Virus record (IMG/VR): IMGVR_UViG_3300010430_000003
Location: 62,001-126,000 of that record
Length of the DNA: 64,000 nucleotides
Reading direction: 5' to 3' (one strand)
Every line of letters begins with the position of its first letter. Positions within the stretch are counted from its first letter, which is position 1. This document shows, piece after piece, positions 1-64,000 of the stretch. The translations under genes were made by a program, and so were the position numbers. The notes beneath the pieces are model-generated. The model saw only the letters and a program-made list of their open reading frames with translations. It was not told where the DNA came from and did no database searches.

Positions 1-1
1 T

Positions 2-217
2 GAACCTAAAGATAATCTAATTCCTTTTATGGAGGGGATTGAATACCATCGTTCGGAAGGGGTGAGGATTTACAATACAAACGGAAACCGTTCTCAAACT
101 GAAGGTAACGAAGAGAACTATCATAGAAAGAAAATCAAAATTGAAAGATCGTTAGAAAAACTTCTTGAATGGGATCAGGGTGGATATTTCCACAAATACT
201 GTCATAGATATTTATGA
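2..217 (+). CDS. hypothetical protein, 5'-truncated by the window edge
   Basis: Frame is open from base 2 (EPKDNLIPF-MEGIEYH...) to TGA at 215-217. Confidence 0.5.
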   Translation, partial: EPKDNLIPFMEGIEYHRSEGVRIYNTNGNRSQTEGNEENYHRKKIKIERSLEKLLEWDQGGYFHKYCHRYL

Positions 218-423
218 ATTTATTGATTGCGCAATGTTATGTTAACTCTTGGATTGCATCATCTTTCGCGTGGCACACACCCGATCCGATGGTTTTTACT
301 CCAAAACAAAGAAAGACAGTGATGGGTTGGGGATATTTTCCCTTAAGAGCATATAAAGATATAAAACTCTCCATTAATATAATTTTGGAAAATATAAAAT
401 TCAATGACTTCTTTAAATGTTGA
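214..423 (+). CDS. small ORF of the dispersed hNxxh family
   Basis: Begins MNLLIAQCYV; ATGA overlap with the upstream stop; overlaps the gmk start. Confidence 0.6.
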   Translation: MNLLIAQCYVNSWIASSFAWHTPDPMVFTPKQRKTVMGWGYFPLRAYKDIKLSINIILENIKFNDFFKC

Positions 424-985
424 TATGAAAAAAGATATTAAACTAATTGTTATTTGTGGGCCTTCTGGTGTAGGGAAGACGTCAATTGCATCGTTTTTGG
501 TAAAGAGGATTTGGAATTCCTGTTTTTGTGTTTCTCATACAACTCGGAAATCTAGAATTACTGAAATGGATGGAATTGATTATTATTTTGTGTCTGAAGA
601 TAAGTTTGAACAAATGAAAAGCAATAATGAGTTTGCAGAACATGCCCATGTATATGGCCAACAATATGGAACATCATGGGATGTTGTTGAAGAAGACCTT
701 GAAGATGAAATCAAGATTCTTGATGTTGATTATAACGGCGCTGAAGCGATCTACAGTAGATATCCAGACAACACCATTGTCTTTTCTATATTACCACCTT
801 CAATCAAAGAACTCCAAACAAGGCTGAGGCTTCGTGGTACCGATTCTTTAGTTACAATACAGCAACGATTGTTGAGAATTGAAGAAGAGCTTGAATATGA
901 ATTGCAAGTTCCTCATGTGGAAATTATCAATTCAGATATGAGAGAAACCCAGAAAATGGTTATGAAATGTCTTCAACCTCAATAA
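404..985 (+). CDS. gmk: guanylate kinase
   Basis: P-loop GPSGVGKT, plus SHTTRKSR, DGIDYYFV and YGTS motifs. Confidence 0.95.
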   Translation: MTSLNVDMKKDIKLIVICGPSGVGKTSIASFLVKRIWNSCFCVSHTTRKSRITEMDGIDYYFVSEDKFEQMKSNNEFAEHAHVYGQQYGTSWDVVEEDLEDEIKILDVDYNGAEAIYSRYPDNTIVFSILPPSIKELQTRLRLRGTDSLVTIQQRLLRIEEELEYELQVPHVEIINSDMRETQKMVMKCLQPQ

Positions 986-1179
986 ATCTTGATGTGGTGC
1001 ATTCTTGGATATCTTCTAACTGGTATTGGTATGTTCAAACTCATCACTCTCGCGATCAGATAAATAAGAGGGAGAGTTTTATAGTAATACAAGACTATAT
1101 TGAGGTTGAGGAGATGATTGCTGAAGCTCTCCATGAAGGAATTCTTGATCTTTTTGAGAATGATTATTATGAATATTGA
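967..1179 (+). CDS. small ORF of the hNxxh family (tandem paralog A)
   Basis: SINLDVVHSWI; C-terminal EMIAEALHEGIL resembles the next ORF. Confidence 0.6.
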   Translation: MSSTSINLDVVHSWISSNWYWYVQTHHSRDQINKRESFIVIQDYIEVEEMIAEALHEGILDLFENDYYEY

Positions 1180-1354
1180 AATTGCACGTTTATGGTTCGT
1201 ATCATACTGGTGGGGATTTGTTGTTGATGATGCTTGTCATCATACTGTTGATGATAATTCAAGAACAAGTTATATGCATCTCACAATATGTGAAGACTAT
1301 TATGAAATGGTTGATGATGCTCTTTATTATGGAATTTTAAGTGTAGTTCAATAA
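1160..1354 (+). CDS. small ORF of the hNxxh family (tandem paralog B)
   Basis: MIIMNIEIARLWF...EMVDDALYYGIL; start at 1160 or 1169. Confidence 0.6.
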   Translation: MIIMNIEIARLWFVSYWWGFVVDDACHHTVDDNSRTSYMHLTICEDYYEMVDDALYYGILSVVQ

Positions 1355-1375
1355 TCATAAATCAAAATTTTAGAT

Positions 1376-1421
1376 AAAGCCTCTTGTTGTAGCTATTTAT
1401 TAGTGAATAACAAGAGGCTTT
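1376..1421 (+). promoter_or_regulatory. hairpin with late-promoter-like CTATTTAT in the loop and RBS in the 3' arm
   Basis: AAAGCCTCTTGTT (1376-1388) and AACAAGAGGCTTT (1409-1421) form a perfect inverted repeat; GAGG lies just before the TTG start at 1426. Confidence 0.75.
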
Positions 1422-1425
1422 TTCA

Positions 1426-2703
1426 TTGTCTGGAACATCACCTACATTACTGCCAGTTTCGTCAGTATCAAAGATTATCCTGCCGGCTACGGGTTCCACT
1501 CCCAATGTGACGGCTTCTATGCCTTTCGGTATTTATACTGATAGTGCATCTCCATTATATTCAACAGACTTCATTTCTGGCGCCGCCGATCAAGTTGCCT
1601 ATACCTATTGGAAAATGGTGGGTAATGGTCTTGATATTGAATTGTCTGAATATAATGTCTATGCTGCTTATGAAGAAGCAGTATTAGAGTATTCATATCA
1701 TCTAAATCTACATCAGGCCAAGAACTCTCTCGCAGACGTTCTAGGAGCCTCCACAGGGACTTTTGACCATGATGGAAACCTCAAGGACGGCGAACTTAGT
1801 TCATCGCTTGACGGCTCTCATGTGTCTCTTAAATACCCTAATTTTCAATTCTCTTATTCAAAGAAAGTTGGCATTGGAATTTCTCAAGAAGTTGGATTGA
1901 ATGGATATATTACTGAATACTCTGCTTCTGTCTCTACTACTGTAAATCAACAGGATTATGATCTTCAAGATCTTATTTCATCTCAAGCTGAGTTTTCGGG
2001 TGCAATTGGTGACAAGAGAATTATCATCAATAAGGTGTTTTATAAAGCTCCCCGTGCAGCTTGGAGGTTTTATGGATATTATGGTGGTTTGACAACTGTT
2101 GGCAACTTCCATAATTATGGACAGTGGGCTGATGATTCAATGTTTGAAATCATTCCTGTTTGGCACAACAAGTTGCAAGCAATGCAATATGAAAATGCAA
2201 TTTATACCCGTCTATCTCATTATTCTTATGAGCTTAAAAATAACAAGCTGAGAATTTATCCCGCACCCTCCCCAGTTGAGCCCGGAAGAATTTGGATTCG
2301 CTTTTATGTTCCAACGGATGCTTGGGAGGGAGATGGAATATCAGAAACTGGTATTAATGGAATTAATAACGTTAATACCCTTCCATATGGCAACCTTCCA
2401 TATGGGAATATTAATGCTATTGGTAAACAGTGGATTCGAGATTATGCTTTCTTTATCGCAATGGAGCAATTGGGATTTATCCGGTCAAAGTTCAATACGA
2501 TTCCAATTCCGGGTGAAAGTGTTACTCTTAATGGCACTGATTTAATTAACAGAGCAAAAGAAGAAAAAGATAGATTGCGAGATGAACTCAAAGATATTCT
2601 TGAAGACCTCACATATCAAAAGCTTGCAGAACGTGATGCTGATATAGCTGAGAATACAGAAAGAGTGTTATCTAAAGTTCCAATGGCCATTTATGTGGGA
2701 TAA
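1426..2703 (+). CDS. neck/head-tail adaptor protein (T4 gp13-like)
   Basis: N-terminal LDIELSE and C-terminal WIRDYA...GFIRSKFNTIPIPGESVTLNG...A.EE...L...L, typical of gp13-like neck proteins; first gene of the structural block. Confidence 0.8.
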   Translation: MSGTSPTLLPVSSVSKIILPATGSTPNVTASMPFGIYTDSASPLYSTDFISGAADQVAYTYWKMVGNGLDIELSEYNVYAAYEEAVLEYSYHLNLHQAKNSLADVLGASTGTFDHDGNLKDGELSSSLDGSHVSLKYPNFQFSYSKKVGIGISQEVGLNGYITEYSASVSTTVNQQDYDLQDLISSQAEFSGAIGDKRIIINKVFYKAPRAAWRFYGYYGGLTTVGNFHNYGQWADDSMFEIIPVWHNKLQAMQYENAIYTRLSHYSYELKNNKLRIYPAPSPVEPGRIWIRFYVPTDAWEGDGISETGINGINNVNTLPYGNLPYGNINAIGKQWIRDYAFFIAMEQLGFIRSKFNTIPIPGESVTLNGTDLINRAKEEKDRLRDELKDILEDLTYQKLAERDADIAENTERVLSKVPMAIYVG

Positions 2704-2705
2704 AT

Positions 2706-2993
2706 ATGAAAAAATTATTTGAAAGTTGGAGAGGGTTTTTAAAAGAATCTCAAATGCCATCAAACTTGCAAGCCGTTTTGAAGGGTGCTGAATACACTGT
2801 TTTGAACTTACATGACGCGGAAGGTGAATTGGCCCATGTAATAAAAGTAACTAAGGTGGGTGGCAGTGCTACAACTGTTGGGAATTGGTGGTACGATTCA
2901 GAGTGGCGCTTGCATAGATTAAATGGACCAGCCATTGACACACCACATCAAAAGGCATGGTTTTCACATGGCGAGAAGCAGGATAAGAGATAA
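2706..2993 (+). CDS. small protein with capsid-targeting-like N-terminus and an LHRxxGPA motif
   Basis: MKKLFESWRGFLKE; LHRLNGPAI. Confidence 0.65.
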   Translation: MKKLFESWRGFLKESQMPSNLQAVLKGAEYTVLNLHDAEGELAHVIKVTKVGGSATTVGNWWYDSEWRLHRLNGPAIDTPHQKAWFSHGEKQDKR

Positions 2994-3511
2994 TGTCTGA
3001 TTCTGATAATACAAATAAATGGAATGGTCTTGATGCTCCTCCCCCTCCAATGTTTCTTGGACAGAAGGAGAGAGACTTTCAAAAGCAAATTGCTGAAGAA
3101 CTTACTGAAAGAGTTATTGGGCAAGGACTTCTTTATTTTCCAATTGATATCGAGAGGACAAACTACCACCCCATCTATGGAGAAGCCCCAGTAAAAACAT
3201 TCCTTCATCCTATTCGTGCATATGCCCTTGTTTTATGGCAAGGTATGGAAACTACATATGAAAGCAATGTTGGAATTGACTCAAGGGCTTCTTTAGAGGT
3301 AAAGTTTCATAAAAGAAGAATATCAGAAGATCAGAATATTTTTGTTAGAGCGGGTGATTTCATTATGTGGGGTGATTCATATTATCGCATTAATAACGTT
3401 TCCCAACCTCGCCTTTTATGGGGTCAATCAGATCAACGTTTTGAAATAGTGGCAAAAGCAACAAAAGCCCGTCGCGGGCAGTTTAATCCATATGATGAGA
3501 CTAGGAAATGA
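2993..3511 (+). CDS. head closure/neck protein (T4 gp14-like)
   Basis: YFPID...HPIYGEAPVKTF, VRAGDFI; located after the gp13-like gene. Confidence 0.7.
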   Translation: MSDSDNTNKWNGLDAPPPPMFLGQKERDFQKQIAEELTERVIGQGLLYFPIDIERTNYHPIYGEAPVKTFLHPIRAYALVLWQGMETTYESNVGIDSRASLEVKFHKRRISEDQNIFVRAGDFIMWGDSYYRINNVSQPRLLWGQSDQRFEIVAKATKARRGQFNPYDETRK

Positions 3512-4470
3512 GACTACAAGAACGAGAAAAGGATCTTCGGGCCAATGACATTCTTGAAATCTTTATTCGTGAATTTTATAATATGCTTAATTTTAAAAAT
3601 TCTATTCTAGATCCTGTCATAACATGCATGGATTACAATAGGCCAAATAGAGTCTTCAGAGTTCGTGGTCATAACAATTATGAAGCTACTTTAGATAAGC
3701 TTCAAGGAAAATGGCCTGATATCAAAGATCATCAAATATTGCCAATTCATATGATGTTTGAATTGCACACTTTCATGAAGACACATGTTTCTAGTTACGA
3801 GGTTGGCGATGCATTTCCAAAAATGATAATTAGGTATGATCAAGATGATTTTTATTTTGCTTATGATTATGCAAATAAGACAGTTAGATTTGATTTGAAA
3901 GCTCAATTATATAAACAAAAGTTTGAAAAGTATAAACAAGGCTTAAAGAATTTTGATGATATTGAAACATTTTATGTGTTGGTTGAAAACACTCTCTTTA
4001 AAGGTGATATACCAAACACGACCCTTATTCATGAAATGAGCCATATGTTTGATGATCTTATGGAATTTGATTTATCGGTAGTTGGAACACCACAAGACAT
4101 TGATAGCGTTGATCCCAATCTCGAACCAGAAGAAGCAGAAAGGGAAAAGAAAAGAAGAATGAAAGTGTATCTTAATGATACAAGAGAAGTGGAAGCTTGG
4201 ATTAGACAAACAGTTTTCCCATATTACAAAGAAAACATCGGACTCTTCCAGTACGTTGCTGAAAGGTTAATTGCTGGTCAAGATGTCAATTTCTTAATTG
4301 GTGATATAATCAAAGATATGATTCAAGAATTTAAAGAAATGGAAACTTCACATGGAACATCTGTTTGGGATGAATATACAGAGAAAACTAAAACAAAAGT
4401 TTCTAAGAGAATGTTTCAAGCTATAAACTCTCTTTTGAGTCGTGAGGTAGATAAACTTGCCAATTACTGA
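3508..4470 (+). CDS. putative zinc metallopeptidase-like protein
   Basis: TLIHEMSHMFD (HExxH) with downstream YLND..EVEAW. Confidence 0.55.
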   Translation: MRLQEREKDLRANDILEIFIREFYNMLNFKNSILDPVITCMDYNRPNRVFRVRGHNNYEATLDKLQGKWPDIKDHQILPIHMMFELHTFMKTHVSSYEVGDAFPKMIIRYDQDDFYFAYDYANKTVRFDLKAQLYKQKFEKYKQGLKNFDDIETFYVLVENTLFKGDIPNTTLIHEMSHMFDDLMEFDLSVVGTPQDIDSVDPNLEPEEAEREKKRRMKVYLNDTREVEAWIRQTVFPYYKENIGLFQYVAERLIAGQDVNFLIGDIIKDMIQEFKEMETSHGTSVWDEYTEKTKTKVSKRMFQAINSLLSREVDKLANY

Positions 4471-5260
4471 ACATGATATAAAGTTTGAACCCTCAACGCT
4501 AGAAAACATCGATACTGCTTTTTATAAATACGTTGAGAATTTGAAGGTTGGTGTAACTACCAATGAAGGGTGGAAACTTGTGCCTGTTATTTGGCAGGGG
4601 GCTGAAAAAGCATTTCAAATTAAAAATGATAAAGAGATTCGTGATGATAACGATATGCTCATAATGCCGCAGATCACAGTTTTGAGAACATCGGCAGATA
4701 AGAAACTTGATCGAAAAGGAATTTTTCTAAATGATAGTGCTGTGCAAGATAAGTTGCAAGGTGGAGAAATCATTATATCTCAGAGGATCAATCAAGATAA
4801 GACTGCAGCCTTTGCAAACAGTAGAGCACTTGAAGTTACAAAAGGTAAGTTGAATTTCAAAACAGCGGCAAGAGAGAACGAAAGAGTTGTATATCAGTTT
4901 CTTTCTATTCCTACACCTGTGTATCTTGATTGTAATTATGATATTGTTGTCAGGACAGAATATCAGGTACATATGAATGATATTATGAGTGTGTTTTATT
5001 CAACAGTTGGATCGCTGAATTACTTTTTAATTGAAAATGCTGGATATCGCTATGAGTGTTTTTATGGACAAGAGTTTTCAAGTGATTCAAATATCTCTCA
5101 ATTTGATGAAGAAGAAAGAATGTTTAAGACCACCATCCCCGTAAATGTGTTGGGATATATTATTGGTTCTGATAAAAATGAAGATAGGCCCAAATTGACT
5201 ATTAAAGAGAACCGCGTCGATATCAAAATTAAAGAAACAATTATTGGTTCTGACGATTAA
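4457..5260 (+). CDS. tail terminator/sheath stabiliser (T4 gp15-like)
   Basis: VPVIW...LIMPQITV...PTPVYLDCNYDI...MNDIM pattern; neck-tail context. Confidence 0.7.
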   Translation: MPITEHDIKFEPSTLENIDTAFYKYVENLKVGVTTNEGWKLVPVIWQGAEKAFQIKNDKEIRDDNDMLIMPQITVLRTSADKKLDRKGIFLNDSAVQDKLQGGEIIISQRINQDKTAAFANSRALEVTKGKLNFKTAARENERVVYQFLSIPTPVYLDCNYDIVVRTEYQVHMNDIMSVFYSTVGSLNYFLIENAGYRYECFYGQEFSSDSNISQFDEEERMFKTTIPVNVLGYIIGSDKNEDRPKLTIKENRVDIKIKETIIGSDD

Positions 5261-5289
5261 ATATAATGTAATATATTATTGGGTGTCAC

Positions 5290-7734
5290 ATGTCCTTAAA
5301 AGACTTATTTGCAACAAATAAAACAAAAGCGTTTATAACATATGAAGCAAGAAGAGCATCTTCCGATGTAGAAGGTGAAATTCCTGCACTTGACCTTTAT
5401 GGTCAAATAGGATTATATGGTAGGATTGATTATGCCTTCAATGCCGTGTATCCATCCGAAGCTTTCTTAAAAGAAATTGAAGATGGAATGTTTGCTTTGA
5501 ATTTTGTCTCCGATGCCTATAAAGACTTTCAAGAACATTTTGTAAAGCTCCGACAACTAAATAAACTCGCAAGTAAAAACACAAACCTTAAGACTATTAA
5601 AGCAACTGCGAGTTGGAGAAGCCTCCCAGAAGCTCATCATAAATACACTAAGATAGTGTTTGATACATTCTTTCAAACTTATGGAAAGAATCTTGGCACT
5701 GTTAGCATTGAAGAGTTTATCAATGTATTTTATCGATTTTTGAAAGATTCTCGTGACTCTCTTGTTCTTACAAGAACTTCATTTATTGAATCATCAATGT
5801 ATGATCCTTTGATGTCAGCCCTAATGATTGAATTGGCTGAAGAAGATAAAGGTGATGATACAATTAAAAGAAAATATTATGAAGATCCTAATTTTGATAT
5901 TTATCAAAAGGTATTAAGAATTTATGGATTCAAGAATGATAAAAATCATCCTTGGAGAATAATTGCAGATATTGAATCTGCTCCAATGCTTCGATATATG
6001 GAAAAATATGGAGTTAATAATAAAACCATGTTTGATGAATTCTTTTATCGAAGTTATGAATTGGATATGGATATCATTCAAGAATATATTCGTGAATATT
6101 ATAACTATCATGATGTTGAAATGTCGAAGAGAAAGCCTGCAATTATAAAAGAAGAAAGGATTGCTCTCCCAAGTCCAAACTTTGAAGACGGGGCGATTCA
6201 ATTAACTGACATATCAAAATATTCCGATATATTGGAGACTAAAGAAGTCAAAACAAAACCAGTTTTGGTTATAAATCTTAAAAAAGAGCAAAAGCCAAAA
6301 TCATTAAGTTCAACCTCCTCTAAGTTTGGGGAGACAGCACCGGAACCTCCGCCGGAACCTCCGCCGGAACCACCACCACCAAGTCTCGATGACTTCCCTG
6401 AGCTTTTATATGGTTGGGAAAGCACTAGTGGGTTAGGGACTCCCGCTTTGGAGGACCAGATCCAAACATGGGAGCCCGTGGTGGGAACGGAAGATCTAAC
6501 CCAAGCAACTTTGGCCAAACGCCCAAGGTTTATTCCGGGTGCCTATACATCCAGTGGCAACCCGCTTGTTTGTTTTCTAAACAACTCGAATGCCGCCAGT
6601 ATGGAAACAGGCGCCATTACAACACTGCCCCAGCCTTACACAAAAATTGTAGTATTCATTGATCCCGCTCAAGACTCTCTTAACGGGGGGCTACACTCGT
6701 ATGTTTCGTCTCCCGGTAGTGGTCGTGGGTATTTGGGTAGGAATGGTAATGCCGCTGACAAATTTAGCTACAATATTAATGGCGGAAACACCGTGGATCC
6801 GGGTGTGGATACGGGACCCCTCCCAGACAACCGAGTTAGTGTTGCTTTTGCCCGTTTTGACGGCACAAGTTCTAGCGTGTGGTCAAATGGAACGCAGGGC
6901 TCCGATGTAGATGCTGGTACTAATTCTATTGTCCAGCTTAGGGTGTCAACCGGTCCTAGTGATATAGAAAGTGGCAACTGCTATATGATTGCACACTATA
7001 TATGGGACGGCTCTATCACGGCTGATAGACTGACGGATTTCGTAGCATATCTAGACTACTGGTTTCGACCATCGTGGTCGCAAGGTTCTACGTTTCCGAC
7101 ATTCACATCAACAGATGCATTCGAATTAGATGCCACAGACCTCACCGAAGGCGACGGCGTCACCATCACCTCGAACTGGGTCGATCGCGAGAATGGTTAT
7201 ATCTTCGCGCCCACAGGCGCACCAACAATGGATATAGATGGCGGTCCTCGTAAGCAAAAGGCAGTTGTATTTGACGGGACTGCGGGGGACTGGTTTCAGA
7301 ATACTGCGGATGTAACATGGTCACAACCCGGTACAATTATTGCGGAGTTTAAGTATGACGGAGCTGCGCCCGGCTTCCACATTACAGATGGAGTTAACGG
7401 AAGTCAAAGGTGGGCAGTCTGGGCAAGCGCACTCTCACCCGCAGCCTATGCTGGTGCAACAATTCAGAACGCAAATGTTCCTTTAGTGACAGGATTGGGC
7501 TGGAGGCATAATGCCTGCGTATTCGACGGCTCAAACAGTTCAGTGTTCGTTGACGGAATCCTTGAGTCCACTGGCAATGCTGGTACCCAGACACTAGGTG
7601 GCGGCTTACGCATAGGTAATAACTATCTTAATAGTGGTGCTGTTAAAGGGACTCTTAGCTGGATAGCTGGTTGGGATATTGCATTAACCCAGACGCAGGT
7701 TCTCGAAGTGTTGAAATACCGTGGCCTGATATGA
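5290..7734 (+). CDS. virion protein: phage N-terminal domain + Pro linker + two LamG/ConA-like domains
   Basis: PEPPPEPPPEPPPP linker; FDGTSSSVWSNG and WRHNACVFDGSNSSVFVDG...LRIG...GTLSWIAGWDIALTQTQV are LamG-like. Confidence 0.65.
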   Translation: MSLKDLFATNKTKAFITYEARRASSDVEGEIPALDLYGQIGLYGRIDYAFNAVYPSEAFLKEIEDGMFALNFVSDAYKDFQEHFVKLRQLNKLASKNTNLKTIKATASWRSLPEAHHKYTKIVFDTFFQTYGKNLGTVSIEEFINVFYRFLKDSRDSLVLTRTSFIESSMYDPLMSALMIELAEEDKGDDTIKRKYYEDPNFDIYQKVLRIYGFKNDKNHPWRIIADIESAPMLRYMEKYGVNNKTMFDEFFYRSYELDMDIIQEYIREYYNYHDVEMSKRKPAIIKEERIALPSPNFEDGAIQLTDISKYSDILETKEVKTKPVLVINLKKEQKPKSLSSTSSKFGETAPEPPPEPPPEPPPPSLDDFPELLYGWESTSGLGTPALEDQIQTWEPVVGTEDLTQATLAKRPRFIPGAYTSSGNPLVCFLNNSNAASMETGAITTLPQPYTKIVVFIDPAQDSLNGGLHSYVSSPGSGRGYLGRNGNAADKFSYNINGGNTVDPGVDTGPLPDNRVSVAFARFDGTSSSVWSNGTQGSDVDAGTNSIVQLRVSTGPSDIESGNCYMIAHYIWDGSITADRLTDFVAYLDYWFRPSWSQGSTFPTFTSTDAFELDATDLTEGDGVTITSNWVDRENGYIFAPTGAPTMDIDGGPRKQKAVVFDGTAGDWFQNTADVTWSQPGTIIAEFKYDGAAPGFHITDGVNGSQRWAVWASALSPAAYAGATIQNANVPLVTGLGWRHNACVFDGSNSSVFVDGILESTGNAGTQTLGGGLRIGNNYLNSGAVKGTLSWIAGWDIALTQTQVLEVLKYRGLI
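6340..6380 (+). repeat. 12-bp tandem repeat encoding a PEPP linker
   Basis: CCGGAACCTCCG x2 followed by CCGGAACCACCACCACC. Confidence 0.85.
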
Positions 7735-10577
7735 AGTATACGAAGAGACAATTTAAAAATAAATTCAAAAGTTCTTACTGGCTTAATTTGTATGCATCCA
7801 TTCGCAGCATTGAGAGTAGAACCCCGCTGAAACAAATTCGGTATCGTGGGAAGGCAACAGAAGACAAAGTTTTATTAGCAATTAATAATCTTTATAAACC
7901 ATTAATAACCATGCCTGTTTCAAATAATCAAGTAAGAGTTATTAATGATCAATTATCAAACACACCAAAATTTGAAACAGTTAAGCAAAGAATAGTTGGA
8001 ATTACAGAAGGACCGTCAAGATTTGTTTATGGAGCTTCTGATTTTATTGGTTCTGCTTATCTTTCCTTAACTGGTGGTGTTCTTACTTATGCTGATGGTG
8101 GAGCAGCAACATTTGAAGGAAGTGGAACATTAACTGCCGATGGTGGTAAATTTGTTTATGTTGGAGATAGTGCAACTTTTGAAGGAAGTGGAACATTAAC
8201 TGCTGATGGAGGCAAATTTGTTTATGTGAGTGGTGAAGCAGATATTTTAGGAACTGGCTCTCTTGTTGGAATTGGTGAAACCGTTATTTATGAGAGTAAC
8301 GATGTTTCGTTTGATGGTGCTGCAACAATGCAAGCGCAGGGCACCCAGATATCTACCACAACTGCAATCTTTACTGGAACCTCTGAAATGTCAGTAGACG
8401 GTGTTCCTATTTCTGTTGCTGCTGTTACATTTACCGGAACGAGCGATATGATAGTGGAGGGTGAAGCGTTCACCAACATCCCAACGTTTGTCCACTATGC
8501 TTGGGAAATTGATTTTGGAGTAACTACAAGTTCAAATGGTTATGTTACTCTCTGGGAAGATCAAAAGCAGGGTCTTAATTTTAGTGGAACTGATGGACAT
8601 GGTTATTTTGACTTCAATTATTCAGGGACATATATCCCCGCATTAATTTTTAGCAGATCTACTCATACATTTGATGCAACATTTCCTGATCCTTCTCCAA
8701 TATCTGGAGGATTCTCTTTTCTCGTTGTAGCCGATATTATTAGTGGGTCAGATGATAGTGATGCTTCTAATAATGAGTTTGCTATTTTGCAGCTTGACGA
8801 AGACGTGGGATACGGTTCCTCACAAGCTTGGGCCTTGGATATTGGTGTGAACGCCCCCGGAATCAACTATCGTTTATGGGAGGCTGCAAGTGGTATTGAG
8901 ACATATGATGGCAGATACTATGATCACCATAGACAAGATAGCTTTGTTGATATGCTAGTTAATTCTGCTCCAAGCGGTACATGGTCATCGGAAACAGACT
9001 TATATGTTGAAAGAGAATTATTTATTAATAATAAAGACTTAGATAATTATTATTATCCACATCGTCATGAGTATACAGAAATTAAATTGGGATTAGACGC
9101 TGGCCGAACTGATCGTTCTGCCTATATGGCTGTTAAGGCAGTTTATGCTGCAACTAGCTCATTGGGATCTACTGAGAGAACTGAGTTGTGGGATTATCTT
9201 GATTCTCGATGGAGATCACAATATATAGTGCCCGAAGTTCTTGATATTACAACAACAGGGTCTGCTGCGATAGGAACTCTACACGATGTTCCAATGCCTT
9301 CAACAGTTAATCGATCAGATTTATTGGTGGCAGTTTTTGCTGAAGATGGCGGCCATGATCTTACTGAACCTCTCGGTTGGTACGAAGTTGTTAGCGATGA
9401 ATATGGAGGTGCTGATGCTGGGATGAGTGTATACGCCAGATATGCAACTGGATCTGAAGGAGGCACAACTGTTCAATTCTCTTCAAGTGTGTCGAGGGAT
9501 TATGGTGTGGCAATTGCTCGAATTGCTTCTGGCACATGGCACGAGACTTCTAATTTAGCTGACGCAATTCAAAGTACAGGTATGAGTAGTTCCAATAATT
9601 CTTATGTTTCTGATCCACCACCAATTTCATCATCTTGGATGAGTCATAACTTACCACTAGCTGCAACTGCCGGATCAGCACTAATGAATGGATTTGATAC
9701 TGACGCTGGCTGGGAAGGTGGTGTTACGTCAACGCCTGCTGCGTCAGGAACTTACGTTTCTCTTGAATATTATCCTAGTGGCTCTGCAAGGCATATTACC
9801 GATACCTTGGGTGAGAACTTTTACGGGGTCAACACATCTTTTCAGGCTGCGAGCAACCATCTTGCTGCCATGATAGCTGTGAAACCTCATCCAAGATTCA
9901 GCGATTGGAAAGAACTTTTAGATTGGCATTCAAACAGGGGCGATTTTACAGGAAGTAGTTTGATTCAATTGGTTAAATCTGATGGTTCTACAGTTGCAGA
10001 TGTTTCGGGACAAAGTAATGAGCCAACTATATCAGGAACACTAACATTCGATTCTCAGCCGGTTACGTGGGGAGATAAATATCCAATTGAGTCTGATGCT
10101 TCTGGTGGCGATTATTTACATACAACGGGAATTTTGAACTTGTCAAGCTCGACTTCATGGACTTTTAGTTGTATTGCTGAAAATTCTCCATCACATCCTG
10201 ACGTCTTATTTGGTTTAGGTGATTCCGATTCGAATCAAATTGCGCTTTATAACAACAACGCGGCAGGTGGAACGCTATATCTTAGAGCAAAAGGGGGAAG
10301 CACTGTGTTTGATACAGTGGCGGTTCCCTTTGGTCAGATATTTGGCCTAACCATCAGAAGGGAAGTCGATGATTTAGATTGGTGGGTGGATGGCGTCTTC
10401 CAAGGAACTGTTGATTTAAGTGCCCAAAGTTTTACATCTGCCACAGATCTTTATTATCTTTATGGTATTGTAACTTCTGGACTTCAATGGGATGGAAGAT
10501 TTCAACATCGAGGGACATTTGATGATGCTCTTAGTGATGAACTGTGTGTAAAATTTAGCACCACATCTTATCCATGA
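7731..10577 (+). CDS. large tail-fibre/adhesin-like protein with a C-terminal LamG-like domain
   Basis: Gly/Ser/Thr-rich beta repeats (F.G.G.L/M); C-terminal WWVDGV...FDDALSDE; ATG 7731 overlaps the upstream stop (ORF track start 7671). Confidence 0.65.
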   Translation: MKYTKRQFKNKFKSSYWLNLYASIRSIESRTPLKQIRYRGKATEDKVLLAINNLYKPLITMPVSNNQVRVINDQLSNTPKFETVKQRIVGITEGPSRFVYGASDFIGSAYLSLTGGVLTYADGGAATFEGSGTLTADGGKFVYVGDSATFEGSGTLTADGGKFVYVSGEADILGTGSLVGIGETVIYESNDVSFDGAATMQAQGTQISTTTAIFTGTSEMSVDGVPISVAAVTFTGTSDMIVEGEAFTNIPTFVHYAWEIDFGVTTSSNGYVTLWEDQKQGLNFSGTDGHGYFDFNYSGTYIPALIFSRSTHTFDATFPDPSPISGGFSFLVVADIISGSDDSDASNNEFAILQLDEDVGYGSSQAWALDIGVNAPGINYRLWEAASGIETYDGRYYDHHRQDSFVDMLVNSAPSGTWSSETDLYVERELFINNKDLDNYYYPHRHEYTEIKLGLDAGRTDRSAYMAVKAVYAATSSLGSTERTELWDYLDSRWRSQYIVPEVLDITTTGSAAIGTLHDVPMPSTVNRSDLLVAVFAEDGGHDLTEPLGWYEVVSDEYGGADAGMSVYARYATGSEGGTTVQFSSSVSRDYGVAIARIASGTWHETSNLADAIQSTGMSSSNNSYVSDPPPISSSWMSHNLPLAATAGSALMNGFDTDAGWEGGVTSTPAASGTYVSLEYYPSGSARHITDTLGENFYGVNTSFQAASNHLAAMIAVKPHPRFSDWKELLDWHSNRGDFTGSSLIQLVKSDGSTVADVSGQSNEPTISGTLTFDSQPVTWGDKYPIESDASGGDYLHTTGILNLSSSTSWTFSCIAENSPSHPDVLFGLGDSDSNQIALYNNNAAGGTLYLRAKGGSTVFDTVAVPFGQIFGLTIRREVDDLDWWVDGVFQGTVDLSAQSFTSATDLYYLYGIVTSGLQWDGRFQHRGTFDDALSDELCVKFSTTSYP
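8106..8227 (+). repeat. 66-bp-period tandem duplication within the fibre-like gene
   Basis: ATFEGSGTLTADGGKFVYV encoded twice, starting at 8106 and 8172. Confidence 0.9.
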
Positions 10578-11203
10578 AAAAGAAAAGTAACATATTGTCT
10601 TCTTATCCAAGGTCCGGAAATACTTGGATTAGGTATTGTATGGAATTTCTGTCAGAGAGGCCAACCAGAGGGTATGGTCGCGTTAATTTAAGAGAGTGCC
10701 CCCTTGGAGAAACTTTCAATTTAGGGGTGGACTTAGAAAAAGATTATATTTTAATAAAAATTCATCTTGCTAACAAATACAGAAAAGATAGAACTAACAC
10801 AGTTATTCATTTAATTAGAGATCCATTATATAGTATTCCAAGACATACTGGTATGACAGATTTAATTGCAAACCGTGGTCCCTCCAAGTTTATCAAAATA
10901 TTGCAAGCATATCATGATTATGAAGGGAAAAAGCAAGTTTTCTATTATGAAGATTTTATGGAAGAAGAGAATCTATATCCTGTGTTGGAAGAGATGTGTG
11001 AGTTATTAGATGTCAATCCATCAAAAATTGAAAAGCTTAAAGAAGAATATAAAGTTCATGTTATTAAGAGTAGAATGTTGTATGATCATGTTAGAAAACG
11101 AGAGCCAGTCTTTAATCCTCAAATAGTTGATAAAGAAAAATGGGTTGAGTATTTTAAGAGTCATGAAGAATTATATGAATTATATTTGAAAAGATACTTT
11201 TGA
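10574..11203 (+). CDS. sulfotransferase-domain protein
   Basis: 5'-PSB loop SYPRSGNTW, then IKIH, 3'-PB motif LIRDP...S, and YED. Confidence 0.8.
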   Translation: MKKKSNILSSYPRSGNTWIRYCMEFLSERPTRGYGRVNLRECPLGETFNLGVDLEKDYILIKIHLANKYRKDRTNTVIHLIRDPLYSIPRHTGMTDLIANRGPSKFIKILQAYHDYEGKKQVFYYEDFMEEENLYPVLEEMCELLDVNPSKIEKLKEEYKVHVIKSRMLYDHVRKREPVFNPQIVDKEKWVEYFKSHEELYELYLKRYF

Positions 11204-11242
11204 AATAGTATTTATAGGGAATAGTGAAGGAGAACAATATTC

Positions 11243-11620
11243 ATGTCTGAAAAAAGCAACTGGTGGGAAACAGAGATGCTCAATCTTATGTTTCTCACGT
11301 ACGATCCAGTTTATGTAGCACTTTTTACAACTAATCCTGATGAAGATGCCTCTGGCACAGAAGCAACTGGTGGTTCATATGCAAGAGAATCTGTTGCAGC
11401 TTCTGTTTTTGTTGTTTTAACAGGATCTGCTGCTAATAATACAAATATTGAATTTACAGAAGCAACTGGCAACTGGGGCACTCTTTCTCATGCAGCCATC
11501 TTCACTTCTGCTTCTGGTGGAGATATGTTATATTACAGTCCGCTAGGAACATCAGTTGGAATTAACACAGGGCAAATCTTTAGAATTAACTCTGGCAGCT
11601 TGATTATATCGGAGGATTAA
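11243..11620 (+). CDS. small virion protein (tail-fibre-associated family), paralog 1
   Basis: YVALFTTNP...E.TGGSYAR...F.EATGNWGT.SH.AI...SGG.ML. Confidence 0.7.
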   Translation: MSEKSNWWETEMLNLMFLTYDPVYVALFTTNPDEDASGTEATGGSYARESVAASVFVVLTGSAANNTNIEFTEATGNWGTLSHAAIFTSASGGDMLYYSPLGTSVGINTGQIFRINSGSLIISED

Positions 11621-11622
11621 TT

Positions 11623-12000
11623 ATGAGTGAAAAGGGTGATTATTTAGAAAATTGGGTTTTGTTACAAGTTCTTAGTTCTTTTGATCCATTGTATATTGCA
11701 CTCTTTTCAGATAACCCTGATGAAGACGGATCAGGTACTGAATTTACTGGCGATAATTATGATCGAGCAACAGTTCCCTCTGGAACCCTTACAGTAACAA
11801 ACAATACAGCTTCTAATGCCGCAGTAATTCAGTTTTCAGAATCAACTGCAATTTGGGGCACAGCTTCCCATGTTGCAATTTATGATTCTTTGGCTGGTGG
11901 GAATCTTCTTTATTACAGTGCTCTTAATACCCCGGTAGAGATAGGTTTGTCGCAAGTTTTCCGCTTCGCGACATCTTCGTTAAATATCGTAGAAGATTAA
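11623..12000 (+). CDS. small virion protein, paralog 2
   Basis: Same length (125 aa) and colinear with 11243-11620. Confidence 0.7.
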   Translation: MSEKGDYLENWVLLQVLSSFDPLYIALFSDNPDEDGSGTEFTGDNYDRATVPSGTLTVTNNTASNAAVIQFSESTAIWGTASHVAIYDSLAGGNLLYYSALNTPVEIGLSQVFRFATSSLNIVED

Positions 12001-12087
12001 TTTTATAAATTAACAAAAAAGTGTTGTTGGATATTAAAGAATCTATTTAATATGAAAGTTTTTTCATTTTGAATGGAGATTATTTTA

Positions 12088-14955
12088 ATGCCTGCTGATA
12101 AGTTTAGTTTTGTTTCCCCCGGCGTCTATATTGACGAGATTGATAACACAGGAAGACAAGATCAGGGCGGCAACCCTGTTGGTCCTGTTGTTGTTGGTCG
12201 AACTCGTAAAGGCCCGTCCCGCCCCGTAACTGTTAAATCATTTTCGGAATATATTGAGATTTTTGGAGAGCCCGTTCCCGGCACATCTGTTGATGATGTT
12301 TGGAGAGAGGGGAATTATACATCTCCCATGTATGCATCATATGCAGCACAGGCATGGCTTGCAAATAAGTCTCCTCTAACTGTTGTTAGAGTGCTTGGTG
12401 AAGAATCAGATAATGCAGAAACTTCTGGGAAAGCTGGATGGCAAACTGATAATACTTTAAATGCAACCGAAGGGTCCAATGGTGGAGCGTTCGGTTTGTT
12501 TATGATTGATTCTGGTTCTGTTGCAGAAGCGTTTACTGGTACATTAGCAGCAGTATGGTATGTCCAAACTGGCTCTGTTGTGCTTTCTGGTACGATTAGG
12601 GATGGCAGCGAGCAGATCACAGGTTCGTCTGTATTTGTTTCTTCAACAGGCGCTGATAGAGAATTCAGGGCAGTTGTCCATGACGGCGATGGTAACATTG
12701 TTGAGGATACAGCGTTTAACTTCAACAAGTCTTCACAAAGATATATCCGAAAGGTATTTAATACTAATCCCATTCTTACAAATTCAGATATCGTCACTGC
12801 TACTGATGTTAAGAAGTATTGGCTAGGTGAGACTTACGATCGACACCTTACATCACATGTAACTAGCTCAAACGCAGGTGGGCAGTTTGGTGTGATTCTT
12901 GCATTAGAAGGCTCACACGCTGGTAACAATGGTGGTGGTCATTATCGATACGCAAACCAGCCCGCTAAATCTGGTTGGGTGTTCTCACAAGACGTTAGTG
13001 ATAATGCAACTTCATTCGAACCACGAGACATGACAAAACTCTTCCGCTTCCATGCACTTTATGGTGGTGAGTGGGATTCAAAGAATTTAAAGATATCAAT
13101 TCAAGATATTAAGATTTCAAATAGACAAAATTCTGATTATGGAACATTTACTATTGTTGTTCGACTTGCCACAGATAGTGACGCCGCTCCAAGAATAGTA
13201 GAGAGATTTAGTTCTGTAAATCTTAATCCAAATTCATCCAACTTCATTGGTAGGGTTGTTGGTAATAAGGAAATGATTTGGGACGATATTGAGAAGCGAT
13301 ATAAAGAGTATGGTATTTATACCAACAACTCGAAATATATCCGAGTCGAATTAACACCAGAAGTTATGAATGGCATGGTTAACACCACCCTCCTTCCTTT
13401 TGGTTTCTATGGTCCGCTTCGTCATAAAGGCTTCTCATTCATCTCAGGCTCTACTGCTGAAAGTGAGTTTGATGATATTTCAACTGATTTCACTGCTTCT
13501 CTTGTAAAGGGAACTACTGATCAACCAAGATCATTAATAGAAGGAACAGAGTTTGTTAATGTAGGTCCAGCAACTTTCACTGGTTCATTTGTGTTCCCAT
13601 CAATTCCACTGAGACAGTCAGGAACTGCAGGTAATCTTGCAAGTCCAAAGACTGCTTATTATGGTATTGATGTTGGACAAACTGCAGGTTCAACCTTATT
13701 TGATAAAGGATATATGGACTTGGTAAGACCTATGGCTGGTGATTATAATTCACTTACTGGTGAAGATGAATATATTGAATATTCATTTGTCTTTACTCTT
13801 GATGATCTTTCTGGTTCTGCGGCCGCGAATACTGTAACTGCTCCTGCGGTTTATGTATCTGGCTCTAGAATGGCCGGAACTTCAATCTCTGCCACAGAGT
13901 CAACTGGTTGGAAGTCTGTTCTAACCAATGATCATAATAGATTCACATTACCTCTTATTGGTGGTTTTGATGGATATGATATCACTGAGAAAGACCCCTT
14001 CCGAAATAGTGCTATTAATAGCAGCCCAACAGAGACAAATGATTATATCTACTACTCTCTTAAACGAGCAGTTGATAGCATTCAGGATAGAGAGGTTGTA
14101 GAGCATGACTTGGCAGTGATGCCCGGTATTACCAATGAAGGTCTTACTGGCCATCTTGTCGATGTATGTACTGCTCGGGGTGATTCATTAGGTATTATTG
14201 ATCCTCTTGGTGGATTTGTACCACAGCATGAAAACACGAGTGCATTTACTGATCGAGTTGGTAATGTTGAGACTATTGTTGCTAACATGCTTAATCGAGG
14301 GATTGATACCAGCTATGGTGCTGCTTATGACCCGTGGGTTCTGGTGAGAGATAGTCGCTCTGGACAGCAGTTCATGATGCCTCCGTCTGTTGTTGCACTT
14401 GGAACAATGGCCTCATCTGATAAAAAGGCAGATCTCTGGTTCGCGCCAGCAGGATTTACACGAGGTGGATTATCATTTGGTGCTTCTGGACTTAAAGTTG
14501 TCGGAGTTGAAAGAACTCTTTCAAAAGAAGACCGAGATAAACTTTATGAAGCGCATGTTAATCCAATTGCGAAATTCCCGGCGGAAGGCATTGTAATCTA
14601 CGGGCAGAAGACCTTGCAAAAGACTCCATCAGCCCTTGATAGAATTAACGTAAGACGACTTCTGAATTTCGTTAAACGAGAGATTGAATTGGTGGCTAAA
14701 ACTACTCTGTTTGAGCCAAATGTTCGTGCAACTTGGATTAACTTCTTGTCACGGGCAACACCGATTCTTGAAACAATTAAGAGCCGATTTGGTTTGCTTG
14801 ATTATCGTTTAGTTCTTGACGAAGAAACAACGACCCCTGATCTTATTGATAGAAACATCATGTATGCCAAGGTTCTGTTGAAGCCAACTCGCTCAATTGA
14901 ATTCATCGCTCTGGACTTTATTGTTGAGCCAACCGGCGCATCTTTTGGGGAATAA
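12088..14955 (+). CDS. contractile tail sheath protein
   Basis: FVSPGVYIDEID, WFAPAGFTRG, GQKTLQ, SALDRINVRRLL, LKPTRSIEFI; ATG 12088 follows GGAG. Confidence 0.97.
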   Translation: MPADKFSFVSPGVYIDEIDNTGRQDQGGNPVGPVVVGRTRKGPSRPVTVKSFSEYIEIFGEPVPGTSVDDVWREGNYTSPMYASYAAQAWLANKSPLTVVRVLGEESDNAETSGKAGWQTDNTLNATEGSNGGAFGLFMIDSGSVAEAFTGTLAAVWYVQTGSVVLSGTIRDGSEQITGSSVFVSSTGADREFRAVVHDGDGNIVEDTAFNFNKSSQRYIRKVFNTNPILTNSDIVTATDVKKYWLGETYDRHLTSHVTSSNAGGQFGVILALEGSHAGNNGGGHYRYANQPAKSGWVFSQDVSDNATSFEPRDMTKLFRFHALYGGEWDSKNLKISIQDIKISNRQNSDYGTFTIVVRLATDSDAAPRIVERFSSVNLNPNSSNFIGRVVGNKEMIWDDIEKRYKEYGIYTNNSKYIRVELTPEVMNGMVNTTLLPFGFYGPLRHKGFSFISGSTAESEFDDISTDFTASLVKGTTDQPRSLIEGTEFVNVGPATFTGSFVFPSIPLRQSGTAGNLASPKTAYYGIDVGQTAGSTLFDKGYMDLVRPMAGDYNSLTGEDEYIEYSFVFTLDDLSGSAAANTVTAPAVYVSGSRMAGTSISATESTGWKSVLTNDHNRFTLPLIGGFDGYDITEKDPFRNSAINSSPTETNDYIYYSLKRAVDSIQDREVVEHDLAVMPGITNEGLTGHLVDVCTARGDSLGIIDPLGGFVPQHENTSAFTDRVGNVETIVANMLNRGIDTSYGAAYDPWVLVRDSRSGQQFMMPPSVVALGTMASSDKKADLWFAPAGFTRGGLSFGASGLKVVGVERTLSKEDRDKLYEAHVNPIAKFPAEGIVIYGQKTLQKTPSALDRINVRRLLNFVKREIELVAKTTLFEPNVRATWINFLSRATPILETIKSRFGLLDYRLVLDEETTTPDLIDRNIMYAKVLLKPTRSIEFIALDFIVEPTGASFGE

Positions 14956-15009
14956 TTAATAAAAGATACTATTTAAAATAGTTAATCTTAATTTTGAGGA
15001 TTTAAATTA

Positions 15010-15570
15010 ATGGCAGACTTCTGGAATTCAGCGGCGTTGGAGCCAAAGCGTAACTTTAAGTTTCAGCTTTATATTAAAGGTGTTCCAACCTATATTATTA
15101 AAGTGGCGGGACGACCCAATTTTAAAGTTGGTGAAACTCCTCATAGGTATCTTGGAAAAGAGTTCTGGTTTCCGGGCACTGTATCATGGGAGCCTGTTAA
15201 TGTTACGCTTGTTGATCCCATTCAGATCAATTCGGTCGCAATCATGAGAGATATTATTGTCCAGTCTGGCTATGATTGGATTAAACCAAATACTCCAATT
15301 AATGCTAACATCTTGAGCACGATTTCGAAGAAGAATGCCGTTGAAGCGATGGGTCTCGTTCATTTGGTCCAGATTGATTCGGATGGAAATACTATTGATA
15401 GTTGGAAGTTGCAGAATGCATGGATTGCAAGCTTTACACCAACAGAACTGAGTTACGATTCGGACGAGCTTTCAGAAGTTCAATTAACACTTAGATATGA
15501 TTGGGCAATTGTTGAGACTCCTTCTGGAACAGGTCTTGATAATGCTCTCGGTAATCTCTCGCCATTCTAA
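15010..15570 (+). CDS. tail tube protein
   Basis: EPKRNFKF, W.PVNVTLVDP, W.LQNAWI, LSYDSDE...LTLRYDWA; follows the sheath gene. Confidence 0.92.
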   Translation: MADFWNSAALEPKRNFKFQLYIKGVPTYIIKVAGRPNFKVGETPHRYLGKEFWFPGTVSWEPVNVTLVDPIQINSVAIMRDIIVQSGYDWIKPNTPINANILSTISKKNAVEAMGLVHLVQIDSDGNTIDSWKLQNAWIASFTPTELSYDSDELSEVQLTLRYDWAIVETPSGTGLDNALGNLSPF

Positions 15571-15597
15571 TTAAATTTTAAATTCTCAACTTAGTGG

Positions 15598-15624
15598 AAG
15601 GGGCTGTTTATCAGCCCCTTTTTT
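15598..15624 (+). terminator. rho-independent terminator
   Basis: AAGGGGCTG-TTTAT-CAGCCCCTT-TTTT. Confidence 0.9.
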
Positions 15625-15670
15625 GTTGTTTAAGCCTAATTAAGTTGAATATTATCATAACGGAGTGTTT

Positions 15671-16507
15671 ATGACAGAAAGAAAGAATTCTGATTTGATT
15701 CCTCAAGCAGAAGAAAAAAGTGAAAATAAGGGTCTCGATTTTTTGAAATTTGAACATATGACCCTTTTTGTTTCTCTCCCTTCAGGTGGCCAAGTCTACT
15801 CTGAAGATTCATTGCTTAGAACGGGGAAAGTAGAAATCTCCCAGATGTTGGCCCCACATGAGGAAATTTTATCAAACACATCATATCTTAAAAATGGTGT
15901 TATGTTTGATAAGCTTGTTGATTCATTGCTGGTGGATAAGAATATTAGTTCGCAGGAATTAATATCAGGAGATAAAACAGCAATTCTTATCGCTGCCCGA
16001 AGAGATGCTTATGGGCCTAGTTATAAGGTTAACTTTATTTGTTCAAGTTGCACGTCTATGTATTCTGACGAAATTAGTCTTGACGAAAATATTGTGGAGT
16101 ATAGCGGTGAATCTAATGACGAGAATGTTGTTAGAGAGGGTGGATTAATTCATATTAAAGAATTGCCAAGATCAAAAGTATCTTTAAAACTTAAGATGCT
16201 AACAGGGGAAGAGGATAAGAGACTGTTTGATTATAATCGAGAGCTTAAAAAGGAAGGTAAGGAAGTTACCACTCTTGACCAATATAGATTGATGTTTAAA
16301 GAAGTGGCTGGTCAGACTGAAGTGTCGACAATCAATCAGTTTATTAATAAAATGCCGGCCATGGATTCGAAGTATGTAAAAAATGCATATAAGAGGATGG
16401 CCCCTGATGTTAAAATGATTAAAAAATCTACCTGTACAAAATGCGGAAATGTAGAGGAGAAGGAGGCGGTATTCAATACCGAGTTTTTTTGGCCTTCAGA
16501 TGAGTAA
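15671..16507 (+). CDS. baseplate hub assembly protein (T4 gp26-like)
   Basis: VSLPSGG..Y, EEIL, GDK.AILIAAR..AYG, two CxxC pairs, FFWP at the end. Confidence 0.8.
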   Translation: MTERKNSDLIPQAEEKSENKGLDFLKFEHMTLFVSLPSGGQVYSEDSLLRTGKVEISQMLAPHEEILSNTSYLKNGVMFDKLVDSLLVDKNISSQELISGDKTAILIAARRDAYGPSYKVNFICSSCTSMYSDEISLDENIVEYSGESNDENVVREGGLIHIKELPRSKVSLKLKMLTGEEDKRLFDYNRELKKEGKEVTTLDQYRLMFKEVAGQTEVSTINQFINKMPAMDSKYVKNAYKRMAPDVKMIKKSTCTKCGNVEEKEAVFNTEFFWPSDE

Positions 16508-16709
16508 CAATGTTATTCGAGATTTCTTCACTTTAAATAAAAGCGAGGTTTTTGTGGTTCATGAAGAGATAAATCACATGTTAACAGAAATTAATTCAGG
16601 TTGGACTTTCCGAGATTTATATTGTATGCCTGTTTCAATGAGAAAATGGTATCACGCAAAATATAATGAGCGTATTCAAAGGATGAATGATGATAACGAT
16701 GGAGAATAA
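16500..16709 (+). CDS. tail/baseplate assembly chaperone (gp51-like)
   Basis: GWTFRDLYCMPVSMRKWY directly after the gp26-like gene. Confidence 0.6.
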   Translation: MSNNVIRDFFTLNKSEVFVVHEEINHMLTEINSGWTFRDLYCMPVSMRKWYHAKYNERIQRMNDDNDGE

Positions 16710-16911
16710 TTCCCTGATTAATTATTTTGTAATGACAAGATATTTTCTTGATGCGCGAAGAATGTTGAAGAACCAACCACCATATGCTAACACCTTAACA
16801 TATATTTATACAAAGCGAATTACACTAAAACCGGATTATATAATTAAAAATTACATTGAAGACATGAGAGACATTGGAGGAGGAAAAATTGAATATTTTA
16901 GAATCTGGTGA
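16699..16911 (+). CDS. small ORF of the hNxxh family
   Basis: LINYFVMTRYFL; sits inside the tail operon and overlaps both neighbours. Confidence 0.55.
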   Translation: MENNSLINYFVMTRYFLDARRMLKNQPPYANTLTYIYTKRITLKPDYIIKNYIEDMRDIGGGKIEYFRIW

Positions 16912-17167
16912 TAAACAAGCTTTTGCGGAAAATGTTAAAGCGCTAATTATGGCATTATTTCACGGCGATAAACTCCCTGCAAAAATTAAAGGTAGTTCAT
17001 CACAAATTAAAGCCTTTACGCAAGCTGTGATGGCGGAGTGTGCTTATTTACGTCTCTCTATGCAGTTTGACAAAGAACACCCTCAAGTAGTTAAGCTTGA
17101 GGCACAGTTAGATGGTGCAATCCGTCGCTTTGAACGAATTACAGGGATAGAATGGCCTATTAGGTGA
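16874..17167 (+). CDS. hypothetical protein
   Basis: ORF preceding the tape measure gene; ends FERITGIEWPIR. Confidence 0.6.
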   Translation: MEEEKLNILESGDKQAFAENVKALIMALFHGDKLPAKIKGSSSQIKAFTQAVMAECAYLRLSMQFDKEHPQVVKLEAQLDGAIRRFERITGIEWPIR

Positions 17168-17178
17168 GATCTTATTAA

Positions 17179-19380
17179 ATGGCAACAAAAGAAGAAATTG
17201 CACAAATGGTTAATGAGGCGATTGCTGAGTCTCTAGAAGAGCAAAACCAATCCCTCAAAGAACAAAACGAAATTTATCAAGAGAAGCTCAATTCTATTGA
17301 TGAAATTGTTAAGGCTGAAGAACGTCGCCGTGAACTTCTTGAGAAAGAGTGGGAACTATCTGAAAAAATGGCTACTGCTTCTAAAAAGCAGAAAAGAACC
17401 ATTGATGAAAGGATAACTGCTCATAAAGAAGAACGAGAAGAAATAGAAAAAACTTATGGGGTAAGGCAAGATAAAGAGTATGAAGCTCTTAAGTCTTATC
17501 GAAAGTCAATTGAAGTTGGCAAGCGTTCGATGTCTGAACTTCTTGCGAAAATTGGCATTAATAACGAGTGGGATGATTCATTTTTTGGTAAGATGGAACA
17601 TGCCATGCGGCAGGGAAACCTAAGAGGACATCTAGCTGGATTTGGGGATGAGTTAGCAGAACTTCCACAGAAGGTTGGCGGCTCAATGATGATGAAAGCT
17701 TATCGAGAAACGATAAGTCTTGCTAAAGCTCAAGATACTGCCACATCAGCACTTTCAAAAGCAACAGGTGCCGGTGATAAATATGATCAAACAATTCAAG
17801 ATGTCTATATGTCAAATAGACGGTTTGGTGCCTCTTTTGATGATGCCAATAATGCAATATCATCAATGTATTCTCAAGTGCCAAAATTTGATACTATCTC
17901 ACAAGGCACAAGAGACAGTTTAGCTGAAACTTCAATTCTGCTCGAAAAGTTGGGGGTGTCAGGTGATACATCTGCTGGTATCGTATCTCACATGACGACG
18001 ACAATGGCACTCTCAGCAGACCAAGCCATTAAGTACACAAAGGAGCTTGCTGGGCTGTCTGGTGCTGGTATGGATCTCCAGAAGGTATATGGAGATTATA
18101 TGCAAGTTGCCAATCGTCTTGCAACATATACTGGTCCTAAATCAATTGAAGTCTTTCAAAAGTTGGGAAAGGTTGCTAAGGCCACAGCTAGTGATGTTAG
18201 TACATTGTTAGATGTTGCAGAACAATTTGATACTTTTGATCGAGCGGCGGAAGTGGCAGGTCGTTTTAATGCGCTTTTAGGTGGCAATTTCATTGATCCA
18301 ACAGCTTTAGTTAATATGGAAGATATGGGTGATCGCATCAACTATATTGTTGGGTTGAGGGACAAAGCTGGCGTGATGTGGGAGACACTCAGCCGCTATG
18401 AAAGGTTATCTCTTGCTAGTTCTCTTGGCATGGAAGTTGATCAGCTAGGAAAACTATGGACAATGTCTCGTGGTGAAATGGAGGCAAGTGCCGAAGCTGC
18501 TGAGAAACTTGAAAAGAGAGCGCAAGCTGCTGTATCTGTGCAAGAAAAATGGACATCGGTGCAACAGACATTTGCTATTGCAATGGGGCCTGCCATTGAT
18601 TTGCTTGCTAAGGCTTCTGAGTGGTATCTGCAATTAGATAAGGATACACAGGAGCTTATAGGAGGCACCACAGCGCTTGGTATTGGTATTGCTGCACTGG
18701 CAGCCCCGATTGTTAAGATGACCACCACATTGGCTGCTGTGGCTATTCAAGCGGGAGCAACAGTTACTGCCAATACTGCCATTGCTGCTTCTTCTGGGCC
18801 TGCTGCTGCTGGTATTACCACTATCGGCTCTGCCGCAAATAAAGCTGGTCCTGGGTTACTCAAATTAAGTGGTTTTGCATTAGCTCTTGGTGGTGCTTTT
18901 GGTTTGGCGGGTGCTGGTATGTATGGGTTTGGTACTGGTGTGTCCAAAATTTTCGATAGCTTGAATGAAGAAAAAGTAGACGCTTTAGGACAATTATTTT
19001 TGAATGTGTCTTCATTCGCCCCACTAGCTATGTTTGCAATTCCCGCTACAATTGGATTCACAGCGGCATTAGCAGGTATGTCAAAGGTGGTAGACGAATT
19101 TGATGCTGGTAAGTTAGCAAGTTTAGCAGAAATGACTTCAAACTTTTCAGATCTTAAGAAAGATAATGTGGAAATTTATACAAGAGCGGTAAGAGAAACA
19201 ACGCAGTTATATAAAGCCGCGAAGGATAGTGGAGTTTCAAATCCTATTCCAAACGTTCAACAACAAGCCTCCTCTCAAAATTATTCTGTTCCTTTTGTTA
19301 TTAAATTAAACGAAAGAGAGTTAAATAATTTTGTTGTGGAGATAGTTAAGGGTGAAGTTGGTATTCTTGCTCGGGATTAA
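17179..19380 (+). CDS. tape measure protein
   Basis: Coiled-coil N-terminus, Ala/Gly-rich helical body with hydrophobic stretches; lies between chaperones and baseplate genes. Confidence 0.75.
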   Translation: MATKEEIAQMVNEAIAESLEEQNQSLKEQNEIYQEKLNSIDEIVKAEERRRELLEKEWELSEKMATASKKQKRTIDERITAHKEEREEIEKTYGVRQDKEYEALKSYRKSIEVGKRSMSELLAKIGINNEWDDSFFGKMEHAMRQGNLRGHLAGFGDELAELPQKVGGSMMMKAYRETISLAKAQDTATSALSKATGAGDKYDQTIQDVYMSNRRFGASFDDANNAISSMYSQVPKFDTISQGTRDSLAETSILLEKLGVSGDTSAGIVSHMTTTMALSADQAIKYTKELAGLSGAGMDLQKVYGDYMQVANRLATYTGPKSIEVFQKLGKVAKATASDVSTLLDVAEQFDTFDRAAEVAGRFNALLGGNFIDPTALVNMEDMGDRINYIVGLRDKAGVMWETLSRYERLSLASSLGMEVDQLGKLWTMSRGEMEASAEAAEKLEKRAQAAVSVQEKWTSVQQTFAIAMGPAIDLLAKASEWYLQLDKDTQELIGGTTALGIGIAALAAPIVKMTTTLAAVAIQAGATVTANTAIAASSGPAAAGITTIGSAANKAGPGLLKLSGFALALGGAFGLAGAGMYGFGTGVSKIFDSLNEEKVDALGQLFLNVSSFAPLAMFAIPATIGFTAALAGMSKVVDEFDAGKLASLAEMTSNFSDLKKDNVEIYTRAVRETTQLYKAAKDSGVSNPIPNVQQQASSQNYSVPFVIKLNERELNNFVVEIVKGEVGILARD

Positions 19381-19382
19381 TA

Positions 19383-20270
19383 ATGGCTCAAAAATTTAAA
19401 AGCGTTGTAAGAGAAAGAGAAAGAGCTAAACAGTATTATGATAAAACAGATGAGCTTTTTAATGCTGGTCTTATTTTAGAGTTTTATCATATACCATCTG
19501 GCCAATCTGTTTCTTTTAAGGCATATATAACTAATCTAACCGATAATTTTAATCAATCATGGAATTCTGAAAAAGTTATCGGCCGTTCCGATCCGTTTCA
19601 TAACTATGAAAACACAGAGCGAGTCATTAACTTGGGATGGGAGATCATCGCCGCCTCGGATTTTGAAGCTCAGACAAACATGCAAGATATTTCACTGTTA
19701 GCAATGATGAATTATCCCAAATATGATCAAGGGATAGAACAAGCTTTAGCAGGTGTGCAAAGTGCTACCACCATAACTGAATCTCCTTTGTTTCGAGTCA
19801 AGTTAATGAATTTGATTACGTCAACAAAAGAATTAACTGCACAATCAGAAATTGGAAGGGCTAAACTGTCTGGCTTGCCGTGCAGAATTGACGGGTTTTC
19901 CTTTTCTCATGTAGTTGACGATGGGTATTTTTCTCATACAAATGAAAGCTTAACAGTTGATAATTCTGTTAATATTGTCAAGGTATATCCAAAGACAATT
20001 GAAGCCTCTTGTACATTATATGTAACTCATGATCATGCCCTTGGGTGGTCTTCTGAGGGGAAGTTTAGAGGTAGTGAATACTATCCTTATGATGAAGCTG
20101 CCCCGCTATTAGAAGAGTTTGTTGAAATAGAGGAAGATGTTAATAGTATTGATAGTGTATTAAACTCTTTAGATGAATCCATTGAACAAGAAGATACATT
20201 GGTAGAAAAAGCTCTTAAAAATATTGAATTAAACGAATCAATATTTAATTCAATAATGGAGGGAAGTTAA
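19383..20270 (+). CDS. baseplate/tail tube initiator protein
   Basis: FKAYIT...D.F...W....IGRSDP...Y..T.R.I motif. Confidence 0.7.
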   Translation: MAQKFKSVVRERERAKQYYDKTDELFNAGLILEFYHIPSGQSVSFKAYITNLTDNFNQSWNSEKVIGRSDPFHNYENTERVINLGWEIIAASDFEAQTNMQDISLLAMMNYPKYDQGIEQALAGVQSATTITESPLFRVKLMNLITSTKELTAQSEIGRAKLSGLPCRIDGFSFSHVVDDGYFSHTNESLTVDNSVNIVKVYPKTIEASCTLYVTHDHALGWSSEGKFRGSEYYPYDEAAPLLEEFVEIEEDVNSIDSVLNSLDESIEQEDTLVEKALKNIELNESIFNSIMEGS

Positions 20271-20608
20271 TGCCATCAAGATATAATAAAAAACAAACAT
20301 ATATTAATGATGATCCACGATATAAAGATTTTGTTAAAGAGCGCGGGATTAAGAAAGTTAATCAATATGCCTTTACAGATATGACATATCCAACGGCCTT
20401 ACAAATATCCCAGATGTCTGTTGTAAAGCACGTTTGGGGGGTTGGCTCAAAACTTTATAAGATTGCACACGAACATTATAATGATCCTACTTTATGGTGG
20501 ATTATAGCATGGTTCAACAAGAAGCCAACTGAAGCACATTTTGAAATTGGAGATTTGGTTAGTATTCCAATGCCGCTTGAGAAGATATATGAAATCTTGG
20601 ATATATAA
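20270..20608 (+). CDS. LysM-like baseplate wedge protein (gp53-like)
   Basis: LYKIAHEHYNDPTLWWIIAWFN...GD...IP. Confidence 0.8.
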   Translation: MPSRYNKKQTYINDDPRYKDFVKERGIKKVNQYAFTDMTYPTALQISQMSVVKHVWGVGSKLYKIAHEHYNDPTLWWIIAWFNKKPTEAHFEIGDLVSIPMPLEKIYEILDI

Positions 20609-23151
20609 TGTCAGATATTACAGATAAAATTGCTTCGTCTCTTAAAGAGAGTAATGATGAATTCTTCCGAGATACCGCTGAATTCTTCGGAGGTGAAGAG
20701 TTCGCCGAGCGTTTTGAGAGAGGTCAACGTCGGCGAGATGTGGTTGTGGATACTCTCTTGGAAGAGGGGATATCCCCTGCTTTTGAAAAAGCTAAAGAGT
20801 TTATTTTTGGGGAGGATAAAGAAGATGTTATCGAGAAAAATATTCAAGAGATTACCAAGAACGCGCAGACGTTATTAACATTAAATTATGATTATCTCAA
20901 GACCTTTCTTGATAAGCGTATAAAAGAAGAGAATCTTCCGTTTAAAAGCTTTGGTACGATTATCTCTGATCCAACAAAGGTAATGAATCATTTTGTCAGA
21001 CCAGATGATTTTAAAGACTTTCTTAATATTACTCCGAATACTTTAGCTAAATTAATTCCAACTGTTAGACTGTTTAAAACTACATATGATAATGTTGGAA
21101 ATGAGCAAAATAATTTTGAAATTAGATTTGATGAGTTTTTAAGTGATCCAACCTCCATTCTTGAAAATAAACTATCAAGGGGATCTGGTATTGGTTTGCA
21201 ATCATTTGACTGGTCCTATAAAGGGACAAATCCATTTGAATCAACAAATCTCATTGAGGCCAACCTTAAAATAAGACTTTCATCTGCGGAAGATTTAGAC
21301 CGTGAATATATCCTGTCTGCAAATGATGGAACAACCACTAGATTTAAACTTATTGATTTAGTAGTTCCCAAAGTTGTTAATGGCGAGGATGAGTATGAAC
21401 CTAACGCTTTAACCTATAAAGCTGTTGTTGGTTATTCTCCCAACTTTACAGTTGAAAGCAAAGAAGAAATAAAAATTAAAAGACAGCTTGAGATTTTAAG
21501 AAGAACATTGTTGCTAACGAGAACAACTCACGATCTTGAATTTCGACAAAATGGCACGGTTGTAGTAACTATAGGTTTTCAAGCTCGTATGGACACTGCT
21601 TTTAAAACACCCCAAAACGATATCTTAGGTTTATTCGGTACAAACATTAGAAAAATTGAGGGCATTATAGAAGAACTTAGCAAGGATCTTGAAAAATTAC
21701 GTTCTAGTTGTGGCGACGATGATATAACTGAATATGAGTCATTCAAGAAAATTTTTGAGGAGCAAGAAAAGAAACTTGAAAAGAGTAAAGAAATTACATA
21801 CAAGCGTTTGTTAGATGTATTGATGAGCACAAATAGAGTGTACACTGTCGACATATCTCTAGAATCGGTTGGAATTGAGAAGGATGGAAAAACTGGAAAC
21901 TACGAGTTTGTTAAAACAACAAAGCTTCAAGAGAGTTTAAACACCCTGATTGGCAATTTTGGAAACAACAATATTCAGGTTAGGCAATTCAGTGGCCCTG
22001 TTAGAAGAAGATTGGTGGGTCGGGGATCAAATGTCGAACAGAAAGCAGAATCATTAAAACAAGATCTTAACAAACAAATTTCACAATGCATTATTGAAGG
22101 AGGAGATACTTTTGAGGTTCCCTTCATTTTCTTTGGTGATTTAATAGAAGCTGCGATGATTCCTTTTACTTTGGATGAAAATCCTTATAATAAAGATTTA
22201 AGAGTTTTCCTTGGGACTGGAATTATTAAACAGCCCAATAAATCAAAAATTACTTACAATATGAGTCATGTTCCTATCTCTCTTGATTTGTTTATGGATT
22301 GGTTCATTGATACAATTTATAGACCTCAAAGAAGTTATTTCTTTTTGAAAGATTTTCTTGTATCTGCGTCAACTGGCTTGTTGGGGGAAGCTCTTAGAAC
22401 TGAACATCTTGGAATATTAGCACCTATCTTTTCAAGAAATATTATTACAACAACTCTCGAACTTCCAGCCGAGATTGCTAATAAGAGCAGAATTAACTTG
22501 GAACAGGAAAAGATTAGTATGCATTCTGCTGCGCTAATTAAAAACAATATATCTTGCTATCTTGTTAGTTCTCGAAATAACTTTGGAGTCTCTAAAAGAG
22601 AAGACGTACCAAATCTTAAAATAGGTGTTGATAGGGGTTTGGTTAAAAAGATCGATTATCAAAGAACTGAGCAGCCGTTCCTTCGAGAGATTGCAATGAA
22701 TCATACAGAATCTGATACATTTTCAAGAATCTCTGAGCCGTATAAAGCTACAATTACCATGATTGGAAACAACCTCTTTTATCCGGGGCAAACGGTTTAT
22801 TTGGAACCCACGCCTGCCTTTCCGGGTGGATTAATTAAAGGTAGTGCTGGCGCATGGTTGAAGATTCGAGGCATCTTCTTTATTATCAGTGTTAATAACT
22901 ACATTGAGCAGGGAAGGTTTGAAACTTCACTTATTGCCACTTGGATTGGTTGGGGTGACGAAACAAACAATAACATTCTAATTGGTTCCTCACAACCAGA
23001 GAATTGCAATAGCCAAAGATTAACAGATGAAATTCGCTCAAAGTTCAAACAACTAGATCCCGATATAGTTGTTGATGAAGGAATTGAGCAGACTCTAAGA
23101 ACAAAAGAGAGTATCGGAAGATCTGGAAGATCTGGTTACGGCAAAAGATAG
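20608..23151 (+). CDS. baseplate hub-like structural protein
   Basis: C-terminal ATITMIGNNLFYPGQ...G.F.I.SV.N.I..G.FET.L hub signature. Confidence 0.6.
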   Translation: MSDITDKIASSLKESNDEFFRDTAEFFGGEEFAERFERGQRRRDVVVDTLLEEGISPAFEKAKEFIFGEDKEDVIEKNIQEITKNAQTLLTLNYDYLKTFLDKRIKEENLPFKSFGTIISDPTKVMNHFVRPDDFKDFLNITPNTLAKLIPTVRLFKTTYDNVGNEQNNFEIRFDEFLSDPTSILENKLSRGSGIGLQSFDWSYKGTNPFESTNLIEANLKIRLSSAEDLDREYILSANDGTTTRFKLIDLVVPKVVNGEDEYEPNALTYKAVVGYSPNFTVESKEEIKIKRQLEILRRTLLLTRTTHDLEFRQNGTVVVTIGFQARMDTAFKTPQNDILGLFGTNIRKIEGIIEELSKDLEKLRSSCGDDDITEYESFKKIFEEQEKKLEKSKEITYKRLLDVLMSTNRVYTVDISLESVGIEKDGKTGNYEFVKTTKLQESLNTLIGNFGNNNIQVRQFSGPVRRRLVGRGSNVEQKAESLKQDLNKQISQCIIEGGDTFEVPFIFFGDLIEAAMIPFTLDENPYNKDLRVFLGTGIIKQPNKSKITYNMSHVPISLDLFMDWFIDTIYRPQRSYFFLKDFLVSASTGLLGEALRTEHLGILAPIFSRNIITTTLELPAEIANKSRINLEQEKISMHSAALIKNNISCYLVSSRNNFGVSKREDVPNLKIGVDRGLVKKIDYQRTEQPFLREIAMNHTESDTFSRISEPYKATITMIGNNLFYPGQTVYLEPTPAFPGGLIKGSAGAWLKIRGIFFIISVNNYIEQGRFETSLIATWIGWGDETNNNILIGSSQPENCNSQRLTDEIRSKFKQLDPDIVVDEGIEQTLRTKESIGRSGRSGYGKR

Positions 23152-23191
23152 CGCAAAATTCTGCACAGAAAACAAAAAAATAATTCACAAC

Positions 23192-23219
23192 TTGAAAAAG
23201 GGGATCTGTTATATATAAG
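23192..23219 (+). promoter_or_regulatory. sigma70-like early promoter of the replication block
   Basis: A-tract + TTGAAA-N16-TATAAG. Confidence 0.6.
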
Positions 23220-23249
23220 GCTGTTGTCACTTCTCGGCAGCCTCCCCAA

Positions 23250-24449
23250 ATGTATTTTGAAGTATTGGATCAAAAGCAGAATTGTATAGGATACTATGCC
23301 AACGGGGAAATTATAACTTCGTTGACAGACGAGCTTGGCATTACTTGGGGAATGCATGACTCATTATGGGAACGTGATGATGTTGTTATGTCTGCTGTCA
23401 TGGAAAGTTGGAAAATTGATCAAATCTGTCCCGAGAAATATAGGGAAGTTTGGTTATCCTTTAACAATAAATTTGAAGCCTTCAAGAAGTCCTTTAGGGA
23501 AGCAAAGATGGATATGGAAGAATTCTGTATCTGGGAATTGATTCCTGAACGATTTTTGATTGATTATTTTAGTTTAAAAACTGAGATTGTTAAAGAGCTT
23601 TATATTAATCCCAACAATGACATTCCCCTTTGTTATGACATCAACAAAAAGATCGTTGCTATATGCAACAACATTTCCGAAAGAAAGATAAAAGTAAATA
23701 AGAAAGCTCTATACCCATTTCTGGGAGAGCAAAAAGCAAAGAGTGTCTATAAGCTATTGCTTATGAGTGCCGGCCAATATATTCAATATGAGCCGTTTAA
23801 AACAATTACAAATAGACTGTCTATTAAAACAGGAAGTTTCCCAATTCTTAATTTGAAAAAAGAATATAGGAAGATGCTGATTCCAACAAATGAATATTTT
23901 GTTGAGTTTGACTTTAATGCAGCAGAAGTAAGAACTCTATTATCTCTGTGTGACCGAGAACAACCTAAAGAAGATGTCTATGACTGGATTGGTTCTAATA
24001 TCCTTGATCAAGAAGATAGGAACAGAACTAAAACAACAACGTTAGCATGGCTCTACAATCCAGATGCTACTAATAACAAGCTAGCTTCTTTTCTTTCAAG
24101 AGACAAGATGCTTTCATCATCTTATGATGGAGAAAAGGTTATTACTCCCTTTCATAGAGAGATTAAATCAGATGATTTTCACGCTCTGAATTATTTGATT
24201 CAAAGTTCATCATCTGACAATACTCTTGATAGAGTTTATGAGATCATTTCATTCTTGAAACAGAAAAATGCAAAGACCTTTGTATCTTTTGTTTTGCACG
24301 ACAGTGTTATCTTAGATTTTTCAGCTAAGGAGCTTTCTTATATGAAGGAGTTGATAACTTTATTTAAAAATACACAATTGGGAAAGTTTCCTGTTAATGT
24401 ATCAATTGGTGATAATTTTGGAGAACTAAAAAAGCAAGGAGTGTTTTGA
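23250..24449 (+). CDS. minimal family-A DNA polymerase domain protein
   Basis: Motif A EFDFNAAEVR, motif B R...KTTTLAWLY, NYLIQS, motif C VLHDSV. Confidence 0.8.
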   Translation: MYFEVLDQKQNCIGYYANGEIITSLTDELGITWGMHDSLWERDDVVMSAVMESWKIDQICPEKYREVWLSFNNKFEAFKKSFREAKMDMEEFCIWELIPERFLIDYFSLKTEIVKELYINPNNDIPLCYDINKKIVAICNNISERKIKVNKKALYPFLGEQKAKSVYKLLLMSAGQYIQYEPFKTITNRLSIKTGSFPILNLKKEYRKMLIPTNEYFVEFDFNAAEVRTLLSLCDREQPKEDVYDWIGSNILDQEDRNRTKTTTLAWLYNPDATNNKLASFLSRDKMLSSSYDGEKVITPFHREIKSDDFHALNYLIQSSSSDNTLDRVYEIISFLKQKNAKTFVSFVLHDSVILDFSAKELSYMKELITLFKNTQLGKFPVNVSIGDNFGELKKQGVF

Positions 24450-24706
24450 AAAAGTTAGTATCTGACGAGCGTATCAAAGAAATTATTGAGGAATTTAATG
24501 CTTTGCAAGTTGGTAACAACAATGATCTGTTTGCCTCTCTTTATGAGTTCGACAGAACAAGCAAGCAAGTATTTATTATAATAGAAGAACATCAAGACAT
24601 TTATGCTTTTGAAGAACTTGAGAAAATGTTGAAAGAAAAAGTTCATAAGAAGGTTCTCCTTGCTTATGTTAAGAATAATAAAATCTTTGATAATTACTTG
24701 GAGTAA
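24446..24706 (+). CDS. hypothetical protein
   Basis: Operonic ORF overlapping the upstream stop. Confidence 0.55.
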   Translation: MKKLVSDERIKEIIEEFNALQVGNNNDLFASLYEFDRTSKQVFIIIEEHQDIYAFEELEKMLKEKVHKKVLLAYVKNNKIFDNYLE

Positions 24707-24708
24707 AC

Positions 24709-25689
24709 ATGGGAATTCCGTTTTATAGAAAAGTATTGGTACCTGGCTGCATGAGTATTCAAAATACATTCTTTACTGTTGGCAAACATAGAAAAATTTA
24801 CTTAGAGGATGAGTTTAAGGATAAGATTAAAAAAGTTAAGTTCTCTTCTTTAGATACAAAAGAGATTCTTAAAAAATATAAAATTGAAAAACATGATGAA
24901 TGTTATTGTAAAATTAAGCTTGCAGAACTGCAATCCGATTTATTAGATGAGGTTTATGATACACCTATATTTGATGCCCCACAGTTTGGTGGGAATATAG
25001 CGGGTGGTATCTGTTCAAGGATTCTGTTTGATTCTCCACTTGATGTCAAGATTCCTACAAAAGTAGTTGAAGATATGTGGTGGACTCCATATTCATTAGA
25101 GAGTTTAATGACAGGTGATATTGATGTCTTCTTTAATAACGCAAAAAGAGCTAAAGAGTATATTCAATATTTGAATAATTATGCAAGTTTATGCGAAGTG
25201 GACGAAAAGGGATACGGCGGAAAATGGGGTATAAACTACACAGGTCAATTTCATAAGAGCGAAGATAAAAAATATAAGATTCAAGTAATCACACGAACAA
25301 AGAAAGAAGATGATTCACCAATCAAAGATGTAAGGGGATTTATGGATGTCTTTGATTTATCGGCTTCAAAAATGTTCATTGAGGATGATTATATCTATAT
25401 GCACAAGTTGGCATTCGCTGGCTTGCTGAAAAATAAGCTTATAGCTTCTAGTTTTAATTCTGTAAGTTCTTTTGCAAGGCGGGTGGTTAAATATATGGCT
25501 CTGTATGGGTACGATGAAGTTGACATCTCAGATATTCCTATGTTACTTGATGAACCTAACAACTTGACATTTTTGAAACTGCAAATGAAAAATATAGTTA
25601 ATCCAATGAATGAAGTCTTAAATGAAGTAATACGTCAAGATGAAGAAGGAGATATGGATGTTATTGATTGGTATGGGAGAGGTGGGTAA
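24709..25689 (+). CDS. nucleotidyltransferase-superfamily protein (poly(A) polymerase/CCA-enzyme-like head)
   Basis: IAGGICSR, GDIDVFF (DxD), IQVI, FDLSASKM. Confidence 0.55.
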   Translation: MGIPFYRKVLVPGCMSIQNTFFTVGKHRKIYLEDEFKDKIKKVKFSSLDTKEILKKYKIEKHDECYCKIKLAELQSDLLDEVYDTPIFDAPQFGGNIAGGICSRILFDSPLDVKIPTKVVEDMWWTPYSLESLMTGDIDVFFNNAKRAKEYIQYLNNYASLCEVDEKGYGGKWGINYTGQFHKSEDKKYKIQVITRTKKEDDSPIKDVRGFMDVFDLSASKMFIEDDYIYMHKLAFAGLLKNKLIASSFNSVSSFARRVVKYMALYGYDEVDISDIPMLLDEPNNLTFLKLQMKNIVNPMNEVLNEVIRQDEEGDMDVIDWYGRGG

Positions 25690-26503
25690 AAATATACTCT
25701 CTTCCCTTCAAGATAATGAAATTATTTTAATAGATGAAGTCCTTCACGAAGGATTTGAAACGATTATTGTTAAGCCCGGAAAAGAGGGTCAGTATAAACA
25801 CGAACAGTATGATCAAATAGATCTTACTGAGAGCGATTTAGAGCGATTTAGAGACCAGAGAAAGTATTTTGTGGTGTCAGGTGGCAGTGATATATCTGGT
25901 GCCTCTCTGAAGCTTCTGGAGGCTTTAGGAGGAGAGAATACATCTGTCATTTATATAAAACCAGAGAAGGATAGTTTAACCAATATTCAGGTAATGCAAG
26001 AGAGATTAACTTACGGGGTTTTGCAAGAATCTGCAAGATCTGGTATGTTGAAAGAGATCATATTATTTGACAATAATCATATTGCCTCTTTCTCTGGAAA
26101 AGTGTCGATTAAAAATTACTATCCGACAATTAACAACCATATAACCTATGCAATAAATGCACTAATATTTTGTGAAGAAAATTCACAAGTATTTGGGAAG
26201 AAAAGAGATTACGAAGAATTGAACAGAATTGTTACACTTGGACGCGTTCACGAAAATCAAGAAGTGCTCTTTTTTCCCTTGAGAAATGAGAAAAAAGAAA
26301 CACAATACCCACTGAGCAAGACGTATTGTTATCTGGTCGTTGCAGACCAACTAGAAGATGTCGAGCTTCTCTCATCAGTGAAACAAGAGATATCAACAAT
26401 TAATCTTGGAAACATTGATGAAGTGAATTTTGGAATTTATGAAACACCTTCCAACACAGAATATAAGATGGTAATAATTGAAACTTCGCTAGTTCAAGAA
26501 TGA
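25658..26503 (+). CDS. divergent tubulin/FtsZ-like protein
   Basis: LIGMGEVGKNI (T1-like), VVSGGSDISG (degenerate GGGTGSG), ILFDN, YYPTIN; RBS AAGGAG before ATG 25658. Confidence 0.55.
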   Translation: MLLIGMGEVGKNILSSLQDNEIILIDEVLHEGFETIIVKPGKEGQYKHEQYDQIDLTESDLERFRDQRKYFVVSGGSDISGASLKLLEALGGENTSVIYIKPEKDSLTNIQVMQERLTYGVLQESARSGMLKEIILFDNNHIASFSGKVSIKNYYPTINNHITYAINALIFCEENSQVFGKKRDYEELNRIVTLGRVHENQEVLFFPLRNEKKETQYPLSKTYCYLVVADQLEDVELLSSVKQEISTINLGNIDEVNFGIYETPSNTEYKMVIIETSLVQE

Positions 26504-26805
26504 ATTGTAATATTGTATTGGCGAACAAGATTCTGATGGGGAACTATTTTGATATGCGTGATTATCTATCGAGAGATAGTATCTCCGTAAGAAAGATCAT
26601 TTCTTTGGGGGCAAAAATAGTTCCTATCATTGGACCGGACAGGCACCCATGTTTATCAGACACAGTGTTCAAACCATCATCGAGATTAGATTTATTAAGG
26701 GCTGCCCTTTCCCTTACAACAAAGGAAGGGCTTGCAAGAACAAATACTGAACTTCTCATTCTTTATATGAGTTATAAGAATGTGCTTAGAAGAAACCTAT
26801 TTTAA
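26500..26805 (+). CDS. small ORF of the hNxxh family
   Basis: MNCNIVLANKIL; ATGA overlap. Confidence 0.55.
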   Translation: MNCNIVLANKILMGNYFDMRDYLSRDSISVRKIISLGAKIVPIIGPDRHPCLSDTVFKPSSRLDLLRAALSLTTKEGLARTNTELLILYMSYKNVLRRNLF

Positions 26806-26818
26806 AAAAGGAGAATAA

Positions 26819-27580
26819 ATGGGTATTAATTTAGACAAAATGAAAGAAAAGCTCAATGAGCTTGAAAGCAAAGGATCTGGGCTTAATTTTTATAAGCCAA
26901 CTGAAGGGCAACAAGACATGATTCGTCTTCTCCCCGCAGACGACGGAGATCCCTTTGTCCAGAAGTGGATGCACTACAATGTAGGTAAAGAGTCTTTTGA
27001 GTGCCCTCATAAGATGTATGGTGAGGACTGTCCAGTTTGCGGCTTCGTTAGCAAATTATGGGACGAATACAATCAGACTCAAGACGATGAGACTCGCAAG
27101 GCTGCGAATAATCTCAAGGCAAAGCCTCGTTATTACTCACTCGTTATGGATCGCGAAGATGAAGGTCGAGTAATGGTCTGGTCATACAGCAAAACTGTTT
27201 GTCAAGAGCTTGTTAATATCGTTCTTAATCCTGATTATGGTGATATTACCGATCCACAAACAGGTAATGATATGAGGATTTCATCGAGTAAGAAAGCTAA
27301 AGCTATCTATGCAACTGTTGATCTTCAACCACGACCGATCAAGACTGCCCTTCTGGAATCACAGGATGCTATTGATGATATGATGGCAACTGCCCCTGAT
27401 GTACATTCCATCACAACTCGCAAGTCTTTTGACGAGATTAAGGATGCCCTTCAGTCATACTTCAATCAGATTGATGTTGGCGAGCTTGAAACAAGCAACA
27501 CTGAAAAGTTCAAAGCCAATGAAGAAGTAGATATTGATAATATGTTCAATGAACTCAACGCAGAATTAAGTGATGGCTAA
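26819..27580 (+). CDS. single-stranded DNA-binding protein (gp32-like)
   Basis: IRLLP, H...C...CPVC zinc site, YGDITDP.TG.D, acidic tail; strong RBS. Confidence 0.85.
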   Translation: MGINLDKMKEKLNELESKGSGLNFYKPTEGQQDMIRLLPADDGDPFVQKWMHYNVGKESFECPHKMYGEDCPVCGFVSKLWDEYNQTQDDETRKAANNLKAKPRYYSLVMDREDEGRVMVWSYSKTVCQELVNIVLNPDYGDITDPQTGNDMRISSSKKAKAIYATVDLQPRPIKTALLESQDAIDDMMATAPDVHSITTRKSFDEIKDALQSYFNQIDVGELETSNTEKFKANEEVDIDNMFNELNAELSDG

Positions 27581-28718
27581 AAAAAAAGATGTAGCTGGTA
27601 AGATGTCTGCCAATGACATTCGTGATCTTATCAATAAGAAATACGGTAGAACTGTTGCTTATGATTTAAGAGAGGAAAGTCCGACAGATGTTCATGATTG
27701 GATTCCAACGGGTTCAAGGTGGCTAGATAGCATTATTTGCAAAGGAAAGAGGGCTGGGGTTCCAACAGGGAAAATTATTGGAATTGCAGGTCAAGAGAGT
27801 GCTGGAAAGTCTTACTTGGCGGCAATGATTGTTAAAAATGCACAAGATAAAGGTATACCTTGTGTTTATTTCGATTCTGAAAGCGCAATTAGCCCCTCCT
27901 TCTTTTCTGAGATTGGAATTAATTTAGCCGATCTGATTTATGTTCAAGCAAAAACTTGCGAGTTTGTGTTCGAAACAATGGAGGCTATCTTAAAAGAAGG
28001 GCAACAGTATCTTTTTGTTTGGGATTCTGTTCCTTTCACTCCAACAGCTTCTGAACTTGAAAAAGACTTCAACCCAAATTCAGAAGTTGGAAAGAAGGCT
28101 AGAGTTATTTCTGGCGGTGTTGCAAGAATGACTGATCCGATTGCCGATACGAAGTCGTGTTGGGTAATTCTTAATCAGTTAAAAACCAACATTACTAACG
28201 ATCATTATGAAAGATTAATGAATCCCTTTACAACTCCCGGCGGGAAAGCTCTTAAATACTCGTACTCTCTTGAAGTTTGGCTAACACGAAGAAAGTCAAA
28301 AAGTGGATATGAATATGATGACAGAGGGTTCCAAGTAGGTGGGGAAGTTAAGGCCACAATTAAGAAGTCTAGATTCGGTACTGAACGGAGACAATGCGCT
28401 TTTAGAATTCTGTGGGGCGATGAAGTTAAAATCATGGATGAAGAATCATGGTTTGAGGCTATCCGCAACTCTGAACATTTGAAAGTTGGAGCGTGGAATA
28501 AACTTCAGTATGAAGATGGAACTTGGACTGAGAGTTTCCGGAGCGCTGATTGGTTGGAAAAACTTAAAGATGATAAGTTCCGCCATCGTGTCCAAGATAT
28601 TATGGACGAAGAGATCATTCAGAAGTTTGATAAACGTGAAGGAAACGCTAATGACTTTTATGATATTGACGGAGAAGGAACTCCCGTTGATGTTCCCGAG
28701 GAAGAAGAGGAGAAGTAA
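27570..28718 (+). CDS. recA: RecA/UvsX recombinase
   Basis: IPTGS..LD, GQESAGKS, FDSE, VWDSV, LNQLK, PGGKALKY. Confidence 0.93.
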   Translation: MMAKKKDVAGKMSANDIRDLINKKYGRTVAYDLREESPTDVHDWIPTGSRWLDSIICKGKRAGVPTGKIIGIAGQESAGKSYLAAMIVKNAQDKGIPCVYFDSESAISPSFFSEIGINLADLIYVQAKTCEFVFETMEAILKEGQQYLFVWDSVPFTPTASELEKDFNPNSEVGKKARVISGGVARMTDPIADTKSCWVILNQLKTNITNDHYERLMNPFTTPGGKALKYSYSLEVWLTRRKSKSGYEYDDRGFQVGGEVKATIKKSRFGTERRQCAFRILWGDEVKIMDEESWFEAIRNSEHLKVGAWNKLQYEDGTWTESFRSADWLEKLKDDKFRHRVQDIMDEEIIQKFDKREGNANDFYDIDGEGTPVDVPEEEEEK

Positions 28719-28720
28719 TA

Positions 28721-29089
28721 ATGGCTTATCAAATTCTCATAGATTATGAAACGGGTGATTCGTTTAATAGTGAGCGGCGTGAGGGTATGTTAAATATTAC
28801 TTGGCAAAATGTTGATATTGCAAAAGAGAATCTTGTAAGAATTAAGGAACATTATGCTTGGTATGATTATATGAATGATAATTATGGACAATACAAATAC
28901 AAAAACAAAATCCCTCAAAGGCCAGCTTGGCATGATAATAAACATGACTTTTCAGTTAAACTGAAAATGGATAATGGGGGTGAGATGGATATGTCTGCTT
29001 TTTGGTGTGGCTACTTTGAAACATTATATGGTGCCTCTATTGTAGAGGAGAAGGATTCTGATATGTCTTTTACAACAGATAGGTGGTAA
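28721..29089 (+). CDS. hypothetical phage protein
   Basis: RBS; I.Y.TGDSF and FWCGYFE.L motifs. Confidence 0.7.
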   Translation: MAYQILIDYETGDSFNSERREGMLNITWQNVDIAKENLVRIKEHYAWYDYMNDNYGQYKYKNKIPQRPAWHDNKHDFSVKLKMDNGGEMDMSAFWCGYFETLYGASIVEEKDSDMSFTTDRW

Positions 29090-29725
29090 ATGTCTTTTGA
29101 AGTAAAGTTAATTTCTGTAACACCTGACGCGGAAGAAACAATGGCTTATTGCGCTCGCGTATCTTCTGATGATCAGGAAAATCCTAAATATGCTGGCTTG
29201 TTGCGATATTGCATTAGTCATGGACACTGGTCTGTATTTGAAATGGCAAATATGGTAGTTGAGATTAATACCACAAGGGCTATTAGCGCTCAAATCTTGA
29301 GACACAGAAGTTTCTCTTTCCAAGAATTCTCCCAGAGATATCAAAGCCTCGACGAGTCAGGATACGAAATCTATCCCGCTCGCCGACAAGATGAAAAGAA
29401 TAGGCAAAATTCTATTGATGACCTCTCTATTGAAGTTCAAGAAGAATGGAAAAAGCGACAGGAAGAGGTTTGGGATAAAAGCTATGAGCATTATAAGTGG
29501 GCTCTTGACAACGGGATAGCAAAAGAATGTTCTCGTTTTGTTCTTCCAATGGAATCTAAAACTAAGATGTATATGAATGGTACTGTTCGAAGTTGGATTC
29601 ATTATATTGATTTAAGAACTGCTAATGGCACACAGAAAGAGCATATGGAAATTGCTGAAGCAATCAAACAAATCTTTTGCGAGCAATTTCCAACCGTTGC
29701 AGAGGCAAAGGGATGGATAATTTAA
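29090..29725 (+). CDS. thyX: flavin-dependent thymidylate synthase
   Basis: HWSVFE, QILRHRSFSFQEFSQRY, RSWIHY, QKEH. Confidence 0.97.
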   Translation: MSFEVKLISVTPDAEETMAYCARVSSDDQENPKYAGLLRYCISHGHWSVFEMANMVVEINTTRAISAQILRHRSFSFQEFSQRYQSLDESGYEIYPARRQDEKNRQNSIDDLSIEVQEEWKKRQEEVWDKSYEHYKWALDNGIAKECSRFVLPMESKTKMYMNGTVRSWIHYIDLRTANGTQKEHMEIAEAIKQIFCEQFPTVAEAKGWII

Positions 29726-29946
29726 ATCTTTTAGTATCAAGCAAGATTTATTATGAATACCAACTCAATCCCTATCTCTATTCGGATCTACGACTCGAAA
29801 GGGGAATTGTGCACCCACTGAAGGGAGGTTTTTATGACTATAGTTATCCTCCCACGTCGCTCTCATCGATGATGGTAAGACCAAGTTATTTAGTTACAAG
29901 ATATATCTTAAATTTAAGAAGGTTGTGGAATGAAGGGGAAAATTAA
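29713..29946 (+). CDS. small ORF of the hNxxh family
   Basis: MDNLNLLVSSKIYY; overlaps both neighbours. Confidence 0.55.
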   Translation: MDNLNLLVSSKIYYEYQLNPYLYSDLRLERGIVHPLKGGFYDYSYPPTSLSSMMVRPSYLVTRYILNLRRLWNEGEN

Positions 29947-30322
29947 AGATGAATTAATACCCGGCTCATGGGTTGCAGTTTATAGAAATCTGCATCAAGA
30001 TTGTTTTTCGGTTCAAATAGATGGGAAAGTGGTTGCGCATGTTGAGCACATTATGCTTGATAATGTAAAATTTAGAGTTGGCAAGAAAGGCAGAGAAAGA
30101 GTTCTTAAAGAAAAGAGAAAGAACGTTCATGCTAAGATCTATGGAACTGTTAGAGAACAAACATTTGAGAATACACAGGTAGATTGGCCTAAAGCACATT
30201 ATAATCCATACAAGTATGAAACTTTTGTGGATGAACATCAAGAGCCTATTTATGAAGCGGAAAGTGTTTTTCTGAGTGACGGTAAATATATTCAATACAA
30301 GGAGTTAAATGAAAAAATATGA
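29930..30322 (+). CDS. conserved-looking hypothetical phage protein
   Basis: VYRNLH, GRERVLKEKRKNVHA, YNPYK. Confidence 0.75.
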   Translation: MKGKIKDELIPGSWVAVYRNLHQDCFSVQIDGKVVAHVEHIMLDNVKFRVGKKGRERVLKEKRKNVHAKIYGTVREQTFENTQVDWPKAHYNPYKYETFVDEHQEPIYEAESVFLSDGKYIQYKELNEKI

Positions 30323-30959
30323 TATCATTATTCTTTCGGGTGGATTTGATCCAATTCATGTTGGTCATTTGAGAATGATGCACATGGCCTCTAAGAAAGC
30401 AAAAAGTGTTCATGTTGGTGTTAATTCTGATGAATGGCTTATTAGAAAAAAGGGTTATGTCTTCATGCCGTTACAAGAACGATTGGAAATAATCAAAGCT
30501 TTTGATTGTGTAGATATAGCAACTTCGTTTAATGATAATTCTGACACCGCTAGTGACTTAATTGCCAAAATTAAAAAGGAATACCCGAGACGAGCAATTG
30601 CTTTTGGTAACGGTGGTGATAGGGGCAAAGGAAATACACCAGAACAAGTTGTCTGTGAAGATCTTGGTGTAGAAATGGTTTGGGGCTTGGGCGGAGAGGA
30701 TAAACCCCAATCAAGTTCATGGCTCGTAAACAATGCCATAGAACAGCTAGACCAACAAGATTCTACTGTAAACCACCCATCACATTATAATCAAGGGGGC
30801 ACTGAAGTGATCGATATTATAGCAGAACAGGGTCACGGTGAAAGCTTTTGTTATGGTAATGCGATGAAATATATTATGAGAGCCCCCCACAAAAACAATG
30901 AAAAGGAAGACCTTGAAAAAGCTATGTGGTATCTTAAGTGGTTAGTGGAAAATGTCTAA
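30309..30959 (+). CDS. cytidylyltransferase-like domain fused to a DUF3310-like domain
   Basis: SGGFDPIHVGH (HxGH), VNSDEWL, NGGDR, SSS; C-terminal VNHPSHY...GNAMKY..R...K...EDL.KA.WYL. Confidence 0.85.
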   Translation: MKKYDIIILSGGFDPIHVGHLRMMHMASKKAKSVHVGVNSDEWLIRKKGYVFMPLQERLEIIKAFDCVDIATSFNDNSDTASDLIAKIKKEYPRRAIAFGNGGDRGKGNTPEQVVCEDLGVEMVWGLGGEDKPQSSSWLVNNAIEQLDQQDSTVNHPSHYNQGGTEVIDIIAEQGHGESFCYGNAMKYIMRAPHKNNEKEDLEKAMWYLKWLVENV

Positions 30960-31266
30960 GCACAAGAAAATAATCGGAAAGCTCTTTGCCAATGATTTAG
31001 TGTCCGTGCAACCAATGGCGCAGCCCCTCGGCAACATTTTCTATACTTCGATTAAGTATTACTCTCTTTTCAAGAAAGAAGATGTTCTCGTTTACAAAGA
31101 ACAATTAAACCTTTTAATTGCTAAAAACACCATAAACGATGTTTTAATAAATAAAGCAGAAATACAAAAAAGTAGTGCTACCAAAAGATTTTTTGGAGGA
31201 GAAGCAAAAGTGCATTTAAAACAAATAAGGACGTTACTTGAAACACAAAAAATTATTGATAATTGA
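30952..31266 (+). CDS. small protein: capsid (gp23) Gol-like segment fused to an hNxxh module
   Basis: KKIIGKLFANDLVSVQPMAQPLGNIFY followed by QLNLLIAKNTI. Confidence 0.65.
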   Translation: MSKHKKIIGKLFANDLVSVQPMAQPLGNIFYTSIKYYSLFKKEDVLVYKEQLNLLIAKNTINDVLINKAEIQKSSATKRFFGGEAKVHLKQIRTLLETQKIIDN

Positions 31267-32224
31267 TGGACTTAATAGCTTCTATAGAAGTTATATTGTG
31301 GATCCATCTATTTCATCAAAAGGATTGCCAATTGGTGGATTAAAGGGGTTTCTCAAACAGATGCAGAAACATTGCAGGGAGATCCAACCAGATGAAGTAG
31401 TAGTGGTGTGGGATGGTGAAGGTGGCTCTTCACGTAGGAAAAAAGTCTTCTCTGGCTATAAAGAGGGTAGGAAGCCAATCAAACCGAAAAATCTTGAGAA
31501 GACTTTTGACTATTGGAGCGATGATGAAATGAATCGTAACAAGAGTTGGCAGCTTGGAAGGCTATTTGAGTATTTGAATTTCATGCCATTTAAGCAACTT
31601 TATTTTGATAATGTTGAAGCAGATGATATTATAGCAATTGCTTGTCACAGTCCTCTATATGCTGATTATAAAAAGATTATCATATCAAATGATAAAGATT
31701 TTTATCAACTGCTAAACAAAGATGTGATCATCTATAGGCCCGCAACAAAAAAGTTTGAAACAATGAGCACCATCATAAATGAATATAAGATTCACCCAAA
31801 CAACTTTGCTATAGCAAGAGCTATGGTTGGTGATAAATCTGATAATCTTGCTGGTGTTGAAAGAGTTGGTATTAAAACAGCAGTGAAGATATTTCCCGAA
31901 TTGTCAGGGTCCAGCCCTGTTAATGTTGATGACTTAATTGATAAGGTTAAGGCCAAAGAAGAGAAGTTGTTAGTGGCCGAGAAAAACATACTAGAATCTG
32001 AAGATATTGTTCTTAGAAATTACAGATTAATGCAATTATATTCACCGGTAGTTGCTCCAGATCTTGCAGATAAAATTCGCAATATAATTGCAGATAGTGA
32101 AATATCTTATGGGCTCACTGAAATTAAAAAAATGATGTTAATAGATGGGTTCGGTGAATACAATTGGGACTACTTAGAGATGTACTGTCGAAGGCTTGTT
32201 AAAAATTCCAAGGATGAAGAATGA
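31238..32224 (+). CDS. 5'-3' exonuclease/flap endonuclease (RNase H-like)
   Basis: LIIDG, VWDG, YKEGR, EADDII, SNDKDFYQL, GDKSDNL.GV..VGIKTA. Confidence 0.93.
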   Translation: MKHKKLLIIDGLNSFYRSYIVDPSISSKGLPIGGLKGFLKQMQKHCREIQPDEVVVVWDGEGGSSRRKKVFSGYKEGRKPIKPKNLEKTFDYWSDDEMNRNKSWQLGRLFEYLNFMPFKQLYFDNVEADDIIAIACHSPLYADYKKIIISNDKDFYQLLNKDVIIYRPATKKFETMSTIINEYKIHPNNFAIARAMVGDKSDNLAGVERVGIKTAVKIFPELSGSSPVNVDDLIDKVKAKEEKLLVAEKNILESEDIVLRNYRLMQLYSPVVAPDLADKIRNIIADSEISYGLTEIKKMMLIDGFGEYNWDYLEMYCRRLVKNSKDEE

Positions 32225-33591
32225 CATTAAAGAATAACTTTTCAGATTTCGGGCAAACCTTCCAAGAAAAGCTAGGCTGGTTAATTTTGCTAGATCGCCC
32301 ATTCTCAGAACAAATTGAAGAGGTATTGGAATTTGACTTTTTTGAACTTAAACACCTCCGTATCTTCGCAAAGTTGATTTTTGAACATAGGGCAAAATAT
32401 AAAGTTCATCCGAGCATTGAAACCATCATCATGCTCATCAAAACAGAATTAAAAGAAGAAGATGAACTTATTGTAGAAAAGCTAAATGATTTCATGAAAA
32501 GAATGCACGATGAAGAAATTATTGAAGCTGAATTCATTAAAGAAAATTCCTTAGATTTTTGTAAGAAGCAATCATTAAAAGCAGCTATGGTTAAGTCTAT
32601 TGATTTGCTGCAGAACTCAAAATTTCCAGAAGTTAAAGCTGTTATTGATCAAGCACTCAAGTTAGGCTCTGATACTAACTTTGGTCATGATTTTACAAAA
32701 GACTTTGAAGAAAGATACTTACCAAAGTTCAGAAACCCAACTTCAACAGGCTGGAAGGCCATCAATAAAATCACTGGTGGTGGTTTAGGTAAAAAAGAAC
32801 TGTCTGTGGTTATTGCCAGTTCTGGTGGTGGTAAGTCATGGTGTTTATGTCAGCATGGAGTAGCTGCTTTAAAAGAAGGTAAAACGGTTGTTCACTATAC
32901 CTTTGAACTGGCAGACTCTGTTATTGGCAGGCGATATGATTCTATGATTAGTAAGATCCCTCTTAATGAGCTTGTTGCTTCTAAAGATTATGTAAAAGAG
33001 AAAGTTTCTGAGGTCTCTGGTAATCTTATTATTAAGGAATACGCTAGCAATCAGGCTGATGTTAATACATTAAGAAACCATCTTTCTCGATTGAATAATA
33101 GACGAGAAAAACCTGTTGACCTAATTATTGTAGACTATGCAGATTTGCTCAAACCAATACGTCAATTTGAACAACGAAGAACAGAACTTGGAGCAGTATA
33201 TCAAGCGCTTAGAGATATGGCAAAGGAGTTTGATTGCCCCGTCGCCACAGCATCGCAGAGCAATAGAAACGGAGCTAAAGAATCTATTATCACAATGGAG
33301 GCAATTGCGGAAGCTTATGAAAAGTGTTTCGTCGCAGACTTCGTTTATACTGTATCTCGAACAATTGAAGATAGACAATTAAATCAAGGCAAGTTCTTTA
33401 TTGCTAAAAATAGAAATGGGCCAGATGGTCAGGTATTTCAAGCAAAAATTGATTTGTCGAGAGGCGACATAAAAGTTTATGAGAAAATGGATTGGGACGT
33501 TGCCTCTAAATCTGCCGATAAGAAACAGAAAGAGAATTTGCATAGATTAACTCAACAATACATGGAAAAGCTTCAAGACAAGGGAGAGTGA
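32221..33591 (+). CDS. dnaB: replicative DNA helicase (DnaB/gp41-like)
   Basis: Walker A ASSGGGKS, IIVDYAD, TASQ.NR, AKNRNGPDG. Confidence 0.92.
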   Translation: MTLKNNFSDFGQTFQEKLGWLILLDRPFSEQIEEVLEFDFFELKHLRIFAKLIFEHRAKYKVHPSIETIIMLIKTELKEEDELIVEKLNDFMKRMHDEEIIEAEFIKENSLDFCKKQSLKAAMVKSIDLLQNSKFPEVKAVIDQALKLGSDTNFGHDFTKDFEERYLPKFRNPTSTGWKAINKITGGGLGKKELSVVIASSGGGKSWCLCQHGVAALKEGKTVVHYTFELADSVIGRRYDSMISKIPLNELVASKDYVKEKVSEVSGNLIIKEYASNQADVNTLRNHLSRLNNRREKPVDLIIVDYADLLKPIRQFEQRRTELGAVYQALRDMAKEFDCPVATASQSNRNGAKESIITMEAIAEAYEKCFVADFVYTVSRTIEDRQLNQGKFFIAKNRNGPDGQVFQAKIDLSRGDIKVYEKMDWDVASKSADKKQKENLHRLTQQYMEKLQDKGE

Positions 33592-33596
33592 GATAA

Positions 33597-36026
33597 ATGA
33601 TATATGGTAGGGAAAAAGTTCAAGAAAAAACGCTGAAATATTTTAATGGCAATAAATTGGCCACTAATGTATTCTTCAAATACTGCCTTCGAGACAATGA
33701 TGGAAATGGCTTTCTTGAATTAACTCCTGATGATATGCATGATCGATTAGCTAGTGAATTTCATAGAATTGAAATGAAGTATCCTAATTCTCGCTCTTAC
33801 GAAGAGATTAGAGCCGCTCTTGATAAGTTTAAATACATTGTTCCACAAGGCTCTCCAATGTATGGAATTGGCAACCCCAAGATTGTCTCACTGAGCAATT
33901 GTATTGTCACAGAAAGTCCTGAAGATGATATGTCTTCTATTATGGACGCTGGCAAGAGGCTTGCTAATTTATTCAAGAGACGATGTGGTGTTGGTATTGA
34001 TATATCAAAACTTCGACCAGACGGTTCCTTGGTTAATAACAGCGCAGAGACCTCAACTGGCGCTTGGTCTTTTGCAGACCTATATTCATATATTTGTCGT
34101 ATGGTTGGACAGTCAGGTCGCCGTGGCGCTCTTATGATTTCTCTTGATGTGCGTCATCCTGACATTGATAAGTTTATCACCATGAAGAAAGACTTAAGTA
34201 AGGTTACTGGTGCCAATGTGTCAATTAAATTACGTGATGACTTCATGGAGGCTGTTGAGGCTAATGAAGAATATACACTGCAATGGCCAATCGAGTCAGA
34301 TACACCAAAAGTGACAAGGACTATTAAGGCTAAAGAGTTGTGGGACTTAATTACTGAAACTGCGACTCACACAGCAGAGCCGGGTTTGTTGATGTGGGAT
34401 AATATCCTTACAATGCTACCCGCCCACTGCTATAAGGATTTCGGGTTTGAAACAATTGGAGTCAATCCATGTGCTGAATTGTGCTTGGCTGCCGACGACA
34501 GTTGTCGATTGATCTCAATTTGTCTCAAGTGGTTTGTTAAGAAGGCATTTACAAAAGACGCTTATTTTGACTTTGATAAGTTCAAAGAGATGGTTAGATT
34601 GGGAATGAGGTTAAACGAAGACCTTGTTGATCTTGAGATTGAGAAATTAAAGAGCGTTATTGAAGCAACTGATTCACAAGAAGAAAAAGAGATGTTTGCA
34701 AGACTTGTTAAGAAAGCAGAAGATGGTCGAAGAACTGGTCTTGGCACTCATGGTCTAGCTGATGCTTTATGTCGACTTGGTATCAAGTATGCATCATCAG
34801 AATCATTAGAAATGATTGATAAGATCTATGAAACTTTAAAGCTTGAGGCGTACGACGAGAGCATCACTCTAGCAGAAGAAAGAGGTGCTTTCCCTGTGTT
34901 TAATTGGGAAGTAGAAAAAGACTGCGCGTTTTTCAAATCATTTCCAGAAAGAATTCTGAAGAGAATGAAAAAGCATGGAAGACGAAACATCTCCATTCTT
35001 ACTAATGCGCCAACAGGATCAGTTTCAATTGAGTCACAAGTGGATGGAAGTGGTATTGAACCCTTCTTTAGACTAATGATGACTAGAAGAAGAAAACTTG
35101 ATCACGATCAAACAGATATTGTGCCCGACTTTATTGATAAGACCGGGGACAAGTGGATTGAATTCACAGTCTATGCTAAGAATGTTGAAGAGTGGAAAGA
35201 AACTACAGGTTTAACAGATAATGATATTCCTGATTATTTTGTAACATCAGATCAAATTGGTTGGCTCTCACGAGTGCTAGTACAAGCTGCCATCCAAAAG
35301 CATATCGATCATTCGATATCAAGCACCATTAATTTACCTCGCGGAACATCTCCCGATATCGTGGGAGAGATCTATAAGCATGCATGGAAAAATGGTTGCA
35401 AAGGTGTGACAGTATATGTAGAGGGTTCTAGAGATGGTGTTTTGCTATCCAATACCGAGGTAGGTGACGACATGGGTACCGGGGTACTACGGTACCACGA
35501 TGCACCCACCCGCCCTGATGATTTGGAGTGTGATATTCATCAAGCAAAAGTAAAGGGAGAGGATTATACGATCATTATCTCTCTGCTTGGTGACAGACCA
35601 TATGAAGTATTGGGAGGAAAGTCTTCAAAGGTGCAGATTCCCAAAGAGCATAATAAAGGGACTGTTCTAAAAAGAAGAAATAAAACAGTCCCAAACAGGT
35701 ATGATTTAAAGGTTAACGGATTTAAGATAACAGATGTGGTATCAACTTTTGACAACCCTGATAACGCTGTTGTAACAAGAATGGTCTCAATGAACTTAAG
35801 GCATGGTGTAAAACCTTCTTTTATTGTTGAACAGCTATTAAAGGATACTGATGCTTCATTTGCGAGCTTTTCGAAAGTGCTTGCAAGAGTGTTGAAGAAG
35901 TATATCGAGGATGGGACGGCCGTTGCAGCCGGCAAGGAAGGGGTTTGCCCGGATGGTTCACTTCATGAATTGGTGTATCAAGAGGGGTGTGTTATTTGTG
36001 CTAAATGCGGATGGACTAAATGTTGA
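33597..36026 (+). CDS. nrdJ: class II (B12-dependent) ribonucleotide reductase
   Basis: SLSNC, RRGA, AEPG, NPCAE, APTGS, SSTINLP, KGVTVY, C-terminal Zn-ribbon; no beta-subunit gene nearby. Confidence 0.9.
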   Translation: MIYGREKVQEKTLKYFNGNKLATNVFFKYCLRDNDGNGFLELTPDDMHDRLASEFHRIEMKYPNSRSYEEIRAALDKFKYIVPQGSPMYGIGNPKIVSLSNCIVTESPEDDMSSIMDAGKRLANLFKRRCGVGIDISKLRPDGSLVNNSAETSTGAWSFADLYSYICRMVGQSGRRGALMISLDVRHPDIDKFITMKKDLSKVTGANVSIKLRDDFMEAVEANEEYTLQWPIESDTPKVTRTIKAKELWDLITETATHTAEPGLLMWDNILTMLPAHCYKDFGFETIGVNPCAELCLAADDSCRLISICLKWFVKKAFTKDAYFDFDKFKEMVRLGMRLNEDLVDLEIEKLKSVIEATDSQEEKEMFARLVKKAEDGRRTGLGTHGLADALCRLGIKYASSESLEMIDKIYETLKLEAYDESITLAEERGAFPVFNWEVEKDCAFFKSFPERILKRMKKHGRRNISILTNAPTGSVSIESQVDGSGIEPFFRLMMTRRRKLDHDQTDIVPDFIDKTGDKWIEFTVYAKNVEEWKETTGLTDNDIPDYFVTSDQIGWLSRVLVQAAIQKHIDHSISSTINLPRGTSPDIVGEIYKHAWKNGCKGVTVYVEGSRDGVLLSNTEVGDDMGTGVLRYHDAPTRPDDLECDIHQAKVKGEDYTIIISLLGDRPYEVLGGKSSKVQIPKEHNKGTVLKRRNKTVPNRYDLKVNGFKITDVVSTFDNPDNAVVTRMVSMNLRHGVKPSFIVEQLLKDTDASFASFSKVLARVLKKYIEDGTAVAAGKEGVCPDGSLHELVYQEGCVICAKCGWTKC

Positions 36027-36253
36027 ATAAATCTCAAATAAACATGTATGTGTGGTGCTCATATTATGAGCGTATAGAATCTTTCTATACGGGATATGTG
36101 AGAGATGATAGTTTTCCTGATGTGAATGTACCATCCCGAAGTTTCTGTCTCTTAGAGTCAAATACAATAAGTAATTATTCAAATTGTATTTGGGAAGATT
36201 TAGAAGTTTTAGAAAAAATCCATAAACAAAGGAGATTAAATGGATACTGTTAA
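36020..36253 (+). CDS. small ORF of the hNxxh family
   Basis: QINMYVWCSYY. Confidence 0.55.
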   Translation: MLNKSQINMYVWCSYYERIESFYTGYVRDDSFPDVNVPSRSFCLLESNTISNYSNCIWEDLEVLEKIHKQRRLNGYC

Positions 36254-36500
36254 AAAAGAGCATATCGTAAATTATATTAAGGCGCTTGCTGAAATTGAAA
36301 TGCAAATGGAACCATATGCACAGGCTAAACGTGATTTACGAACAAATTACATTGAGAATAATTTCCTCAGCAAAGATGAACTTTGGCAAGCTGTTAAGGC
36401 ATACCGATTCGTCCAGAAAGGAAAGGAAATTGACATTGATAATTTCAATGAAATGTATGAGCAGTTAATGAACTTTTTCGGGGAGAGCGCAATTGATTAA
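36240..36500 (+). CDS. small dsDNA-binding protein (T4 DsbA/DUF2312-like)
   Basis: Helical pattern YIKAL.EIE...Y...K.DL...Y; RBS AGGAG. Confidence 0.5.
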   Translation: MDTVKKEHIVNYIKALAEIEMQMEPYAQAKRDLRTNYIENNFLSKDELWQAVKAYRFVQKGKEIDIDNFNEMYEQLMNFFGESAID

Positions 36501-36780
36501 GCATTTGTTTGATGGTAATTATCTGGTTGAAAGAATTCAATTAGAGAAAAGCGATAATTTGACTGTTGCTATGCCATCGAAGAAGGGAAGGATCCCGTCA
36601 GGTGCTACTCACGTTAAGCTTATTAAAAAACCCGTATCTTTCAATGATAAAGAAAAATTTGATTTGATAGATATCGGAGATATTCTAATAGTCGACATAG
36701 CAAGACTTATGGATTTCGATGATAGCGGAGCGGAGATTATCAATGAAAGGTTTATTATGGGCCTATGGGAGCCTGATTGA
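36493..36780 (+). CDS. divergent GroES-like co-chaperonin
   Basis: 95 aa; YLVE, mobile-loop-like segment, IGDILIV, IINERFIMG; GroEL is present in the window. Confidence 0.5.
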   Translation: MIKHLFDGNYLVERIQLEKSDNLTVAMPSKKGRIPSGATHVKLIKKPVSFNDKEKFDLIDIGDILIVDIARLMDFDDSGAEIINERFIMGLWEPD

Positions 36781-37589
36781 GCGGTAGATTAAAAAAGGGA
36801 CATAATAGATGGAAGAAGTCTAAAACAACGACGAGGAAGAATTATCTTAAGAACATAACTCTTAAGTTTGATTTTTCAAATGTTGTTGTTGGTTCTGACA
36901 TCAACGCTGTTCTATATGCTTTCAAGAGAGATTTACCTCTTTTCATAGAAAAAGACCATTTCTCACTGGAAGAAGAAATACTCAGCAATGAGGACTTGAA
37001 GAAAAATATCCAATTCGAGGATTATGAAAACTTCAAGTCCTCATTGTTGTTTGTAATGAATTTAAACGGACTTGTGTTCGGTTTTGATAGTCTTGATATA
37101 GAAGAAAATATTATTAAAACTGAGTATGATAAGTTTTTCATCAATGAATGTTATTACAGTAAATTAGTAGACCCCTTTAAACCTGAACCTCTTATGTTGG
37201 TGATAGACAAGATCTCTGTAGAACTTCCTAAAACTAAGAAAACTTTATTCCGAAATTTTGAATATCATGGTAATGATAGATTTATCAATAAGATTGTATC
37301 ACACAAGGATGAATTGTATTGTATCTCTTATATGACAGAAAAAGAATTGAGTAATGAAGAGTATTTAATCTTCAATGTAAAATTCAAGGTTCAAGAGATT
37401 TTAGAAAATAATAAAATTAATTATTCTGTTTCAAGTGTTAAGAGATGTTTAGAACAACACAGATCTATGGAAATAGAGTTTGATAACTATTTCAATATAT
37501 CAAACATGTCAGTCTCAGAAATCTTAGAAACTGAAAAAGAAAGTAGAAACATGGAAATGTATGGCAAATTCGGACAAGACATATTCTGA
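36777..37589 (+). CDS. hypothetical protein, degenerate Rossmann-like N-terminus
   Basis: NVVVGSDINAVLYA. Confidence 0.55.
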   Translation: MSGRLKKGHNRWKKSKTTTRKNYLKNITLKFDFSNVVVGSDINAVLYAFKRDLPLFIEKDHFSLEEEILSNEDLKKNIQFEDYENFKSSLLFVMNLNGLVFGFDSLDIEENIIKTEYDKFFINECYYSKLVDPFKPEPLMLVIDKISVELPKTKKTLFRNFEYHGNDRFINKIVSHKDELYCISYMTEKELSNEEYLIFNVKFKVQEILENNKINYSVSSVKRCLEQHRSMEIEFDNYFNISNMSVSEILETEKESRNMEMYGKFGQDIF

Positions 37590-38508
37590 TAAAGATAATT
37601 TTCACTTAGCTGGGATTATTCCCATTCATGGGATGGATGTATGGTTTGGTATGCCTTGGCATTTCACTCTACAACCCATAGCAGAAAACTATACAATGAT
37701 AGAAAACGCAGTCATTGAATGTGCGGCTGCTGGTTGTGAAACCATATGGATTGTTGCTTCTGAGAAGACCTCTCCCATGATTAGGAGAAGGATAGGAGAG
37801 TACATTTTAGATCCCAGTTCATATTTTAGATTTAGAACAGATCTTAACAGGCGGTATGTGACAATTCATTATGTGCCGGTGAAACCAATCGATAGAGATA
37901 GAAGAGATTGCTTACCTTGGTCTACAGTATATGGGTGTTTAGCAGCAGACAAGGTCTGTAGATTTATTTCAAAGTGGACCGCCCCAGATAGATATTATAT
38001 TAGCTACCCATGGGGAGTTAAAAACTATTTTGAGATCATTAAAGACAGAAAGAAGATTTCAAGCCCATCAGTCAGGCGCTATTATACATCTTATGATGAT
38101 AAAGATATAACAAATGGATTGCCTCATTCATTTACTCTCTCGTTAGAAGAAGCAAGAGAGTATAAAGAGAAGATAAGAAAAGAAGGAACGGGAAGGTGGG
38201 ACTGGAGTATACCAAAAGACCAATGGAAAAATAAAACATCTCCCGGCATTGCTCTTCCGAAAGAAGAAGCCTATTCTGGTAGACATTTTACATTAGCGGA
38301 TATATTTTCTAATCTTGAAATTTCGGATGAAAAAGATTATAATAGAGAATTAGAGTGGTTCGAGGATATCGGTACTTGGGAAGGTTATTGTGCTTTCCTT
38401 GGAGATACCACAAAAGAAGTAGTGAAGCCTCACTATGCCCTAGCTCATTATAGAGAATGGAATTACTCCTCATTAAGAATTCAGGATTTCAATAAAGATG
38501 AGTCTTAA
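37561..38508 (+). CDS. GT-A/sugar-phosphate nucleotidyltransferase-like protein
   Basis: LAGIIP...LQPI...MIENAV.E...AGCETIWIV; C-terminal WFEDIGTWEGY. Confidence 0.65.
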   Translation: MANSDKTYSDKDNFHLAGIIPIHGMDVWFGMPWHFTLQPIAENYTMIENAVIECAAAGCETIWIVASEKTSPMIRRRIGEYILDPSSYFRFRTDLNRRYVTIHYVPVKPIDRDRRDCLPWSTVYGCLAADKVCRFISKWTAPDRYYISYPWGVKNYFEIIKDRKKISSPSVRRYYTSYDDKDITNGLPHSFTLSLEEAREYKEKIRKEGTGRWDWSIPKDQWKNKTSPGIALPKEEAYSGRHFTLADIFSNLEISDEKDYNRELEWFEDIGTWEGYCAFLGDTTKEVVKPHYALAHYREWNYSSLRIQDFNKDES

Positions 38509-38767
38509 AGAAGCTTTAAAAAAATATGATTGGATGGTTTCTCGTGAAATAAAAGAACCAAACTTAACGATAAGACAGCATTTTATTGATTCTGTTATCC
38601 CGCCACACGCATGGTTTCTTGGAAAGGGTTATAAGCTTCATGCTCGTCACTGCTACTTGTTCAAGTCTAAATTAAAAAAGCGACAATCTCTTAGTAACAC
38701 CACATCAGTATTAATGGTATGTAACCTTTATTCTTTTCGAACCTTGGTTGAAGAGATAAGAAAATGA
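38498..38767 (+). CDS. hNxxh family, tandem array member 1
   Basis: PNLTIRQHFIDSVIPPHAW. Confidence 0.65.
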   Translation: MSLKEALKKYDWMVSREIKEPNLTIRQHFIDSVIPPHAWFLGKGYKLHARHCYLFKSKLKKRQSLSNTTSVLMVCNLYSFRTLVEEIRK

Positions 38768-39024
38768 CGGAAATCAACCTTCTTATTAATAGACTTTATC
38801 TCGCATCAATTAAGGATATCTATAAATGGGTTTCTCCTGATGGAGCGTTTATTCTTGTTTTTTATGGTCATCTTAATCATAATATGAAAAACATTACAAT
38901 ATCCCAAGAATTATTTGCTGATAGGTTTCCTACTCACTTATTGAAATATATGCTTGAGACTGATCTTAAGCACAGCTTTCATATGCTAACCAACTCTTTA
39001 TTGGATGTAAATGAACACAATTAG
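38764..39024 (+). CDS. hNxxh family, tandem array member 2
   Basis: INLLINRLYLASIKDIYKW. Confidence 0.65.
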   Translation: MTEINLLINRLYLASIKDIYKWVSPDGAFILVFYGHLNHNMKNITISQELFADRFPTHLLKYMLETDLKHSFHMLTNSLLDVNEHN

Positions 39025-39190
39025 TTTAAATTGGTTTATTAGGAAATATTTTGTTGATTCTGTTGCTCCACCTCCTACGTGGGTAACTAACTGTCCTTTT
39101 AGACATAGAGTCTCCGCTTCAAGTCATAGAAGTGTAAGGGTTTATAAACCCCGTGTATTCAGGAGATTTATTCCATATGTTGACTTCTAA
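39011..39190 (+). CDS. hNxxh family, tandem array member 3 (59 aa, absent from the ORF track)
   Basis: Translated by hand: MNTISLNWFIRKYFVDSVAPPPTWVTNCPF...PYVDF*. Confidence 0.65.
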   Translation: MNTISLNWFIRKYFVDSVAPPPTWVTNCPFRHRVSASSHRSVRVYKPRVFRRFIPYVDF

Positions 39191-39446
39191 TATTAATAGA
39201 GAAGTTAAATTATACTTTTTAAGTAGTGTACAGCGTTCTACCACATGGATTAATGGATATAATAAATATTGGGGTTTAGATCATCCTAAAATTTATTATG
39301 TGAGTTATAAATTCTATAGAAGGAAAAGCTGGACGACTGATGAAATTAAAACATTCGACACAGTTAAATCTTTTAACTACACGATTAAAATGCTTGAGAG
39401 AGACAATGGTTCCCGAGATTACTGCAGAGAGACATACATATATTAA
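39177..39446 (+). CDS. hNxxh family, tandem array member 4
   Basis: INREVKLYFLSSVQRSTTW; AGGAG upstream. Confidence 0.65.
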   Translation: MLTSNINREVKLYFLSSVQRSTTWINGYNKYWGLDHPKIYYVSYKFYRRKSWTTDEIKTFDTVKSFNYTIKMLERDNGSRDYCRETYIY

Positions 39447-39660
39447 TTCCGTGGTTAAGACGCATTTTCTAGATTCAATAGAAAATCCATTCAGTTGGTT
39501 TGTGATAAAACCCCCCGGATTTAAGCGAAGATATAAATCCCTAGGGATTTTTCGTACAAGGAATAGCTTTATCATCAGAAAGGCAAGATATTTATTTAGA
39601 ACCTTTAAACCCTATGTTATTGATTCCTTGATTAAACATAAAAACATGGTAGTTCATTGA
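39406..39660 (+). CDS. hNxxh family, tandem array member 5
   Basis: INSVVKTHFLDSIENPFSW; stop overlaps the dnaE start. Confidence 0.6.
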   Translation: MVPEITAERHTYINSVVKTHFLDSIENPFSWFVIKPPGFKRRYKSLGIFRTRNSFIIRKARYLFRTFKPYVIDSLIKHKNMVVH

Positions 39661-42600
39661 AAGAAAAAGATATTAAATTTGTTGGATTGCACCAACATAG
39701 TCACTATAGTGTCTTTGATGGGTTTGGTGCTCCCAACGAAGCAATTGATTTTGCAATTAAAAACGGTTCGAGAGCGCTAGCCCTAACTGATCATGGAACA
39801 ATGGCAGGCTTGGCAGAACAAGTTCTTCATTCTAAAAAATTAGAACGGGAAGGGGTTGATTTTAAACCAATCTATGGCATTGAAGCTTACTATCACCCAT
39901 CCATTAATGATTGGCAAAACCAATACGAAGAGCATAATAGTAAAAGTGGTAAGAAGTCTAAAAAAGATAGAGATGCAGAACAAGGTTCTGTTGTTGTTGA
40001 AGACGAAGACTATGGAGAGGCTCCCGCAGAGGGTCTTAATTTAAATCATCGACGTCACATGGTTCTTTTAGCCAAGAATCAAACAGGATTGAATAATCTG
40101 TTTTCTATGATCTCAAAATCATATACTAGGCCCTATTATTATAGATACCCAAGAATTGATCTGGAACTCCTTAAACAACATCGTGAAGGCATTGTAGCAA
40201 CTTCTGCGTGCATTGGCGGGTTACTAGGGTTAGATTACTTCCTTAATAAAGAAGAAGGTGAGGAGGCTGTTAAGAAAGCCATGAGAGGCACTGTAGAATC
40301 CATGATGGATATTTATGGAAGTGACTTTTATGGTGAACTGCAATGGAATGCTCTTGATGCTCAACATGAGATTAACAAGCATATTATTGATCTACATCAT
40401 GAATATGGATTTGAACTAATATCAACAGCCGACGCACACTTTCCATCACCAGAGCATTGGCGAAACAGAGAGCTTTATAAAAGACTTGGTTGGATTGGTA
40501 AAAAGGATAAAGTATCTGACATTCCTGATTCTATAGAAGATATGGAATATCAATTGTATCCCAAAAACGGGAATCAAATGTGGGAATCATATAAGAAGTA
40601 TTCCGAAAAGTTTGGTCACTCTTATGATGATAAACTTATTCTTGACTCTATTGAGAGAACACACGATATCTCCTTTAACAAGGTCGAAAAGTTCTATCCA
40701 GATAATTCAATCAAGCTTCCCTCATTCATTTCGGATGTTGATGATTATGATGCAGAATTAAGAAAGATTGCCACTCAAGAATTAGTTAAGAGAGGATTAA
40801 GCAACAATAAAGAATATGTTGAACGAGTAGAAAAAGAGTTGGCTGTTATTATCAAGAAAGGATTCTCTAGATATTTCATTACCACAGAAACAATGGTGAA
40901 TATTGCAAGAGAGCTAATGCTTATTGGTGGTGGTCGAGGTTCTGGTGGTGGAAGTCTTGTAGCATATTTATTGGGAATCACAGAAATAGATCCGCTGAGA
41001 TGGAATCTCCAGTTTGAGAGGTTCTTAAGGGAAGATGATGATGCATACCCTGATATCGATGTAGATATTGAAGACCCTATGATTCTAAAAGAGCATCTTG
41101 CTGAATTGTGGGGAGAAGATTCAGTGGCCCCTGTATCAAATTGGGTTACAATGAAATTTAAGTCTGCCATTAAGGATGTTGCGAAGTTGTATGAAGTTCC
41201 TTATGGAGAAGTTAATGATGTCACAACCAAGATGATGGACGAAGCTATACCTAGAGCTAAGGCAGCAGCAGGTCAATCTTCTGGTGTTTATGATCCATCA
41301 TTTGATGAGTGCAAACAATATAGTCCTACATTTGCTGAATTCCTAGAAAAGTATCCAGATCTAGAGCATCCAATTAGATCTATGCAGGGAACAATTAAAT
41401 CCCTCTCTAGACATGCAGGGGGATTGATTGTTGCAGATAATCTAAGCTCTCAAATTCCACTGATAAGATCATCTGATATTATGCAAACCCCTTGGAAGAA
41501 AGATCTATTGGAACCAATGGGTTTTATCAAATTTGATTTGCTTGGCCTTGATACACTCAAAATGTTTCATGAGTGTATAGAAAGAATTTTGCGATTAGAG
41601 AAAGGTATTAAGAAGCCCACTTTCGAACAAATTAGAGGTTGGTATGAAGAAAATCTCTCCCCTGACAATATTAATCTACAGGACTCTAAGGTTTGGGAGG
41701 TCTTCAAAAAAGGTAATTGGCTAGGCACATTTCAATTTACTGGTAATGGTGCACAAAGATTCTGTAAGTCAATCGAGCCAGATGATTTGATTACACTAGC
41801 GATCATTACATCTATCTTTAGACCGGGTCCATTAGAAGCAGGTGTTCATAAAGATTACGTTGAAGCACTCAACAATCCCAACAGCATTCACTACTTGAAT
41901 GATATACATAGAGAGGTTGCTGGTTCAACGCTAGGCTTTCTCGTGTTTCAAGAGCAGATTGCAGAGCTTGCTCACAAGTTGGGGAAAAACATTTCCCTCG
42001 ATGAAGGAAACTATCTCCGAAAACTGCTAACAAAAAGAAACTCAAATAAAGAGAAAGTGGAAGTCTTTAGAGAAAAGTTTGTTGAGGGTTGTCTTGAGAA
42101 AGATATTTCGCAAGATGATGCTGAAGAACTCTTCCGCAAGTTTGAATACTTTTCAGGATATGGTTTTAACAAAAGCCATGCAGTGGCATATGGGATTATT
42201 TCATATCAATGCGCTTATTTGTGGACTTATTATCCTATTTATTGGGCCACGGCATTCTTGGAAACAACAGATAAGAAGAAGTTAGACGGGGCTATTGCAG
42301 AAGTGCGGTCATACGGCATTGAAATTGAAACCCCTAATATCAACAAGTCCTCGAAGAGATGGGAAGTGGGAGAAGATAAAAGATTATACCAACCACTAAC
42401 ATCAATTAATGGAATTGCCGATGCCTTTTATGCACAGGTTGAACCTCACAGGCCATTCTATTCAATCGAAGAAATGCTCTTTCACGAAGAAATGAAGACT
42501 CCTAATAAAAGTGCATTGTCTGCTCTTATTAGAGCACAGGCACTAAATGATTTAATGGATGAAAGGTTTACAGGTCTCAAGCACTTCTGGTCTGCAGTTG

Positions 42601-43064
42601 CGGTAGATAAGCCAAAAACAGAAGAGAAATTACTTGAAAATATTGAGAACCCTGTTTATAGAGAAGAAGGAGACTTCACAAGAGAGGAAAAGATAATACT
42701 TAAGGCAGATCTAACCAAAATGTTTCCACTCAGAGATATTGTCAGCCAGAAGGCAGAGAACATCATGAGGAAATATGATACATACCCAGTATCTGAATGG
42801 CAGGGCATGCAATACAAATATTGGTTCGTGGTTAGAAATTGTATTGAGAAAAAGGACAGACGAAAACGACCCTATTGGATTTTAGAAGTAATGGATTCAT
42901 CATTCAAGATGCAAAAAATTAAGTGTTGGGGTATAAAAGCACAAGAGGATATGATTATGAAAAATCGTCTATATGTAGCTGATCACATTGAATATGATGA
43001 GAAGTGGGGTTATTCGACAGGATGGAAGAATCCACCAAGGAAAAATTTCAAGTTGGTATCATGA
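39657..43064 (+). CDS. dnaE: DNA polymerase III alpha subunit
   Basis: PHP domain (LHQHSHYS..DG, LTDHG), GRGSGGGSL, PDIDVD, RHAGG, KFDLLGL, GFNKSHAVAY. Confidence 0.97.
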   Translation: MKEKDIKFVGLHQHSHYSVFDGFGAPNEAIDFAIKNGSRALALTDHGTMAGLAEQVLHSKKLEREGVDFKPIYGIEAYYHPSINDWQNQYEEHNSKSGKKSKKDRDAEQGSVVVEDEDYGEAPAEGLNLNHRRHMVLLAKNQTGLNNLFSMISKSYTRPYYYRYPRIDLELLKQHREGIVATSACIGGLLGLDYFLNKEEGEEAVKKAMRGTVESMMDIYGSDFYGELQWNALDAQHEINKHIIDLHHEYGFELISTADAHFPSPEHWRNRELYKRLGWIGKKDKVSDIPDSIEDMEYQLYPKNGNQMWESYKKYSEKFGHSYDDKLILDSIERTHDISFNKVEKFYPDNSIKLPSFISDVDDYDAELRKIATQELVKRGLSNNKEYVERVEKELAVIIKKGFSRYFITTETMVNIARELMLIGGGRGSGGGSLVAYLLGITEIDPLRWNLQFERFLREDDDAYPDIDVDIEDPMILKEHLAELWGEDSVAPVSNWVTMKFKSAIKDVAKLYEVPYGEVNDVTTKMMDEAIPRAKAAAGQSSGVYDPSFDECKQYSPTFAEFLEKYPDLEHPIRSMQGTIKSLSRHAGGLIVADNLSSQIPLIRSSDIMQTPWKKDLLEPMGFIKFDLLGLDTLKMFHECIERILRLEKGIKKPTFEQIRGWYEENLSPDNINLQDSKVWEVFKKGNWLGTFQFTGNGAQRFCKSIEPDDLITLAIITSIFRPGPLEAGVHKDYVEALNNPNSIHYLNDIHREVAGSTLGFLVFQEQIAELAHKLGKNISLDEGNYLRKLLTKRNSNKEKVEVFREKFVEGCLEKDISQDDAEELFRKFEYFSGYGFNKSHAVAYGIISYQCAYLWTYYPIYWATAFLETTDKKKLDGAIAEVRSYGIEIETPNINKSSKRWEVGEDKRLYQPLTSINGIADAFYAQVEPHRPFYSIEEMLFHEEMKTPNKSALSALIRAQALNDLMDERFTGLKHFWSAVAVDKPKTEEKLLENIENPVYREEGDFTREEKIILKADLTKMFPLRDIVSQKAENIMRKYDTYPVSEWQGMQYKYWFVVRNCIEKKDRRKRPYWILEVMDSSFKMQKIKCWGIKAQEDMIMKNRLYVADHIEYDEKWGYSTGWKNPPRKNFKLVS

Positions 43065-43261
43065 ATATAAATATAATTATAAGTAAAATGTATGTCTGTT
43101 GTTATGACAGCGGCGATGTCTTGACAATATCAAGAAATGGAATTGGGTACCGAGCATCTAATTATGGCTCTTGGTTTTCTGAAATTTTGAAAGACAACTA
43201 TATTGCTGTAATAGGGATGAGGAAAAAAGATTTTGAAATCAAAACAAAGTTTGAACTATAA
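43061..43261 (+). CDS. small ORF of the hNxxh family
   Basis: MNINIIISKMYV; ATGA overlap with dnaE. Confidence 0.6.
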   Translation: MNINIIISKMYVCCYDSGDVLTISRNGIGYRASNYGSWFSEILKDNYIAVIGMRKKDFEIKTKFEL

Positions 43262-43433
43262 AATAGCTTATACAGTATTAAACAGTATAACTTATCTCTG
43301 GTATGCTATCGATAATGATGACGATTTTACGAGGCGAACTTATTTGCTACATATCAGTACTAGCAACACAATTGTTCCCACGAGGATTTTTAATCAAGAA
43401 GAATTAGAAGTGTTATATTTTAAGGAGAATTAA
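43233..43433 (+). CDS. small ORF of the hNxxh family
   Basis: SLNYKIAYTVLNSI. Confidence 0.55.
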   Translation: MKSKQSLNYKIAYTVLNSITYLWYAIDNDDDFTRRTYLLHISTSNTIVPTRIFNQEELEVLYFKEN

Positions 43434-43888
43434 TGCATATTAAGTTTGCAAGAGTTTCAGAAAAAGCAAAATTACCAGATAGGGCACACCCAACGGATGC
43501 CGGCGCTGATGTCTTTGCCTGTATTGATAAAGAGAGGCAGATCTTTCCTTCTGAATCTGCTGTTATTCCAACGGGCTTAAAAGCAGAAGTGCCACCGGGG
43601 TACATGCTTGAGATTAAAAACAGGTCGTCAGTGGCAGTTAAGAAGGGTTTGATTGTTGGGGCTTGTGTTGTTGACAGTGGATATTCAGGGGAGATCTTTG
43701 TTAATCTTCACAATATTGGCGGTGTTCCGCAAACAATCAAGAACCTTGATAAAATTGCGCAGGCAGTGTTAATCCCCGTTGTTCACTTCCACCCTTTAGA
43801 ATGTGAAGAAGAAGAACTTTATGAGAACTTAATAGCTTCTTCTCGTGGAAGTGGTGCTTTGGGCTCAACAGACAAGGAAAAGAATTGA
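43433..43888 (+). CDS. dut: trimeric dUTPase
   Basis: DAGAD, RSS, VDSGYSGE, IAQ, RGSGALGST. Confidence 0.95.
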   Translation: MHIKFARVSEKAKLPDRAHPTDAGADVFACIDKERQIFPSESAVIPTGLKAEVPPGYMLEIKNRSSVAVKKGLIVGACVVDSGYSGEIFVNLHNIGGVPQTIKNLDKIAQAVLIPVVHFHPLECEEEELYENLIASSRGSGALGSTDKEKN

Positions 43889-44934
43889 AAAACAAGCTAT
43901 TTGATGAAAACTGTTCATTTTCATATGATGATTTGCTTTTAAAGCCTCAATTGTCTGATATTAAGTCAAGAAGTGAGATTGATATCAGCACACATCTTGG
44001 TTCTTTCAAAAAGAACATTGCTATGGGCATTCCTATTATTGCTTCTCCAATGCAAACAATTTGTGAAGAGGACATGCAAAATGCATTTGCAGAATTTAAT
44101 AGCTTTGGAATCATTCACAGATATTGCTCAATTCCTGAACAAGCGGCTACAATCAAAAAATGCGGCGGTGATAAAATTGCATTTGCAACAGGGGCTACTG
44201 GTGATTATATGGAAAGAGCGATTGAAGGAGTAAAAGCAGGGGCAAACATCATTTGTGTAGATGTTGCCAATGGTTATAATACAATGATCAAAGAAGCAAT
44301 CAGAAATATTAAGATTGAATTTGGAGATGATGTTTTTATAATTGGTGGCAATGTTGCTTGTTCTGATGGATTCAATTTCTTAGCAGATCTTGGATTATCA
44401 GGAATTAGAGTTGGTGTTGGCGGTGGAAGCATTTGTGCCACTCGCATCCAAACAGGTCATGGCATGGGGACAGCAGCATCTTTATATGATATTGCAAACA
44501 ACAAAAAAGGACATAGTTGTACTGTCATTGCTGATGGTGGAATTCGTTATTCCGGAGATATTGTGAAAGCGTTAGCTCTTGGGGCTGACTCTGTTATAGT
44601 TGGTTCTTTTATAGCAGGTACCATTGAAACTCCGGGTAGTATATTTGAGCATGAAGGAAGGAAGGTTAAAAAGTATGAGGGGATGGCTTCTAAGGCTGCC
44701 CAAGAGGGCTTTTTAGGATATTCTAAGTCAGTTGAGGGTGTCTCTACAGTGGTGGGCAGCAGAGGTAGCGTGATTGATACGTTAAACTTCACATCGATGG
44801 AGATTAAGTCAGGACTATCTTATACAGGAGCCAAGACGCTCTCCCAGTTGAGGTATAAAGCTAAATTTATGGTTCAAACAGAGGTATCGAGAGTTGAAAG
44901 TAGCCCTCACATTTATATGCAAGATAAACTATGA
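43885..44934 (+). CDS. guaB: IMP dehydrogenase/GMP reductase (no CBS domain)
   Basis: GVGGGSICATR, IADGGIRYSGDIVKAL, YEGMAS, SYTGA. Confidence 0.85.
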   Translation: MKNKLFDENCSFSYDDLLLKPQLSDIKSRSEIDISTHLGSFKKNIAMGIPIIASPMQTICEEDMQNAFAEFNSFGIIHRYCSIPEQAATIKKCGGDKIAFATGATGDYMERAIEGVKAGANIICVDVANGYNTMIKEAIRNIKIEFGDDVFIIGGNVACSDGFNFLADLGLSGIRVGVGGGSICATRIQTGHGMGTAASLYDIANNKKGHSCTVIADGGIRYSGDIVKALALGADSVIVGSFIAGTIETPGSIFEHEGRKVKKYEGMASKAAQEGFLGYSKSVEGVSTVVGSRGSVIDTLNFTSMEIKSGLSYTGAKTLSQLRYKAKFMVQTEVSRVESSPHIYMQDKL

Positions 44935-45119
44935 GCAGCAAATACATTAACTTTGTGTTAAGCAGGAATTATTGGTTAGGAACACCGTTTGCAGAACATC
45001 TTTGTACAGGGTGTAGGGTCATCGTAGTTAAAACTAGCATGAGTTCAGTGAGAGGTAATGTCTTTAAGATTAAATGGATTAAGGAAGACTTAAGTAGCAT
45101 GAGAAGACACAATGGATGA
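44931..45119 (+). CDS. small ORF of the hNxxh family
   Basis: YINFVLSRNYWL; ATGA overlap. Confidence 0.55.
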   Translation: MSSKYINFVLSRNYWLGTPFAEHLCTGCRVIVVKTSMSSVRGNVFKIKWIKEDLSSMRRHNG

Positions 45120-45462
45120 TGAATTTAATTTAGAAAAGCTTGAAAAAGAACTGGGTCCGATGAAGCATGTTATCTTTCGGGAAACTGATAAAAGACATGC
45201 AGACCTTAAGATTAAATTGGATTATGAAAAGTTAACACAATCTGATTTTTTTCGAATGATGGTTACTGGTTACCTTAATAACGATCCAAGAATTACAGAT
45301 TTCATTAAGGAGTGGAAGTTGAGCAACAAATCAGACTCACAGCGTTCTATTAAGATTATTGATGATGATAGGAAGAAGGCGCAGGATATCAATAAGTTGT
45401 TGGGTGTATCTGAAGATAGTGATACTTTGTTTGATATTATTGAAGATGATTTTGATATATGA
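45112..45462 (+). CDS. hypothetical protein (possible ribbon-helix-helix-like)
   Basis: HVIFRETDKRHADLKIKL....LTQSDFFR. Confidence 0.65.
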   Translation: MDDEFNLEKLEKELGPMKHVIFRETDKRHADLKIKLDYEKLTQSDFFRMMVTGYLNNDPRITDFIKEWKLSNKSDSQRSIKIIDDDRKKAQDINKLLGVSEDSDTLFDIIEDDFDI

Positions 45463-45623
45463 ATGTAAATTTACTAGTTCTTAATTCTGTGTTTGATTCA
45501 TCAACAAGTATGATTAATAAGACTTCGTTGCTAATAGATCTTAGAGGTTCATATTTTGGGAGAGACAAAGAGTATAATGTTGACATCAAGTTTTATTTGA
45601 GAATGTTGAAAGGTCTTAAATAA
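45459..45623 (+). CDS. small ORF of the hNxxh family (54 aa, absent from the ORF track)
   Basis: Translated by hand: MNVNLLVLNSVFDSS...YLRMLKGLK*; ATGA overlap. Confidence 0.55.
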   Translation: MNVNLLVLNSVFDSSTSMINKTSLLIDLRGSYFGRDKEYNVDIKFYLRMLKGLK

Positions 45624-45693
45624 AAGTTACTTTTGCACAGTGTTTTCCTAATTACTATGTAATCTTTGACTTTTATAAGTGGAGAAATATTTT

Positions 45694-46389
45694 ATGAAGA
45701 AGAAGCCTATTTTAGAAGAGTCCGTAACTCGGCGCATGATGAAGATGGCAGGGATCAGTAAACTTTCTGATAACTTCTTGACCGAATCAGAAGACCTTGA
45801 AGAGACTGAAGAGTTGGAAGAGACTGATGACCTTGAAGAGTCTGATTCCTTAGAAGAGGAAGAGGAGTCTCTTGAAGAGATGGAGAAAGTCGATCATTCT
45901 CACCCCGACCACAAAATGTCAAATAGTGTTGGTAAAGGTCCCGGCCCCGGTGGTCACACCCTTAAGAATGCTCCTGCCTCAAAACGCAATCATCTTGAGG
46001 AAGGTATGCCGCCTATGGAAGAGCCTACCGATGACCTCGGTATGGAAGATCCTGCAGCGGGTATGGATATGGCACCCGAAGAGCCTATGCTTGATGATGA
46101 GCCTGCCACTGTCGAGGGTTTAATTGACGCGATTGTTTCTGCAATCGAAGTAGAAGCCCCCGGATATCTTGAAGTAGCCTCGGAAGAGCCTATGGATATG
46201 GAAGCTCCCATGGATGCTCCTGATGATATGCCAATGGATGACGAAATTCCTGATGATATGGCAGAGGCTGGTCCTCGCCTTAAGGGAGCAACGCGAGAAG
46301 TTCCAATGGAAGAGTCTTACGACGAGAAAATTAACGAGATGGCAGCCTATATTGCCAGAAGCGTTACAGAGCGACTCAAGTCTAAATAA
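45694..46389 (+). CDS. acidic low-complexity protein, probably prohead core/internal protein
   Basis: RRMMKMAGI, repeated LEE motifs, CTAATTA late motif and GGAG upstream, terminator-like hairpin downstream. Confidence 0.6.
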   Translation: MKKKPILEESVTRRMMKMAGISKLSDNFLTESEDLEETEELEETDDLEESDSLEEEEESLEEMEKVDHSHPDHKMSNSVGKGPGPGGHTLKNAPASKRNHLEEGMPPMEEPTDDLGMEDPAAGMDMAPEEPMLDDEPATVEGLIDAIVSAIEVEAPGYLEVASEEPMDMEAPMDAPDDMPMDDEIPDDMAEAGPRLKGATREVPMEESYDEKINEMAAYIARSVTERLKSK

Positions 46390-46428
46390 TTAAACAGTCC
46401 TCTTTATAAACAAAGATTACCTAAGCAA

Positions 46429-46475
46429 ACCCACCCCGCCTCTCATATTGACGCGTTCTCAGGGTGGGTGTTTTT
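46429..46475 (+). terminator. possible terminator
   Basis: ACCCACCC...GGGTGGGT followed by GTTTTT; unusually long loop. Confidence 0.5.
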
Positions 46476-46517
46476 GTTTCAAAAATCTGTACTAAAAATC
46501 AAAAAATATTTAACAGC

Positions 46518-46545
46518 TTGAAAGTCTCTCACTTTTAGCAATAAT
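46518..46545 (+). promoter_or_regulatory. sigma70-like early promoter
   Basis: A-tract + TTGAAA-N16-AATAAT. Confidence 0.55.
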
Positions 46546-46576
46546 ATCGCTCGGCAAAAATCTAATAAGGAGCGAC

Positions 46577-48175
46577 ATGATTAGCAAAAAAGAGATGGAG
46601 TTTTGGATCGAAAACGATCTTAACGTTCTGTTTAAGGGTCGTCATGGTGTTGGCAAAACATCCATGATTATTGATGCTTTCGAGAAGGCAGGTCTTAAAT
46701 GGAAGTATTTTTCAGCATCTACCATGGACCCATGGGTTGATTTCATTGGAATCCCCAAAGAGAGAGTGGAAAGTGATGGCAGTTCTCATCTAGAACTTGT
46801 AAGACCAAAAGAGTTTTCAAATGACGATGTTGAGGCTCTGTTCTTTGACGAGTATAATCGCGCTCCAAAGAAAGTTCGCAACGCTGTTATGGAACTCATT
46901 CAATTTAAATCAATTAATGGGAAAAAGTTTAACAACCTCAAAATTGTGTGGGCTGCTGTTAATCCTGATGATGACGAAGATGAAGTTTATGATGTTGAAG
47001 TATTAGACCCCGCACAACTTGATAGATTTCAAGTCCATGTTGATATTCCATATAAACCGCAATATTCATACTTTGCAGATAAATACGGATCAGCAATCGC
47101 TAAGAAAGCCATCGAGTGGTGGAAATCCCAGTCTGCAGAGACTCAAAAGGATGTATCTCCCCGACGACTAGATTATCTTGTTGATATCTATGAGAAGGGT
47201 GGTAAGGTTGATTATGTCCTGCCAAAAAGCGCAAACAAAAAGTATTTCCATGAATTGATGGGGTCAGTTCAACTTGAGAAAGAGTATGAAAAGCTTAAGT
47301 CTTCCTCTGAAGAAGAAAAGAAAGCCCTGCTCTCCGAAGAGGGTTTTTATGCACGAATGCACCCATATTTGGAACAAGAGAATTATCTTGAAAAGTTTTT
47401 GAGATTCTATCCACAAGAGAAAATCGGCGTGTTGGCTTCTTCTGACAAGAACATTCTTTCTCTCTTGTTGGAACATGAAGCCACTGTTGATGCATATAAA
47501 GAAGTATTAAGCGGAATGGTTGAGGCTGATTTGAATCAAGATACTGCTAAGTTTATTACTACCGCAAGAGACAAAGGTCTCGAAGAGGCCAAAAAAGACT
47601 TAATGAGAGGTAGCTTCTTTAACTATGTTCTTACTAAAGAATGGTGGAAAAATAATAATCTCGTTAAGACTTGGGATGTTGAGAGCACAGAAGCGCATTT
47701 CAAGAAAAGAGAATCCGACGACTTTCAGCGTACAATGAATTGGGTAACCACCTATACTAGCGGATATATGCAACAATATACTGATGATAGGATTCTTATT
47801 AAGCGCTCTGAAAACACAAATGGGCGCAGGTCATGTCTCGAAAATGCTGCGATATATTTTTATCCCAATCAAACTCATGACAGTTTGAAAGCAACACTTA
47901 ACATGATTAGTAACTATCTCGTTGCTTCGCAAGCAAATACGATCAAAGAAGACATGAACTCATATACTTATAAACATACTCCGTTCATCTTCAACTATTG
48001 CATTGAAATTCTTGAGAAGGAAGATCCCACTTATTTTGATAATCTCCAAAATGCGAATCTTCCTTGGAACCATTCTCTCATGCCCTTTAAGGTTCTACTT
48101 GAAAGGTTAAATAAAAAGCAAAATATCTATAACGTTATGCGCAACTTTGGCTTTGGGTTAGTGAAAAAGACATGA
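46577..48175 (+). CDS. MoxR/AAA_5-type ATPase
   Basis: GRHGVGKT, FFDEYNRA, AAVNP, LDPAQLDRF, SPRRL. Confidence 0.9.
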   Translation: MISKKEMEFWIENDLNVLFKGRHGVGKTSMIIDAFEKAGLKWKYFSASTMDPWVDFIGIPKERVESDGSSHLELVRPKEFSNDDVEALFFDEYNRAPKKVRNAVMELIQFKSINGKKFNNLKIVWAAVNPDDDEDEVYDVEVLDPAQLDRFQVHVDIPYKPQYSYFADKYGSAIAKKAIEWWKSQSAETQKDVSPRRLDYLVDIYEKGGKVDYVLPKSANKKYFHELMGSVQLEKEYEKLKSSSEEEKKALLSEEGFYARMHPYLEQENYLEKFLRFYPQEKIGVLASSDKNILSLLLEHEATVDAYKEVLSGMVEADLNQDTAKFITTARDKGLEEAKKDLMRGSFFNYVLTKEWWKNNNLVKTWDVESTEAHFKKRESDDFQRTMNWVTTYTSGYMQQYTDDRILIKRSENTNGRRSCLENAAIYFYPNQTHDSLKATLNMISNYLVASQANTIKEDMNSYTYKHTPFIFNYCIEILEKEDPTYFDNLQNANLPWNHSLMPFKVLLERLNKKQNIYNVMRNFGFGLVKKT

Positions 48176-49467
48176 AAGAATATTGGGAAATAGCCTCTCT
48201 CTTGGAGAATCATAATGTTCTGTTTTCAGAATTTTGGGAAATGGGGGAACCTGTTTTTACAGATGAAATTGAAACAGCGGCAGTATGTTGGAATAAAGAA
48301 GGTCAAAGAATAAACTATCTTTTTAACGAGACGTTTTGGAACTCTTTGAATGCCTATCAAAAAAGCTTCGTTATCTCTCATGAAATTCTTCATGTGTTGT
48401 TCAAACACGGGAACCGTCTAAAGAGTATTATCGGAGACGCTCAAAGAATGCATATTGCAAATATTGCTGCTGATATCATTGTAAATGAATTTCTCTTTCA
48501 GAAGTTTAGATTCCAACCCCTTTTTATGGGAGACTTATATGATAAGTTAATAACTGAAAAGGGAGTCTTTGGGGAAAAAGGTGAATCTATCTTAACCTTT
48601 GAAAGATATTATGCTAAACTAATGAAAGAGGGTGATGAGTGCGAAGGAAAACAATCATTAGATGATCATGAAGTTAGTTTTGGAGATTCTGGTGAGGGAG
48701 ATGGCGGTTCTTCTTATGATGAAGGCAAAGAAGAAATCCCGGACATTGTCATTGAAGATATCATTGAACAAGCGATTGAGAAGTATGATGAGAAAACAGC
48801 TAAAGAAATGAAGAAGTTGTACACTTCTCAAGAATTTAGCGATGCTATGGGTCAAGTGGCTGGTTCAATGGCCGGTAATTGTGTCAAGACAATCCAGAAG
48901 TTTGCTAAGGTTCGTAAACAAAAGTGGATAACTTTAGTTAAGGATTGGACTCGTCGAAAAATTAAAGAGTCTGTTAATGAAACATGGATTTGGCCCAACC
49001 GTCGGTTAACTCTTTTTGAAGGTGGTGATTTCTTCTTACCCGCAGAATACATTGAAGAGAAAGAAGAGAAAGACAAAGTGAATGTGTGGTTGTTTATGGA
49101 TACAAGCGGCTCTTGTGTCTCTTTTGCTAAGAGATTCTTTAAGGCGGCAGAGTTTATCCCTGATGATTATTTCAATGTTAGATTGTTTTGTTTTGACACA
49201 AGAACATATGAAACAAACTTAGAATCAAGACAACTTTATGGATTTGGTGGCACAAGATTCAATATTATTGAGACCAGAATCCAACAAGAAATGAAGGTGT
49301 TGAAAACAAAGAAATATCCTGATTCTGTTTGGATATTGACAGACGGGTGGGGAAACGATGTCAAGCCTGAGAAACCTGAAAGGTGGAAATGGTTTATGAC
49401 TGATTATCATTCAACCAAGAATATACCCAAACAATCAGAGGTATATAAACTGTCTGATTACGAGTAA
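48172..49467 (+). CDS. metallopeptidase + VWA-like protein (DUF2201-like)
   Basis: ISHEILH, NIAADI, MIDAS DTSGS, GGT, LTDG. Confidence 0.88.
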   Translation: MKEYWEIASLLENHNVLFSEFWEMGEPVFTDEIETAAVCWNKEGQRINYLFNETFWNSLNAYQKSFVISHEILHVLFKHGNRLKSIIGDAQRMHIANIAADIIVNEFLFQKFRFQPLFMGDLYDKLITEKGVFGEKGESILTFERYYAKLMKEGDECEGKQSLDDHEVSFGDSGEGDGGSSYDEGKEEIPDIVIEDIIEQAIEKYDEKTAKEMKKLYTSQEFSDAMGQVAGSMAGNCVKTIQKFAKVRKQKWITLVKDWTRRKIKESVNETWIWPNRRLTLFEGGDFFLPAEYIEEKEEKDKVNVWLFMDTSGSCVSFAKRFFKAAEFIPDDYFNVRLFCFDTRTYETNLESRQLYGFGGTRFNIIETRIQQEMKVLKTKKYPDSVWILTDGWGNDVKPEKPERWKWFMTDYHSTKNIPKQSEVYKLSDYE

Positions 49468-49472
49468 AAAAC

Positions 49473-49512
49473 CGACCCTTCGTGCTATTTAATGTGATAA
49501 CACGGAGGGTCG
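49473..49512 (+). promoter_or_regulatory. RBS-sequestering hairpin with late-promoter-like CTATTTAA in the loop
   Basis: CGACCCTTCGTG / CACGGAGGGTCG 12-bp stem (one G-U) covers GGAGG. Confidence 0.8.
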
Positions 49513-49514
49513 TT

Positions 49515-50159
49515 ATGTTTAGATTATTTGATTTTATTTTACAATTTATCAAGCCCTTAAGGGTTGGATTAGAAGCAGCAGAAATTTCTGTTCCTGAAAA
49601 ACTTGCAAGAATCGCCGAAAAAGAATGGGAAAGAAACATTGAGGAAAAAACACATCAGATCAACCTTGAAATTACAGCCATGTTTGACAATAATGGATGG
49701 GGAAGCTGGCTGCGCTCTGTTGATGGTGGAGGTTGCCCTAACGGGTATCTAAGACCCCCAGACCCCGATTGGTGCGGACAAGCAGTTGCCCATTATGTTT
49801 TAAAGATGAGTCCTTCCCCAAATAAGAAAATGGCAAGAAAAGTGTTGGTCTCAACCTATAGACTCAATCAAAAGGATAAATGGTTACAGTGTGATGTTAG
49901 TTTTCCTTTGGTTGAAGATAGTGGTGATATACAAAGAGGCGACATCGTTGTAGTTCGTTGGGAAAATGGTAAAGAGTATGGAGATCACATTACTTTAGCT
50001 GTATCCGATCTAAAAGAAGATGGTACTTTTGACACAATTGAAGGAAATGCGAAAGGGGAGTTGCCAAATGGAAGTGGTAGAGGACTTGTTAAGCAGAATA
50101 GAAAAAAAGACCAAGTCGCAAGAGTGTATAGACTTACAAAAGAACACTTTAATCAATAA
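49515..50159 (+). CDS. CHAP-domain peptidoglycan hydrolase (putative endolysin)
   Basis: DWCG, GDIVV, DHITL, TIEGN; true start probably ATG 49515 after GGAGG. Confidence 0.8.
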   Translation: MFRLFDFILQFIKPLRVGLEAAEISVPEKLARIAEKEWERNIEEKTHQINLEITAMFDNNGWGSWLRSVDGGGCPNGYLRPPDPDWCGQAVAHYVLKMSPSPNKKMARKVLVSTYRLNQKDKWLQCDVSFPLVEDSGDIQRGDIVVVRWENGKEYGDHITLAVSDLKEDGTFDTIEGNAKGELPNGSGRGLVKQNRKKDQVARVYRLTKEHFNQ

Positions 50160-50322
50160 GATGGTTGTTGCCTATTTCTTAAATATGTATTCTCATTATA
50201 CAACAATGTATATTAGAGCTAACATTAGAAGAAATAATCCAAGATTTTCTAGAAGAACTAGAGCAATATTCTCGTATGAACACCATGACTTAATGATTAG
50301 CGACATGGATAGACATTTTTAA
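50146..50322 (+). CDS. hNxxh family module, start codon uncertain
   Basis: TLINKMVVAYFLNMY overlaps the CHAP stop; no start codon immediately before the motif. Confidence 0.4.
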   Translation, partial: TLINKMVVAYFLNMYSHYTTMYIRANIRRNNPRFSRRTRAIFSYEHHDLMISDMDRHF

Positions 50323-50334
50323 GAGGTTTATAAT

Positions 50335-51936
50335 TTGAATTGGAATGACAAAAAAATTGAGAAAGCAATAAATGTATTGCATGAAAGCGTTACTGTGGCA
50401 CAAGCCTGTAACGAAATCTCAGATTTGTTAGGCGATGATGTTACTCCTGACTCGCTAAGAAAAGCATTTCAAAGAAATGGTTATAATAGCCCTTCTAATT
50501 ATCTCACAGCAATTTCACCTGAAGAGTTATACGAAGAGTTATTCGATGAAGAATTAGAAGAAGAGGTTGATGAAGAGTTATATGATGAATACGAAGCAGA
50601 TGGAGATTATCACTATAATGAAATGACTGATCTTTATCTTGTGTATGTTCCTCACAAAAGAAAACCAATGCAAATTCCCGGTAAATTAATGAGGGAGTGG
50701 AATGAGGCATATTCAAATATGTCAGTTGGTGGTGCTGAAACCATCAACCAAATTTGTAAGACATGGAACATTTCTAGGAAAGACTTCGTCTCTATTAAGA
50801 AGGCTATGAGATGGACTCATGATCAAGACCCCTTTACTGATGAGGAGCACTTAACGAGTGATCCTGCTGATCTCGCTGAGAATCTTGTTCAAAAGAAGCG
50901 CCTTGCTTTTGAAAAACATTTCAGAAAAAAGGAATGGAAGGAGATTGAGAAAGACGCCATTAATTGGAGAGAGCTTTCTTACCATCTAGGAGCAACACCA
51001 AATCTTAAAGCAGTTAAGGAGACCATCGATGATATTAAAAATATTGAACGGTATTGTCAAAATATATCGATTGATAAGAAAGTTTCTAAAAAGGAAATAA
51101 AGGCTAAAAAGGGTAGCACCCTAATCATTCCAATTTCTGACCTTCATGTTGGCAAGAAGTTTACTACAAAGAGTGTGAAACATAAAAACTTTAATCTGTC
51201 TGAATTGAAGAAGAGACTGGCTAGGGCAATGGGATACATTACCATGGCTAAACCACAATTTGAAGACAGAGTGTCTCATATTGTCTATTCATCCCTTGGT
51301 GATAACTTTGAAGCTATCTTTGGGAATATGCGACCCGGCCAACACTTAACAATGGATCTGTTTGGCGCTGACCAATATAAAGAAGTGGTTGAATTTCATG
51401 TTGAGCTTATCTCTTTCATTAGAGAGGAGTTTCCAGATGTAACTATCACAGCAGTATTTCAAGGTGGTAATCATGATAGGATTTTTGGAGCTAAGCAGTG
51501 GGATTCAGAAGAAGTTCTAAACTATATAATGACAGATAGAATTGCTGCTGAATTTAAGGATGTGCCTGCAAAAGATCTTGAGGTTTTAGTTGGTGAGCCT
51601 GTGTCTTCTATTACTATGCCAAATGGTGTAAATTTAATTACACAACACGGTCACCTTAAGGGTTTGAAGAATCACAAGGATATCGCAAACTTCATTAATA
51701 TGCACGGAGACAAAAAAGCCCCTCGGTATTTGATTTCGCAAGGTCACTTTCATCATTGGGAAACAATCTCTGGCTTTAACTATAAGTTCTATATGAACTC
51801 ATCGTTCTGCGGAAACGATTCATATAATCTAGAGAAGATTGGGGTAGGTTCTCCCGCCGAATTCATGATGGTTGAATCTGCCGTTAATAACGACATATTC
51901 TATGGACCATATAATCTTGAAGAAGATGTTTTTTGA
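50335..51936 (+). CDS. calcineurin-like metallophosphoesterase with an N-terminal HTH-like region
   Basis: SDLHVG, LGD, GNHD, HGH, GHFH. Confidence 0.85.
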   Translation: MNWNDKKIEKAINVLHESVTVAQACNEISDLLGDDVTPDSLRKAFQRNGYNSPSNYLTAISPEELYEELFDEELEEEVDEELYDEYEADGDYHYNEMTDLYLVYVPHKRKPMQIPGKLMREWNEAYSNMSVGGAETINQICKTWNISRKDFVSIKKAMRWTHDQDPFTDEEHLTSDPADLAENLVQKKRLAFEKHFRKKEWKEIEKDAINWRELSYHLGATPNLKAVKETIDDIKNIERYCQNISIDKKVSKKEIKAKKGSTLIIPISDLHVGKKFTTKSVKHKNFNLSELKKRLARAMGYITMAKPQFEDRVSHIVYSSLGDNFEAIFGNMRPGQHLTMDLFGADQYKEVVEFHVELISFIREEFPDVTITAVFQGGNHDRIFGAKQWDSEEVLNYIMTDRIAAEFKDVPAKDLEVLVGEPVSSITMPNGVNLITQHGHLKGLKNHKDIANFINMHGDKKAPRYLISQGHFHHWETISGFNYKFYMNSSFCGNDSYNLEKIGVGSPAEFMMVESAVNNDIFYGPYNLEEDVF

Positions 51937-52127
51937 TGAATAAGATTATTAGTTATATGCTTTTGAGTGAAATTTATTCAAGTCAAGTTATACAACATTA
52001 TATAATGAGATTTAGAGCTACATTATCAAACGCTAAATGTAGAGAGCATCTTGGATTTTGGTGGGGACCACACAGATACACTAGAAACTATACCTATGTT
52101 GTGAGAATGAATAAAGAAAATCTATGA
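51933..52127 (+). CDS. small ORF of the hNxxh family
   Basis: MNKIISYMLL. Confidence 0.55.
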   Translation: MMNKIISYMLLSEIYSSQVIQHYIMRFRATLSNAKCREHLGFWWGPHRYTRNYTYVVRMNKENL

Positions 52128-52375
52128 ATTTAAACATAATGATAGCAAGAGGTATCATTCATGATAAAACCAAGAACTTGTTGGGCTCCGATCCGTTAAG
52201 CTTTGAACTGAGAACATCGCTGCACACCGCAAGGAGAATAAGAAGTATCAAGGATGGTTGGGAGGTTAGCAACCCTTTTCCTTTATTGATCGCCTTGGAA
52301 GAAATAGATGAAACTGGACTCTTGAAAGTAAGCATAACAACTTTTATTGATAGAAGGCTATATGAAGAAATATAA
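52124..52375 (+). CDS. small ORF of the hNxxh family
   Basis: MNLNIMIARGII; ATGA overlap. Confidence 0.6.
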   Translation: MNLNIMIARGIIHDKTKNLLGSDPLSFELRTSLHTARRIRSIKDGWEVSNPFPLLIALEEIDETGLLKVSITTFIDRRLYEEI

Positions 52376-53969
52376 AACAGGAAATGAATTACTATTATCT
52401 CTCTTGGAAGGTTCGAGGAAGCTTGAGGAGAATGTCGCTTGCACTCTTGGACCGAGAGGCAACAATGTCATTTTAAGACCCTTGGGTAGTAATCCAATTA
52501 TCACTAAGGATGGTGTTACTGTTGCTAAGTTCACTGATCTTGAGGATGAGATTGAAGACTTGGCTTGTCAAATTCTTAAACAAGCTTCAATTGAAACAGT
52601 TAAAGAAGCTGGAGACGGAACAACAACCTCCACAGTTTTGGCGAATGCTATATTTACAGAGTCCTCTAAGTATATTCTTAGCGGGGTTACTCCTATCTCT
52701 CTTAAGCGAGGGATGGATAAAGCGGTCCGGAGAATCAATTGCGAGATTGAAAAGAGAGCAACTCCGATATCAACAAAAGAAGATATAAAGAGTATTGCAA
52801 CAATATCATCTAATAACGATGCAGATATTGGTGATTTAATTGCTAATGCTGTGGATGGTATTGGCCGTGATGGTTCTATTGTGGTGGAAGATGGAAAGAG
52901 CACCCAAACAGTTCTTGAGTTTGTTGAAGGTTTAAGGCTACAGGGTGGTTTTCAATCACATCATTTTGCCAATGATAATATTAGAAATGTTGTATCATAC
53001 AAGGATCCTTATTTTCTGATTACAGACCATGTAATTGATGATTTGGAAGAACAACTGCTTCCCGTACTTCAACTTGTACTAAGAGATAAAAAGCCTCTAA
53101 TCATTATTGCTGATGGTTATGGCGAAGAAGTAAGTGCTGCTTGTATCTACAACGCTCTTCAGTCTAGAAAGAATTTGAATAACGCTGTAAAAGTAGCTTG
53201 CTTAAAGGCTCCATCTTTTGGAGAAGAGAGAACTAAGGTTCTTGAGGATGTTGCTATTTCTGTGGGAGCTAAGTTCTTCAGTATGTTTGCTGGTGATAAT
53301 ATTGCTGATGCTAAATTAATTGATTTGGGGGGTGCTGAAAAGCTTGAGGCTAATGGTTACTTCACAACTATTATTGGCGGTATGGGTGAACCAGAAAGGA
53401 TTGAAGAAAGGATTGATGCTCTAAAGGAAGAAATTGATAACGCCCCCGTTAACGAAGGGGCTAGAATTCAAGAAAGAATTACACGGCTTGGCTCTGTTGT
53501 TGCTATCATTAAGGTTGGTGGTCACACTGATGTAGAAGTCGGTGAGATTAAAGATAGAGTTAATGACGCGCTTGAAGCCGTCAATTCAGCTAGGATTGAA
53601 GGGGTGGTAGCAGGAGGAGGTAGCACTCTTCTTAATATTGCTCTTAGGCTCGAAGAAGAAAGATATGAAGAGTCTGATCTCTTTAATGAAGAAGAAAAGA
53701 TAGGGGTGAGAATTTTATTAGAGAGCATTAAGTCTCCGTTTAAAAGAATCGCTCTTAACTCTGGTTTTTCATGGGAGGTTCTAGTAAATAAAGTCAAAGA
53801 GCAAGAAGGAGAAATGGGTGTAGATTTCGTCACAGGAGAGCTTAAAGACTTAAAGGAAGAGGGAATTATTGACCCCGCTAAAGTCACTAGAGTTGCTCTG
53901 CAAAACGCGATATCAGCAGCCTCAACACTTATTACAACAAATAATGCTATTGTCGAAATTCCTCACTAA
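52362..53969 (+). CDS. groEL: chaperonin GroEL-like protein
   Basis: TLGPRG, ITKDGVTVA, AGDGTTTSTVLA, GVVAGGG, IIDPAKV. Confidence 0.96.
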   Translation: MKKYKTGNELLLSLLEGSRKLEENVACTLGPRGNNVILRPLGSNPIITKDGVTVAKFTDLEDEIEDLACQILKQASIETVKEAGDGTTTSTVLANAIFTESSKYILSGVTPISLKRGMDKAVRRINCEIEKRATPISTKEDIKSIATISSNNDADIGDLIANAVDGIGRDGSIVVEDGKSTQTVLEFVEGLRLQGGFQSHHFANDNIRNVVSYKDPYFLITDHVIDDLEEQLLPVLQLVLRDKKPLIIIADGYGEEVSAACIYNALQSRKNLNNAVKVACLKAPSFGEERTKVLEDVAISVGAKFFSMFAGDNIADAKLIDLGGAEKLEANGYFTTIIGGMGEPERIEERIDALKEEIDNAPVNEGARIQERITRLGSVVAIIKVGGHTDVEVGEIKDRVNDALEAVNSARIEGVVAGGGSTLLNIALRLEEERYEESDLFNEEEKIGVRILLESIKSPFKRIALNSGFSWEVLVNKVKEQEGEMGVDFVTGELKDLKEEGIIDPAKVTRVALQNAISAASTLITTNNAIVEIPH

Positions 53970-54006
53970 TTAATGATGTAACCCTATTAATAATGAGGAC
54001 CACTTC

Positions 54007-54267
54007 ATGGACGTGCAACAAGAGACTTACGAACTTGTCAAAAAATTGAATGATAAGGTCGATGGATTGGTCGAACGTGTGGTTAGAGTTGAGATTATTT
54101 TGGAAGGAAAAGAGAAAGCAGAGGAAGCTTTGAATAGCAGAATTGTCTCTCTTGAAACAAAAGTCACGCAACTTGAATACTTTAAATGGAAAATGTTTGG
54201 AGCCTTATCAGTTGTTACAATCATAGCCTCTGCCGCAATGAGTAAACTAATAAATTTATTAAATTAA
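54007..54267 (+). CDS. holin-like coiled-coil protein with a C-terminal TM segment
   Basis: Heptad region followed by WKMFGALSVVTIIASAAM; late motif and hairpin upstream. Confidence 0.5.
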   Translation: MDVQQETYELVKKLNDKVDGLVERVVRVEIILEGKEKAEEALNSRIVSLETKVTQLEYFKWKMFGALSVVTIIASAAMSKLINLLN

Positions 54268-54353
54268 TTATCCTTGAAAATAGAGAAAAAAACAATATCA
54301 CGCGCGCTCATCTATATGAAGCGCGTTTCGTGTTTTAGAAGGAATATTTATCA

Positions 54354-54382
54354 TTGAAAGCAGTGTAATATGTTCCTATAAT
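54354..54382 (+). promoter_or_regulatory. sigma70-like promoter
   Basis: TTGAAA-N17-TATAAT. Confidence 0.75.
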
Positions 54383-54402
54383 TTTATAGAGAAGTTAATA
54401 AG

Positions 54403-55290
54403 GTGAGTATGGATTTTGAGTTTGAAACTCTAAATTTAGAGAATACGGAATTACAAAAGATTAAGAAAATAGCTAATTGGTATCTTGATGAAAAATCATC
54501 AATCCACTTATTTGTTAAATTTCATGATACGGCTGCGAGGGAATATTTCTTAAAAAGAAAATACTTAAGTGATGCACAAGGGAATCTTTCCTTTAGGGGG
54601 AAGACACGACTAAAAATTCTAACTAAGAACGCAGTTCAGTTTGATGTTGAAGCTTTTAACTTATTTTTTAAAACCCGAATGAAGAAGGGGAGAGTATCTC
54701 CCAACAAAGCATCGCTTGTTGTTTCTTTATTGAAAGGTCACATTCTTTTAAGGAAAGTGCAAGATGCTTCCATCTTAAAAAACTTTTATTTTCTACTGTA
54801 CAACGGTTTTATAGAAAAGAATCAAACATACAAAATATATTATCCCACCAAGAAAGCGGAGAGCATTTTTGCTCTTCACAAACACTTAAATCACATATCA
54901 ACATTTGAAGATAAGAAACCTGAATCAGGCGAGCTTTTATATGGTCTTAAGGTTAGGTATGATTGGGTGATAGAAGAGAGGATATATAAAATCAGTGAAG
55001 TGAAGATCAAAAAGCGCTTCATTGTAGATCAAGATAGTCCCCCTTATTCATTATCAATAATTGATTTGGAAGGAGGTAAAAAGGTGCTTTTAAACCCTTC
55101 CGGCTCTGAAATTACTAAAAGTAGATATTTCCTACCCAAGTATCAAACCATAACATGGCTGGGAGACCCAACACCACTCTTATCAGATAAAAAGTATTTC
55201 GCTATACCTCAAGGTATCCTTGCTGACGGGGAAGGCTTAATTAAGATCCAAGAGTATCTAAACGAAAACCTCCCAGAGCTTTCTCTATAG
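54403..55290 (+). CDS. hypothetical basic protein
   Basis: 295-aa ORF directly after the promoter. Confidence 0.7.
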   Translation: MSMDFEFETLNLENTELQKIKKIANWYLDEKSSIHLFVKFHDTAAREYFLKRKYLSDAQGNLSFRGKTRLKILTKNAVQFDVEAFNLFFKTRMKKGRVSPNKASLVVSLLKGHILLRKVQDASILKNFYFLLYNGFIEKNQTYKIYYPTKKAESIFALHKHLNHISTFEDKKPESGELLYGLKVRYDWVIEERIYKISEVKIKKRFIVDQDSPPYSLSIIDLEGGKKVLLNPSGSEITKSRYFLPKYQTITWLGDPTPLLSDKKYFAIPQGILADGEGLIKIQEYLNENLPELSL

Positions 55291-55297
55291 GAGATTT

Positions 55298-55591
55298 ATG
55301 TCTGACACATCAATTAGAATTAAAGTGGGAATTACTATTGACTCTGATAATCTCAAGCCTTTCTCACAGAAGTTGCTTCAAGAGTTAGAAGAGAAAATCA
55401 ATAACATTATACGCAATATGTACATTCATTCAGGTAATCCTGAAGAGCTTATGCGGATTGTAAAACAACTGGAAACCTATAAACTTCAAATTGAAGATGT
55501 TGCTGTAGCTAATCATGAGTATCAACTCTATGTTAGTAATTCATTACCCCAACAAGAGGAAAATAACGGTGTTGAAGAAAATAATGATTAA
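55298..55591 (+). CDS. hypothetical protein
   Basis: RBS AGGAG. Confidence 0.65.
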   Translation: MSDTSIRIKVGITIDSDNLKPFSQKLLQELEEKINNIIRNMYIHSGNPEELMRIVKQLETYKLQIEDVAVANHEYQLYVSNSLPQQEENNGVEENND

Positions 55592-55898
55592 TATTCTCAA
55601 TAGGATCATGAAGTTCAGTATTGAAACTCTCAACCGAGTTGATCCAATTCCCGCACCTTCCGAAGAAGAACTTAATTCTATAGTGGAAGCTGTGACAGCA
55701 AATCAGGAGCAAGTCACCATTAATGGTATTCTCTCCATCAAGGAATTTAATGAAGAAGTCTTGGTGTGCACTGAAGAATATATGAAAGCGGTCCAAGAGA
55801 ATGATGAAAAATCAATTGCTGAGTCTGCAAAAGCAATTACCTATTTGAATGACTTGGCAAAAATGATTAATGATTTTGATGATTACGAACTCAACTGA
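55584..55898 (+). CDS. hypothetical acidic protein
   Basis: Start overlaps the end of the upstream gene. Confidence 0.6.
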   Translation: MINILNRIMKFSIETLNRVDPIPAPSEEELNSIVEAVTANQEQVTINGILSIKEFNEEVLVCTEEYMKAVQENDEKSIAESAKAITYLNDLAKMINDFDDYELN

Positions 55899-55899
55899 T

Positions 55900-55940
55900 T
55901 AAAAAATTTGCATAGAAAAACTGTGCAAAAAAACTATAAT
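55900..55940 (+). promoter_or_regulatory. early promoter, near-duplicate of 58214-58254
   Basis: TAAAAAATT-N4-TAGAAAAACTGTG-N5-AACTATAAT. Confidence 0.7.
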
Positions 55941-55991
55941 GAGGCTGTTCCAAATTTGTTCCATTAACAACAACAAAAGGATAAAAAACAA

Positions 55992-57188
55992 ATGGCAGAC
56001 CAAGTTTTTCATGAAATCTCTTTCTCGGAATTCACTCGCGTAGCACCGTACATTATTGACGCGGGTTATCCAATCATGCTTCGTGGGAAGCATGGAATTG
56101 GAAAATCAGAATTGGTTTATTGGCTTGCAGAACATCACTGCAAGCTTCCAATTGTTGAGCGGCGAGCTAGTCAAATGGATGTGGGTGACCTTGTTGGTCT
56201 ACCCGTTCTTAAAGATGGGAACACTGGCTTTGCTCCACCGGATTGGTTGGCACGAGCATGTAATGAGCCTGTTGCCCTTTTCCTTGACGAAGTGGATCGT
56301 GCTACATTGGAAGTAGCACAAGGTATTTTCGAACTTTGTGATTCTCGGAAGATCTACGGTAACACACTTCACCCCGGAACTAAGGTCTTTGCTGCTGTTA
56401 ACGGCGGCGCTTCTGGTTCACAATATCAAGTGCGCGAGATGGATCCTGCTGAGCTAGACCGGTGGTCAGTATTTGATGTTCGTCCATCTGTGGATGATTG
56501 GCTTGAGTGGGCTTCCAATTATGGAAAGGTTGAGAACATTGTTCTTGAGTTCCTTGCTGGTAATCGGGAGCATCTTGAGAATATCAACGAACATGACGCA
56601 AGCATTGTTTATCCCTCCCGTCGTTCTTGGGTGCGATTTGATCGCGTGCTTAAGCAGATTAATGATTCCGGGGGTGATTTCTATACCTTCAAGGGTTTGG
56701 AAAACATTGGATCATCCATCATTGGTCTTTCCGCTGCGGTAGCGTTCGGTGAGTTTGTTCGAACTTACAATACTGCTGTTACTTTCGAGGATGTCCTTAA
56801 AGGTAATAAAAAGAAGAAGTGGAAAGACTTGGATTTCGAGCAATACAACATGATTGGTCGTTACCTGAAACATCAAGCTCCGGAAAGCCCTGACTACTGG
56901 CGCACAAACGAAGTCGAACAACCAGAACCAACCTCCAGCGAAATGAACAATGTTCGTGAATTCCTGTTGGAGTGTCCTGACGAAATCCTGATTAACGTGA
57001 CGCGCCTCGCTCACCCAATGGTTTCATCAACCCTCACCTCTCCTCCCCGTACTCTTCGAAACAAAAAGCGCAAGAGTGCTAAGGACAAGAAATCTCTCAA
57101 GCTCATGGAGAGCCTTAAGACCAAAATGCGAGAGGCTTCTGTGTATATGGCCAATAAGGCTGACGAAGAAAAGGCTGAAAAAGAATAA
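55992..57188 (+). CDS. MoxR/AAA_5-type ATPase (second copy)
   Basis: GKHGIGKS, FLDEVDRA, AAVN, MDPAELDRW, PSRRSW. Confidence 0.9.
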   Translation: MADQVFHEISFSEFTRVAPYIIDAGYPIMLRGKHGIGKSELVYWLAEHHCKLPIVERRASQMDVGDLVGLPVLKDGNTGFAPPDWLARACNEPVALFLDEVDRATLEVAQGIFELCDSRKIYGNTLHPGTKVFAAVNGGASGSQYQVREMDPAELDRWSVFDVRPSVDDWLEWASNYGKVENIVLEFLAGNREHLENINEHDASIVYPSRRSWVRFDRVLKQINDSGGDFYTFKGLENIGSSIIGLSAAVAFGEFVRTYNTAVTFEDVLKGNKKKKWKDLDFEQYNMIGRYLKHQAPESPDYWRTNEVEQPEPTSSEMNNVREFLLECPDEILINVTRLAHPMVSSTLTSPPRTLRNKKRKSAKDKKSLKLMESLKTKMREASVYMANKADEEKAEKE

Positions 57189-57224
57189 GTTCGCGGAAGG
57201 TGAGGCCACCTATTTTAAGAGCCA

Positions 57225-57329
57225 TCGTGTGAGCTAGATCTGGGGTGCTTGTTCATTCATTGTACTTTGGGCGACATCTATTCGTTTCCTAAAGTCAGAA
57301 CAAGGCGGGGTTCAATTCCCCCACACGTA
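57225..57329 (+). ncRNA. tRNA-like RNA with an extended inner arm
   Basis: CGTGTG/CACACG acceptor-like stem, GGGG-TTCAATT-CCCC T-arm, CTTGTTC/GAACAAG and ACTTTGG/CTAAAGT inner stems. Confidence 0.6.
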
Positions 57330-57344
57330 CTTTAAGGAGGTTTA

Positions 57345-57689
57345 ATGAAGAAGTTAATTATTGTTGCATTGTTGTTATGTGGTTGTATAACAACCAAGAG
57401 TGTGGCAGATGAAAGAGCAGAAACAGTTGAGTATATCAATCAATCTTTAGAAGATGCTAAGGCAGAGAGATTCTTACTTGAAGTAATGTATCTGTGGGGA
57501 GAAGGTAAGCCCTTTTATGTTACGAGAGTTGATATTATCAATATAGCGCAAGATTCTGATGAGCAGCTTGCTTGGTTTTGTACCTTAACAACGATTGATA
57601 AATTATCAGGAGCAACAACATCTAAGAAGTTTTCTGTCCCTGTGGACCGTACATTTAGCGGACATAACTTTGTTATTAGTTGGTATTGA
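57345..57689 (+). CDS. putative lipoprotein
   Basis: MKKLIIVALLLCGC lipobox-like signal; RBS AAGGAGG. Confidence 0.7.
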   Translation: MKKLIIVALLLCGCITTKSVADERAETVEYINQSLEDAKAERFLLEVMYLWGEGKPFYVTRVDIINIAQDSDEQLAWFCTLTTIDKLSGATTSKKFSVPVDRTFSGHNFVISWY

Positions 57690-57694
57690 TCTTT

Positions 57695-57766
57695 TCGGAG
57701 ATCGTCTAACTGGCAAGACACAGGACTTTGAATCCTGCAATCTAGGTTCGAACCCTAGTCTCCGAA
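57695..57766 (+). tRNA. tRNA-Gln(TTG), CCA not encoded
   Basis: TCGGAGA/TCTCCGA acceptor, GTCT/AGAC D stem, CAGGA-CTTTGAA-TCCTG anticodon arm, CTAGG-TTCGAAC-CCTAG T arm. Confidence 0.95.
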
Positions 57767-57767
57767 T

Positions 57768-58022
57768 ATGAATGTGGAAAGAAATGTGCATATGGAAAAA
57801 GATATTAGAATAGCTCATTTTAAATATGATGTTAATTTGTATTTAGCTTCTCTTGTAATTTGGGAATATGGCATCTTCTACTACGGTCGCGTCCGCTCAC
57901 GACATCATAATTTATATACGAGTAGCATATTAGAAATTGACATCCCTAATATTTTAGGGACCCTTATGGTCATAGGGAAGTTCCCCAAGCCATTCAGAGA
58001 AATCAATAAATACTATGAATAG
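57768..58022 (+). CDS. small ORF with an hNxxh module
   Basis: DVNLYLASLVIW. Confidence 0.5.
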   Translation: MNVERNVHMEKDIRIAHFKYDVNLYLASLVIWEYGIFYYGRVRSRHHNLYTSSILEIDIPNILGTLMVIGKFPKPFREINKYYE

Positions 58023-58209
58023 AACTTTAGTATTAATTTTTGGTTTTGGTGTAGAGATTATATTAGTGCAGCTAATTCAATTAGCTTCTTACAAAGATAT
58101 GATTTGGTTATGCTATATTCTATTATTTGTAGTGCTGTTTGTTTGTATTTATTGGTGGTATAATTTCTGGCTATGTGTGGGATTTAATAAATGGCGAGAG
58201 AGAATCTAG
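58015..58209 (+). CDS. small membrane protein
   Basis: Two hydrophobic segments. Confidence 0.55.
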   Translation: MNRTLVLIFGFGVEIILVQLIQLASYKDMIWLCYILLFVVLFVCIYWWYNFWLCVGFNKWRERI

Positions 58210-58213
58210 TACA

Positions 58214-58254
58214 TAAAAAATTACTGTTGAAAAACTGTGATAGTTAACTATAAT
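58214..58254 (+). promoter_or_regulatory. early promoter
   Basis: TAAAAAATT-N4-TTGAAAAACTGTG-N5-AACTATAAT (TTGAAA-N16-TATAAT). Confidence 0.75.
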
Positions 58255-58290
58255 AGAAAAATGACAGGGTATTTTGAAAAGGAACTGTAA

Positions 58291-59778
58291 GTGAATAAAC
58301 CAGACGGTATTTCTAAAGAAGAATTCTTCAAGGAATTGGATAAGCTTGTTGAACTCGATAAGAAGGCTAAAAAGTATAGTCTTTCTAGAGATGTTCTTGC
58401 ATTGCTTAAGGATGAACCATTCTTTGCATGCGTATCTCGCTTTGTTACAAAAAGGCGAACAACCCAAATTCCAACTGCGGCGATTTATATCGACAAGAAG
58501 ACATTTCGCCCCGTGATGATTTACAACCCTCGCTTTATGGTTTCTTTGCCGATGGAACAACGCAAGGGAATTATTAAACATGAGTATTATCATCTGATTC
58601 TGAACCACATCACCCAGAATCGGATGGACTTCAATAAGAAGAACCAGAAGCTTTGGAATGTTGCAATGGATCTTGCAATCAACTCCTTTCTTATGGAAGA
58701 ACTCCCAGACTTTGCTCTATTTCCAACTAAGGGGATGTTTAAAGACATGCCAGCAGAGAAATCTTCTGAATGGTATAAACAAGCAATCCTTAACGACGAG
58801 GACGTGCTTGAGCAGTTAGGTTTAGATGAAAACGGTGAACCAAAGCCTTGTCCTAACTGTGGCGGGTCAGGTAATGTCTCATCTGATGAAGATGGTGAGC
58901 AACAAGGCCAAGGTAATGGTGGGGAGGAAGGACAAGAAGGACAAAGTCAAGGTGGGCATAGTCACGGTGATAGTGATCAAGAGTGTGACTGTGACAGTGG
59001 GCAGTGTTCTCATAACCCCGGAGAAGGTGGTGGAGGGGGAGGTAATGTAAAGCCATGCCCTTGTTGTAATAATCATGGCATTGATGATCATTCTTTGTGG
59101 GATGATTTGTCGGAAGAAGAAAGAAACATTGTAGAGAAAAAGATGCGGCGAGTTCTTTCTGATGCTGTCCATGAAGCAAAGCGGCAAAATAACTCCAAGG
59201 GTTGGGGTACTGTTTCTGTTCATGTTCAAGGGTATCTTGAAAAGCTTCTTAAGAATAGCCTTAATTGGAAAGGCATTCTGCGAATGTTTGTTCAAGCTTC
59301 TATCAAGGCTGAACGGTATTCTACCATTAAGAAAGTTAACAAGAGGTATCCATGGCTCCATCCGGGTAAGGCTCGTCGAAGGACAGCTAATATTGCTGTG
59401 GCTATTGATCAGTCAGGTTCAGTTGGTAATGTTCTCCTAACTAAGTTCTTTGCGGAATTGAACGCTCTAAGCAAAATTGTAACCTTTACTGTGATTCCTT
59501 TTGATCATGAGGTCTTTGAAGAAAAGGTCTATAAGTGGCAAAAAGGGCAAAAGTTTGAACCTCACAGGGTATTGTGTGGAGGTACTGATTTCTCTGCACC
59601 AACTAGGTATGCTAATGAAAACGGTCCGTTTGATGGTTTGATTATGCTTACCGATATGGAAGCCCCTGAACCTATTCCTGCTCGAATGCAGCGAATCTGG
59701 GTAACTTCTGAATCCTGTGCACGTAGTATGTACTACAAGCCCACCTCTGAAAGAGTTCTAGTGATTCCTGATGAGTGA
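58291..59778 (+). CDS. metallopeptidase + VWA-like protein (second copy) with a Cys/Gly-rich insert
   Basis: IKHEYYH, WNVAMDLAIN, DQSGS, GGTDF, LTD; insert CPNC...CDC...CPCC. Confidence 0.88.
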   Translation: MNKPDGISKEEFFKELDKLVELDKKAKKYSLSRDVLALLKDEPFFACVSRFVTKRRTTQIPTAAIYIDKKTFRPVMIYNPRFMVSLPMEQRKGIIKHEYYHLILNHITQNRMDFNKKNQKLWNVAMDLAINSFLMEELPDFALFPTKGMFKDMPAEKSSEWYKQAILNDEDVLEQLGLDENGEPKPCPNCGGSGNVSSDEDGEQQGQGNGGEEGQEGQSQGGHSHGDSDQECDCDSGQCSHNPGEGGGGGGNVKPCPCCNNHGIDDHSLWDDLSEEERNIVEKKMRRVLSDAVHEAKRQNNSKGWGTVSVHVQGYLEKLLKNSLNWKGILRMFVQASIKAERYSTIKKVNKRYPWLHPGKARRRTANIAVAIDQSGSVGNVLLTKFFAELNALSKIVTFTVIPFDHEVFEEKVYKWQKGQKFEPHRVLCGGTDFSAPTRYANENGPFDGLIMLTDMEAPEPIPARMQRIWVTSESCARSMYYKPTSERVLVIPDE

Positions 59779-60691
59779 TACTGTTGCATATGTTTCCTCG
59801 GTTATAAGAGCCTCCTCTTTTGATCGTTCTACTGGATATCTTTATAAGATTGATCTAGAAAGTGGTGAGATCTTAGAAAAATATGATTGGAATGGATCAT
59901 ATGAAGATTTCATGAATAACGAAAGAGGTGGCGAACGAGGCATAAGAGGGCTTGAGATTTATGACGGTAAACTCTATGCGGCAGTTAATAGAGGAATACT
60001 AGAATTTGATTTAGACCTTAATCTCATTCGCAAAGAAATCGATAGAAGATTCTTGGCAGGATTACATGAGATATGTGAATTTCAAGATAAACTATATGTA
60101 ACATCAACTGGCTATGATGGTATTGCAGAAGTAGACTTCAAAACTCTAAAAGTAGAGAAGATTTGGATCTTCAATAAGATTATGCAAAAATCAAGACTTC
60201 TATTGCATAATAGGCCCAAACTCAAGGACCAGTTTCATATTAATTCAATTTCTGCTTTTGCTGATAGGCTTGTTTATGGGAGTTCAAAGATGAAAGGTCA
60301 TTTAGATTTCTTTGAATTCAAAGAGATTCATCAACACCCAAAACCAAAAGGAACGTTTAAGCACAATACATATGAATATGAGGATTGTTATGTATCTTTG
60401 ATTACAAATAAAGAGGAGTTCTATTACTTCAATAAGAAGACTGGTAAACATAAATATATTCCTATCAAGTTTAGTGATCATGACACCTTCAAGACTAAAG
60501 AAAAAGAAGGGGTTGCTAAATACAATTGGCTAAGAGGTTTAGAGAGGTTAGATGAAGATAGGTTTGTTATTGGAAGTTCTCCAGCTAGGATTGGAATTTT
60601 CAATGTTAAAACAGAAGAATTGGAAAGAGAATTCTTCTTCTCTGATGATGTTAAAAATTGCATTCATGGTATAAAGCTCCTAACAGTATGA
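59771..60691 (+). CDS. beta-propeller-like hypothetical protein
   Basis: Repeated RG/HE/HIN/HN blade-like motifs (GIRGL, LHEI, HINSI, WLRGL). Confidence 0.65.
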   Translation: MSDTVAYVSSVIRASSFDRSTGYLYKIDLESGEILEKYDWNGSYEDFMNNERGGERGIRGLEIYDGKLYAAVNRGILEFDLDLNLIRKEIDRRFLAGLHEICEFQDKLYVTSTGYDGIAEVDFKTLKVEKIWIFNKIMQKSRLLLHNRPKLKDQFHINSISAFADRLVYGSSKMKGHLDFFEFKEIHQHPKPKGTFKHNTYEYEDCYVSLITNKEEFYYFNKKTGKHKYIPIKFSDHDTFKTKEKEGVAKYNWLRGLERLDEDRFVIGSSPARIGIFNVKTEELEREFFFSDDVKNCIHGIKLLTV

Positions 60692-60879
60692 ATATTAATC
60701 TTAAAATAGCTACTCACTTAACTCTCGAACAAGGTTTATCTCGTTCTAGTGCAGTGTCAGAGTGGATGAGGTTTTTTGAGTTGAGAGACTCTTATGTTAA
60801 GCCTACACATACAGGCGAGTGGGCACAGTTGATTGGGAGAAATAATTCACTAAGAATGTTACGTAAGGTGTTGAGGTAA
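60688..60879 (+). CDS. small ORF of the hNxxh family
   Basis: MNINLKIATHL; ATGA overlap. Confidence 0.6.
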   Translation: MNINLKIATHLTLEQGLSRSSAVSEWMRFFELRDSYVKPTHTGEWAQLIGRNNSLRMLRKVLR

Positions 60880-60881
60880 AA

Positions 60882-61205
60882 ATGATTTCTGAATTGAAAG
60901 GTCATGTACGCTATAAAGCAAGTTGGCTACTAGCGTTCGCCGTGGGTGATTTTCACTCACTTGTTAAAGATAACCGTTATGTTCTGCGGGATTGGCTTGG
61001 AACAGCAGACAGTACGTTAAACGATAAAGAGTGCTGGTTCATTAGAGATAAGTATCTTGGTAACATTACCATTGTCTCAGGACCAGAGGGTACATCCTAT
61101 AATCTTGCTTGGGATCATTATTCTGGAGATTATAGGGTTAACTTCAGAAACAAGAGTTGGTTTTATTTCTTTAAACGAATTCTTAAGAACATTGACAACA
61201 ACTAA
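60882..61205 (+). CDS. hypothetical protein
   Basis: RBS GAGGT. Confidence 0.6.
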   Translation: MISELKGHVRYKASWLLAFAVGDFHSLVKDNRYVLRDWLGTADSTLNDKECWFIRDKYLGNITIVSGPEGTSYNLAWDHYSGDYRVNFRNKSWFYFFKRILKNIDNN

Positions 61206-61227
61206 ATACTAACAAAGGAAAAGCAAA

Positions 61228-61878
61228 ATGTCAAACACCACTCCCCGCGAATTTACTCCTCGCACTGAAACTCTTCCTAACGGTGGCACTCGCACTGTTA
61301 CTGAAGATGGGTACATTCTTTACAAAGATTCCAAAGGTGAGTTGCATCGCGATCCTTCCGAGGGTCCGGCAGTAATTATTCCCGACATCTGTGTCGAGTT
61401 TCACATGAACAATAAGTTCCACCGATCGGTAGAAGATGGCCCTGCCGTTATTTGGTCCAATGGTGCTTATGAGTATCTTGAGGATAACAGTAGGCACAAT
61501 CCTAAAGGACCTGCCATCTGGACACCTTACAGCGAGAATGATCAGGTTGGCTATATCGTGAAGTTCATTCGCGATAAGAAAGTCATCAATGATGCTGAGG
61601 TTTGTGGCCCTTACTTCCTTGAGCCGGGAGATCAATACTTTGATCTCTTGAAAGAAGACCCTAATGATAATCACCTCTATCATGCTATTGAGGAGAAAGA
61701 GATTACTTACGAGGGTAAGAAAGTTAAGGACTTCTGGTTGGTGCAAACTCACGAGGAAGTTCGCTTGAGCCACCTTATCTTCATGACCAAGTGGGTTGAT
61801 TTGGATACTCACGAAGAGTATCGTCTTCCACAGGAAATGTACGATGCTATTGATTGGGAGCTTGACCGACTCAAGTAA
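61228..61878 (+). CDS. protein with HRxxxxGPA repeats
   Basis: LHRDPSEGPAVI, FHRSVEDGPAVI, RHNPKGPAIW. Confidence 0.8.
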   Translation: MSNTTPREFTPRTETLPNGGTRTVTEDGYILYKDSKGELHRDPSEGPAVIIPDICVEFHMNNKFHRSVEDGPAVIWSNGAYEYLEDNSRHNPKGPAIWTPYSENDQVGYIVKFIRDKKVINDAEVCGPYFLEPGDQYFDLLKEDPNDNHLYHAIEEKEITYEGKKVKDFWLVQTHEEVRLSHLIFMTKWVDLDTHEEYRLPQEMYDAIDWELDRLK

Positions 61879-61886
61879 TCGGTTAG

Positions 61887-61986
61887 ACTGGTAGGAAATA
61901 TGTTTAAGTTAGCTAAAACATGTTTGGCAGGCGTATATTATCAATGCATGGAATGATTATGCCGGGTTCGAATCCCACTACCAGTG
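61887..61986 (+). ncRNA. second tRNA-like RNA
   Basis: ACTGGTAG/CTACCAGT stem, GGG-TTCGAAT-CCC T-arm, AAATATGTTT/AAACATGTTT and GGCGTA/TATGCC inner hairpins. Confidence 0.55.
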
Positions 61987-62180
61987 TTGTTAATAAGAAA
62001 GTTGCAAAGTTGTACATGTTGCAATATTATTTTCAATATGTTGAAATTATCAAAAAATTTGATGGTGGCAGGGATTGTTATTTGGGGTATGCTAATAAAT
62101 TAAGTTATAAAGAATCTATCTCTTCTAAAATAATAAACATTGGACGATTAACACAAAAACAACAAAAGGAAAGAACATGA
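61986..62180 (+). CDS. hNxxh family module, start codon uncertain
   Basis: VVNKKVAKLYML begins immediately after the tRNA-like RNA. Confidence 0.4.
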   Translation, partial: VVNKKVAKLYMLQYYFQYVEIIKKFDGGRDCYLGYANKLSYKESISSKIINIGRLTQKQQKERT

Positions 62181-62530
62181 AATTTCGACACATTTACCTC
62201 TCTGATCATAATGAAAACCCAATGCCTGTTGCTACCATCTGTAGTGTTCAACATGAAGGTGCTGTAAGGTTTGCAATGGCAAGGTGCAACACACTAGACC
62301 AATTTGCAAAACGAACAGGTCGGAGAATCTCTCAAGGGCGGTTAGAAAAATGTAAGAGTCTTACAGGCTTCGCGTCACCCTTCACAGAAAGACTAGAGTC
62401 GCTCTTTAATAATGATTGCGCTCTCTTCACAAAAGAAGAAATCCCAGACCTGTTGAAAGCTCTTAAGAAGGAACTTTCTTTTAGGCACGACAAGACTTAT
62501 CGTGAGCTTGCACAGGAAAGGTCAATTTAG
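62177..62530 (+). CDS. hypothetical phage protein
   Basis: A.C...DQF.K..GR.I...R pattern; RBS. Confidence 0.7.
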   Translation: MKFRHIYLSDHNENPMPVATICSVQHEGAVRFAMARCNTLDQFAKRTGRRISQGRLEKCKSLTGFASPFTERLESLFNNDCALFTKEEIPDLLKALKKELSFRHDKTYRELAQERSI

Positions 62531-62571
62531 AACCACCCTTAATTTATTAATCTAGACAAACTCATAAGTGT

Positions 62572-62805
62572 ATGATGGAAGAAAAAAACAAAAGAGATCT
62601 TAAGAGAATTAGAGAAAAAGCTCTTAGAGATAGAGAAGTAGAAAAGGGTGTGCATGATGGGCGTATGTATACCAAAGTCCATAAAGTCAGAAAAGACAAG
62701 AACATTAACTATGAAGACGAAATGGATGAGTATTTTTGGGAAGAAGAGGAAATAGAAGAGCCTTCCGACGAAGAAGAAATTGAAGCATCACCTTGGAGAC
62801 GATAA
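62572..62805 (+). CDS. small basic/acidic hypothetical protein
   Basis: Basic N-half, acidic C-half. Confidence 0.55.
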   Translation: MMEEKNKRDLKRIREKALRDREVEKGVHDGRMYTKVHKVRKDKNINYEDEMDEYFWEEEEIEEPSDEEEIEASPWRR

Positions 62806-63008
62806 TGGATTCGTATATTAATATATTGATTCATTATCGTTTTTATGGAGACCTCCCAATGATACCTGAATTGCTGTATCAAAACTTTGAAATGGAACAA
62901 TATTCATCATCTATGTCTTCCTTTAATGAAAGCGAATATAAAGAAGACAACATATATTATGATTATGATCTTAACGGTTTAACTACATTACTGGAGACCA
63001 ATGCCTAG
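62805..63008 (+). CDS. small ORF of the hNxxh family
   Basis: MDSYINILIHYRFY; GGAG RBS; TAATG overlap. Confidence 0.6.
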   Translation: MDSYINILIHYRFYGDLPMIPELLYQNFEMEQYSSSMSSFNESEYKEDNIYYDYDLNGLTTLLETNA

Positions 63009-63582
63009 TCATTCATTTTGGTACACTGATACCAATGTTATTAAGAAAATATATGAGGTTTTTAACTATATTACTATCGATCCAACAACCTCCCCGGAAG
63101 CCAACAAGCGTGTCCGTGCTGAGTTCGTTTACACGATCGATGACTCATGCCTGACGACCCCGAAATGGCTTCCTGACGCCCCTGACGGCGCTGTGACGTG
63201 CTATATGAACCCCCCTTATTCTAAGGACTGTGATGGTACAAAACCCTATGTGGTTAAGCTATTAGAACAGCTAGATAAAGGTGTTGTTAACGCAGCTATC
63301 GTGCTTGTTAATTCATCTACTTCTTCAAGCTGGTTCCAGCTTTTAATGAAAAACAGTGAGCTTGTTTGTTTTCCATCAAAAAGGTTGTGTTTTGATGAAG
63401 ACCTTGATTACGTCAAGAAATATGTTGATCCCGAAGAGCCAGGGCATGGGCTAAAGACTGGCAAAGCTCCGAGATATGATAATGCTGTTTTTCTCTTAAT
63501 AAGTGACAGTTCATACAGTCATTATGCAGAGAACTTTATTGATTCTTTCTCCTCAATGGGTAGTGTATTAAAATTGGTATGA
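63001..63582 (+). CDS. phage N6-adenine DNA methyltransferase (Dam-like)
   Basis: WYT...IDP, YMNPPYS, WFQ, RLCF. Confidence 0.85.
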   Translation: MPSHSFWYTDTNVIKKIYEVFNYITIDPTTSPEANKRVRAEFVYTIDDSCLTTPKWLPDAPDGAVTCYMNPPYSKDCDGTKPYVVKLLEQLDKGVVNAAIVLVNSSTSSSWFQLLMKNSELVCFPSKRLCFDEDLDYVKKYVDPEEPGHGLKTGKAPRYDNAVFLLISDSSYSHYAENFIDSFSSMGSVLKLV

Positions 63583-63791
63583 ACTCTTCTACTATAAATA
63601 AATGGGTTGTAGAACGGTATGCTTCGTCATACACTTTTTGGCATGGCGCTATAATTGAAACAAACAAATTCACAAGTAGGGGCACTCGCACGAAAATTCG
63701 ATTTATTCAGATAGATGGAGAGTTGCGATATAAAGTTCTGAAGGCGTGGCTATCTTTATACAATCTTGTTGATGATAAATACAGAGATTAA
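63579..63791 (+). CDS. small ORF of the hNxxh family
   Basis: TINKWVVERYA; ATGA overlap. Confidence 0.6.
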   Translation: MNSSTINKWVVERYASSYTFWHGAIIETNKFTSRGTRTKIRFIQIDGELRYKVLKAWLSLYNLVDDKYRD

Positions 63792-63966
63792 TAGATTAAT
63801 AGTAGATAATTTGATTTGTGAATTATCAGGTTCGTGGAAAGTGTATGGATTTTGTAAATATAGTCGATTAACTTACACACAAATATTGGAGATACCATAC
63901 CCATACGTTATTATACATATTGGCAACATGAGAGAACTATATGAAAGACATGCTCATAACCGGTAG
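63772..63966 (+). CDS. small ORF of the hNxxh family
   Basis: EINRLIVDNLI. Confidence 0.6.
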   Translation: MINTEINRLIVDNLICELSGSWKVYGFCKYSRLTYTQILEIPYPYVIIHIGNMRELYERHAHNR

Positions 63967-64000
63967 CACCAAAGGTATTGGTTTAGCTACTGCAAAATTG
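63941..64000 (+). CDS. short-chain dehydrogenase/reductase, N-terminus only (runs off the window)
   Basis: MKDMLITGSTKGIGLATAKL contains the TGxxxGIG motif. Confidence 0.7.
   Translation, partial: MKDMLITGSTKGIGLATAKL

Follow-up and report, generated by a model that had tools for sequence, protein, structure and literature searches.

The gene junctions of an uncultured T4-like phage from marine sediment raise the question of whether the many small open reading frames (ORFs) lodged between its conserved genes form one protein family, and what such a family might do. The window analyzed here is a stretch of 64,000 nucleotides (positions 62,001 to 126,000 of IMG/VR record IMGVR_UViG_3300010430_000003) within a 210-kb contig of this phage. 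An earlier note had proposed about 26 dispersed mini-genes with a common N-terminal motif. We count 25 in the window, of which 24 are firm and one has an unclear start; the family itself is confirmed and is larger than proposed, with at least 75 small genes on the contig. All 21 peptide strings quoted in the note occur on the + strand, at or near the positions quoted with them, and LNLLIAKNT (31105), which sits mid-protein, is doubtful as a member. The members in the window are as follows, with one tRNA gene for context.

214..423, + strand: member of 69 aa with MNLLIAQCY at residue 1; ATGA overlap with the upstream stop; N-terminal HMM score 12.5 bits.
967..1179, + strand: member of 70 aa, INLDVVHSW, subfamily A; aligns with the member at 1169-1354 over 62 aa (29% identity).
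1169..1354, + strand: member of 61 aa, MNIEIARLW, subfamily A; publicly called gene P0001.
16699..16911, + strand: member of 70 aa, INYFVMTRY; P0002.
26500..26805, + strand: member of a long form, 101 aa, CNIVLANKI; ATGA overlap with the upstream gene; 10.6 bits.
29713..29946, + strand: member of 77 aa, LNLLVSSKI.
36020..36253, + strand: member of 77 aa, INMYVWCSY; immediately 3' of the RNR large subunit gene.
38498..38767, + strand: member of 89 aa, PNLTIRQHF, subfamily B; ortholog in the relative 34% identical.
38764..39024, + strand: member of 86 aa, INLLINRLY; without counterpart in relative L137.
39011..39190, + strand: member of 59 aa, LNWFIRKYF, subfamily B; ortholog P0010, 59% identical.
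39177..39446, + strand: member of 89 aa, INREVKLYF, subfamily B; ortholog P0009, 39% identical.
39406..39660, + strand: member of 84 aa, INSVVKTHF, subfamily B; ortholog P0014, 46% identical.
43061..43261, + strand: member of 66 aa, MNINIIISKMY; ATGA overlap with the DnaE stop; 16.0 bits; a different member occupies this slot in the relative, and identity stops about 30 nt into the ORF.
43233..43433, + strand: member of 66 aa, TTG start, LNYKIAYTV; not in the relative.
44931..45119, + strand: member of 62 aa, INFVLSRNY; P0003; two other members take its place in the relative.
45459..45623, + strand: member of 54 aa, VNLLVLNSV; in the relative, two longer members (90 and 96 aa) fill this slot.
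50152..50322, + strand: probable member, INKMVVAYF; 6.2 bits; 44% identical in the relative; no canonical start precedes the motif, and the ORF runs into the 3' part of the upstream gene from within, overlapping its end.
51936..52127, + strand: member of 63 aa, MNKIISYML; TGATG overlap; whole unit missing from relative L138.
52124..52375, + strand: member of 83 aa, LNIMIARGI; P0004; immediately upstream of a GroEL-like gene; the best conserved member, its ortholog being 64% identical, with the motif kept behind a TTG start.
57694..57767, + strand: tRNA-Gln(TTG), followed at once by a family member.
57792..58022, + strand: member of 76 aa, VNLYLASLV; ortholog in the relative 31% identical.
60688..60879, + strand: member of 63 aa, MNINLKIATHL; ATGA overlap with the upstream gene; 13.6 bits.
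61962..62180, + strand: member, VNKKVAKLY, start uncertain (ATGs at 61923-61962); 10.3 bits.
62805..63008, + strand: member of 67 aa, INILIHYRF; TAATG overlap with the upstream stop.
63579..63791, + strand: member of 70 aa, INKWVVERY; ATGA overlap; AlphaFold2 model helix-strand-strand-helix, pLDDT 71.
63772..63966, + strand: member of 64 aa, INRLIVDNL; 8.6 bits.

The member at 39406..39660 also has an alternative ATG at 39340, and its 3' end overlaps the start of DnaE.

The loose motif is weak by itself, with 110 matches in the three + frames (about 0.0017 per position), and it is the placement of the matches that departs from chance. Among the junction ORFs, defined as + strand ORFs of 50 to 130 codons with at least 60% of their length outside large genes, 27 of 41 carry the motif 50 to 105 aa before the stop, against about 2.4 expected. 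The motif was present in 4 of 64 shadow ORFs on the + strand, in 2 of 23 and 7 of 192 ORFs on the - strand and at 2 of 50 N termini of large genes; the shadow-ORF controls span 3 to 9%, and the comparison comes out in favor of the family. In 1.36 Mb of DNA from relatives, 40 of 923 junction ORFs (4.3%) had it. As the earlier note had described, most mini-genes overlap their neighbors: the start codons mostly overlap the upstream stop by 1 to 41 nt (ATGA, TGATG, or TAATG), an arrangement in which the mini-genes would be translationally coupled to their neighbors. Several of the ORFs are called as genes by public gene callers. Their codon usage is weaker than that of typical genes, with a score between those of real genes and shadow ORFs.

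The atypical composition of the ORFs, together with the commonness of the loose regular expression, is what can be said for a chance pattern in AT-rich non-coding junction DNA. That explanation is largely refuted by an enrichment of more than tenfold against stringent controls and by the conservation of the ORFs in a relative with dN below dS, and we give it next to no credence. The same holds for the related proposal that the ORFs encode RiPP-like leader precursors. The layout of a conserved leader and a variable core is superficially similar, but the would-be cores are about 50 aa long and show no Cys/Ser/Thr bias (Ser 1.13x and Thr 1.01x relative to large genes, Cys 1.3% of residues), no cleavage motif of the Gly-Gly type is present, and the precomputed Pfam assignments of the genes called in 131 kb include no recognized RiPP-modifying enzyme. 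Enrichment, constancy of length and the orthologs in the relative instead indicate that these are real, fast-evolving accessory genes.

An HMM scan of 131.6 kb of the contig returned 75 matches against 0.3 expected from the 1.36 Mb of relatives' DNA, and all 75 lie on the local coding strand. About 25 members form a head-to-tail array outside the window, with a pitch of about 190 nt, which adjoins a sigma-factor-like gene. The family is absent from phages whose polymerase is about 50% identical and is present in one closer relative, in which core proteins are 78 to 93% identical, with one at 59%. The mini-genes are a lineage-specific, protein-coding multigene family, with products of about 60 to 70 aa, that this T4-like jumbo phage shares with at least one close relative. 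We know of no report of a phage family with tens of copies sharing just a 13-residue block.

That N-terminal block, h-N-h-h-[IV]-[AS]-x-x-[YF]-h-x-[SED]-h, is the only sequence conserved across the family and begins 0 to 19 residues after the start codon. Conservation extends to positions that played no part in selecting members (n = 31): position +9 is hydrophobic in 30 of 31 members, position +11 is S, E, or D in 23 of 31, and position +5 is Ala in 11 of 31, although Ala makes up 2.8% of family residues. The protein-level constraint that had been argued from the Asn codons is supported, since the invariant Asn uses AAT and AAC at 54:18 (67:33 in the genome), Ala and Val codons in the block follow genome usage, and no conservation was found in the DNA upstream of the motif. 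At two motif positions, however, the choice of Ile codons departs from that of the genome, as could result from common ancestry or from a constraint acting on the DNA. A helical conformation is predicted for the block, and its hydrophobic positions are spaced as on one face of an amphipathic helix, which fits the amphipathic helix that the earlier note had envisaged.

The approximately 50 residues after the block are hypervariable, as claimed, yet their length is kept. The distance from motif to stop is 52 to 99 aa in the window, with a median of 63 aa (IQR 59 to 68) over 72 members, and this uniformity speaks for a single small domain size and not for arbitrary payloads. No family-wide conserved position was detectable beyond residue 13, where a weak residual signal remains (median rank 69 of 201 when each sequence was ranked with shuffles of itself). 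The variable part is rich in Arg, Tyr, and Trp and poor in Ala and Gly; Y, R, M, H, C, N, and W are enriched, so that the reported richness in Y, W, and R stands and that in Phe does not. Two AlphaFold2 models, with overall pLDDT of 71 and 60, both have the N-terminal helix (in the second, its first ten residues have pLDDT 86) and the same order of helix, hairpin, helix; they rest on an alignment with uninformative C-terminal columns and are of moderate or low confidence. The ORFs did not resolve into known families: none of 73 members matched a Pfam or PHROGs family at E ≤ 0.001, a PDB sequence search found no relatives, and the best Foldseek E-values were 0.47 (PDB) and 0.30 (BFVD), neither of them significant.

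Comparison with the closer relative reveals rapid change. Orthologous members are 31 to 64% identical, and those in L137 and L138 have dN of 0.28 to 0.71, whereas all but one of the neighboring genes have dN of 0.04 to 0.17 (the exception, a 295-aa gene, has 0.28). Non-synonymous change in retained orthologs is thus 5 to 10 times that of the neighbors, with dN below dS; the dN/dS values of 0.16 to 0.51 are rough because dS is saturated. Gain, loss, or replacement of units is seen at the DnaE, dUTPase, 349-aa/116-aa, and 533-aa/GroEL junctions, and whole-unit indels fall exactly at unit boundaries. At the DnaE junction, DNA identity between the window and L137 runs through the 3' end of DnaE and about 30 nt into the mini-gene before it collapses. 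These missing and replaced units, together with the tandem array, agree with the earlier proposal of spread by duplication and insertion. The family grew by tandem duplication, and whole units come, go, or are swapped at gene junctions. Taken together, the family, its N-terminal helix, and its turnover are very probably described correctly.

The explanation that we find best as a whole, with somewhat better than even confidence, is a fast-evolving accessory family with a shared helix, for which we infer a role in host interaction. The functional part is tentative: members would be accessory host-interaction proteins, of a takeover or counter-defense type, in plastic slots of a T4-type genome, with the helix serving one common task (contact with a shared partner or oligomerization) and the variable part supplying specificity. 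It is plausible that the predicted helix is a shared docking or targeting element. A stronger version, which we consider rather unlikely, is that the 13-residue helix is an address tag read by one phage or host machine, with a library of about 100 interchangeable, fast-diversifying cargo or adaptor modules behind it; candidate machines would be the prohead core, the phage chaperonin, a protease, or the transcription apparatus. If true, this would be a phage-encoded combinatorial effector system on a scale not described before. The helix could instead be buried in the core of a small fold and not form a contact surface. It would then be only the folding nucleus of a small helix-hairpin-helix domain, and the members would be independent fast-evolving effectors with no shared partner, whose N terminus is the part that tolerates change least. 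Constant domain length, the common order of elements in both models, the single hydrophobic helix face, and the residual C-terminal signal agree with this alternative. We consider it unlikely, because ordinary diverged families conserve core positions along the whole chain and none is detectable here past residue 13, because an invariant Asn, and not Ser, Thr, or Asp, exceeds the needs of helix capping, and because the models are of low confidence.

T-even internal proteins are highly diverse, with just their capsid-targeting sequence conserved (PMC3012670), and the block might similarly send the mini-proteins into the prohead core. They would be packaged alongside the DNA and, on ejection, would enter the host as diverse internal (counter-defense) proteins. 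The contig encodes a Peptidase_S77 prohead protease, a Gp23-like capsid protein, and a T4-type portal (Portal_T4), three members lie directly 3' of the major capsid gene, and the members resemble T4 IPI, IPII, and IPIII in being small, often basic (pI 8 to 11 in 22 of 31), and diverse; the 13-aa block may correspond to their short conserved N-terminal peptide. However, no Glu cleavage site is conserved after the block, which does not end in a prohead-protease site (Leu/Ile-x-Glu): 17 of 31 members have Leu or Ile at position +9, but Glu occupies +11 in only 6 of 31, and Ser does so in 13 of 31. Moreover, the block starts at varying distances (0 to 19 residues) from the start codon and not at a fixed N terminus, none of the 73 members matches any Pfam family or any PHROG, a set that would include T4 internal proteins, and members lie nearly all in replication, nucleotide-metabolism, array, and accessory regions, not with head genes, with none within the 43- to 60-kb packaging and head module. 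About 80 different cargo species, compared with a handful in T4, would also be unprecedented. We therefore judge capsid targeting quite improbable.

Still less probable, in our assessment, is that the conserved 5' end is a short homology patch by which units are swapped, duplicated, and deleted, so that the family persists as semi-selfish cassettes. Such shuffling, mediated by PeSL, is documented in T4-like phages (PMC2839356, PMC4122927), and the loss of identity just after the block, the indels at unit boundaries, and the array pitch of about 190 nt speak for it. Nevertheless, the copies have almost no DNA similarity (2 related pairs among 72), third codon positions vary within the block, and 20 to 30 nt of degenerate homology is a poor recombination substrate. 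Neither promoter-like sites (43 versus 35.7) nor terminator-like sites (8 versus 5.6) are enriched, so the sigma-70-like promoter and stem-loop terminator of a PeSL spacer are lacking, and there is no intergenic spacer because members overlap the upstream stop. Nor would a role in recombination account for selection at the protein level.

The earlier statement that no described system has this layout was thus too strong: the T4 capsid-targeting sequence (PMC3012670) and PeSL cassettes (PMC2839356, PMC4122927) are the closest analogues, although the family falls under the definition of neither. As with PeSL and ORFan genes, small genes of unknown function occupy plastic slots between T4-type core genes, and relatives differ by insertion, deletion, or replacement of units beside a short repeated element (PMC2839356, PMC4122927). 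Here, however, the repeated element is part of the coding sequence and its conservation is at the protein level, not in the DNA, and the genes are one family, unlike the mutually unrelated ORFans of T4-like phages. Prochlorosins and polymorphic toxins (MuF-domain fusions; PMC3482391 for polymorphic toxins) likewise pair a constant N-terminal part for recognition with a hypervariable C-terminal one, encoded in many copies. In the present family no modifying or trafficking enzyme and no toxin-immunity pairs were recognized, and the constant part is just 13 aa and the variable part of fixed length. Among eukaryotic viruses, the MGF families of African swine fever virus and the amplified genes of poxviruses are cases of one family expanded to tens of copies with presumed host-interaction roles. 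Those proteins are larger and similar over their whole length, but their tandem arrays, copy-number turnover between relatives, and lineage-specific expansion are like those seen here.

The motif-bearing small ORFs at the gene junctions of the window belong to a real, fast-evolving, lineage-specific multigene family. Its hallmarks are an N-terminal helix and a fixed size; it has expanded by tandem duplication and consists of units that turn over at gene junctions. The peptides quoted in the earlier note are all present on the + strand (21/21 strings). The pattern proposed there, [ILVM]-N-x-x-[ILV]-x-x-x-(aromatic/aliphatic), is loose, with 110 matches over the three + frames, and the departure from chance lies in the placement of the motif, not in the loose pattern itself. 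The gaps between large ORFs measure about 200 nt or multiples thereof and are filled by small + strand ORFs, and the distance from motif to stop codon is narrow (median, 63 aa; IQR, 59 to 68, over 72 members). When ORFs having the motif 50 to 105 aa before the stop were counted, junction ORFs were enriched over shadow ORFs, a control that the earlier note had proposed.

Occurrence of the motif 50 to 105 aa before the stop codon in sets of ORFs
Junction ORFs of the window, + strand: 27/41 (about 2.4 expected)
Shadow ORFs, + strand: 4/64
ORFs on the - strand, two sets: 2/23 and 7/192
Large-gene N-termini: 2/50
Junction ORFs in relatives' DNA (1.36 Mb): 40/923 (4.3%)

Alignment on the invariant Asn revealed conservation at positions that the loose pattern does not use, namely, +9 (hydrophobic in 30/31 members), +11 (Ser, Glu, or Asp in 23/31), and +12 (hydrophobic in most members), and the block therefore comprises 13 residues, h-N-h-h-[IV]-[AS]-x-x-[YF]-h-x-[SED]-h, with hydrophobic spacing as in an amphipathic helix. 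Position +5 is Ala in 11/31 members, Ala accounting for 2.8% of family residues, and the block is often preceded by Met-Asn (e.g., "MNIN..."). The earlier estimate was about 26 members in the window; we count 25, and LNLLIAKNT (31105), whose motif lies mid-protein, is doubtful. INNIIRNMY (55397) was not counted. It lies mid-chain in a 97-aa protein (55298-55591) that scores 7.9 bits with the N-terminal HMM and is probably no member, since its ortholog in a closer relative of the phage has Asp instead of Asn; it serves as an example of a false positive.

An HMM built from 31 hand-picked members gave 75 matches of at least 5 bits in the 131.6 kb of the contig scanned (about 43-175 kb), versus 0.3 predicted from 1.36 Mb of relatives' DNA under identical criteria. 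Every match has the orientation of the genes around it, which is + as far as 150 kb and - between 150 and 168 kb, where a - strand gene block harbors further members on that strand. The packaging and head module (43-60 kb) has no HMM match. A tandem array outside the window looks like the source of the family:

L133:17432-18277, gene for a sigma-70-like protein with regions 2 and 4
L133:18413-20627 and L134:10194-13640 (contig, about 143.2-148.6 kb), just downstream of that gene, about 25 consecutive head-to-tail members with a pitch of about 190 nt

The array members mostly begin MN-INIIIA, and some neighbors are similar over their full length, including a C-terminal R-F-x3-Y-P. This array, together with differences in slot occupancy between two phages, bears out the suggestion in the earlier note that the family spreads by duplication and insertion.

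The source contig, IMGVR_UViG_3300010430_000003 (210,326 bp), is a T4-type myovirus. The window (about positions 62,001-126,000 of the contig; 37% G+C, with long ORFs all on the + strand) includes genes for tail sheath, RNR large subunit, DnaE-type polymerase, and a GroEL-like chaperonin, and the flanks include those for T4-type portal, Peptidase_S77 prohead protease, Gp23-like capsid protein, gp13, terminase, dUTPase, Dam, and the sigma-70-like protein. The phage has no close cultured phage; Megablast against GenBank phages gave no match, and the nearest cultured phages by tblastn have DnaE proteins less than 30% identical. The source sediments are those of JGI 3300010430, 3300005601, and 3300005612 and of the ENA ERZ272507xx-ERZ272509xx assemblies. 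At least eight further assemblies (ENA ERZ27250782/806/856/943; JGI 3300005590, 3300005601, 3300005612, 3300005920, 3300027967, and 3300027978; our handles L040-L048, L050, L052, L108, L135, and L136) contain the same genotype, 99.97-100% identical, and because of this near-identity, within-phage dN/dS from strain variation is uninformative. Individual features of the contig are as follows:

11243-11620 and 11623-12000, + strand, adjacent 125-aa genes in the tail region, immediately before the sheath gene, paralogs of each other (46% identical; E, 1.6e-38)
39657-43064, + strand, replicative polymerase, DnaE-type (Pol III alpha), in a phage with an otherwise T4-type head
52124-52375, + strand, best conserved family member, directly preceding and overlapping the GroEL-like gene
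52347-53969, + strand, phage-encoded GroEL-like chaperonin gene, with no GroES-like gene recognized
L051:4493-4747, homolog of ribosomal protein S21, its gene flanked by those for the prohead protease and the capsid protein

Scans of IMG/VR and metagenomes returned only relatives whose DnaE proteins are 43-53% identical. Such phages are frequent in marine metagenomes (TARA and GOS-type samples), and across 117 of their loci the family is absent. The earlier note had asked whether the insertion sites are empty in related phages; in these relatives the equivalent slots are occupied by other small genes, and a closer relative differs in occupancy. A word-based protein search with the family alignment returned only the window's own proteins, and searching IMG/VR with degenerate DNA encoding N-I-N-I-I-I-A brought up more than 119 isolated matches attributable to chance and nothing useful. 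An exhaustive profile search with subfamily B (38498, 39011, 39177, and 39406) yielded three non-identical homologs and four spurious matches, three of which (P0007, P0011, and P0013) were inspected and are low-complexity repeat proteins. The three homologs share a 28.5-kb Logan contig (SRR29270393; L137/L138), the closer relative, whose genes are arranged in the same order as those of the window.

Divergence between the window and the closer relative (dN/dS ratios are rough because dS is saturated)
Neighboring core genes: identity, 78-93% (one 59%); dN, 0.04-0.17 (one 0.28); dN/dS, 0.02-0.14
Orthologous family members: identity, 31-64%; dN, 0.28-0.71; dN/dS, 0.16-0.51

Family members per slot in the window and the closer relative
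Before DnaE: window, 5; relative, 4
DnaE to dUTPase: window, 2; relative, 1, unrelated beyond the motif
349-aa gene to 116-aa gene: window, 1; relative, 2
After 116-aa gene: window, 1; relative, 2
533-aa gene to GroEL: window, 2; relative, 1

At the DnaE junction, DNA identity between the two phages extends about 30 nt into the mini-gene and then collapses. The ortholog of member 52124 retains the motif behind a TTG start.

Conservation in the closer relative is the strongest indication that the members are genes. Nearly all member starts overlap the upstream stop by 1 to 41 nt (ATGA, TGATG, or TAATG), and start-stop overlap is the usual sign of coupled translation. Several members are called by public gene callers. 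By codon usage they are intermediate, with a score of -0.085, real genes scoring +0.124 and shadow ORFs about -0.24 to -0.32. Their composition is atypical, with Y, R, M, H, C, N, and W raised and A, G, Q, E, and D lowered; the enrichment in Y, W, and R noted earlier thus holds, and that in Phe does not. The motif ORF at 50152-50322 (open from 50020) lacks a canonical start upstream of the motif, and its beginning runs in a different frame through the 3' end of the preceding gene (49482-50159). It is still conserved in the relative (44% identical), and its translation might start at a non-canonical codon or result from a frameshift out of the preceding gene.

The constraint acts on the protein, as the earlier note had argued from the use of both Asn codons. 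The AAT:AAC ratio of the motif Asn is 54:18, versus 67:33 in the genome. Motif Ala and Val codons match genome usage. Ile codons deviate from it at two motif positions, which may reflect shared descent, and ATA is over-used at motif position +4 (18/47, versus 16% in the genome). A DNA-level element (promoter, T4 late promoter, or RNA gene) was rejected: the DNA upstream of the motif holds zero information, the T4 late-promoter motif TATAAATA is not enriched (7 matches versus 5.3 expected), scans for promoter-like and terminator-like sites are at background, and Rfam and ARAGORN found tRNA-Gln as the only RNA gene within the window. Frame-shifted or recent DNA duplicates were likewise rejected, with only two genuine DNA-similar pairs among 72 candidates.

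Beyond the first 15 residues or so the members had been described as unrelated, and this agrees with our searches by BLASTP or jackhmmer, in which the C-terminal parts of the 72 candidates formed clusters of only two to four. Pairwise BLASTP within the window recovered just two subfamilies, 967/1169 and subfamily B. Leave-one-out C-terminal HMMs gave a weak signal (median rank, 68/415 against decoys and 69/201 against own shuffles), and family-wide C-terminal homology was set aside on these grounds. Conserved C-terminal Arg and Tyr columns in MAFFT alignments are artefacts, since C-terminally shuffled sequences align to equal or stronger Tyr columns. AlphaFold2 models member 63579 as a helix (3-17), a hairpin (22-44), and a helix (47-68) at pLDDT 71, and in its model of member 43061 the N-terminal helix is confident (pLDDT 86 for the ten N-terminal residues) and the hairpin and helix that follow are of low confidence, with pLDDT 60 overall. 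Foldseek against PDB and BFVD gave no significant match for the models, and no PDB relative of the family profile was found. The members do not resolve into known families, 0/73 matching Pfam or PHROGs.

Our preferred interpretation is that the members would act as accessory proteins in host interaction, the shared helix doing a common job and the variable part giving specificity. Multigene families of large eukaryotic DNA viruses are one near analogue. Others are the capsid-targeting sequence that diverse internal proteins of T4 carry (PMC3012670) and the organization of PeSLs and ORFans in T4-like hyperplastic regions (PMC2839356, PMC4122927). The defining features of these two phage systems were tested and key ones are absent from the mini-gene family, which is therefore classed as a virus multigene family or as hyperplastic-region accessory genes. 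If the helix were a T4-style capsid-targeting tag, the head protease of this phage would be in keeping with it; however, the conserved Glu cleavage site is absent, the distance from block to start codon is variable, and the members are located away from the head genes. The break points fit a PeSL-like recombination patch, but the DNA is unconserved. Alternatively, the helix could be a purely structural core, in which case the family would still be an extreme example of sequences diverging while their size stays constant. Chance and a RiPP-like precursor are both effectively excluded.

The mini-gene family itself is undescribed. It accounts for at least 75 genes within 131 kb of the 210-kb phage, with a 13-residue helix alone in common, and no paralogous expansion comparable to it is known to us from phages. 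The fixed N-terminus and length, unconstrained remainder, turnover of single units visible between two related phages, and source-like array make it a useful model for how accessory-gene diversity is generated and maintained in phages. The T4 capsid-targeting sequence is already usable for packaging or targeting. Should the helix prove to be an address or docking tag, it might serve in the same ways, and all members could be pulled down and their common partner identified.

Five dispersed tRNA genes (Gln-TTG, Ile-TAT, Arg-TCT, Met-CAT, and Leu-TAA) were found on the contig:

57694-57767, in the window
L049:14490-14566, 15931-16002, and 19166-19238, outside the window
L133:16570-16644, outside the window

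Each is followed within about 25 nt by a motif ORF, the one after tRNA-Arg being only a candidate. The tRNA-Ile(TAT) reads ATA, the codon over-used at motif position +4. The N-terminal extension of member 61962-62180 contains, at about 61947-61985, GGTTCGAATCC, typical of a tRNA T-arm; no tRNA is called there by ARAGORN or Rfam (E ≤ 1), and the site may be a tRNA remnant.

What the first reader, a model, noticed from the sequence alone, without database searches (positions are those of the whole stretch)
30952..31266. Free-standing major-capsid 'Gol' segment fused to a mini-gene module
Residues 5-31 (KKIIGKLFANDLVSVQPMAQPLGNIFY, nt 30964-31044) match the conserved T4-type major capsid stretch, which I recall in T4 gp23 as RRAIPNLIAFDICGVQPMNSPTG. 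In T4 this stretch lies in the Gol peptide, which binds EF-Tu and triggers the Lit abortive-infection protease (established knowledge). Here it occurs in a 104-aa protein in the replication region, with no capsid gene in this window, followed by the family motif LNLLIAKNTI. Inference: a capsid-mimic decoy against capsid-sensing defences, or an EF-Tu modulator. It also shows that the mini-gene family can capture functional peptides.
Basis: partly seen in the sequence, partly recalled or inferred. Interest (0 to 1): 0.78.

Follow-up and report, generated by a model that had tools for sequence, protein, structure and literature searches.

The report
Small phage protein mimicking capsid segment
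A small, fast-evolving phage gene among the replication genes carries a stand-alone copy of the most conserved stretch of the phage's own capsid protein, the stretch that a classic bacterial suicide defence recognises in phage T4; about two dozen other uncultured phages carry similar stand-alone copies, and none has been described.

Summary
The ORF is real: 30952-31266 (+), 104 aa. Residues 5-38 are homologous to the T4-type major capsid protein (MCP) segment gp23 99-131, which covers the Gol region. Pfam Gp23 scores 27 bits (cut-off 24.4), the best PDB hits are T4 gp23 chains, and the match to the phage's own MCP is 53% identical. That MCP lies 1.4 kb upstream of the window.

It is not a decaying duplicate. 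A syntenic orthologue (110 aa) exists in a related phage. Neighbouring genes are 72-94% identical, but this gene is only 33% identical, and it still keeps the MCP-invariant residues. Synonymous sites are saturated, and the overlaps with both flanking genes are conserved.

The rest of the protein is a predicted helical tail with no known family.

Pattern scans of IMG/VR found about two dozen further short ORFs carrying the same segment. They have at least six architectures, including a true mini-gene family with a shared C-terminal module. Deposited phage genomes showed no full-length match to the four queries tried.

Best reading: a trans-acting mimic of unassembled MCP, made with the replication genes, that competes for whatever recognises this segment. 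A capsid-sensing defence decoy is the leading candidate (about 0.35). The partner is untested.

The parts
30952..31266 (+). Small gene, 104 aa (P0001): an MCP-derived N-terminal peptide followed by a helical tail
   Evidence: ORF. Pfam Gp23 is above its cut-off. A syntenic orthologue, P0002, exists. dN is 0.68 against 0.04-0.19 in neighbouring genes, with dS saturated.
30964..31065 (+). Gol-like segment, residues 5-38. It is homologous to T4 gp23 99-131 and to residues 82-115 of the phage's own MCP
   Evidence: Seven of the 8 superfamily-invariant MCP residues in this stretch are kept and the eighth is R to K. The ANDLVSVQPM core is identical to the own MCP in amino acids but differs at synonymous sites in 6 of 10 codons.
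31066..31263 (+). C-terminal tail, residues 39-104: predicted alpha-helical, basic, with no known family
   Evidence: AlphaFold2 predicts helices 42-80 and 85-103 with pLDDT 71-88 in the best blocks. No Pfam hit, and PHROG matches are only marginal (phrog_27318, E=0.0011). It is unrelated to the MCP prodomain (hhalign probability 0.3%). Tail pI is 9.6.
30952..30959 (+). 8-nt start/stop overlap with the upstream nucleotidyltransferase-DUF3310 gene (30309-30959)
   Evidence: The same overlap is present in the related phage (L001 10001-10008). This implies co-transcription and probably coupled translation.
31238..31266 (+). 29-nt overlap with the start of the 5'-3' exonuclease (FEN) gene (TTG at 31238)
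   Evidence: In L001 the same position carries ATG and the overlap has the same length. The invariant FEN N-terminus partly forces conservation of the last 10 residues of the small protein.

Best explanation
The ORF is a real accessory gene, co-transcribed with the replication genes. It encodes a soluble, basic 104-aa protein. Its first ~38 residues are a diverged copy of the most conserved linear stretch of T4-type MCPs (the Gol region plus the first P-domain strand), carried on a ~65-residue helical tail. It cannot build a capsid. It most likely acts in trans as a molecular mimic of newly made, unassembled MCP: the displayed peptide binds whichever factor recognises this stretch on nascent MCP, and because it is made ahead of or apart from the late capsid gene, it occupies or titrates that factor. 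The leading candidate is a host abortive-infection sensor keyed on this invariant stretch, either of the Lit/EF-Tu type or another capsid-sensing system. That would make the protein a non-activating decoy of the phage's own molecular pattern. Shown here: the homology, the free-standing state, purifying selection on the motif, rapid divergence elsewhere in the protein, and recurrence in other phages. Inferred: early timing, action in trans, the identity of the partner, and blocking rather than triggering.
For: The match is significant and specific to gp23 97-131. A syntenic orthologue is 33% identical while neighbouring genes are 72-94% identical; dN is 4-18 times that of neighbours and dS is saturated, yet the ORF length, both gene overlaps and the MCP-invariant residues are kept. 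The core is identical to the own MCP in amino acids but differs in 6 of its 10 codons, so this is selection and not recent copying. The same segment stands alone in P0003 and in about two dozen further short ORFs of IMG/VR contigs, in several unrelated architectures and in genomes of 26-60% GC. Where flanking genes could be identified they are replication or nucleotide-metabolism genes, and other copies sit in arrays of unnamed small genes. Column conservation in the free copies tracks that in MCPs (Spearman 0.45, p=0.003). This points to a shared intermolecular partner, because the free copies lack the rest of the fold. In T4 this stretch is a known trigger and binding site: the 29-residue Gol region binds EF-Tu domains II-III and licenses Lit, and it is the most conserved part of gp23 (PMC3014915). 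Gp23 is also what CmdTAC senses (PMC11618068). The stretch borders regions that are flexible before capsid expansion (gp23 66-105 and 132-160 are unresolved in the unexpanded head, PMC9546572). It is low-confidence in AlphaFold2 monomer models of both the own MCP (residues 64-157) and P0001, which fits an exposed linear epitope.
Against: No partner was identified and no binding was modelled. In E. coli, translation of the Gol region is what activates Lit (PMC3014915), so an unmodified copy would trigger suicide rather than block it. A decoy reading therefore needs the observed differences to uncouple binding from activation, and that is untested; the differences are loss of the MCP-invariant RR pair across the free copies and loss of the invariant Ala in half of them (this ORF keeps the Ala). 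EF-Tu is too abundant to be titrated by a small accessory protein. The host is unknown (marine sediment) and no defence gene is linked to this phage. Early expression is inferred from operon context only: promoter scans are at chance level and no RNA run was listed. Fast evolution also fits relaxed constraint.
Confidence: 0.35

Rival explanations
1. It modulates the MCP folding and translation pathway for the phage's own benefit. The peptide binds EF-Tu and/or a chaperonin, the factors that the gp23 N-terminal quarter engages in T4. It would prime, pace or restrict them before bulk MCP synthesis, or adjust host translation.
For: Gol binds EF-Tu and inhibits its GTPase; the first quarter of gp23 binds EF-Tu more stably (PMC3014915). 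The gp23 N-terminus targets fusion proteins to GroEL (PMC3012670, citing Snyder and Tarkowski 2005). This phage encodes its own GroEL (window 52347-53969, Cpn60 E=1.5e-56) and a ribosomal protein S21 gene upstream of the window. The L101 small protein is collinear with gp23 residues 12-132, the EF-Tu/GroEL-binding quarter.
Against: Housekeeping partners such as EF-Tu and GroEL are very conserved, which does not explain a dN 4-18 times that of neighbouring genes. The distribution is patchy and rare. No GroES/gp31-like feature is present. Whether other carriers have a phage GroEL is unknown.
Confidence: 0.25
2. It is a strand mimic acting on capsid proteins themselves. It docks onto MCP or prohead surfaces that normally receive this stretch. 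It would delay premature self-assembly, or act as a dominant-negative poison of the capsids of co-infecting T4-like phages.
For: The kept residues are exactly the MCP-invariant ones, as expected if they contact the rest of the MCP. In some contigs other conserved MCP segments also occur as mini-ORFs: the spine-helix segment in L134, and a C-terminal motif together with the Gol segment in L111. That looks like a set of assembly-interface mimics. In T4 the N-terminal region takes part in intra- and inter-capsomer contacts after expansion (PMC9546572).
Against: It would also interfere with the phage's own, nearly identical MCP segment. The gene is located with replication genes and not with head genes. 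The fusion partners are very diverse, including Tat-like signal peptides.
Confidence: 0.15
3. It is a functionless relic of a partial MCP duplication that happens to remain open.
For: Some short ORFs in other contigs lie next to further MCP pieces and may be broken or duplicated MCP genes (L127/L139, L128, L163). The family is very rare. No expression data exist.
Against: With dS of 1.2-2.4 between the two phages, a neutral sequence would be randomised and closed by stop codons in a 37% GC genome. Instead both orthologues keep an open frame of 104 and 110 codons, in-frame indels, the same overlaps with both neighbours and the invariant motif. The synonymous-only differences from the own MCP in the core argue for selection on the peptide.
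Confidence: 0.08
4. It is a member of a mini-gene family in this window that has captured a functional peptide.
For: Such families do exist elsewhere: arrays of mini-ORFs sharing a C-terminal module ending in LRWS, some with MCP-derived N-termini.
Against: No paralogue of this ORF and no second copy of the motif exists in the window. The tail-module HMM does not hit any window ORF.
Confidence: 0.05

Closest known systems
Gol region of T4 gp23 (activator of the e14 Lit protease through EF-Tu)
   Same: It is the homologous stretch. P0001 residues 5-38 align to gp23 99-131, with Q115, P116, M117, P120, G122 and F125 kept in all free copies and A108 and D110 kept in this ORF and most others.
   Different: Gol is an internal part of a 521-aa capsid protein made late. 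Here the stretch is the N-terminus of a 104-aa protein encoded among replication genes. The RR pair that is invariant in MCPs is KK here and varies across the free copies. Binding to EF-Tu or Lit is untested.
T4 gp24 and other full-length MCP paralogues
   Same: They are derived from the MCP gene and are found in the same kind of phage.
   Different: gp24 keeps the whole HK97 fold and builds the capsid vertices. This protein covers only Pfam profile positions 13-73 of 376.
T4 Alt.-3 extension variants that block the capsid-triggered CmdTAC defence (PMC11618068)
   Same: This is a small (about 100 aa) phage accessory protein that can neutralise a defence triggered by Gp23.
   Different: Alt.-3 has no reported capsid similarity and is proposed to act by interfering with antitoxin degradation. 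Here the protein carries a copy of the trigger protein's own segment.
Capsid-targeting sequence of T4 internal proteins (a short portable N-terminal peptide; named from general knowledge)
   Same: A short peptide module is attached to unrelated small proteins in T4-type phages.
   Different: The sequence is different and it is derived from the MCP itself. No evidence of packaging exists, and the genes lie outside the head module.
Phage mimic or decoy anti-defence proteins such as the DNA mimic Ocr (general knowledge)
   Same: The proposed logic is the same: mimic the sensed molecule in order to occupy the sensor.
   Different: No described decoy is a copy of a phage's own protein pattern. No such case appeared in the literature searches.

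Membership tests
T4-type major capsid protein (Pfam PF07068 Gp23, HK97 fold) | Sequence match to the family profile above the curated threshold | tested here: met
   27.0 bits against a cut-off of 24.4, E=3.7e-6. P0002 scores 34.2 bits and P0003 45.5 bits.
T4-type major capsid protein (Pfam PF07068 Gp23, HK97 fold) | Complete capsid body (P domain, spine helix, A domain), 400-600 aa, with the profile covered end to end | tested here: not met
   Only profile positions 13-73 of 376 are aligned and the protein is 104 aa. The clade MCP HMM hits positions 81-114 only. The tail is helical with no MCP similarity. The protein contains a homologous segment but is not a capsid protein.
Gol peptide (Lit activator) | Homology to gp23 residues around 93-122 | tested here: met
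   Alignment to T4 gp23 from NC_000866 and to PDB gp23 chains.
Gol peptide (Lit activator) | Binds EF-Tu domains II-III | not testable with these tools
   No complex prediction or binding assay was available. The property is taken from PMC3014915.
Gol peptide (Lit activator) | Licenses Lit cleavage of EF-Tu between Gly59 and Ile60 | not testable with these tools
   This needs a bench assay. The host is unknown and no lit gene is linked to this phage.
   No paralogue by BLASTP or phmmer, and the motif is unique.
LRWS-tail mini-gene family (found here in other IMG/VR contigs) | C-terminal module of about 45 aa ending F.F.DE.D...F.LRWS | tested here: not met
   An HMM of the module hits many mini-ORFs in loci L114, L115, L132, L134, L147, L164 and L174, but none in the window.
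Co-chaperonin GroES/gp31 | Match to the Cpn10 profile | tested here: not met
   No Pfam hit other than Gp23, even at E up to 10.
Phage anti-defence mimic/decoy (functional class) | Evolves much faster than neighbouring core genes | tested here: met
   33% identity against 72-94% for neighbours; dN 0.68 against 0.04-0.19.
Phage anti-defence mimic/decoy (functional class) | Expressed before the trigger (early or middle) | tested here: inconclusive
   The gene overlaps replication genes on both sides. Promoter scans are at chance level and no RNA run was listed.
Phage anti-defence mimic/decoy (functional class) | Binds and silences an immune sensor | not testable with these tools
   Neither the sensor nor the host has been identified.
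Decaying pseudogene fragment | Neutral divergence, frame disruption, no conserved ORF in relatives | tested here: not met
   Both phages keep an intact ORF, in-frame indels and the motif across saturated dS.

The most novel reading that the evidence does not exclude
T4-type phages encode a previously unrecognised class of small proteins that display copies of the invariant segments of their own capsid protein: the Gol stretch, and in some contigs the spine-helix stretch. These would serve as non-activating decoys for bacterial immune sensors that use those segments as molecular patterns. This ORF would be one member, and the varied partner domains (a helical tail, the LRWS module, Tat-like leaders) would tune location or block activation.
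Probability: 0.3. Interest if true: 0.9.

Novelty: new variant of a known kind. Interest (0 to 1): 0.74.

Why it matters
The Gol stretch is the most conserved part of T4-type capsid proteins and the first phage "pattern" shown to trigger an abortive-infection system. Why it also binds EF-Tu has been open for decades. Free-standing copies keep the same invariant residues without the rest of the capsid fold. This suggests those residues serve an interaction in trans and not only capsid packing. The copies also provide small, expressible probes for finding the partner. If they are decoys, they would be a new anti-defence principle: a phage mimicking its own molecular pattern. That is directly testable with the Lit, CmdTAC and CapRel systems in laboratory E. 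coli. Pfam-based annotation labels these ORFs "major capsid protein", which miscounts capsid genes in viromes.

Tried and rejected
(2) A recent duplication or gene conversion from the own MCP: rejected, because the synonymous sites differ.
(3) The tail derives from the MCP prodomain in permuted order: a weak BLAST hint (E=0.32) was rejected by hhalign (probability 0.3%).
(4) Membership of the LRWS tail family: rejected.
(5) GNIF as a signature of free copies. All five exact matches in IMG/VR are free copies. However, a relaxed scan showed Q, E or K at that position in both free copies and true MCPs, so only Asn itself is restricted to free copies. Three of the GNIF copies were also found by that very pattern, which is ascertainment bias.
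(6) More orthologues: word-indexed and exhaustive protein searches found only P0002 and P0003. FEN-anchored scans of IMG/VR and JGI metagenomes found only identical copies.
(7) Microdiversity: contigs from four marine-sediment runs are identical across the gene.
(8) Expression: no RNA run was listed.
(9) Promoter, terminator and T4 late-promoter scans: at chance level.
(10) RNA families and repeats around the ORF: nothing.
(11) Structure: the AlphaFold2 model of P0001 is low-confidence (pLDDT 68.7, pTM 0.33), so no fold search was run. ESM Atlas neighbours are short Gp23-labelled clusters that cannot be told from MCP fragments.
(12) Bacterial genomes: three chance hits to the GNIF pattern, none Gol-like.
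It was rebuilt without that row.
(14) The primary Gol papers (Bingham 2000; Copeland and Kleanthous 2005; Snyder and Tarkowski 2005) are not held, so the 13 critical Gol residues could not be mapped.

Full report
OBSERVATION. The window is bases 62001-126000 of a 210,326-bp IMG/VR contig from marine sediment. ORF 30952-31266 (+) starts with ATG and encodes 104 aa (P0001). It cannot extend upstream, because a TAG lies in frame at 30943-30945.

The similarity to capsid proteins is significant. Pfam PF07068 (Gp23) gives E=3.7e-6 and 27.0 bits against a curated cut-off of 24.4, covering profile positions 13-73 of 376. PHROG 138 'major head protein' gives E=3.3e-5. A profile of the two orthologues finds T4 gp23 chains as the top four PDB hits, at gp23 residues 97-126.

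The window holds no MCP gene and no other MCP-like fragment. The phage's own 566-aa MCP ends about 1.4 kb upstream of window base 1, in a T4-like head module that also has a portal, a prohead protease and a ribosomal protein S21 gene. It matches P0001 residues 5-38 at 18/34 identity, E=5e-10.

The 'family motif LNLLIAKNTI' is unique to this ORF. No window ORF is a detectable paralogue.

IS IT A GENE? An exhaustive search of 1.84 billion cluster representatives found one relative, P0002 (110 aa, E=2.3e-5; pairwise 33% identity over the full length, E=1e-16). It sits in the same slot of a related phage, between the nucleotidyltransferase-DUF3310 gene and the 5'-3' exonuclease (FEN), followed by DnaB and RNR.

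Thirteen neighbouring proteins are 72-94% identical between the two phages, but the small protein is only 33% identical. With dS saturated at 1.2-2.4, dN is 0.68 for the small gene against 0.04-0.19 for its neighbours. Despite this divergence both phages keep:
- an open frame of similar length, with in-frame indels;
- the 8-nt start/stop overlap with the upstream gene;
- the 29-nt overlap with the FEN start (TTG here, ATG in the relative);
- the capsid motif.

The ten-residue core ANDLVSVQPM is identical to the own MCP in amino acids but differs in 6 of its 10 codons, always synonymously. The peptide is therefore selected, not recently copied. A decaying untranslated duplicate is excluded.

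The last ten residues are partly constrained by the overlapping, invariant FEN N-terminus. Copies in several marine-sediment metagenomes are identical. No RNA run was listed.

ANATOMY. Residues 1-38 are the capsid-like peptide. Residues 39-104 have no Pfam hit and only a marginal PHROG hit. AlphaFold2 predicts them as long helices (42-80 and 85-103, best blocks pLDDT 71-88). The peptide itself is low-confidence (pLDDT 56-62; overall 68.7, pTM 0.33). The protein is basic (pI 9.8) and soluble, with no clear heptad pattern. There are no RNA families or notable repeats on either strand.

WHERE THE STRETCH SITS IN A CAPSID PROTEIN. In T4, gp23 residues 66-105 and 132-160 are disordered in the unexpanded head. 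L106 is the first ordered residue, and the N-terminal region becomes ordered only through inter-subunit contacts after expansion (PMC9546572). The homologous stretch therefore spans the end of the N-arm and the first P-domain strand. In an AlphaFold2 monomer model of this phage's MCP, residues 64-157 are likewise low-confidence.

The Gol function maps to a 29-residue part of this region. It binds EF-Tu domains II-III, licenses Lit, and is the most conserved part of gp23 (PMC3014915). The gp23 N-terminus also directs fusion proteins to GroEL (PMC3012670), and Gp23 is the trigger of CmdTAC (PMC11618068).

THE SAME STRETCH STANDS ALONE IN OTHER PHAGES. P0003 (151 aa) carries it at its C-terminus, in an array of small genes where a 153-aa neighbour also has a Gp23 hit.

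A back-translated pattern for QPM-xx-P-x-GNIF found five IMG/VR stretches, none of them an MCP. Two are this phage. The other three are new short ORFs, each above the Pfam cut-off on the first ~50 profile positions only:
- L098, 82 aa, directly after a clamp-loader gene;
- L099, 130 aa, between a tRNA nucleotidyltransferase gene and a DUF1599 gene;
- L101, 191 aa, in the same position as L099.

L099 and L101 are 33% identical while their neighbours are 53-59% identical. L101 is collinear with gp23 residues 12-132. The same pattern in 596 Gb of bacterial genomes gave three chance hits.

Relaxing one residue of the pattern gave 90 loci. About 60 are true MCPs or ~1000-aa proteins with the motif near residue 700. 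About two dozen are distinct short ORFs of 58-160 aa. They include:
- a coherent family with an N-terminal Gol-like stretch and a shared C-terminal module ending in LRWS. That module recurs in many neighbouring mini-ORFs, so these are true paralogous mini-gene arrays;
- one array member (L134, 106 aa) that instead carries the MCP spine-helix segment (PF07068 positions 136-198, 45 bits);
- four ORFs that join a Tat-like leader to the stretch (judged by eye).

A few short ORFs lie beside other MCP pieces and may be broken genes. Deposited phage genomes gave only MCP hits, with no full-length match. The literature searches found no description of such proteins.

CONSTRAINT PROFILE. Across six free copies and eleven MCPs, column conservation is correlated (Spearman 0.45, p=0.003). 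QPM and P are invariant in both sets, and G and F are invariant in the free copies and nearly so in MCPs. The RR pair and the Ala that are invariant in MCPs vary in the free copies. Three of the six free copies were found with a pattern that fixes eight of these positions, so only P0001-P0003 are unbiased.

MECHANISM. The free copies lack the fold that would explain these residues by packing. Their retention therefore points to an intermolecular partner shared with unassembled MCP. Several observations fit a host-interaction accessory gene:
- rapid divergence outside the motif;
- patchy distribution;
- varied fusion partners;
- placement next to replication or nucleotide-metabolism genes, or in arrays of unnamed small genes.

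I therefore favour a trans-acting mimic of nascent MCP. A non-activating decoy for capsid-sensing immunity is the leading version (0.35). The rivals are:
- an EF-Tu or chaperonin modulator (0.25; the phage encodes its own GroEL);
- an assembly-interface mimic (0.15);
- a functionless relic (0.08).

The main objection to the decoy reading is that Gol translation activates Lit in E. coli. A decoy must bind without activating, and this is untested.

COMPARISON AND NOVELTY. The protein contains a Gp23-family segment but fails the defining features of a capsid protein. It is homologous to Gol, but the Gol activities could not be tested. It belongs to no mini-gene family in this window. I rate it a new variant of a known kind: a capsid-protein segment redeployed as a stand-alone module. 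There is a 0.3 chance that it represents a categorically new anti-defence principle.

Noticed in passing
window 52347-53969 (+): A phage-encoded GroEL-type chaperonin (Pfam Cpn60_TCP1 E=1.5e-56; PHROG 5725 E=4.5e-126). No GroES/gp31-like gene was recognised next to it; the 83-aa ORF at 52124-52375 has no Pfam hit.
   Followed up: partly
window 46577-49467 and 55992-59778 (+): Two paralogous gene pairs. Each has an AAA+ (MoxR/CobS-like) ATPase followed by a DUF2201 putative metallopeptidase, with the VWA-like DUF2201 domain detected only in the second pair. PHROGs labels the second genes 'HNH endonuclease', which looks like a misnomer.
   Followed up: partly
window 11243-11620 and 11623-12000 (+): Tandem paralogues of 125 aa each, 46% identical, just upstream of the tail sheath gene.
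   Followed up: no
contig upstream of the window (L084): A T4-like head module (portal, S77 prohead protease, 566-aa MCP) that also contains a ribosomal protein S21 gene (PF01165) between the protease and MCP genes.
   Followed up: no
window 57694-57767 (+): A single tRNA-Gln (UUG) gene.
   Followed up: no
window 29930-30322 (+): A homologue of mycobacteriophage L5 gp82 (PF25735, E=5e-33), two genes upstream of the small ORF. It is absent from the same position in the related phage L001.
   Followed up: no
L114, L115, L132, L134, L147, L164, L174, L178 (IMG/VR loci): Arrays of paralogous mini-ORFs that share a C-terminal module of about 45 aa ending F.F.DE.D...F.LRWS, which has no Pfam family. 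Some members have MCP-derived N-termini (Gol-like, or spine-helix in L134:4214-4534). No deposited phage genome has a full-length match to the two members queried (L174, L178).
   Followed up: partly
L124, L143, L153, L157: Short ORFs that join a twin-arginine (Tat)-like leader (RRxFL[KG] plus a hydrophobic run) to the Gol-like stretch. This was judged by eye only; no signal-peptide predictor was run.
   Followed up: no
L111 (126-aa ORF); L127/L139; L128; L163: Short ORFs in which the Gol-like stretch is joined to, or lies beside, other MCP pieces, such as the C-terminal YCPYVPL motif in L111. These may be deletion products of tandem MCP copies or broken genes.
   Followed up: no
L108, L110, L129, L137, L183 and others: Proteins of about 1000-1190 aa with the MCP motif near residues 690-890, meaning an MCP body preceded by a very long N-terminal extension.
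   Followed up: no
L101:6646-10083: A ribonucleotide reductase of 1145 aa, compared with 809 aa in the window. It carries an inserted segment with intein-like and HNH-like features, judged by eye from the translation.
   Followed up: no

What the first reader, a model, noticed from the sequence alone, without database searches (positions are those of the whole stretch)
38498..39660. Five-gene tandem array shows the mini-gene family expanding and diverging
Five consecutive overlapping ORFs align without gaps over 19 residues: PNLTIRQHFIDSVIPPHAW / INLLINRLYLASIKDIYKW / LNWFIRKYFVDSVAPPPTW / INREVKLYFLSSVQRSTTW / INSVVKTHFLDSIENPFSW. Consensus is N-x2-[IV]-x3-[FY]-h-x-S-[VI]-x5-W; downstream they diverge completely. 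One member (39011-39190) is missing from the ORF track. This is the strongest internal evidence that the short motif reflects true paralogy, with rapid C-terminal diversification typical of arms-race genes.
Basis: seen in the sequence. Interest (0 to 1): 0.75.

Follow-up and report, generated by a model that had tools for sequence, protein, structure and literature searches.

The report
Fast-evolving mini-gene array beside phage polymerase
Five tiny overlapping genes wedged between two replication genes of an uncultured 210-kb marine-sediment phage are true, old paralogues of an otherwise unknown protein family that changes 5-10 times faster than its neighbours and varies from 0 to 5 copies among close relatives: a real but fairly ordinary phage "accessory gene" hot spot.

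Summary
Five head-to-tail, overlapping + strand ORFs (89, 86, 59, 89 and 84 aa) fill the 1,163 bp between an NTP-transferase-like gene and the DnaE-type DNA polymerase. They share N-x2-[IV]-x3-[FY]-h-x-S-[VI]-x5-W-[FVI], found nowhere else in the 210-kb genome.

- **Protein-level conservation:** Ser is encoded by both TCN and AGT, and the DNA itself does not align.
- **Statistical support:** m1, m3 and m5 are independently significant (leave-one-out E 1e-6 to 3e-4). m4 joins through its orthologue. m2 is weak (rank 20 of 4,317).
- **Relatives:** A phage with 90% identical flanks has orthologues of m1, m3, m4 and m5 but not m2. Another has only an m1-type gene, and another has an empty slot.
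- **Rate:** Array genes are 39-59% identical between orthologues, against 78-90% for flanks (dN 0.32-0.60 vs 0.06-0.16; dN/dS 0.2-0.4).
- **Tails:** They are not wholly unrelated. A second block, h-[KR]-x-R-x-S-h, occurs in four of the five, and the m3 and m5 tails are homologous.
- **Known families:** No Pfam, PHROG, PADLOC or PDB relative was found, and structure models are poor.

"Expanding" and "arms race" are not shown. Function is inferred only: accessory host-interaction proteins.

The parts
37561..38508 (+). Upstream core gene (315 aa, weak NTP_transferase similarity). It forms the left border of the variable slot.
   Evidence: Pfam PF00483 E 0.0026. 233 relatives in IMG/VR. 90% aa identity to L092.
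38315..38343 (+). Sigma-70-like promoter candidate, TTGAAA-17-TATAAT, inside the 3' end of the upstream gene, about 155 nt before m1.
   Evidence: Best match in the 8-kb scan, 11 of 12. Both hexamers are identical in the relative L092. Background identity there is already 83-89%, so the conservation is not significant.
38498..38767 (+). m1, 89 aa, pI 10.0. Motif 1 at 38561-38614, motif 2 (LKKRQSL) at 38672-38692.
   Evidence: Orthologue r1 (L092 2273-2578) is 39% identical. A diverged orthologue x1 is in L115.
38764..39024 (+). m2, 86 aa, pI 6.3. Motif 1 at 38776-38829, no motif 2. It is the weakest member and has no orthologue in L092. The cassette 38764-39010 is bounded by AAATGA repeats at 38762-38767 and 39009-39014.
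   Evidence: (rank 20 of 4,317). It is the only member with core-like codon usage.
39011..39190 (+). m3, 59 aa, pI 11.3. Motif 1 at 39029-39082, motif 2 (FRHRVSA) at 39098-39118, C-terminal PRVFRRFIPYVDF.
   Evidence: Not called on the source contig. Orthologue P0007 is 59 aa and 59% identical. Its tail is homologous to the m5 tail.
39177..39446 (+). m4, 89 aa, pI 9.5, 20% aromatic residues. Motif 1 at 39195-39248, motif 2 (FYRRKSW) at 39312-39332.
   Evidence: Orthologue P0008 (94 aa) is 39% identical.
39406..39660 (+). m5, 84 aa, pI 10.6. Motif 1 at 39445-39498, motif 2 (FRTRNSF) at 39550-39570. Its stop overlaps the TTG start of DnaE (ATTGA).
   Evidence: Orthologue P0009 (76 aa) is 45% identical.
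39657..43064 (+). DnaE-type DNA polymerase III alpha (1,135 aa). It forms the right border of the slot.
   Evidence: Pfam PHP, DNA_pol3_alpha, finger and HHH_6 domains. 90% aa identity to L092.

Best explanation
**Shown.** The five ORFs are separate, translated genes of one orphan family of small, soluble, aromatic-rich and mostly basic proteins.
- They sit in a gene-exchange hot spot between two core replication genes of an uncultured T4-like-headed myovirus with a 210-kb genome.
- Their stops and starts overlap by 4, 14, 14, 41 and 4 nt through to the TTG start of DnaE. They are therefore most likely translated by coupling, as part of the replication operon.
- Family members share three features: an N-terminal Asn-capped amphipathic helix followed by a Pro-rich loop and a Trp (motif 1), usually a basic h-[KR]-x-R-x-S-h patch (motif 2), and a C-terminal helix.
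- Four paralogues (m1, m3, m4, m5) predate the split from the nearest relative. Each has been kept open and under its own purifying selection, while changing 5-10 times faster than the neighbouring genes.
- Whole units are gained or lost as start-to-start cassettes.

**Inferred.** The conserved core is a shared fold nucleus or a docking surface for one common partner, and the variable parts give each paralogue a different specificity. The proteins would then be dispensable host-interaction factors (host takeover or counter-defence) made early or mid-infection, not replication enzymes.
For: - **Family and significance:**
- **Protein-level conservation:** Ser is TCT/TCA/TCT/AGT/TCA and third positions vary. 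The DNA units do not align.
- **Real genes:** ORF tiling reached the observed value in 0 of 2,000 shuffles, in both phages. Orthologues have conserved lengths, ends and 14-nt overlaps.
- **Rate:** dN 0.32-0.60 against 0.06-0.16 for six of the seven flanking genes compared, including two adjacent small genes of 86 and 95 aa; the seventh pairing, the small ORF just downstream of DnaE, was only 20% identical (dN 1.08) and may be mispaired or a replaced gene. dN/dS is 0.23-0.40. The identity drop is sharp at the borders.
- **Hot spot:** in 80 distant relatives the two flanking genes are either adjacent (17-50 bp) or separated by 0.2-5.7 kb of unrelated cargo. That cargo includes a GIY-YIG endonuclease, DNA methyltransferases and orphan genes.
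- **Copy number:** 5, 4, 1 and 0 among relatives with 73-90% identical flanks.
- **Second motif and tail homology:**
- **Physical properties:** pI 9.5-11.3 for four of the five, 12-20% F/W/Y, no membrane segment.
- **Structure hints:** helices are predicted over motif 1 and at the C-terminus.
Against: - Nothing shows what the proteins bind or do. There is no hit in Pfam, PHROGs, PADLOC, PDB or the ESM Atlas.
- AF2 models are poor (pLDDT 52-54), so a common fold is not demonstrated.
- Codon usage of m1, m3, m4 and m5 is no better than that of spurious ORFs.
- No expression data exist: no RNA run was listed.
- dN/dS below 1, with dS saturated, neither proves nor excludes diversifying selection.
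- Net charge is not conserved between orthologues (r1 pI 6.1, r3 pI 8.3).
- m2's membership is statistically weak.
Confidence: 0.6

Rival explanations
1. Replisome or nucleic-acid-binding accessory factors. These would be small basic proteins that bind DNA or RNA, or the DnaE, DnaB or clamp machinery, and tune replication. The conserved N-terminal module would dock on the polymerase they are co-translated with.
For: The array sits inside the replication module (RNR, DnaB, DnaE) and is translationally coupled to DnaE. Four of five members have pI 9.5-11.3 and share an R-x-R-x-S patch.
Against: Relatives with 73-90% identical polymerases have 0 or 1 copies, and about half of the distant relatives have nothing in the slot, so the proteins are dispensable for replication. 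Charge is not conserved in orthologues. No known DNA-binding or clamp-binding motif or family was hit.
Confidence: 0.15
2. Virion-packaged internal or ejected proteins. Motif 1 would act like the capsid targeting sequence of T-even internal proteins, loading a varied set of small basic effectors into the head for injection with the DNA.
For: The pattern matches: tandem, small, mostly basic, rapidly diverging proteins that share little beyond an N-terminal motif. T-even internal proteins are described as a highly diverse set of defence proteins with only a conserved CTS (PMC3012670). The genome encodes a T4-type prohead protease, Peptidase_S77, E 9.5e-31. In 6 of 9 members the motif starts 4-6 residues after Met.
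Against: No conserved [LI]-x-E cleavage site follows the motif. This was found by inspecting the nine sequences. The motif is preceded by 13-23 residues in m1, r1 and m5. The array lies in the replication operon, not with the head genes. The shared part is longer than a tag: motif 2 and a C-terminal helix are also shared.
Confidence: 0.1
3. Decaying or non-functional duplicates. The motif would be the last trace of old tandem copies whose tails are drifting, and the ORFs would have no present function.
For: Codon usage of four members is indistinguishable from that of spurious ORFs. Structure confidence is very low. Whole units are lost in relatives.
Against: All ORFs stay open, with conserved starts, ends and overlaps, in two phages whose DNA is only 45-58% identical here. 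dN/dS is 0.23-0.40, not about 1. Each orthologue pair keeps its own tail blocks, for example PRVF-RFIPYV-F and CNL-S...EEI-K.
Confidence: 0.05
4. A repeated DNA or RNA element, such as a promoter, terminator or regulatory repeat, that merely translates into similar peptides.
For: Five regularly spaced copies on one strand (166-253 nt apart).
Against: Each copy lies in the frame of its own ORF, and three different frames are used. The invariant Ser uses both TCN and AGT. Third positions vary. DNA-level alignments of the units are not above shuffles except m1-m3, z 3.9. The peptide motif is conserved in orthologues despite about 50% DNA divergence.
Confidence: 0.02

Closest known systems
Internal proteins (IPI, IPII, IPIII and polymorphic IP loci) of T-even phages, with their N-terminal capsid targeting sequence
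   Same: Tandem small, mostly basic, fast-diverging phage genes whose members share little beyond a short N-terminal motif. The host phage has a T4-type prohead protease. The literature describes the IPs as a diverse set of anti-restriction proteins with only the CTS conserved (PMC3012670).
   Different: Motif 1 is about 20 residues long and is not always at the extreme N-terminus. It has no protease cleavage consensus and no sequence likeness to the T4 CTS. Members also share a second basic block. The array lies between replication genes. Virion location is untested.
Hyperplastic or plastic-periphery regions of large myovirus genomes (variable cargo between conserved core genes). This comparison rests on my own knowledge of the T4-superfamily literature and was not checked here.
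   Same: The slot between the NTP-transferase-like gene and DnaE is empty in many relatives. In others it holds unrelated orphan genes, homing endonucleases or methyltransferases.
   Different: Here the cargo is an internally paralogous array rather than a mix of unrelated genes.
Clusters of small anti-defence genes, such as anti-CRISPR or anti-restriction loci (own knowledge)
   Same: Small size, orphan status, rapid turnover, clustering, and presence or absence among close relatives.
   Different: There is no associated HTH regulator and no homology to any described inhibitor. No anti-defence library was available to search; PADLOC holds defence proteins, not counter-defence proteins. Function is untested.
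Other tandem mini-gene families in the same genome and its relatives
   Same: The genome has a second array of six or seven paralogous ORFs of roughly 60-100 aa at G000 144913-146987. Relative L116 has a trio, y1-y3, in the same slot beginning MTIS(S)SEIN, like r4 and r5.
   Different: Apart from the N-terminal heptad of the L116 trio (p about 1e-3 by my estimate), no similarity to the m family is detectable.

Membership tests
The m-family itself (paralogy of the five ORFs) | Motif 1 similarity above chance when the tested member and its orthologue are left out of the profile | tested here: met
   m1 8e-6, m3 1e-6, m5 3e-4. m4 scores 0.2 (rank 2) but its orthologue r4 has the full consensus. 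m2 scores 6.5 (rank 20 of 4,317), so its membership rests on position as well.
The m-family itself (paralogy of the five ORFs) | Conservation acts on the protein, not on the DNA | tested here: met
   Ser is encoded by TCN and AGT, three reading frames are used, and the DNA units do not align.
The m-family itself (paralogy of the five ORFs) | Homology extends beyond the 19-residue motif | tested here: inconclusive
   Motif 2 is in 4 of 5 members (8 of 9 with orthologues). Its background rate is 25 hits in 240,903 residues. The m3 and m5 tails are homologous (hhalign 21.7 vs 9.7 +/- 1.9, 0 of 60). m1 vs m4 is marginal (2 of 60) and the other pairs show nothing.
T-even internal proteins with capsid targeting sequence | Targeting sequence at the extreme N-terminus | tested here: inconclusive
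   The motif begins at residue 5-7 in 6 of 9 members, but at 14-24 in m5, m1 and r1.
T-even internal proteins with capsid targeting sequence | Prohead-protease cleavage site ([LI]-x-E) ending the targeting sequence | tested here: not met
   Inspection of the nine sequences shows no conserved Glu or [LI]-x-E after motif 1. A Peptidase_S77 protease is present in the genome.
T-even internal proteins with capsid targeting sequence | Protein is packaged in the capsid and injected | not testable with these tools
   This needs virion proteomics.
Any curated protein family (Pfam, PHROGs, PADLOC, PDB chains) | Profile match at or near the curated threshold | tested here: not met
   The best hits were E 0.007-0.17, each for a single member and each to a different family.
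Diversity-generating retroelement target genes | Reverse transcriptase and template/variable DNA repeats | tested here: not met
   No RVT_1 match in the genome. No DNA-level repeat among the units.

The most novel reading that the evidence does not exclude
The shared N-terminal helix-loop-Trp module plus the R-x-R-x-S patch is a common docking or delivery handle. It would either load effectors into the capsid through the T4-type head machinery or bind one host hub protein. Each paralogue's variable part would neutralise a different host defence. The array would then be a previously undescribed, modular counter-defence arsenal whose copy number tracks the host's defence repertoire.
Probability: 0.12. 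Interest if true: 0.6.

Novelty: new member of a known kind. Interest (0 to 1): 0.35.

Why it matters
The array is a clean, quantified example of how large uncultured marine phages keep a fast-turnover accessory locus inside an otherwise conserved replication operon.

- Units are added or removed as start-to-start cassettes, which preserves translational coupling to the polymerase.
- The family is an orphan. Among 15 billion proteins it was found in only three or four phage lineages.
- If a host were ever identified, the array would be a compact candidate set for host-takeover or counter-defence screens.

By itself it opens no long-standing question. Small, fast-evolving paralogous orphan genes in plastic regions are a familiar feature of large phage genomes.

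Tried and rejected
**Searches that found nothing useful**
- DNA similarity to deposited phages: none. The nearest cultured DnaE is only 28-29% identical.
- Profile and word searches of 5.8 and 1.84 billion proteins returned only the window's own proteins, three orthologues from one relative, and three repetitive false positives: P0005, P0006 and P0010.
- Degenerate DNA pattern scans of IMG/VR and JGI metagenome contigs returned only the same phage plus chance hits. The single IMG/VR match, for example, lies antisense inside a 447-aa ORF that I read by eye as helicase-like and did not check.
- The search for related loci could not use the alignment, because it has no conserved 7-10-mer.
- Five complete related genomes of 185-205 kb and 80 related loci hold no member.
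- ESM Atlas look-alikes scored 0.60-0.71, below the noise level, and its stored models have pLDDT 0.34-0.44.
- AF2 with the nine-sequence alignment gave pLDDT 52-54. I ran no fold search because such models give meaningless matches.

**Population and expression data**
- Ten near-identical contigs and four sediment DNA runs are 100% identical across the array at 3-6x depth. This gives no microdiversity information, and the contig breaks inside the array reflect low depth.
- No RNA run was listed.

**Ideas tested and dropped**
- Frame-shifted tail homology: the best case was FHMLTNSL in the m2 tail against FHMLTSNI upstream of m4, z 2.9 among 90 comparisons, which is not significant.
- DGR hypothesis: rejected, no reverse transcriptase.
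- One broken repeat protein: rejected, because ORF borders and overlaps are conserved in the relative.
Full report
**Setting**

The window is bases 62001-126000 of a 210,326-bp virus record with direct terminal repeats, assembled from a marine sediment metagenome. Nearly all genes lie on the + strand and GC content is about 37%. The phage is a myovirus: it has a tail sheath, DnaB helicase, ribonucleotide reductase, a GroEL-like chaperonin and a DnaE-type polymerase. It also has a T4-type prohead protease just outside the window. No cultured phage is close; the best DnaE match is 28-29% identical.

**The observation**

The five ORFs and the five quoted peptides are present as described. Using the nearest ATG starts, which agree with the gene calls on the source contig and with the orthologues, the genes are:

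| Gene | Coordinates | Length |
|---|---|---|
| m1 | 38498-38767 | 89 aa |
| m2 | 38764-39024 | 86 aa |
| m3 | 39011-39190 | 59 aa |
| m4 | 39177-39446 | 89 aa |
| m5 | 39406-39660 | 84 aa |

- Consecutive genes overlap by 4, 14, 14 and 41 nt.
- The m5 stop overlaps the TTG start of DnaE.
- ORFs of at least 55 aa cover 99.7% of the 1,163 bp. In 2,000 shuffles the mean coverage was 3.6% and the maximum 48%.

**Is the motif more than chance, and is it protein or DNA?**

The motif regex occurs five times in the six-frame translation of the window and of the whole genome, only at these sites.

Profiles built without the tested member and without its orthologue gave these results among 4,317 ORFs:

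| Member | E-value | Rank |
|---|---|---|
| m1 | 8e-6 | 1 |
| m3 | 1e-6 | 1 |
| m5 | 3e-4 | 1 |
| m4 | 0.2 | 2 |
| m2 | 6.5 | 20 |

- m4 is secured by its orthologue r4 (INLKIRAFFLDSVVTSDQWI).
- m2 is a weak member. Its inclusion rests on p of about 0.005, on its position in the array, and on the N-terminal placement of the match.

The conservation acts on the protein:
- The copies lie in three different frames, each the frame of its own ORF.
- The invariant Ser is TCT, TCA, TCT, AGT and TCA.
- The DNA units do not align above shuffles, except weakly m1-m3.

**Relatives**

*Distant relatives.* About half of 80 distant relatives (upstream gene about 40% identical) have the NTP-transferase-like gene and DnaE adjacent, with a 17-50 bp gap or an overlap. 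The rest carry 0.2-5.7 kb of unrelated cargo: orphan small genes, a GIY-YIG/NUMOD3 endonuclease, two N6/N4 DNA methyltransferases and a PLP enzyme. None has the motif family. The slot is therefore a plasticity hot spot.

*The nearest relative.* An exhaustive profile search of 1.84 billion representative proteins found only three outside proteins: P0007, P0008 and P0009. All three lie on one contig, L092, whose flanking genes are 78-90% identical to the window's. In the same slot it carries r1 (101 aa), r3 (59 aa), r4 (94 aa) and r5 (76 aa). These are orthologues of m1, m3, m4 and m5. It has no m2.

*The m2 indel.* The m2 difference is an exact start-codon-to-start-codon indel of 247 nt. It is bounded in the window by the repeat AAATGA at 38762-38767 and 39009-39014.

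*Closer relatives found through the upstream protein*:

| Locus | Identity to the window | Slot content |
|---|---|---|
| L115 | ntp 90%, DnaE 85% | One 80-aa gene similar to m1 and r1 (z 5.3 and 5.7). It has lost the invariant Asn and Trp. |
| L116 | ntp 76% | A tandem trio of its own paralogues starting MTIS(S)SEIN, like r4 and r5, but otherwise not detectably related. |
| L119 | ntp 73% | Empty. |
| L118 | ntp 69% | One unclear 77-aa gene. |

Core-protein identities, and tree distances that leave the fork unresolved, put the window and L092 closest, then L115, with L116 outside.

**Rates**

| | Array genes (orthologues) | Flanking genes |
|---|---|---|
| Amino-acid identity | 39-59% | 78-90% |
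| dN | 0.32-0.60 | 0.06-0.16 |
| dN/dS | 0.23-0.40 | 0.02-0.12 |

- The flanking set includes the adjacent 86- and 95-aa genes (83-90% identical), so small size alone does not explain the rate.
- The flanking figures cover six of the seven flanking genes compared. The seventh pairing, the small ORF just downstream of DnaE, was only 20% identical (dN 1.08) and may be mispaired or a replaced gene.
- pS is similar and saturated everywhere, so the excess change is all non-synonymous.
- Nucleotide identity drops from 80-89% to 45-58% precisely at the array borders.
- Between orthologues, motif 1 (9-13 of 20 identical) is only slightly better kept than the tails (36-56%). Recent evolution is fast along the whole protein, and only a handful of positions persist over the long term.
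- Paralogues are much more diverged than orthologues. The four-gene core is therefore older than the split of the two phages, and no recent duplication is visible.

**Anatomy of the proteins**

- *Motif 1.* With the orthologues added, it reads [IL]-N-x2-[IV]-[RK]-x2-F-[LIV]-[DAS]-S-[VI]-x2-[PS]-x2-W-[FVI]. It has hydrophobic residues at i, i+4 and i+8 after a possible Asn N-cap. AF2 predicts a helix there in both models, though with low confidence.
- *Motif 2.* The block h-[KR]-x-R-x-S-h is present in 8 of 9 sequences, all except m2. Its background rate in the genome is 25 hits in 240,903 residues.
- *Tails.* Tail-only profile comparison shows that the m3/r3 and m5/r5 tails are homologous (score 21.7 vs 9.7 +/- 1.9). 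m1 vs m4 is marginal. m3 looks like an m5-type protein with a roughly 14-residue internal deletion and an earlier stop.
- *Composition.* The proteins are aromatic-rich (12-20% F/W/Y) and have no membrane segment. Four of the five have pI 9.5-11.3, but charge is not conserved in the orthologues.
- *Codon usage.* For four members it is atypical and overlaps the range of spurious ORFs. I attribute this to composition, gene overlaps and fast evolution, because ORF maintenance in two diverged genomes argues for translation.

**What it is and how it probably works**

*Shown.* This is a real orphan family of small proteins in a variable slot. The genes are arranged for coupled translation with the replication genes. 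They evolve fast but under net purifying selection, and copy number is labile through cassette-like gain or loss.

*Inferred.* The proteins are dispensable accessory proteins. Motif 1, motif 2 and the C-terminal helix would form a shared scaffold or docking surface, and the variable parts would diversify specificity. The most plausible role is host takeover or counter-defence.

*Rivals.*
- Replisome or nucleic-acid-binding modulators. The position and basic charge favour this. Dispensability in relatives argues against it.
- T4-style internal proteins loaded into the capsid through an N-terminal tag. The overall pattern and the T4-type protease favour this. The lack of a cleavage consensus, the internal placement of the motif in some members and the genomic position argue against it.
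- Decaying duplicates or a DNA repeat. The data contradict both.

**Novelty and interest**

The family is new to the databases, with no Pfam, PHROG, PADLOC, PDB or Atlas relative. The phenomenon, however, is well known in large phages. I file it as a new member of a known kind, with interest 0.35.

Noticed in passing
window 38762-38767 and 39009-39014: The m2 gene is a precise start-to-start cassette of 247 nt, flanked by the direct repeat AAATGA. It is absent from the nearest relative, L092, where r1 joins directly to r3 with the same 14-nt overlap. This points to unit gain or loss by recombination at the coupled stop/start junctions.
   Followed up: partly
window 39657-39660; L092 3246-3249; L115 6257: DnaE starts with TTG in all three close phages. 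In the window and in L092 the TTG overlaps the stop of the last array gene (ATTGA), so polymerase translation may depend on coupling to whatever gene occupies the slot.
   Followed up: no
window 38315-38343: A near-consensus sigma-70-like promoter (TTGAAA-17-TATAAT) lies inside the 3' end of the upstream gene. Both hexamers are unchanged in L092, but this is not significant against the 83-89% local identity.
   Followed up: partly
window 11243-11620 and 11623-12000: Two adjacent 125-aa paralogues, 47% identical (E 4e-37), lie just upstream of the tail sheath gene (12073-14955). A third, weaker relative is at G000 17547-18509.
   Followed up: no
G000 144913-146987 (outside the window): A second, unrelated tandem array of six or seven paralogous ORFs of roughly 60-100 aa (blastp E 1e-5 to 4e-12 between members). 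This phage therefore carries more than one mini-gene array.
   Followed up: no
window 43120-43420 and 44916-45100: Two further short stretches where identity to L092 collapses (11-39% per 100 nt, with indels). They lie among small ORFs downstream of DnaE and after the IMPDH-like gene, and may be other fast-turnover slots.
   Followed up: no
L038 6863-7087, L049, L052, L059, L069-L076, L003 6881-7072, L033 6621-6845, L079 8402-8590: In many distant relatives the same slot holds a recurring gene of 62-75 aa that looks coiled-coil and ends in ...R-T-x-I-x3-I-D-x4-R-x-L. It has no Pfam match and appears unrelated to the m family.
   Followed up: partly
L116 3257-3910: A relative with a 76% identical upstream gene carries a tandem trio of its own paralogues (y1-y3 z 17) in the slot. 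They begin MTIS(S)SEIN, the same N-terminal heptad as r4 and r5. This may be a very diverged branch of the same family, or convergence.
   Followed up: partly
window 52347-53969; G000 55918-56361: The phage encodes a GroEL-like chaperonin (PHROG 5725, E 4.5e-126) and a T4-type prohead protease (Peptidase_S77, E 9.5e-31).
   Followed up: no
window 39276-39575 (- strand): A 99-aa antisense ORF spans m4 and m5. Its codon score is poor (-0.25) and it is probably spurious.
   Followed up: partly
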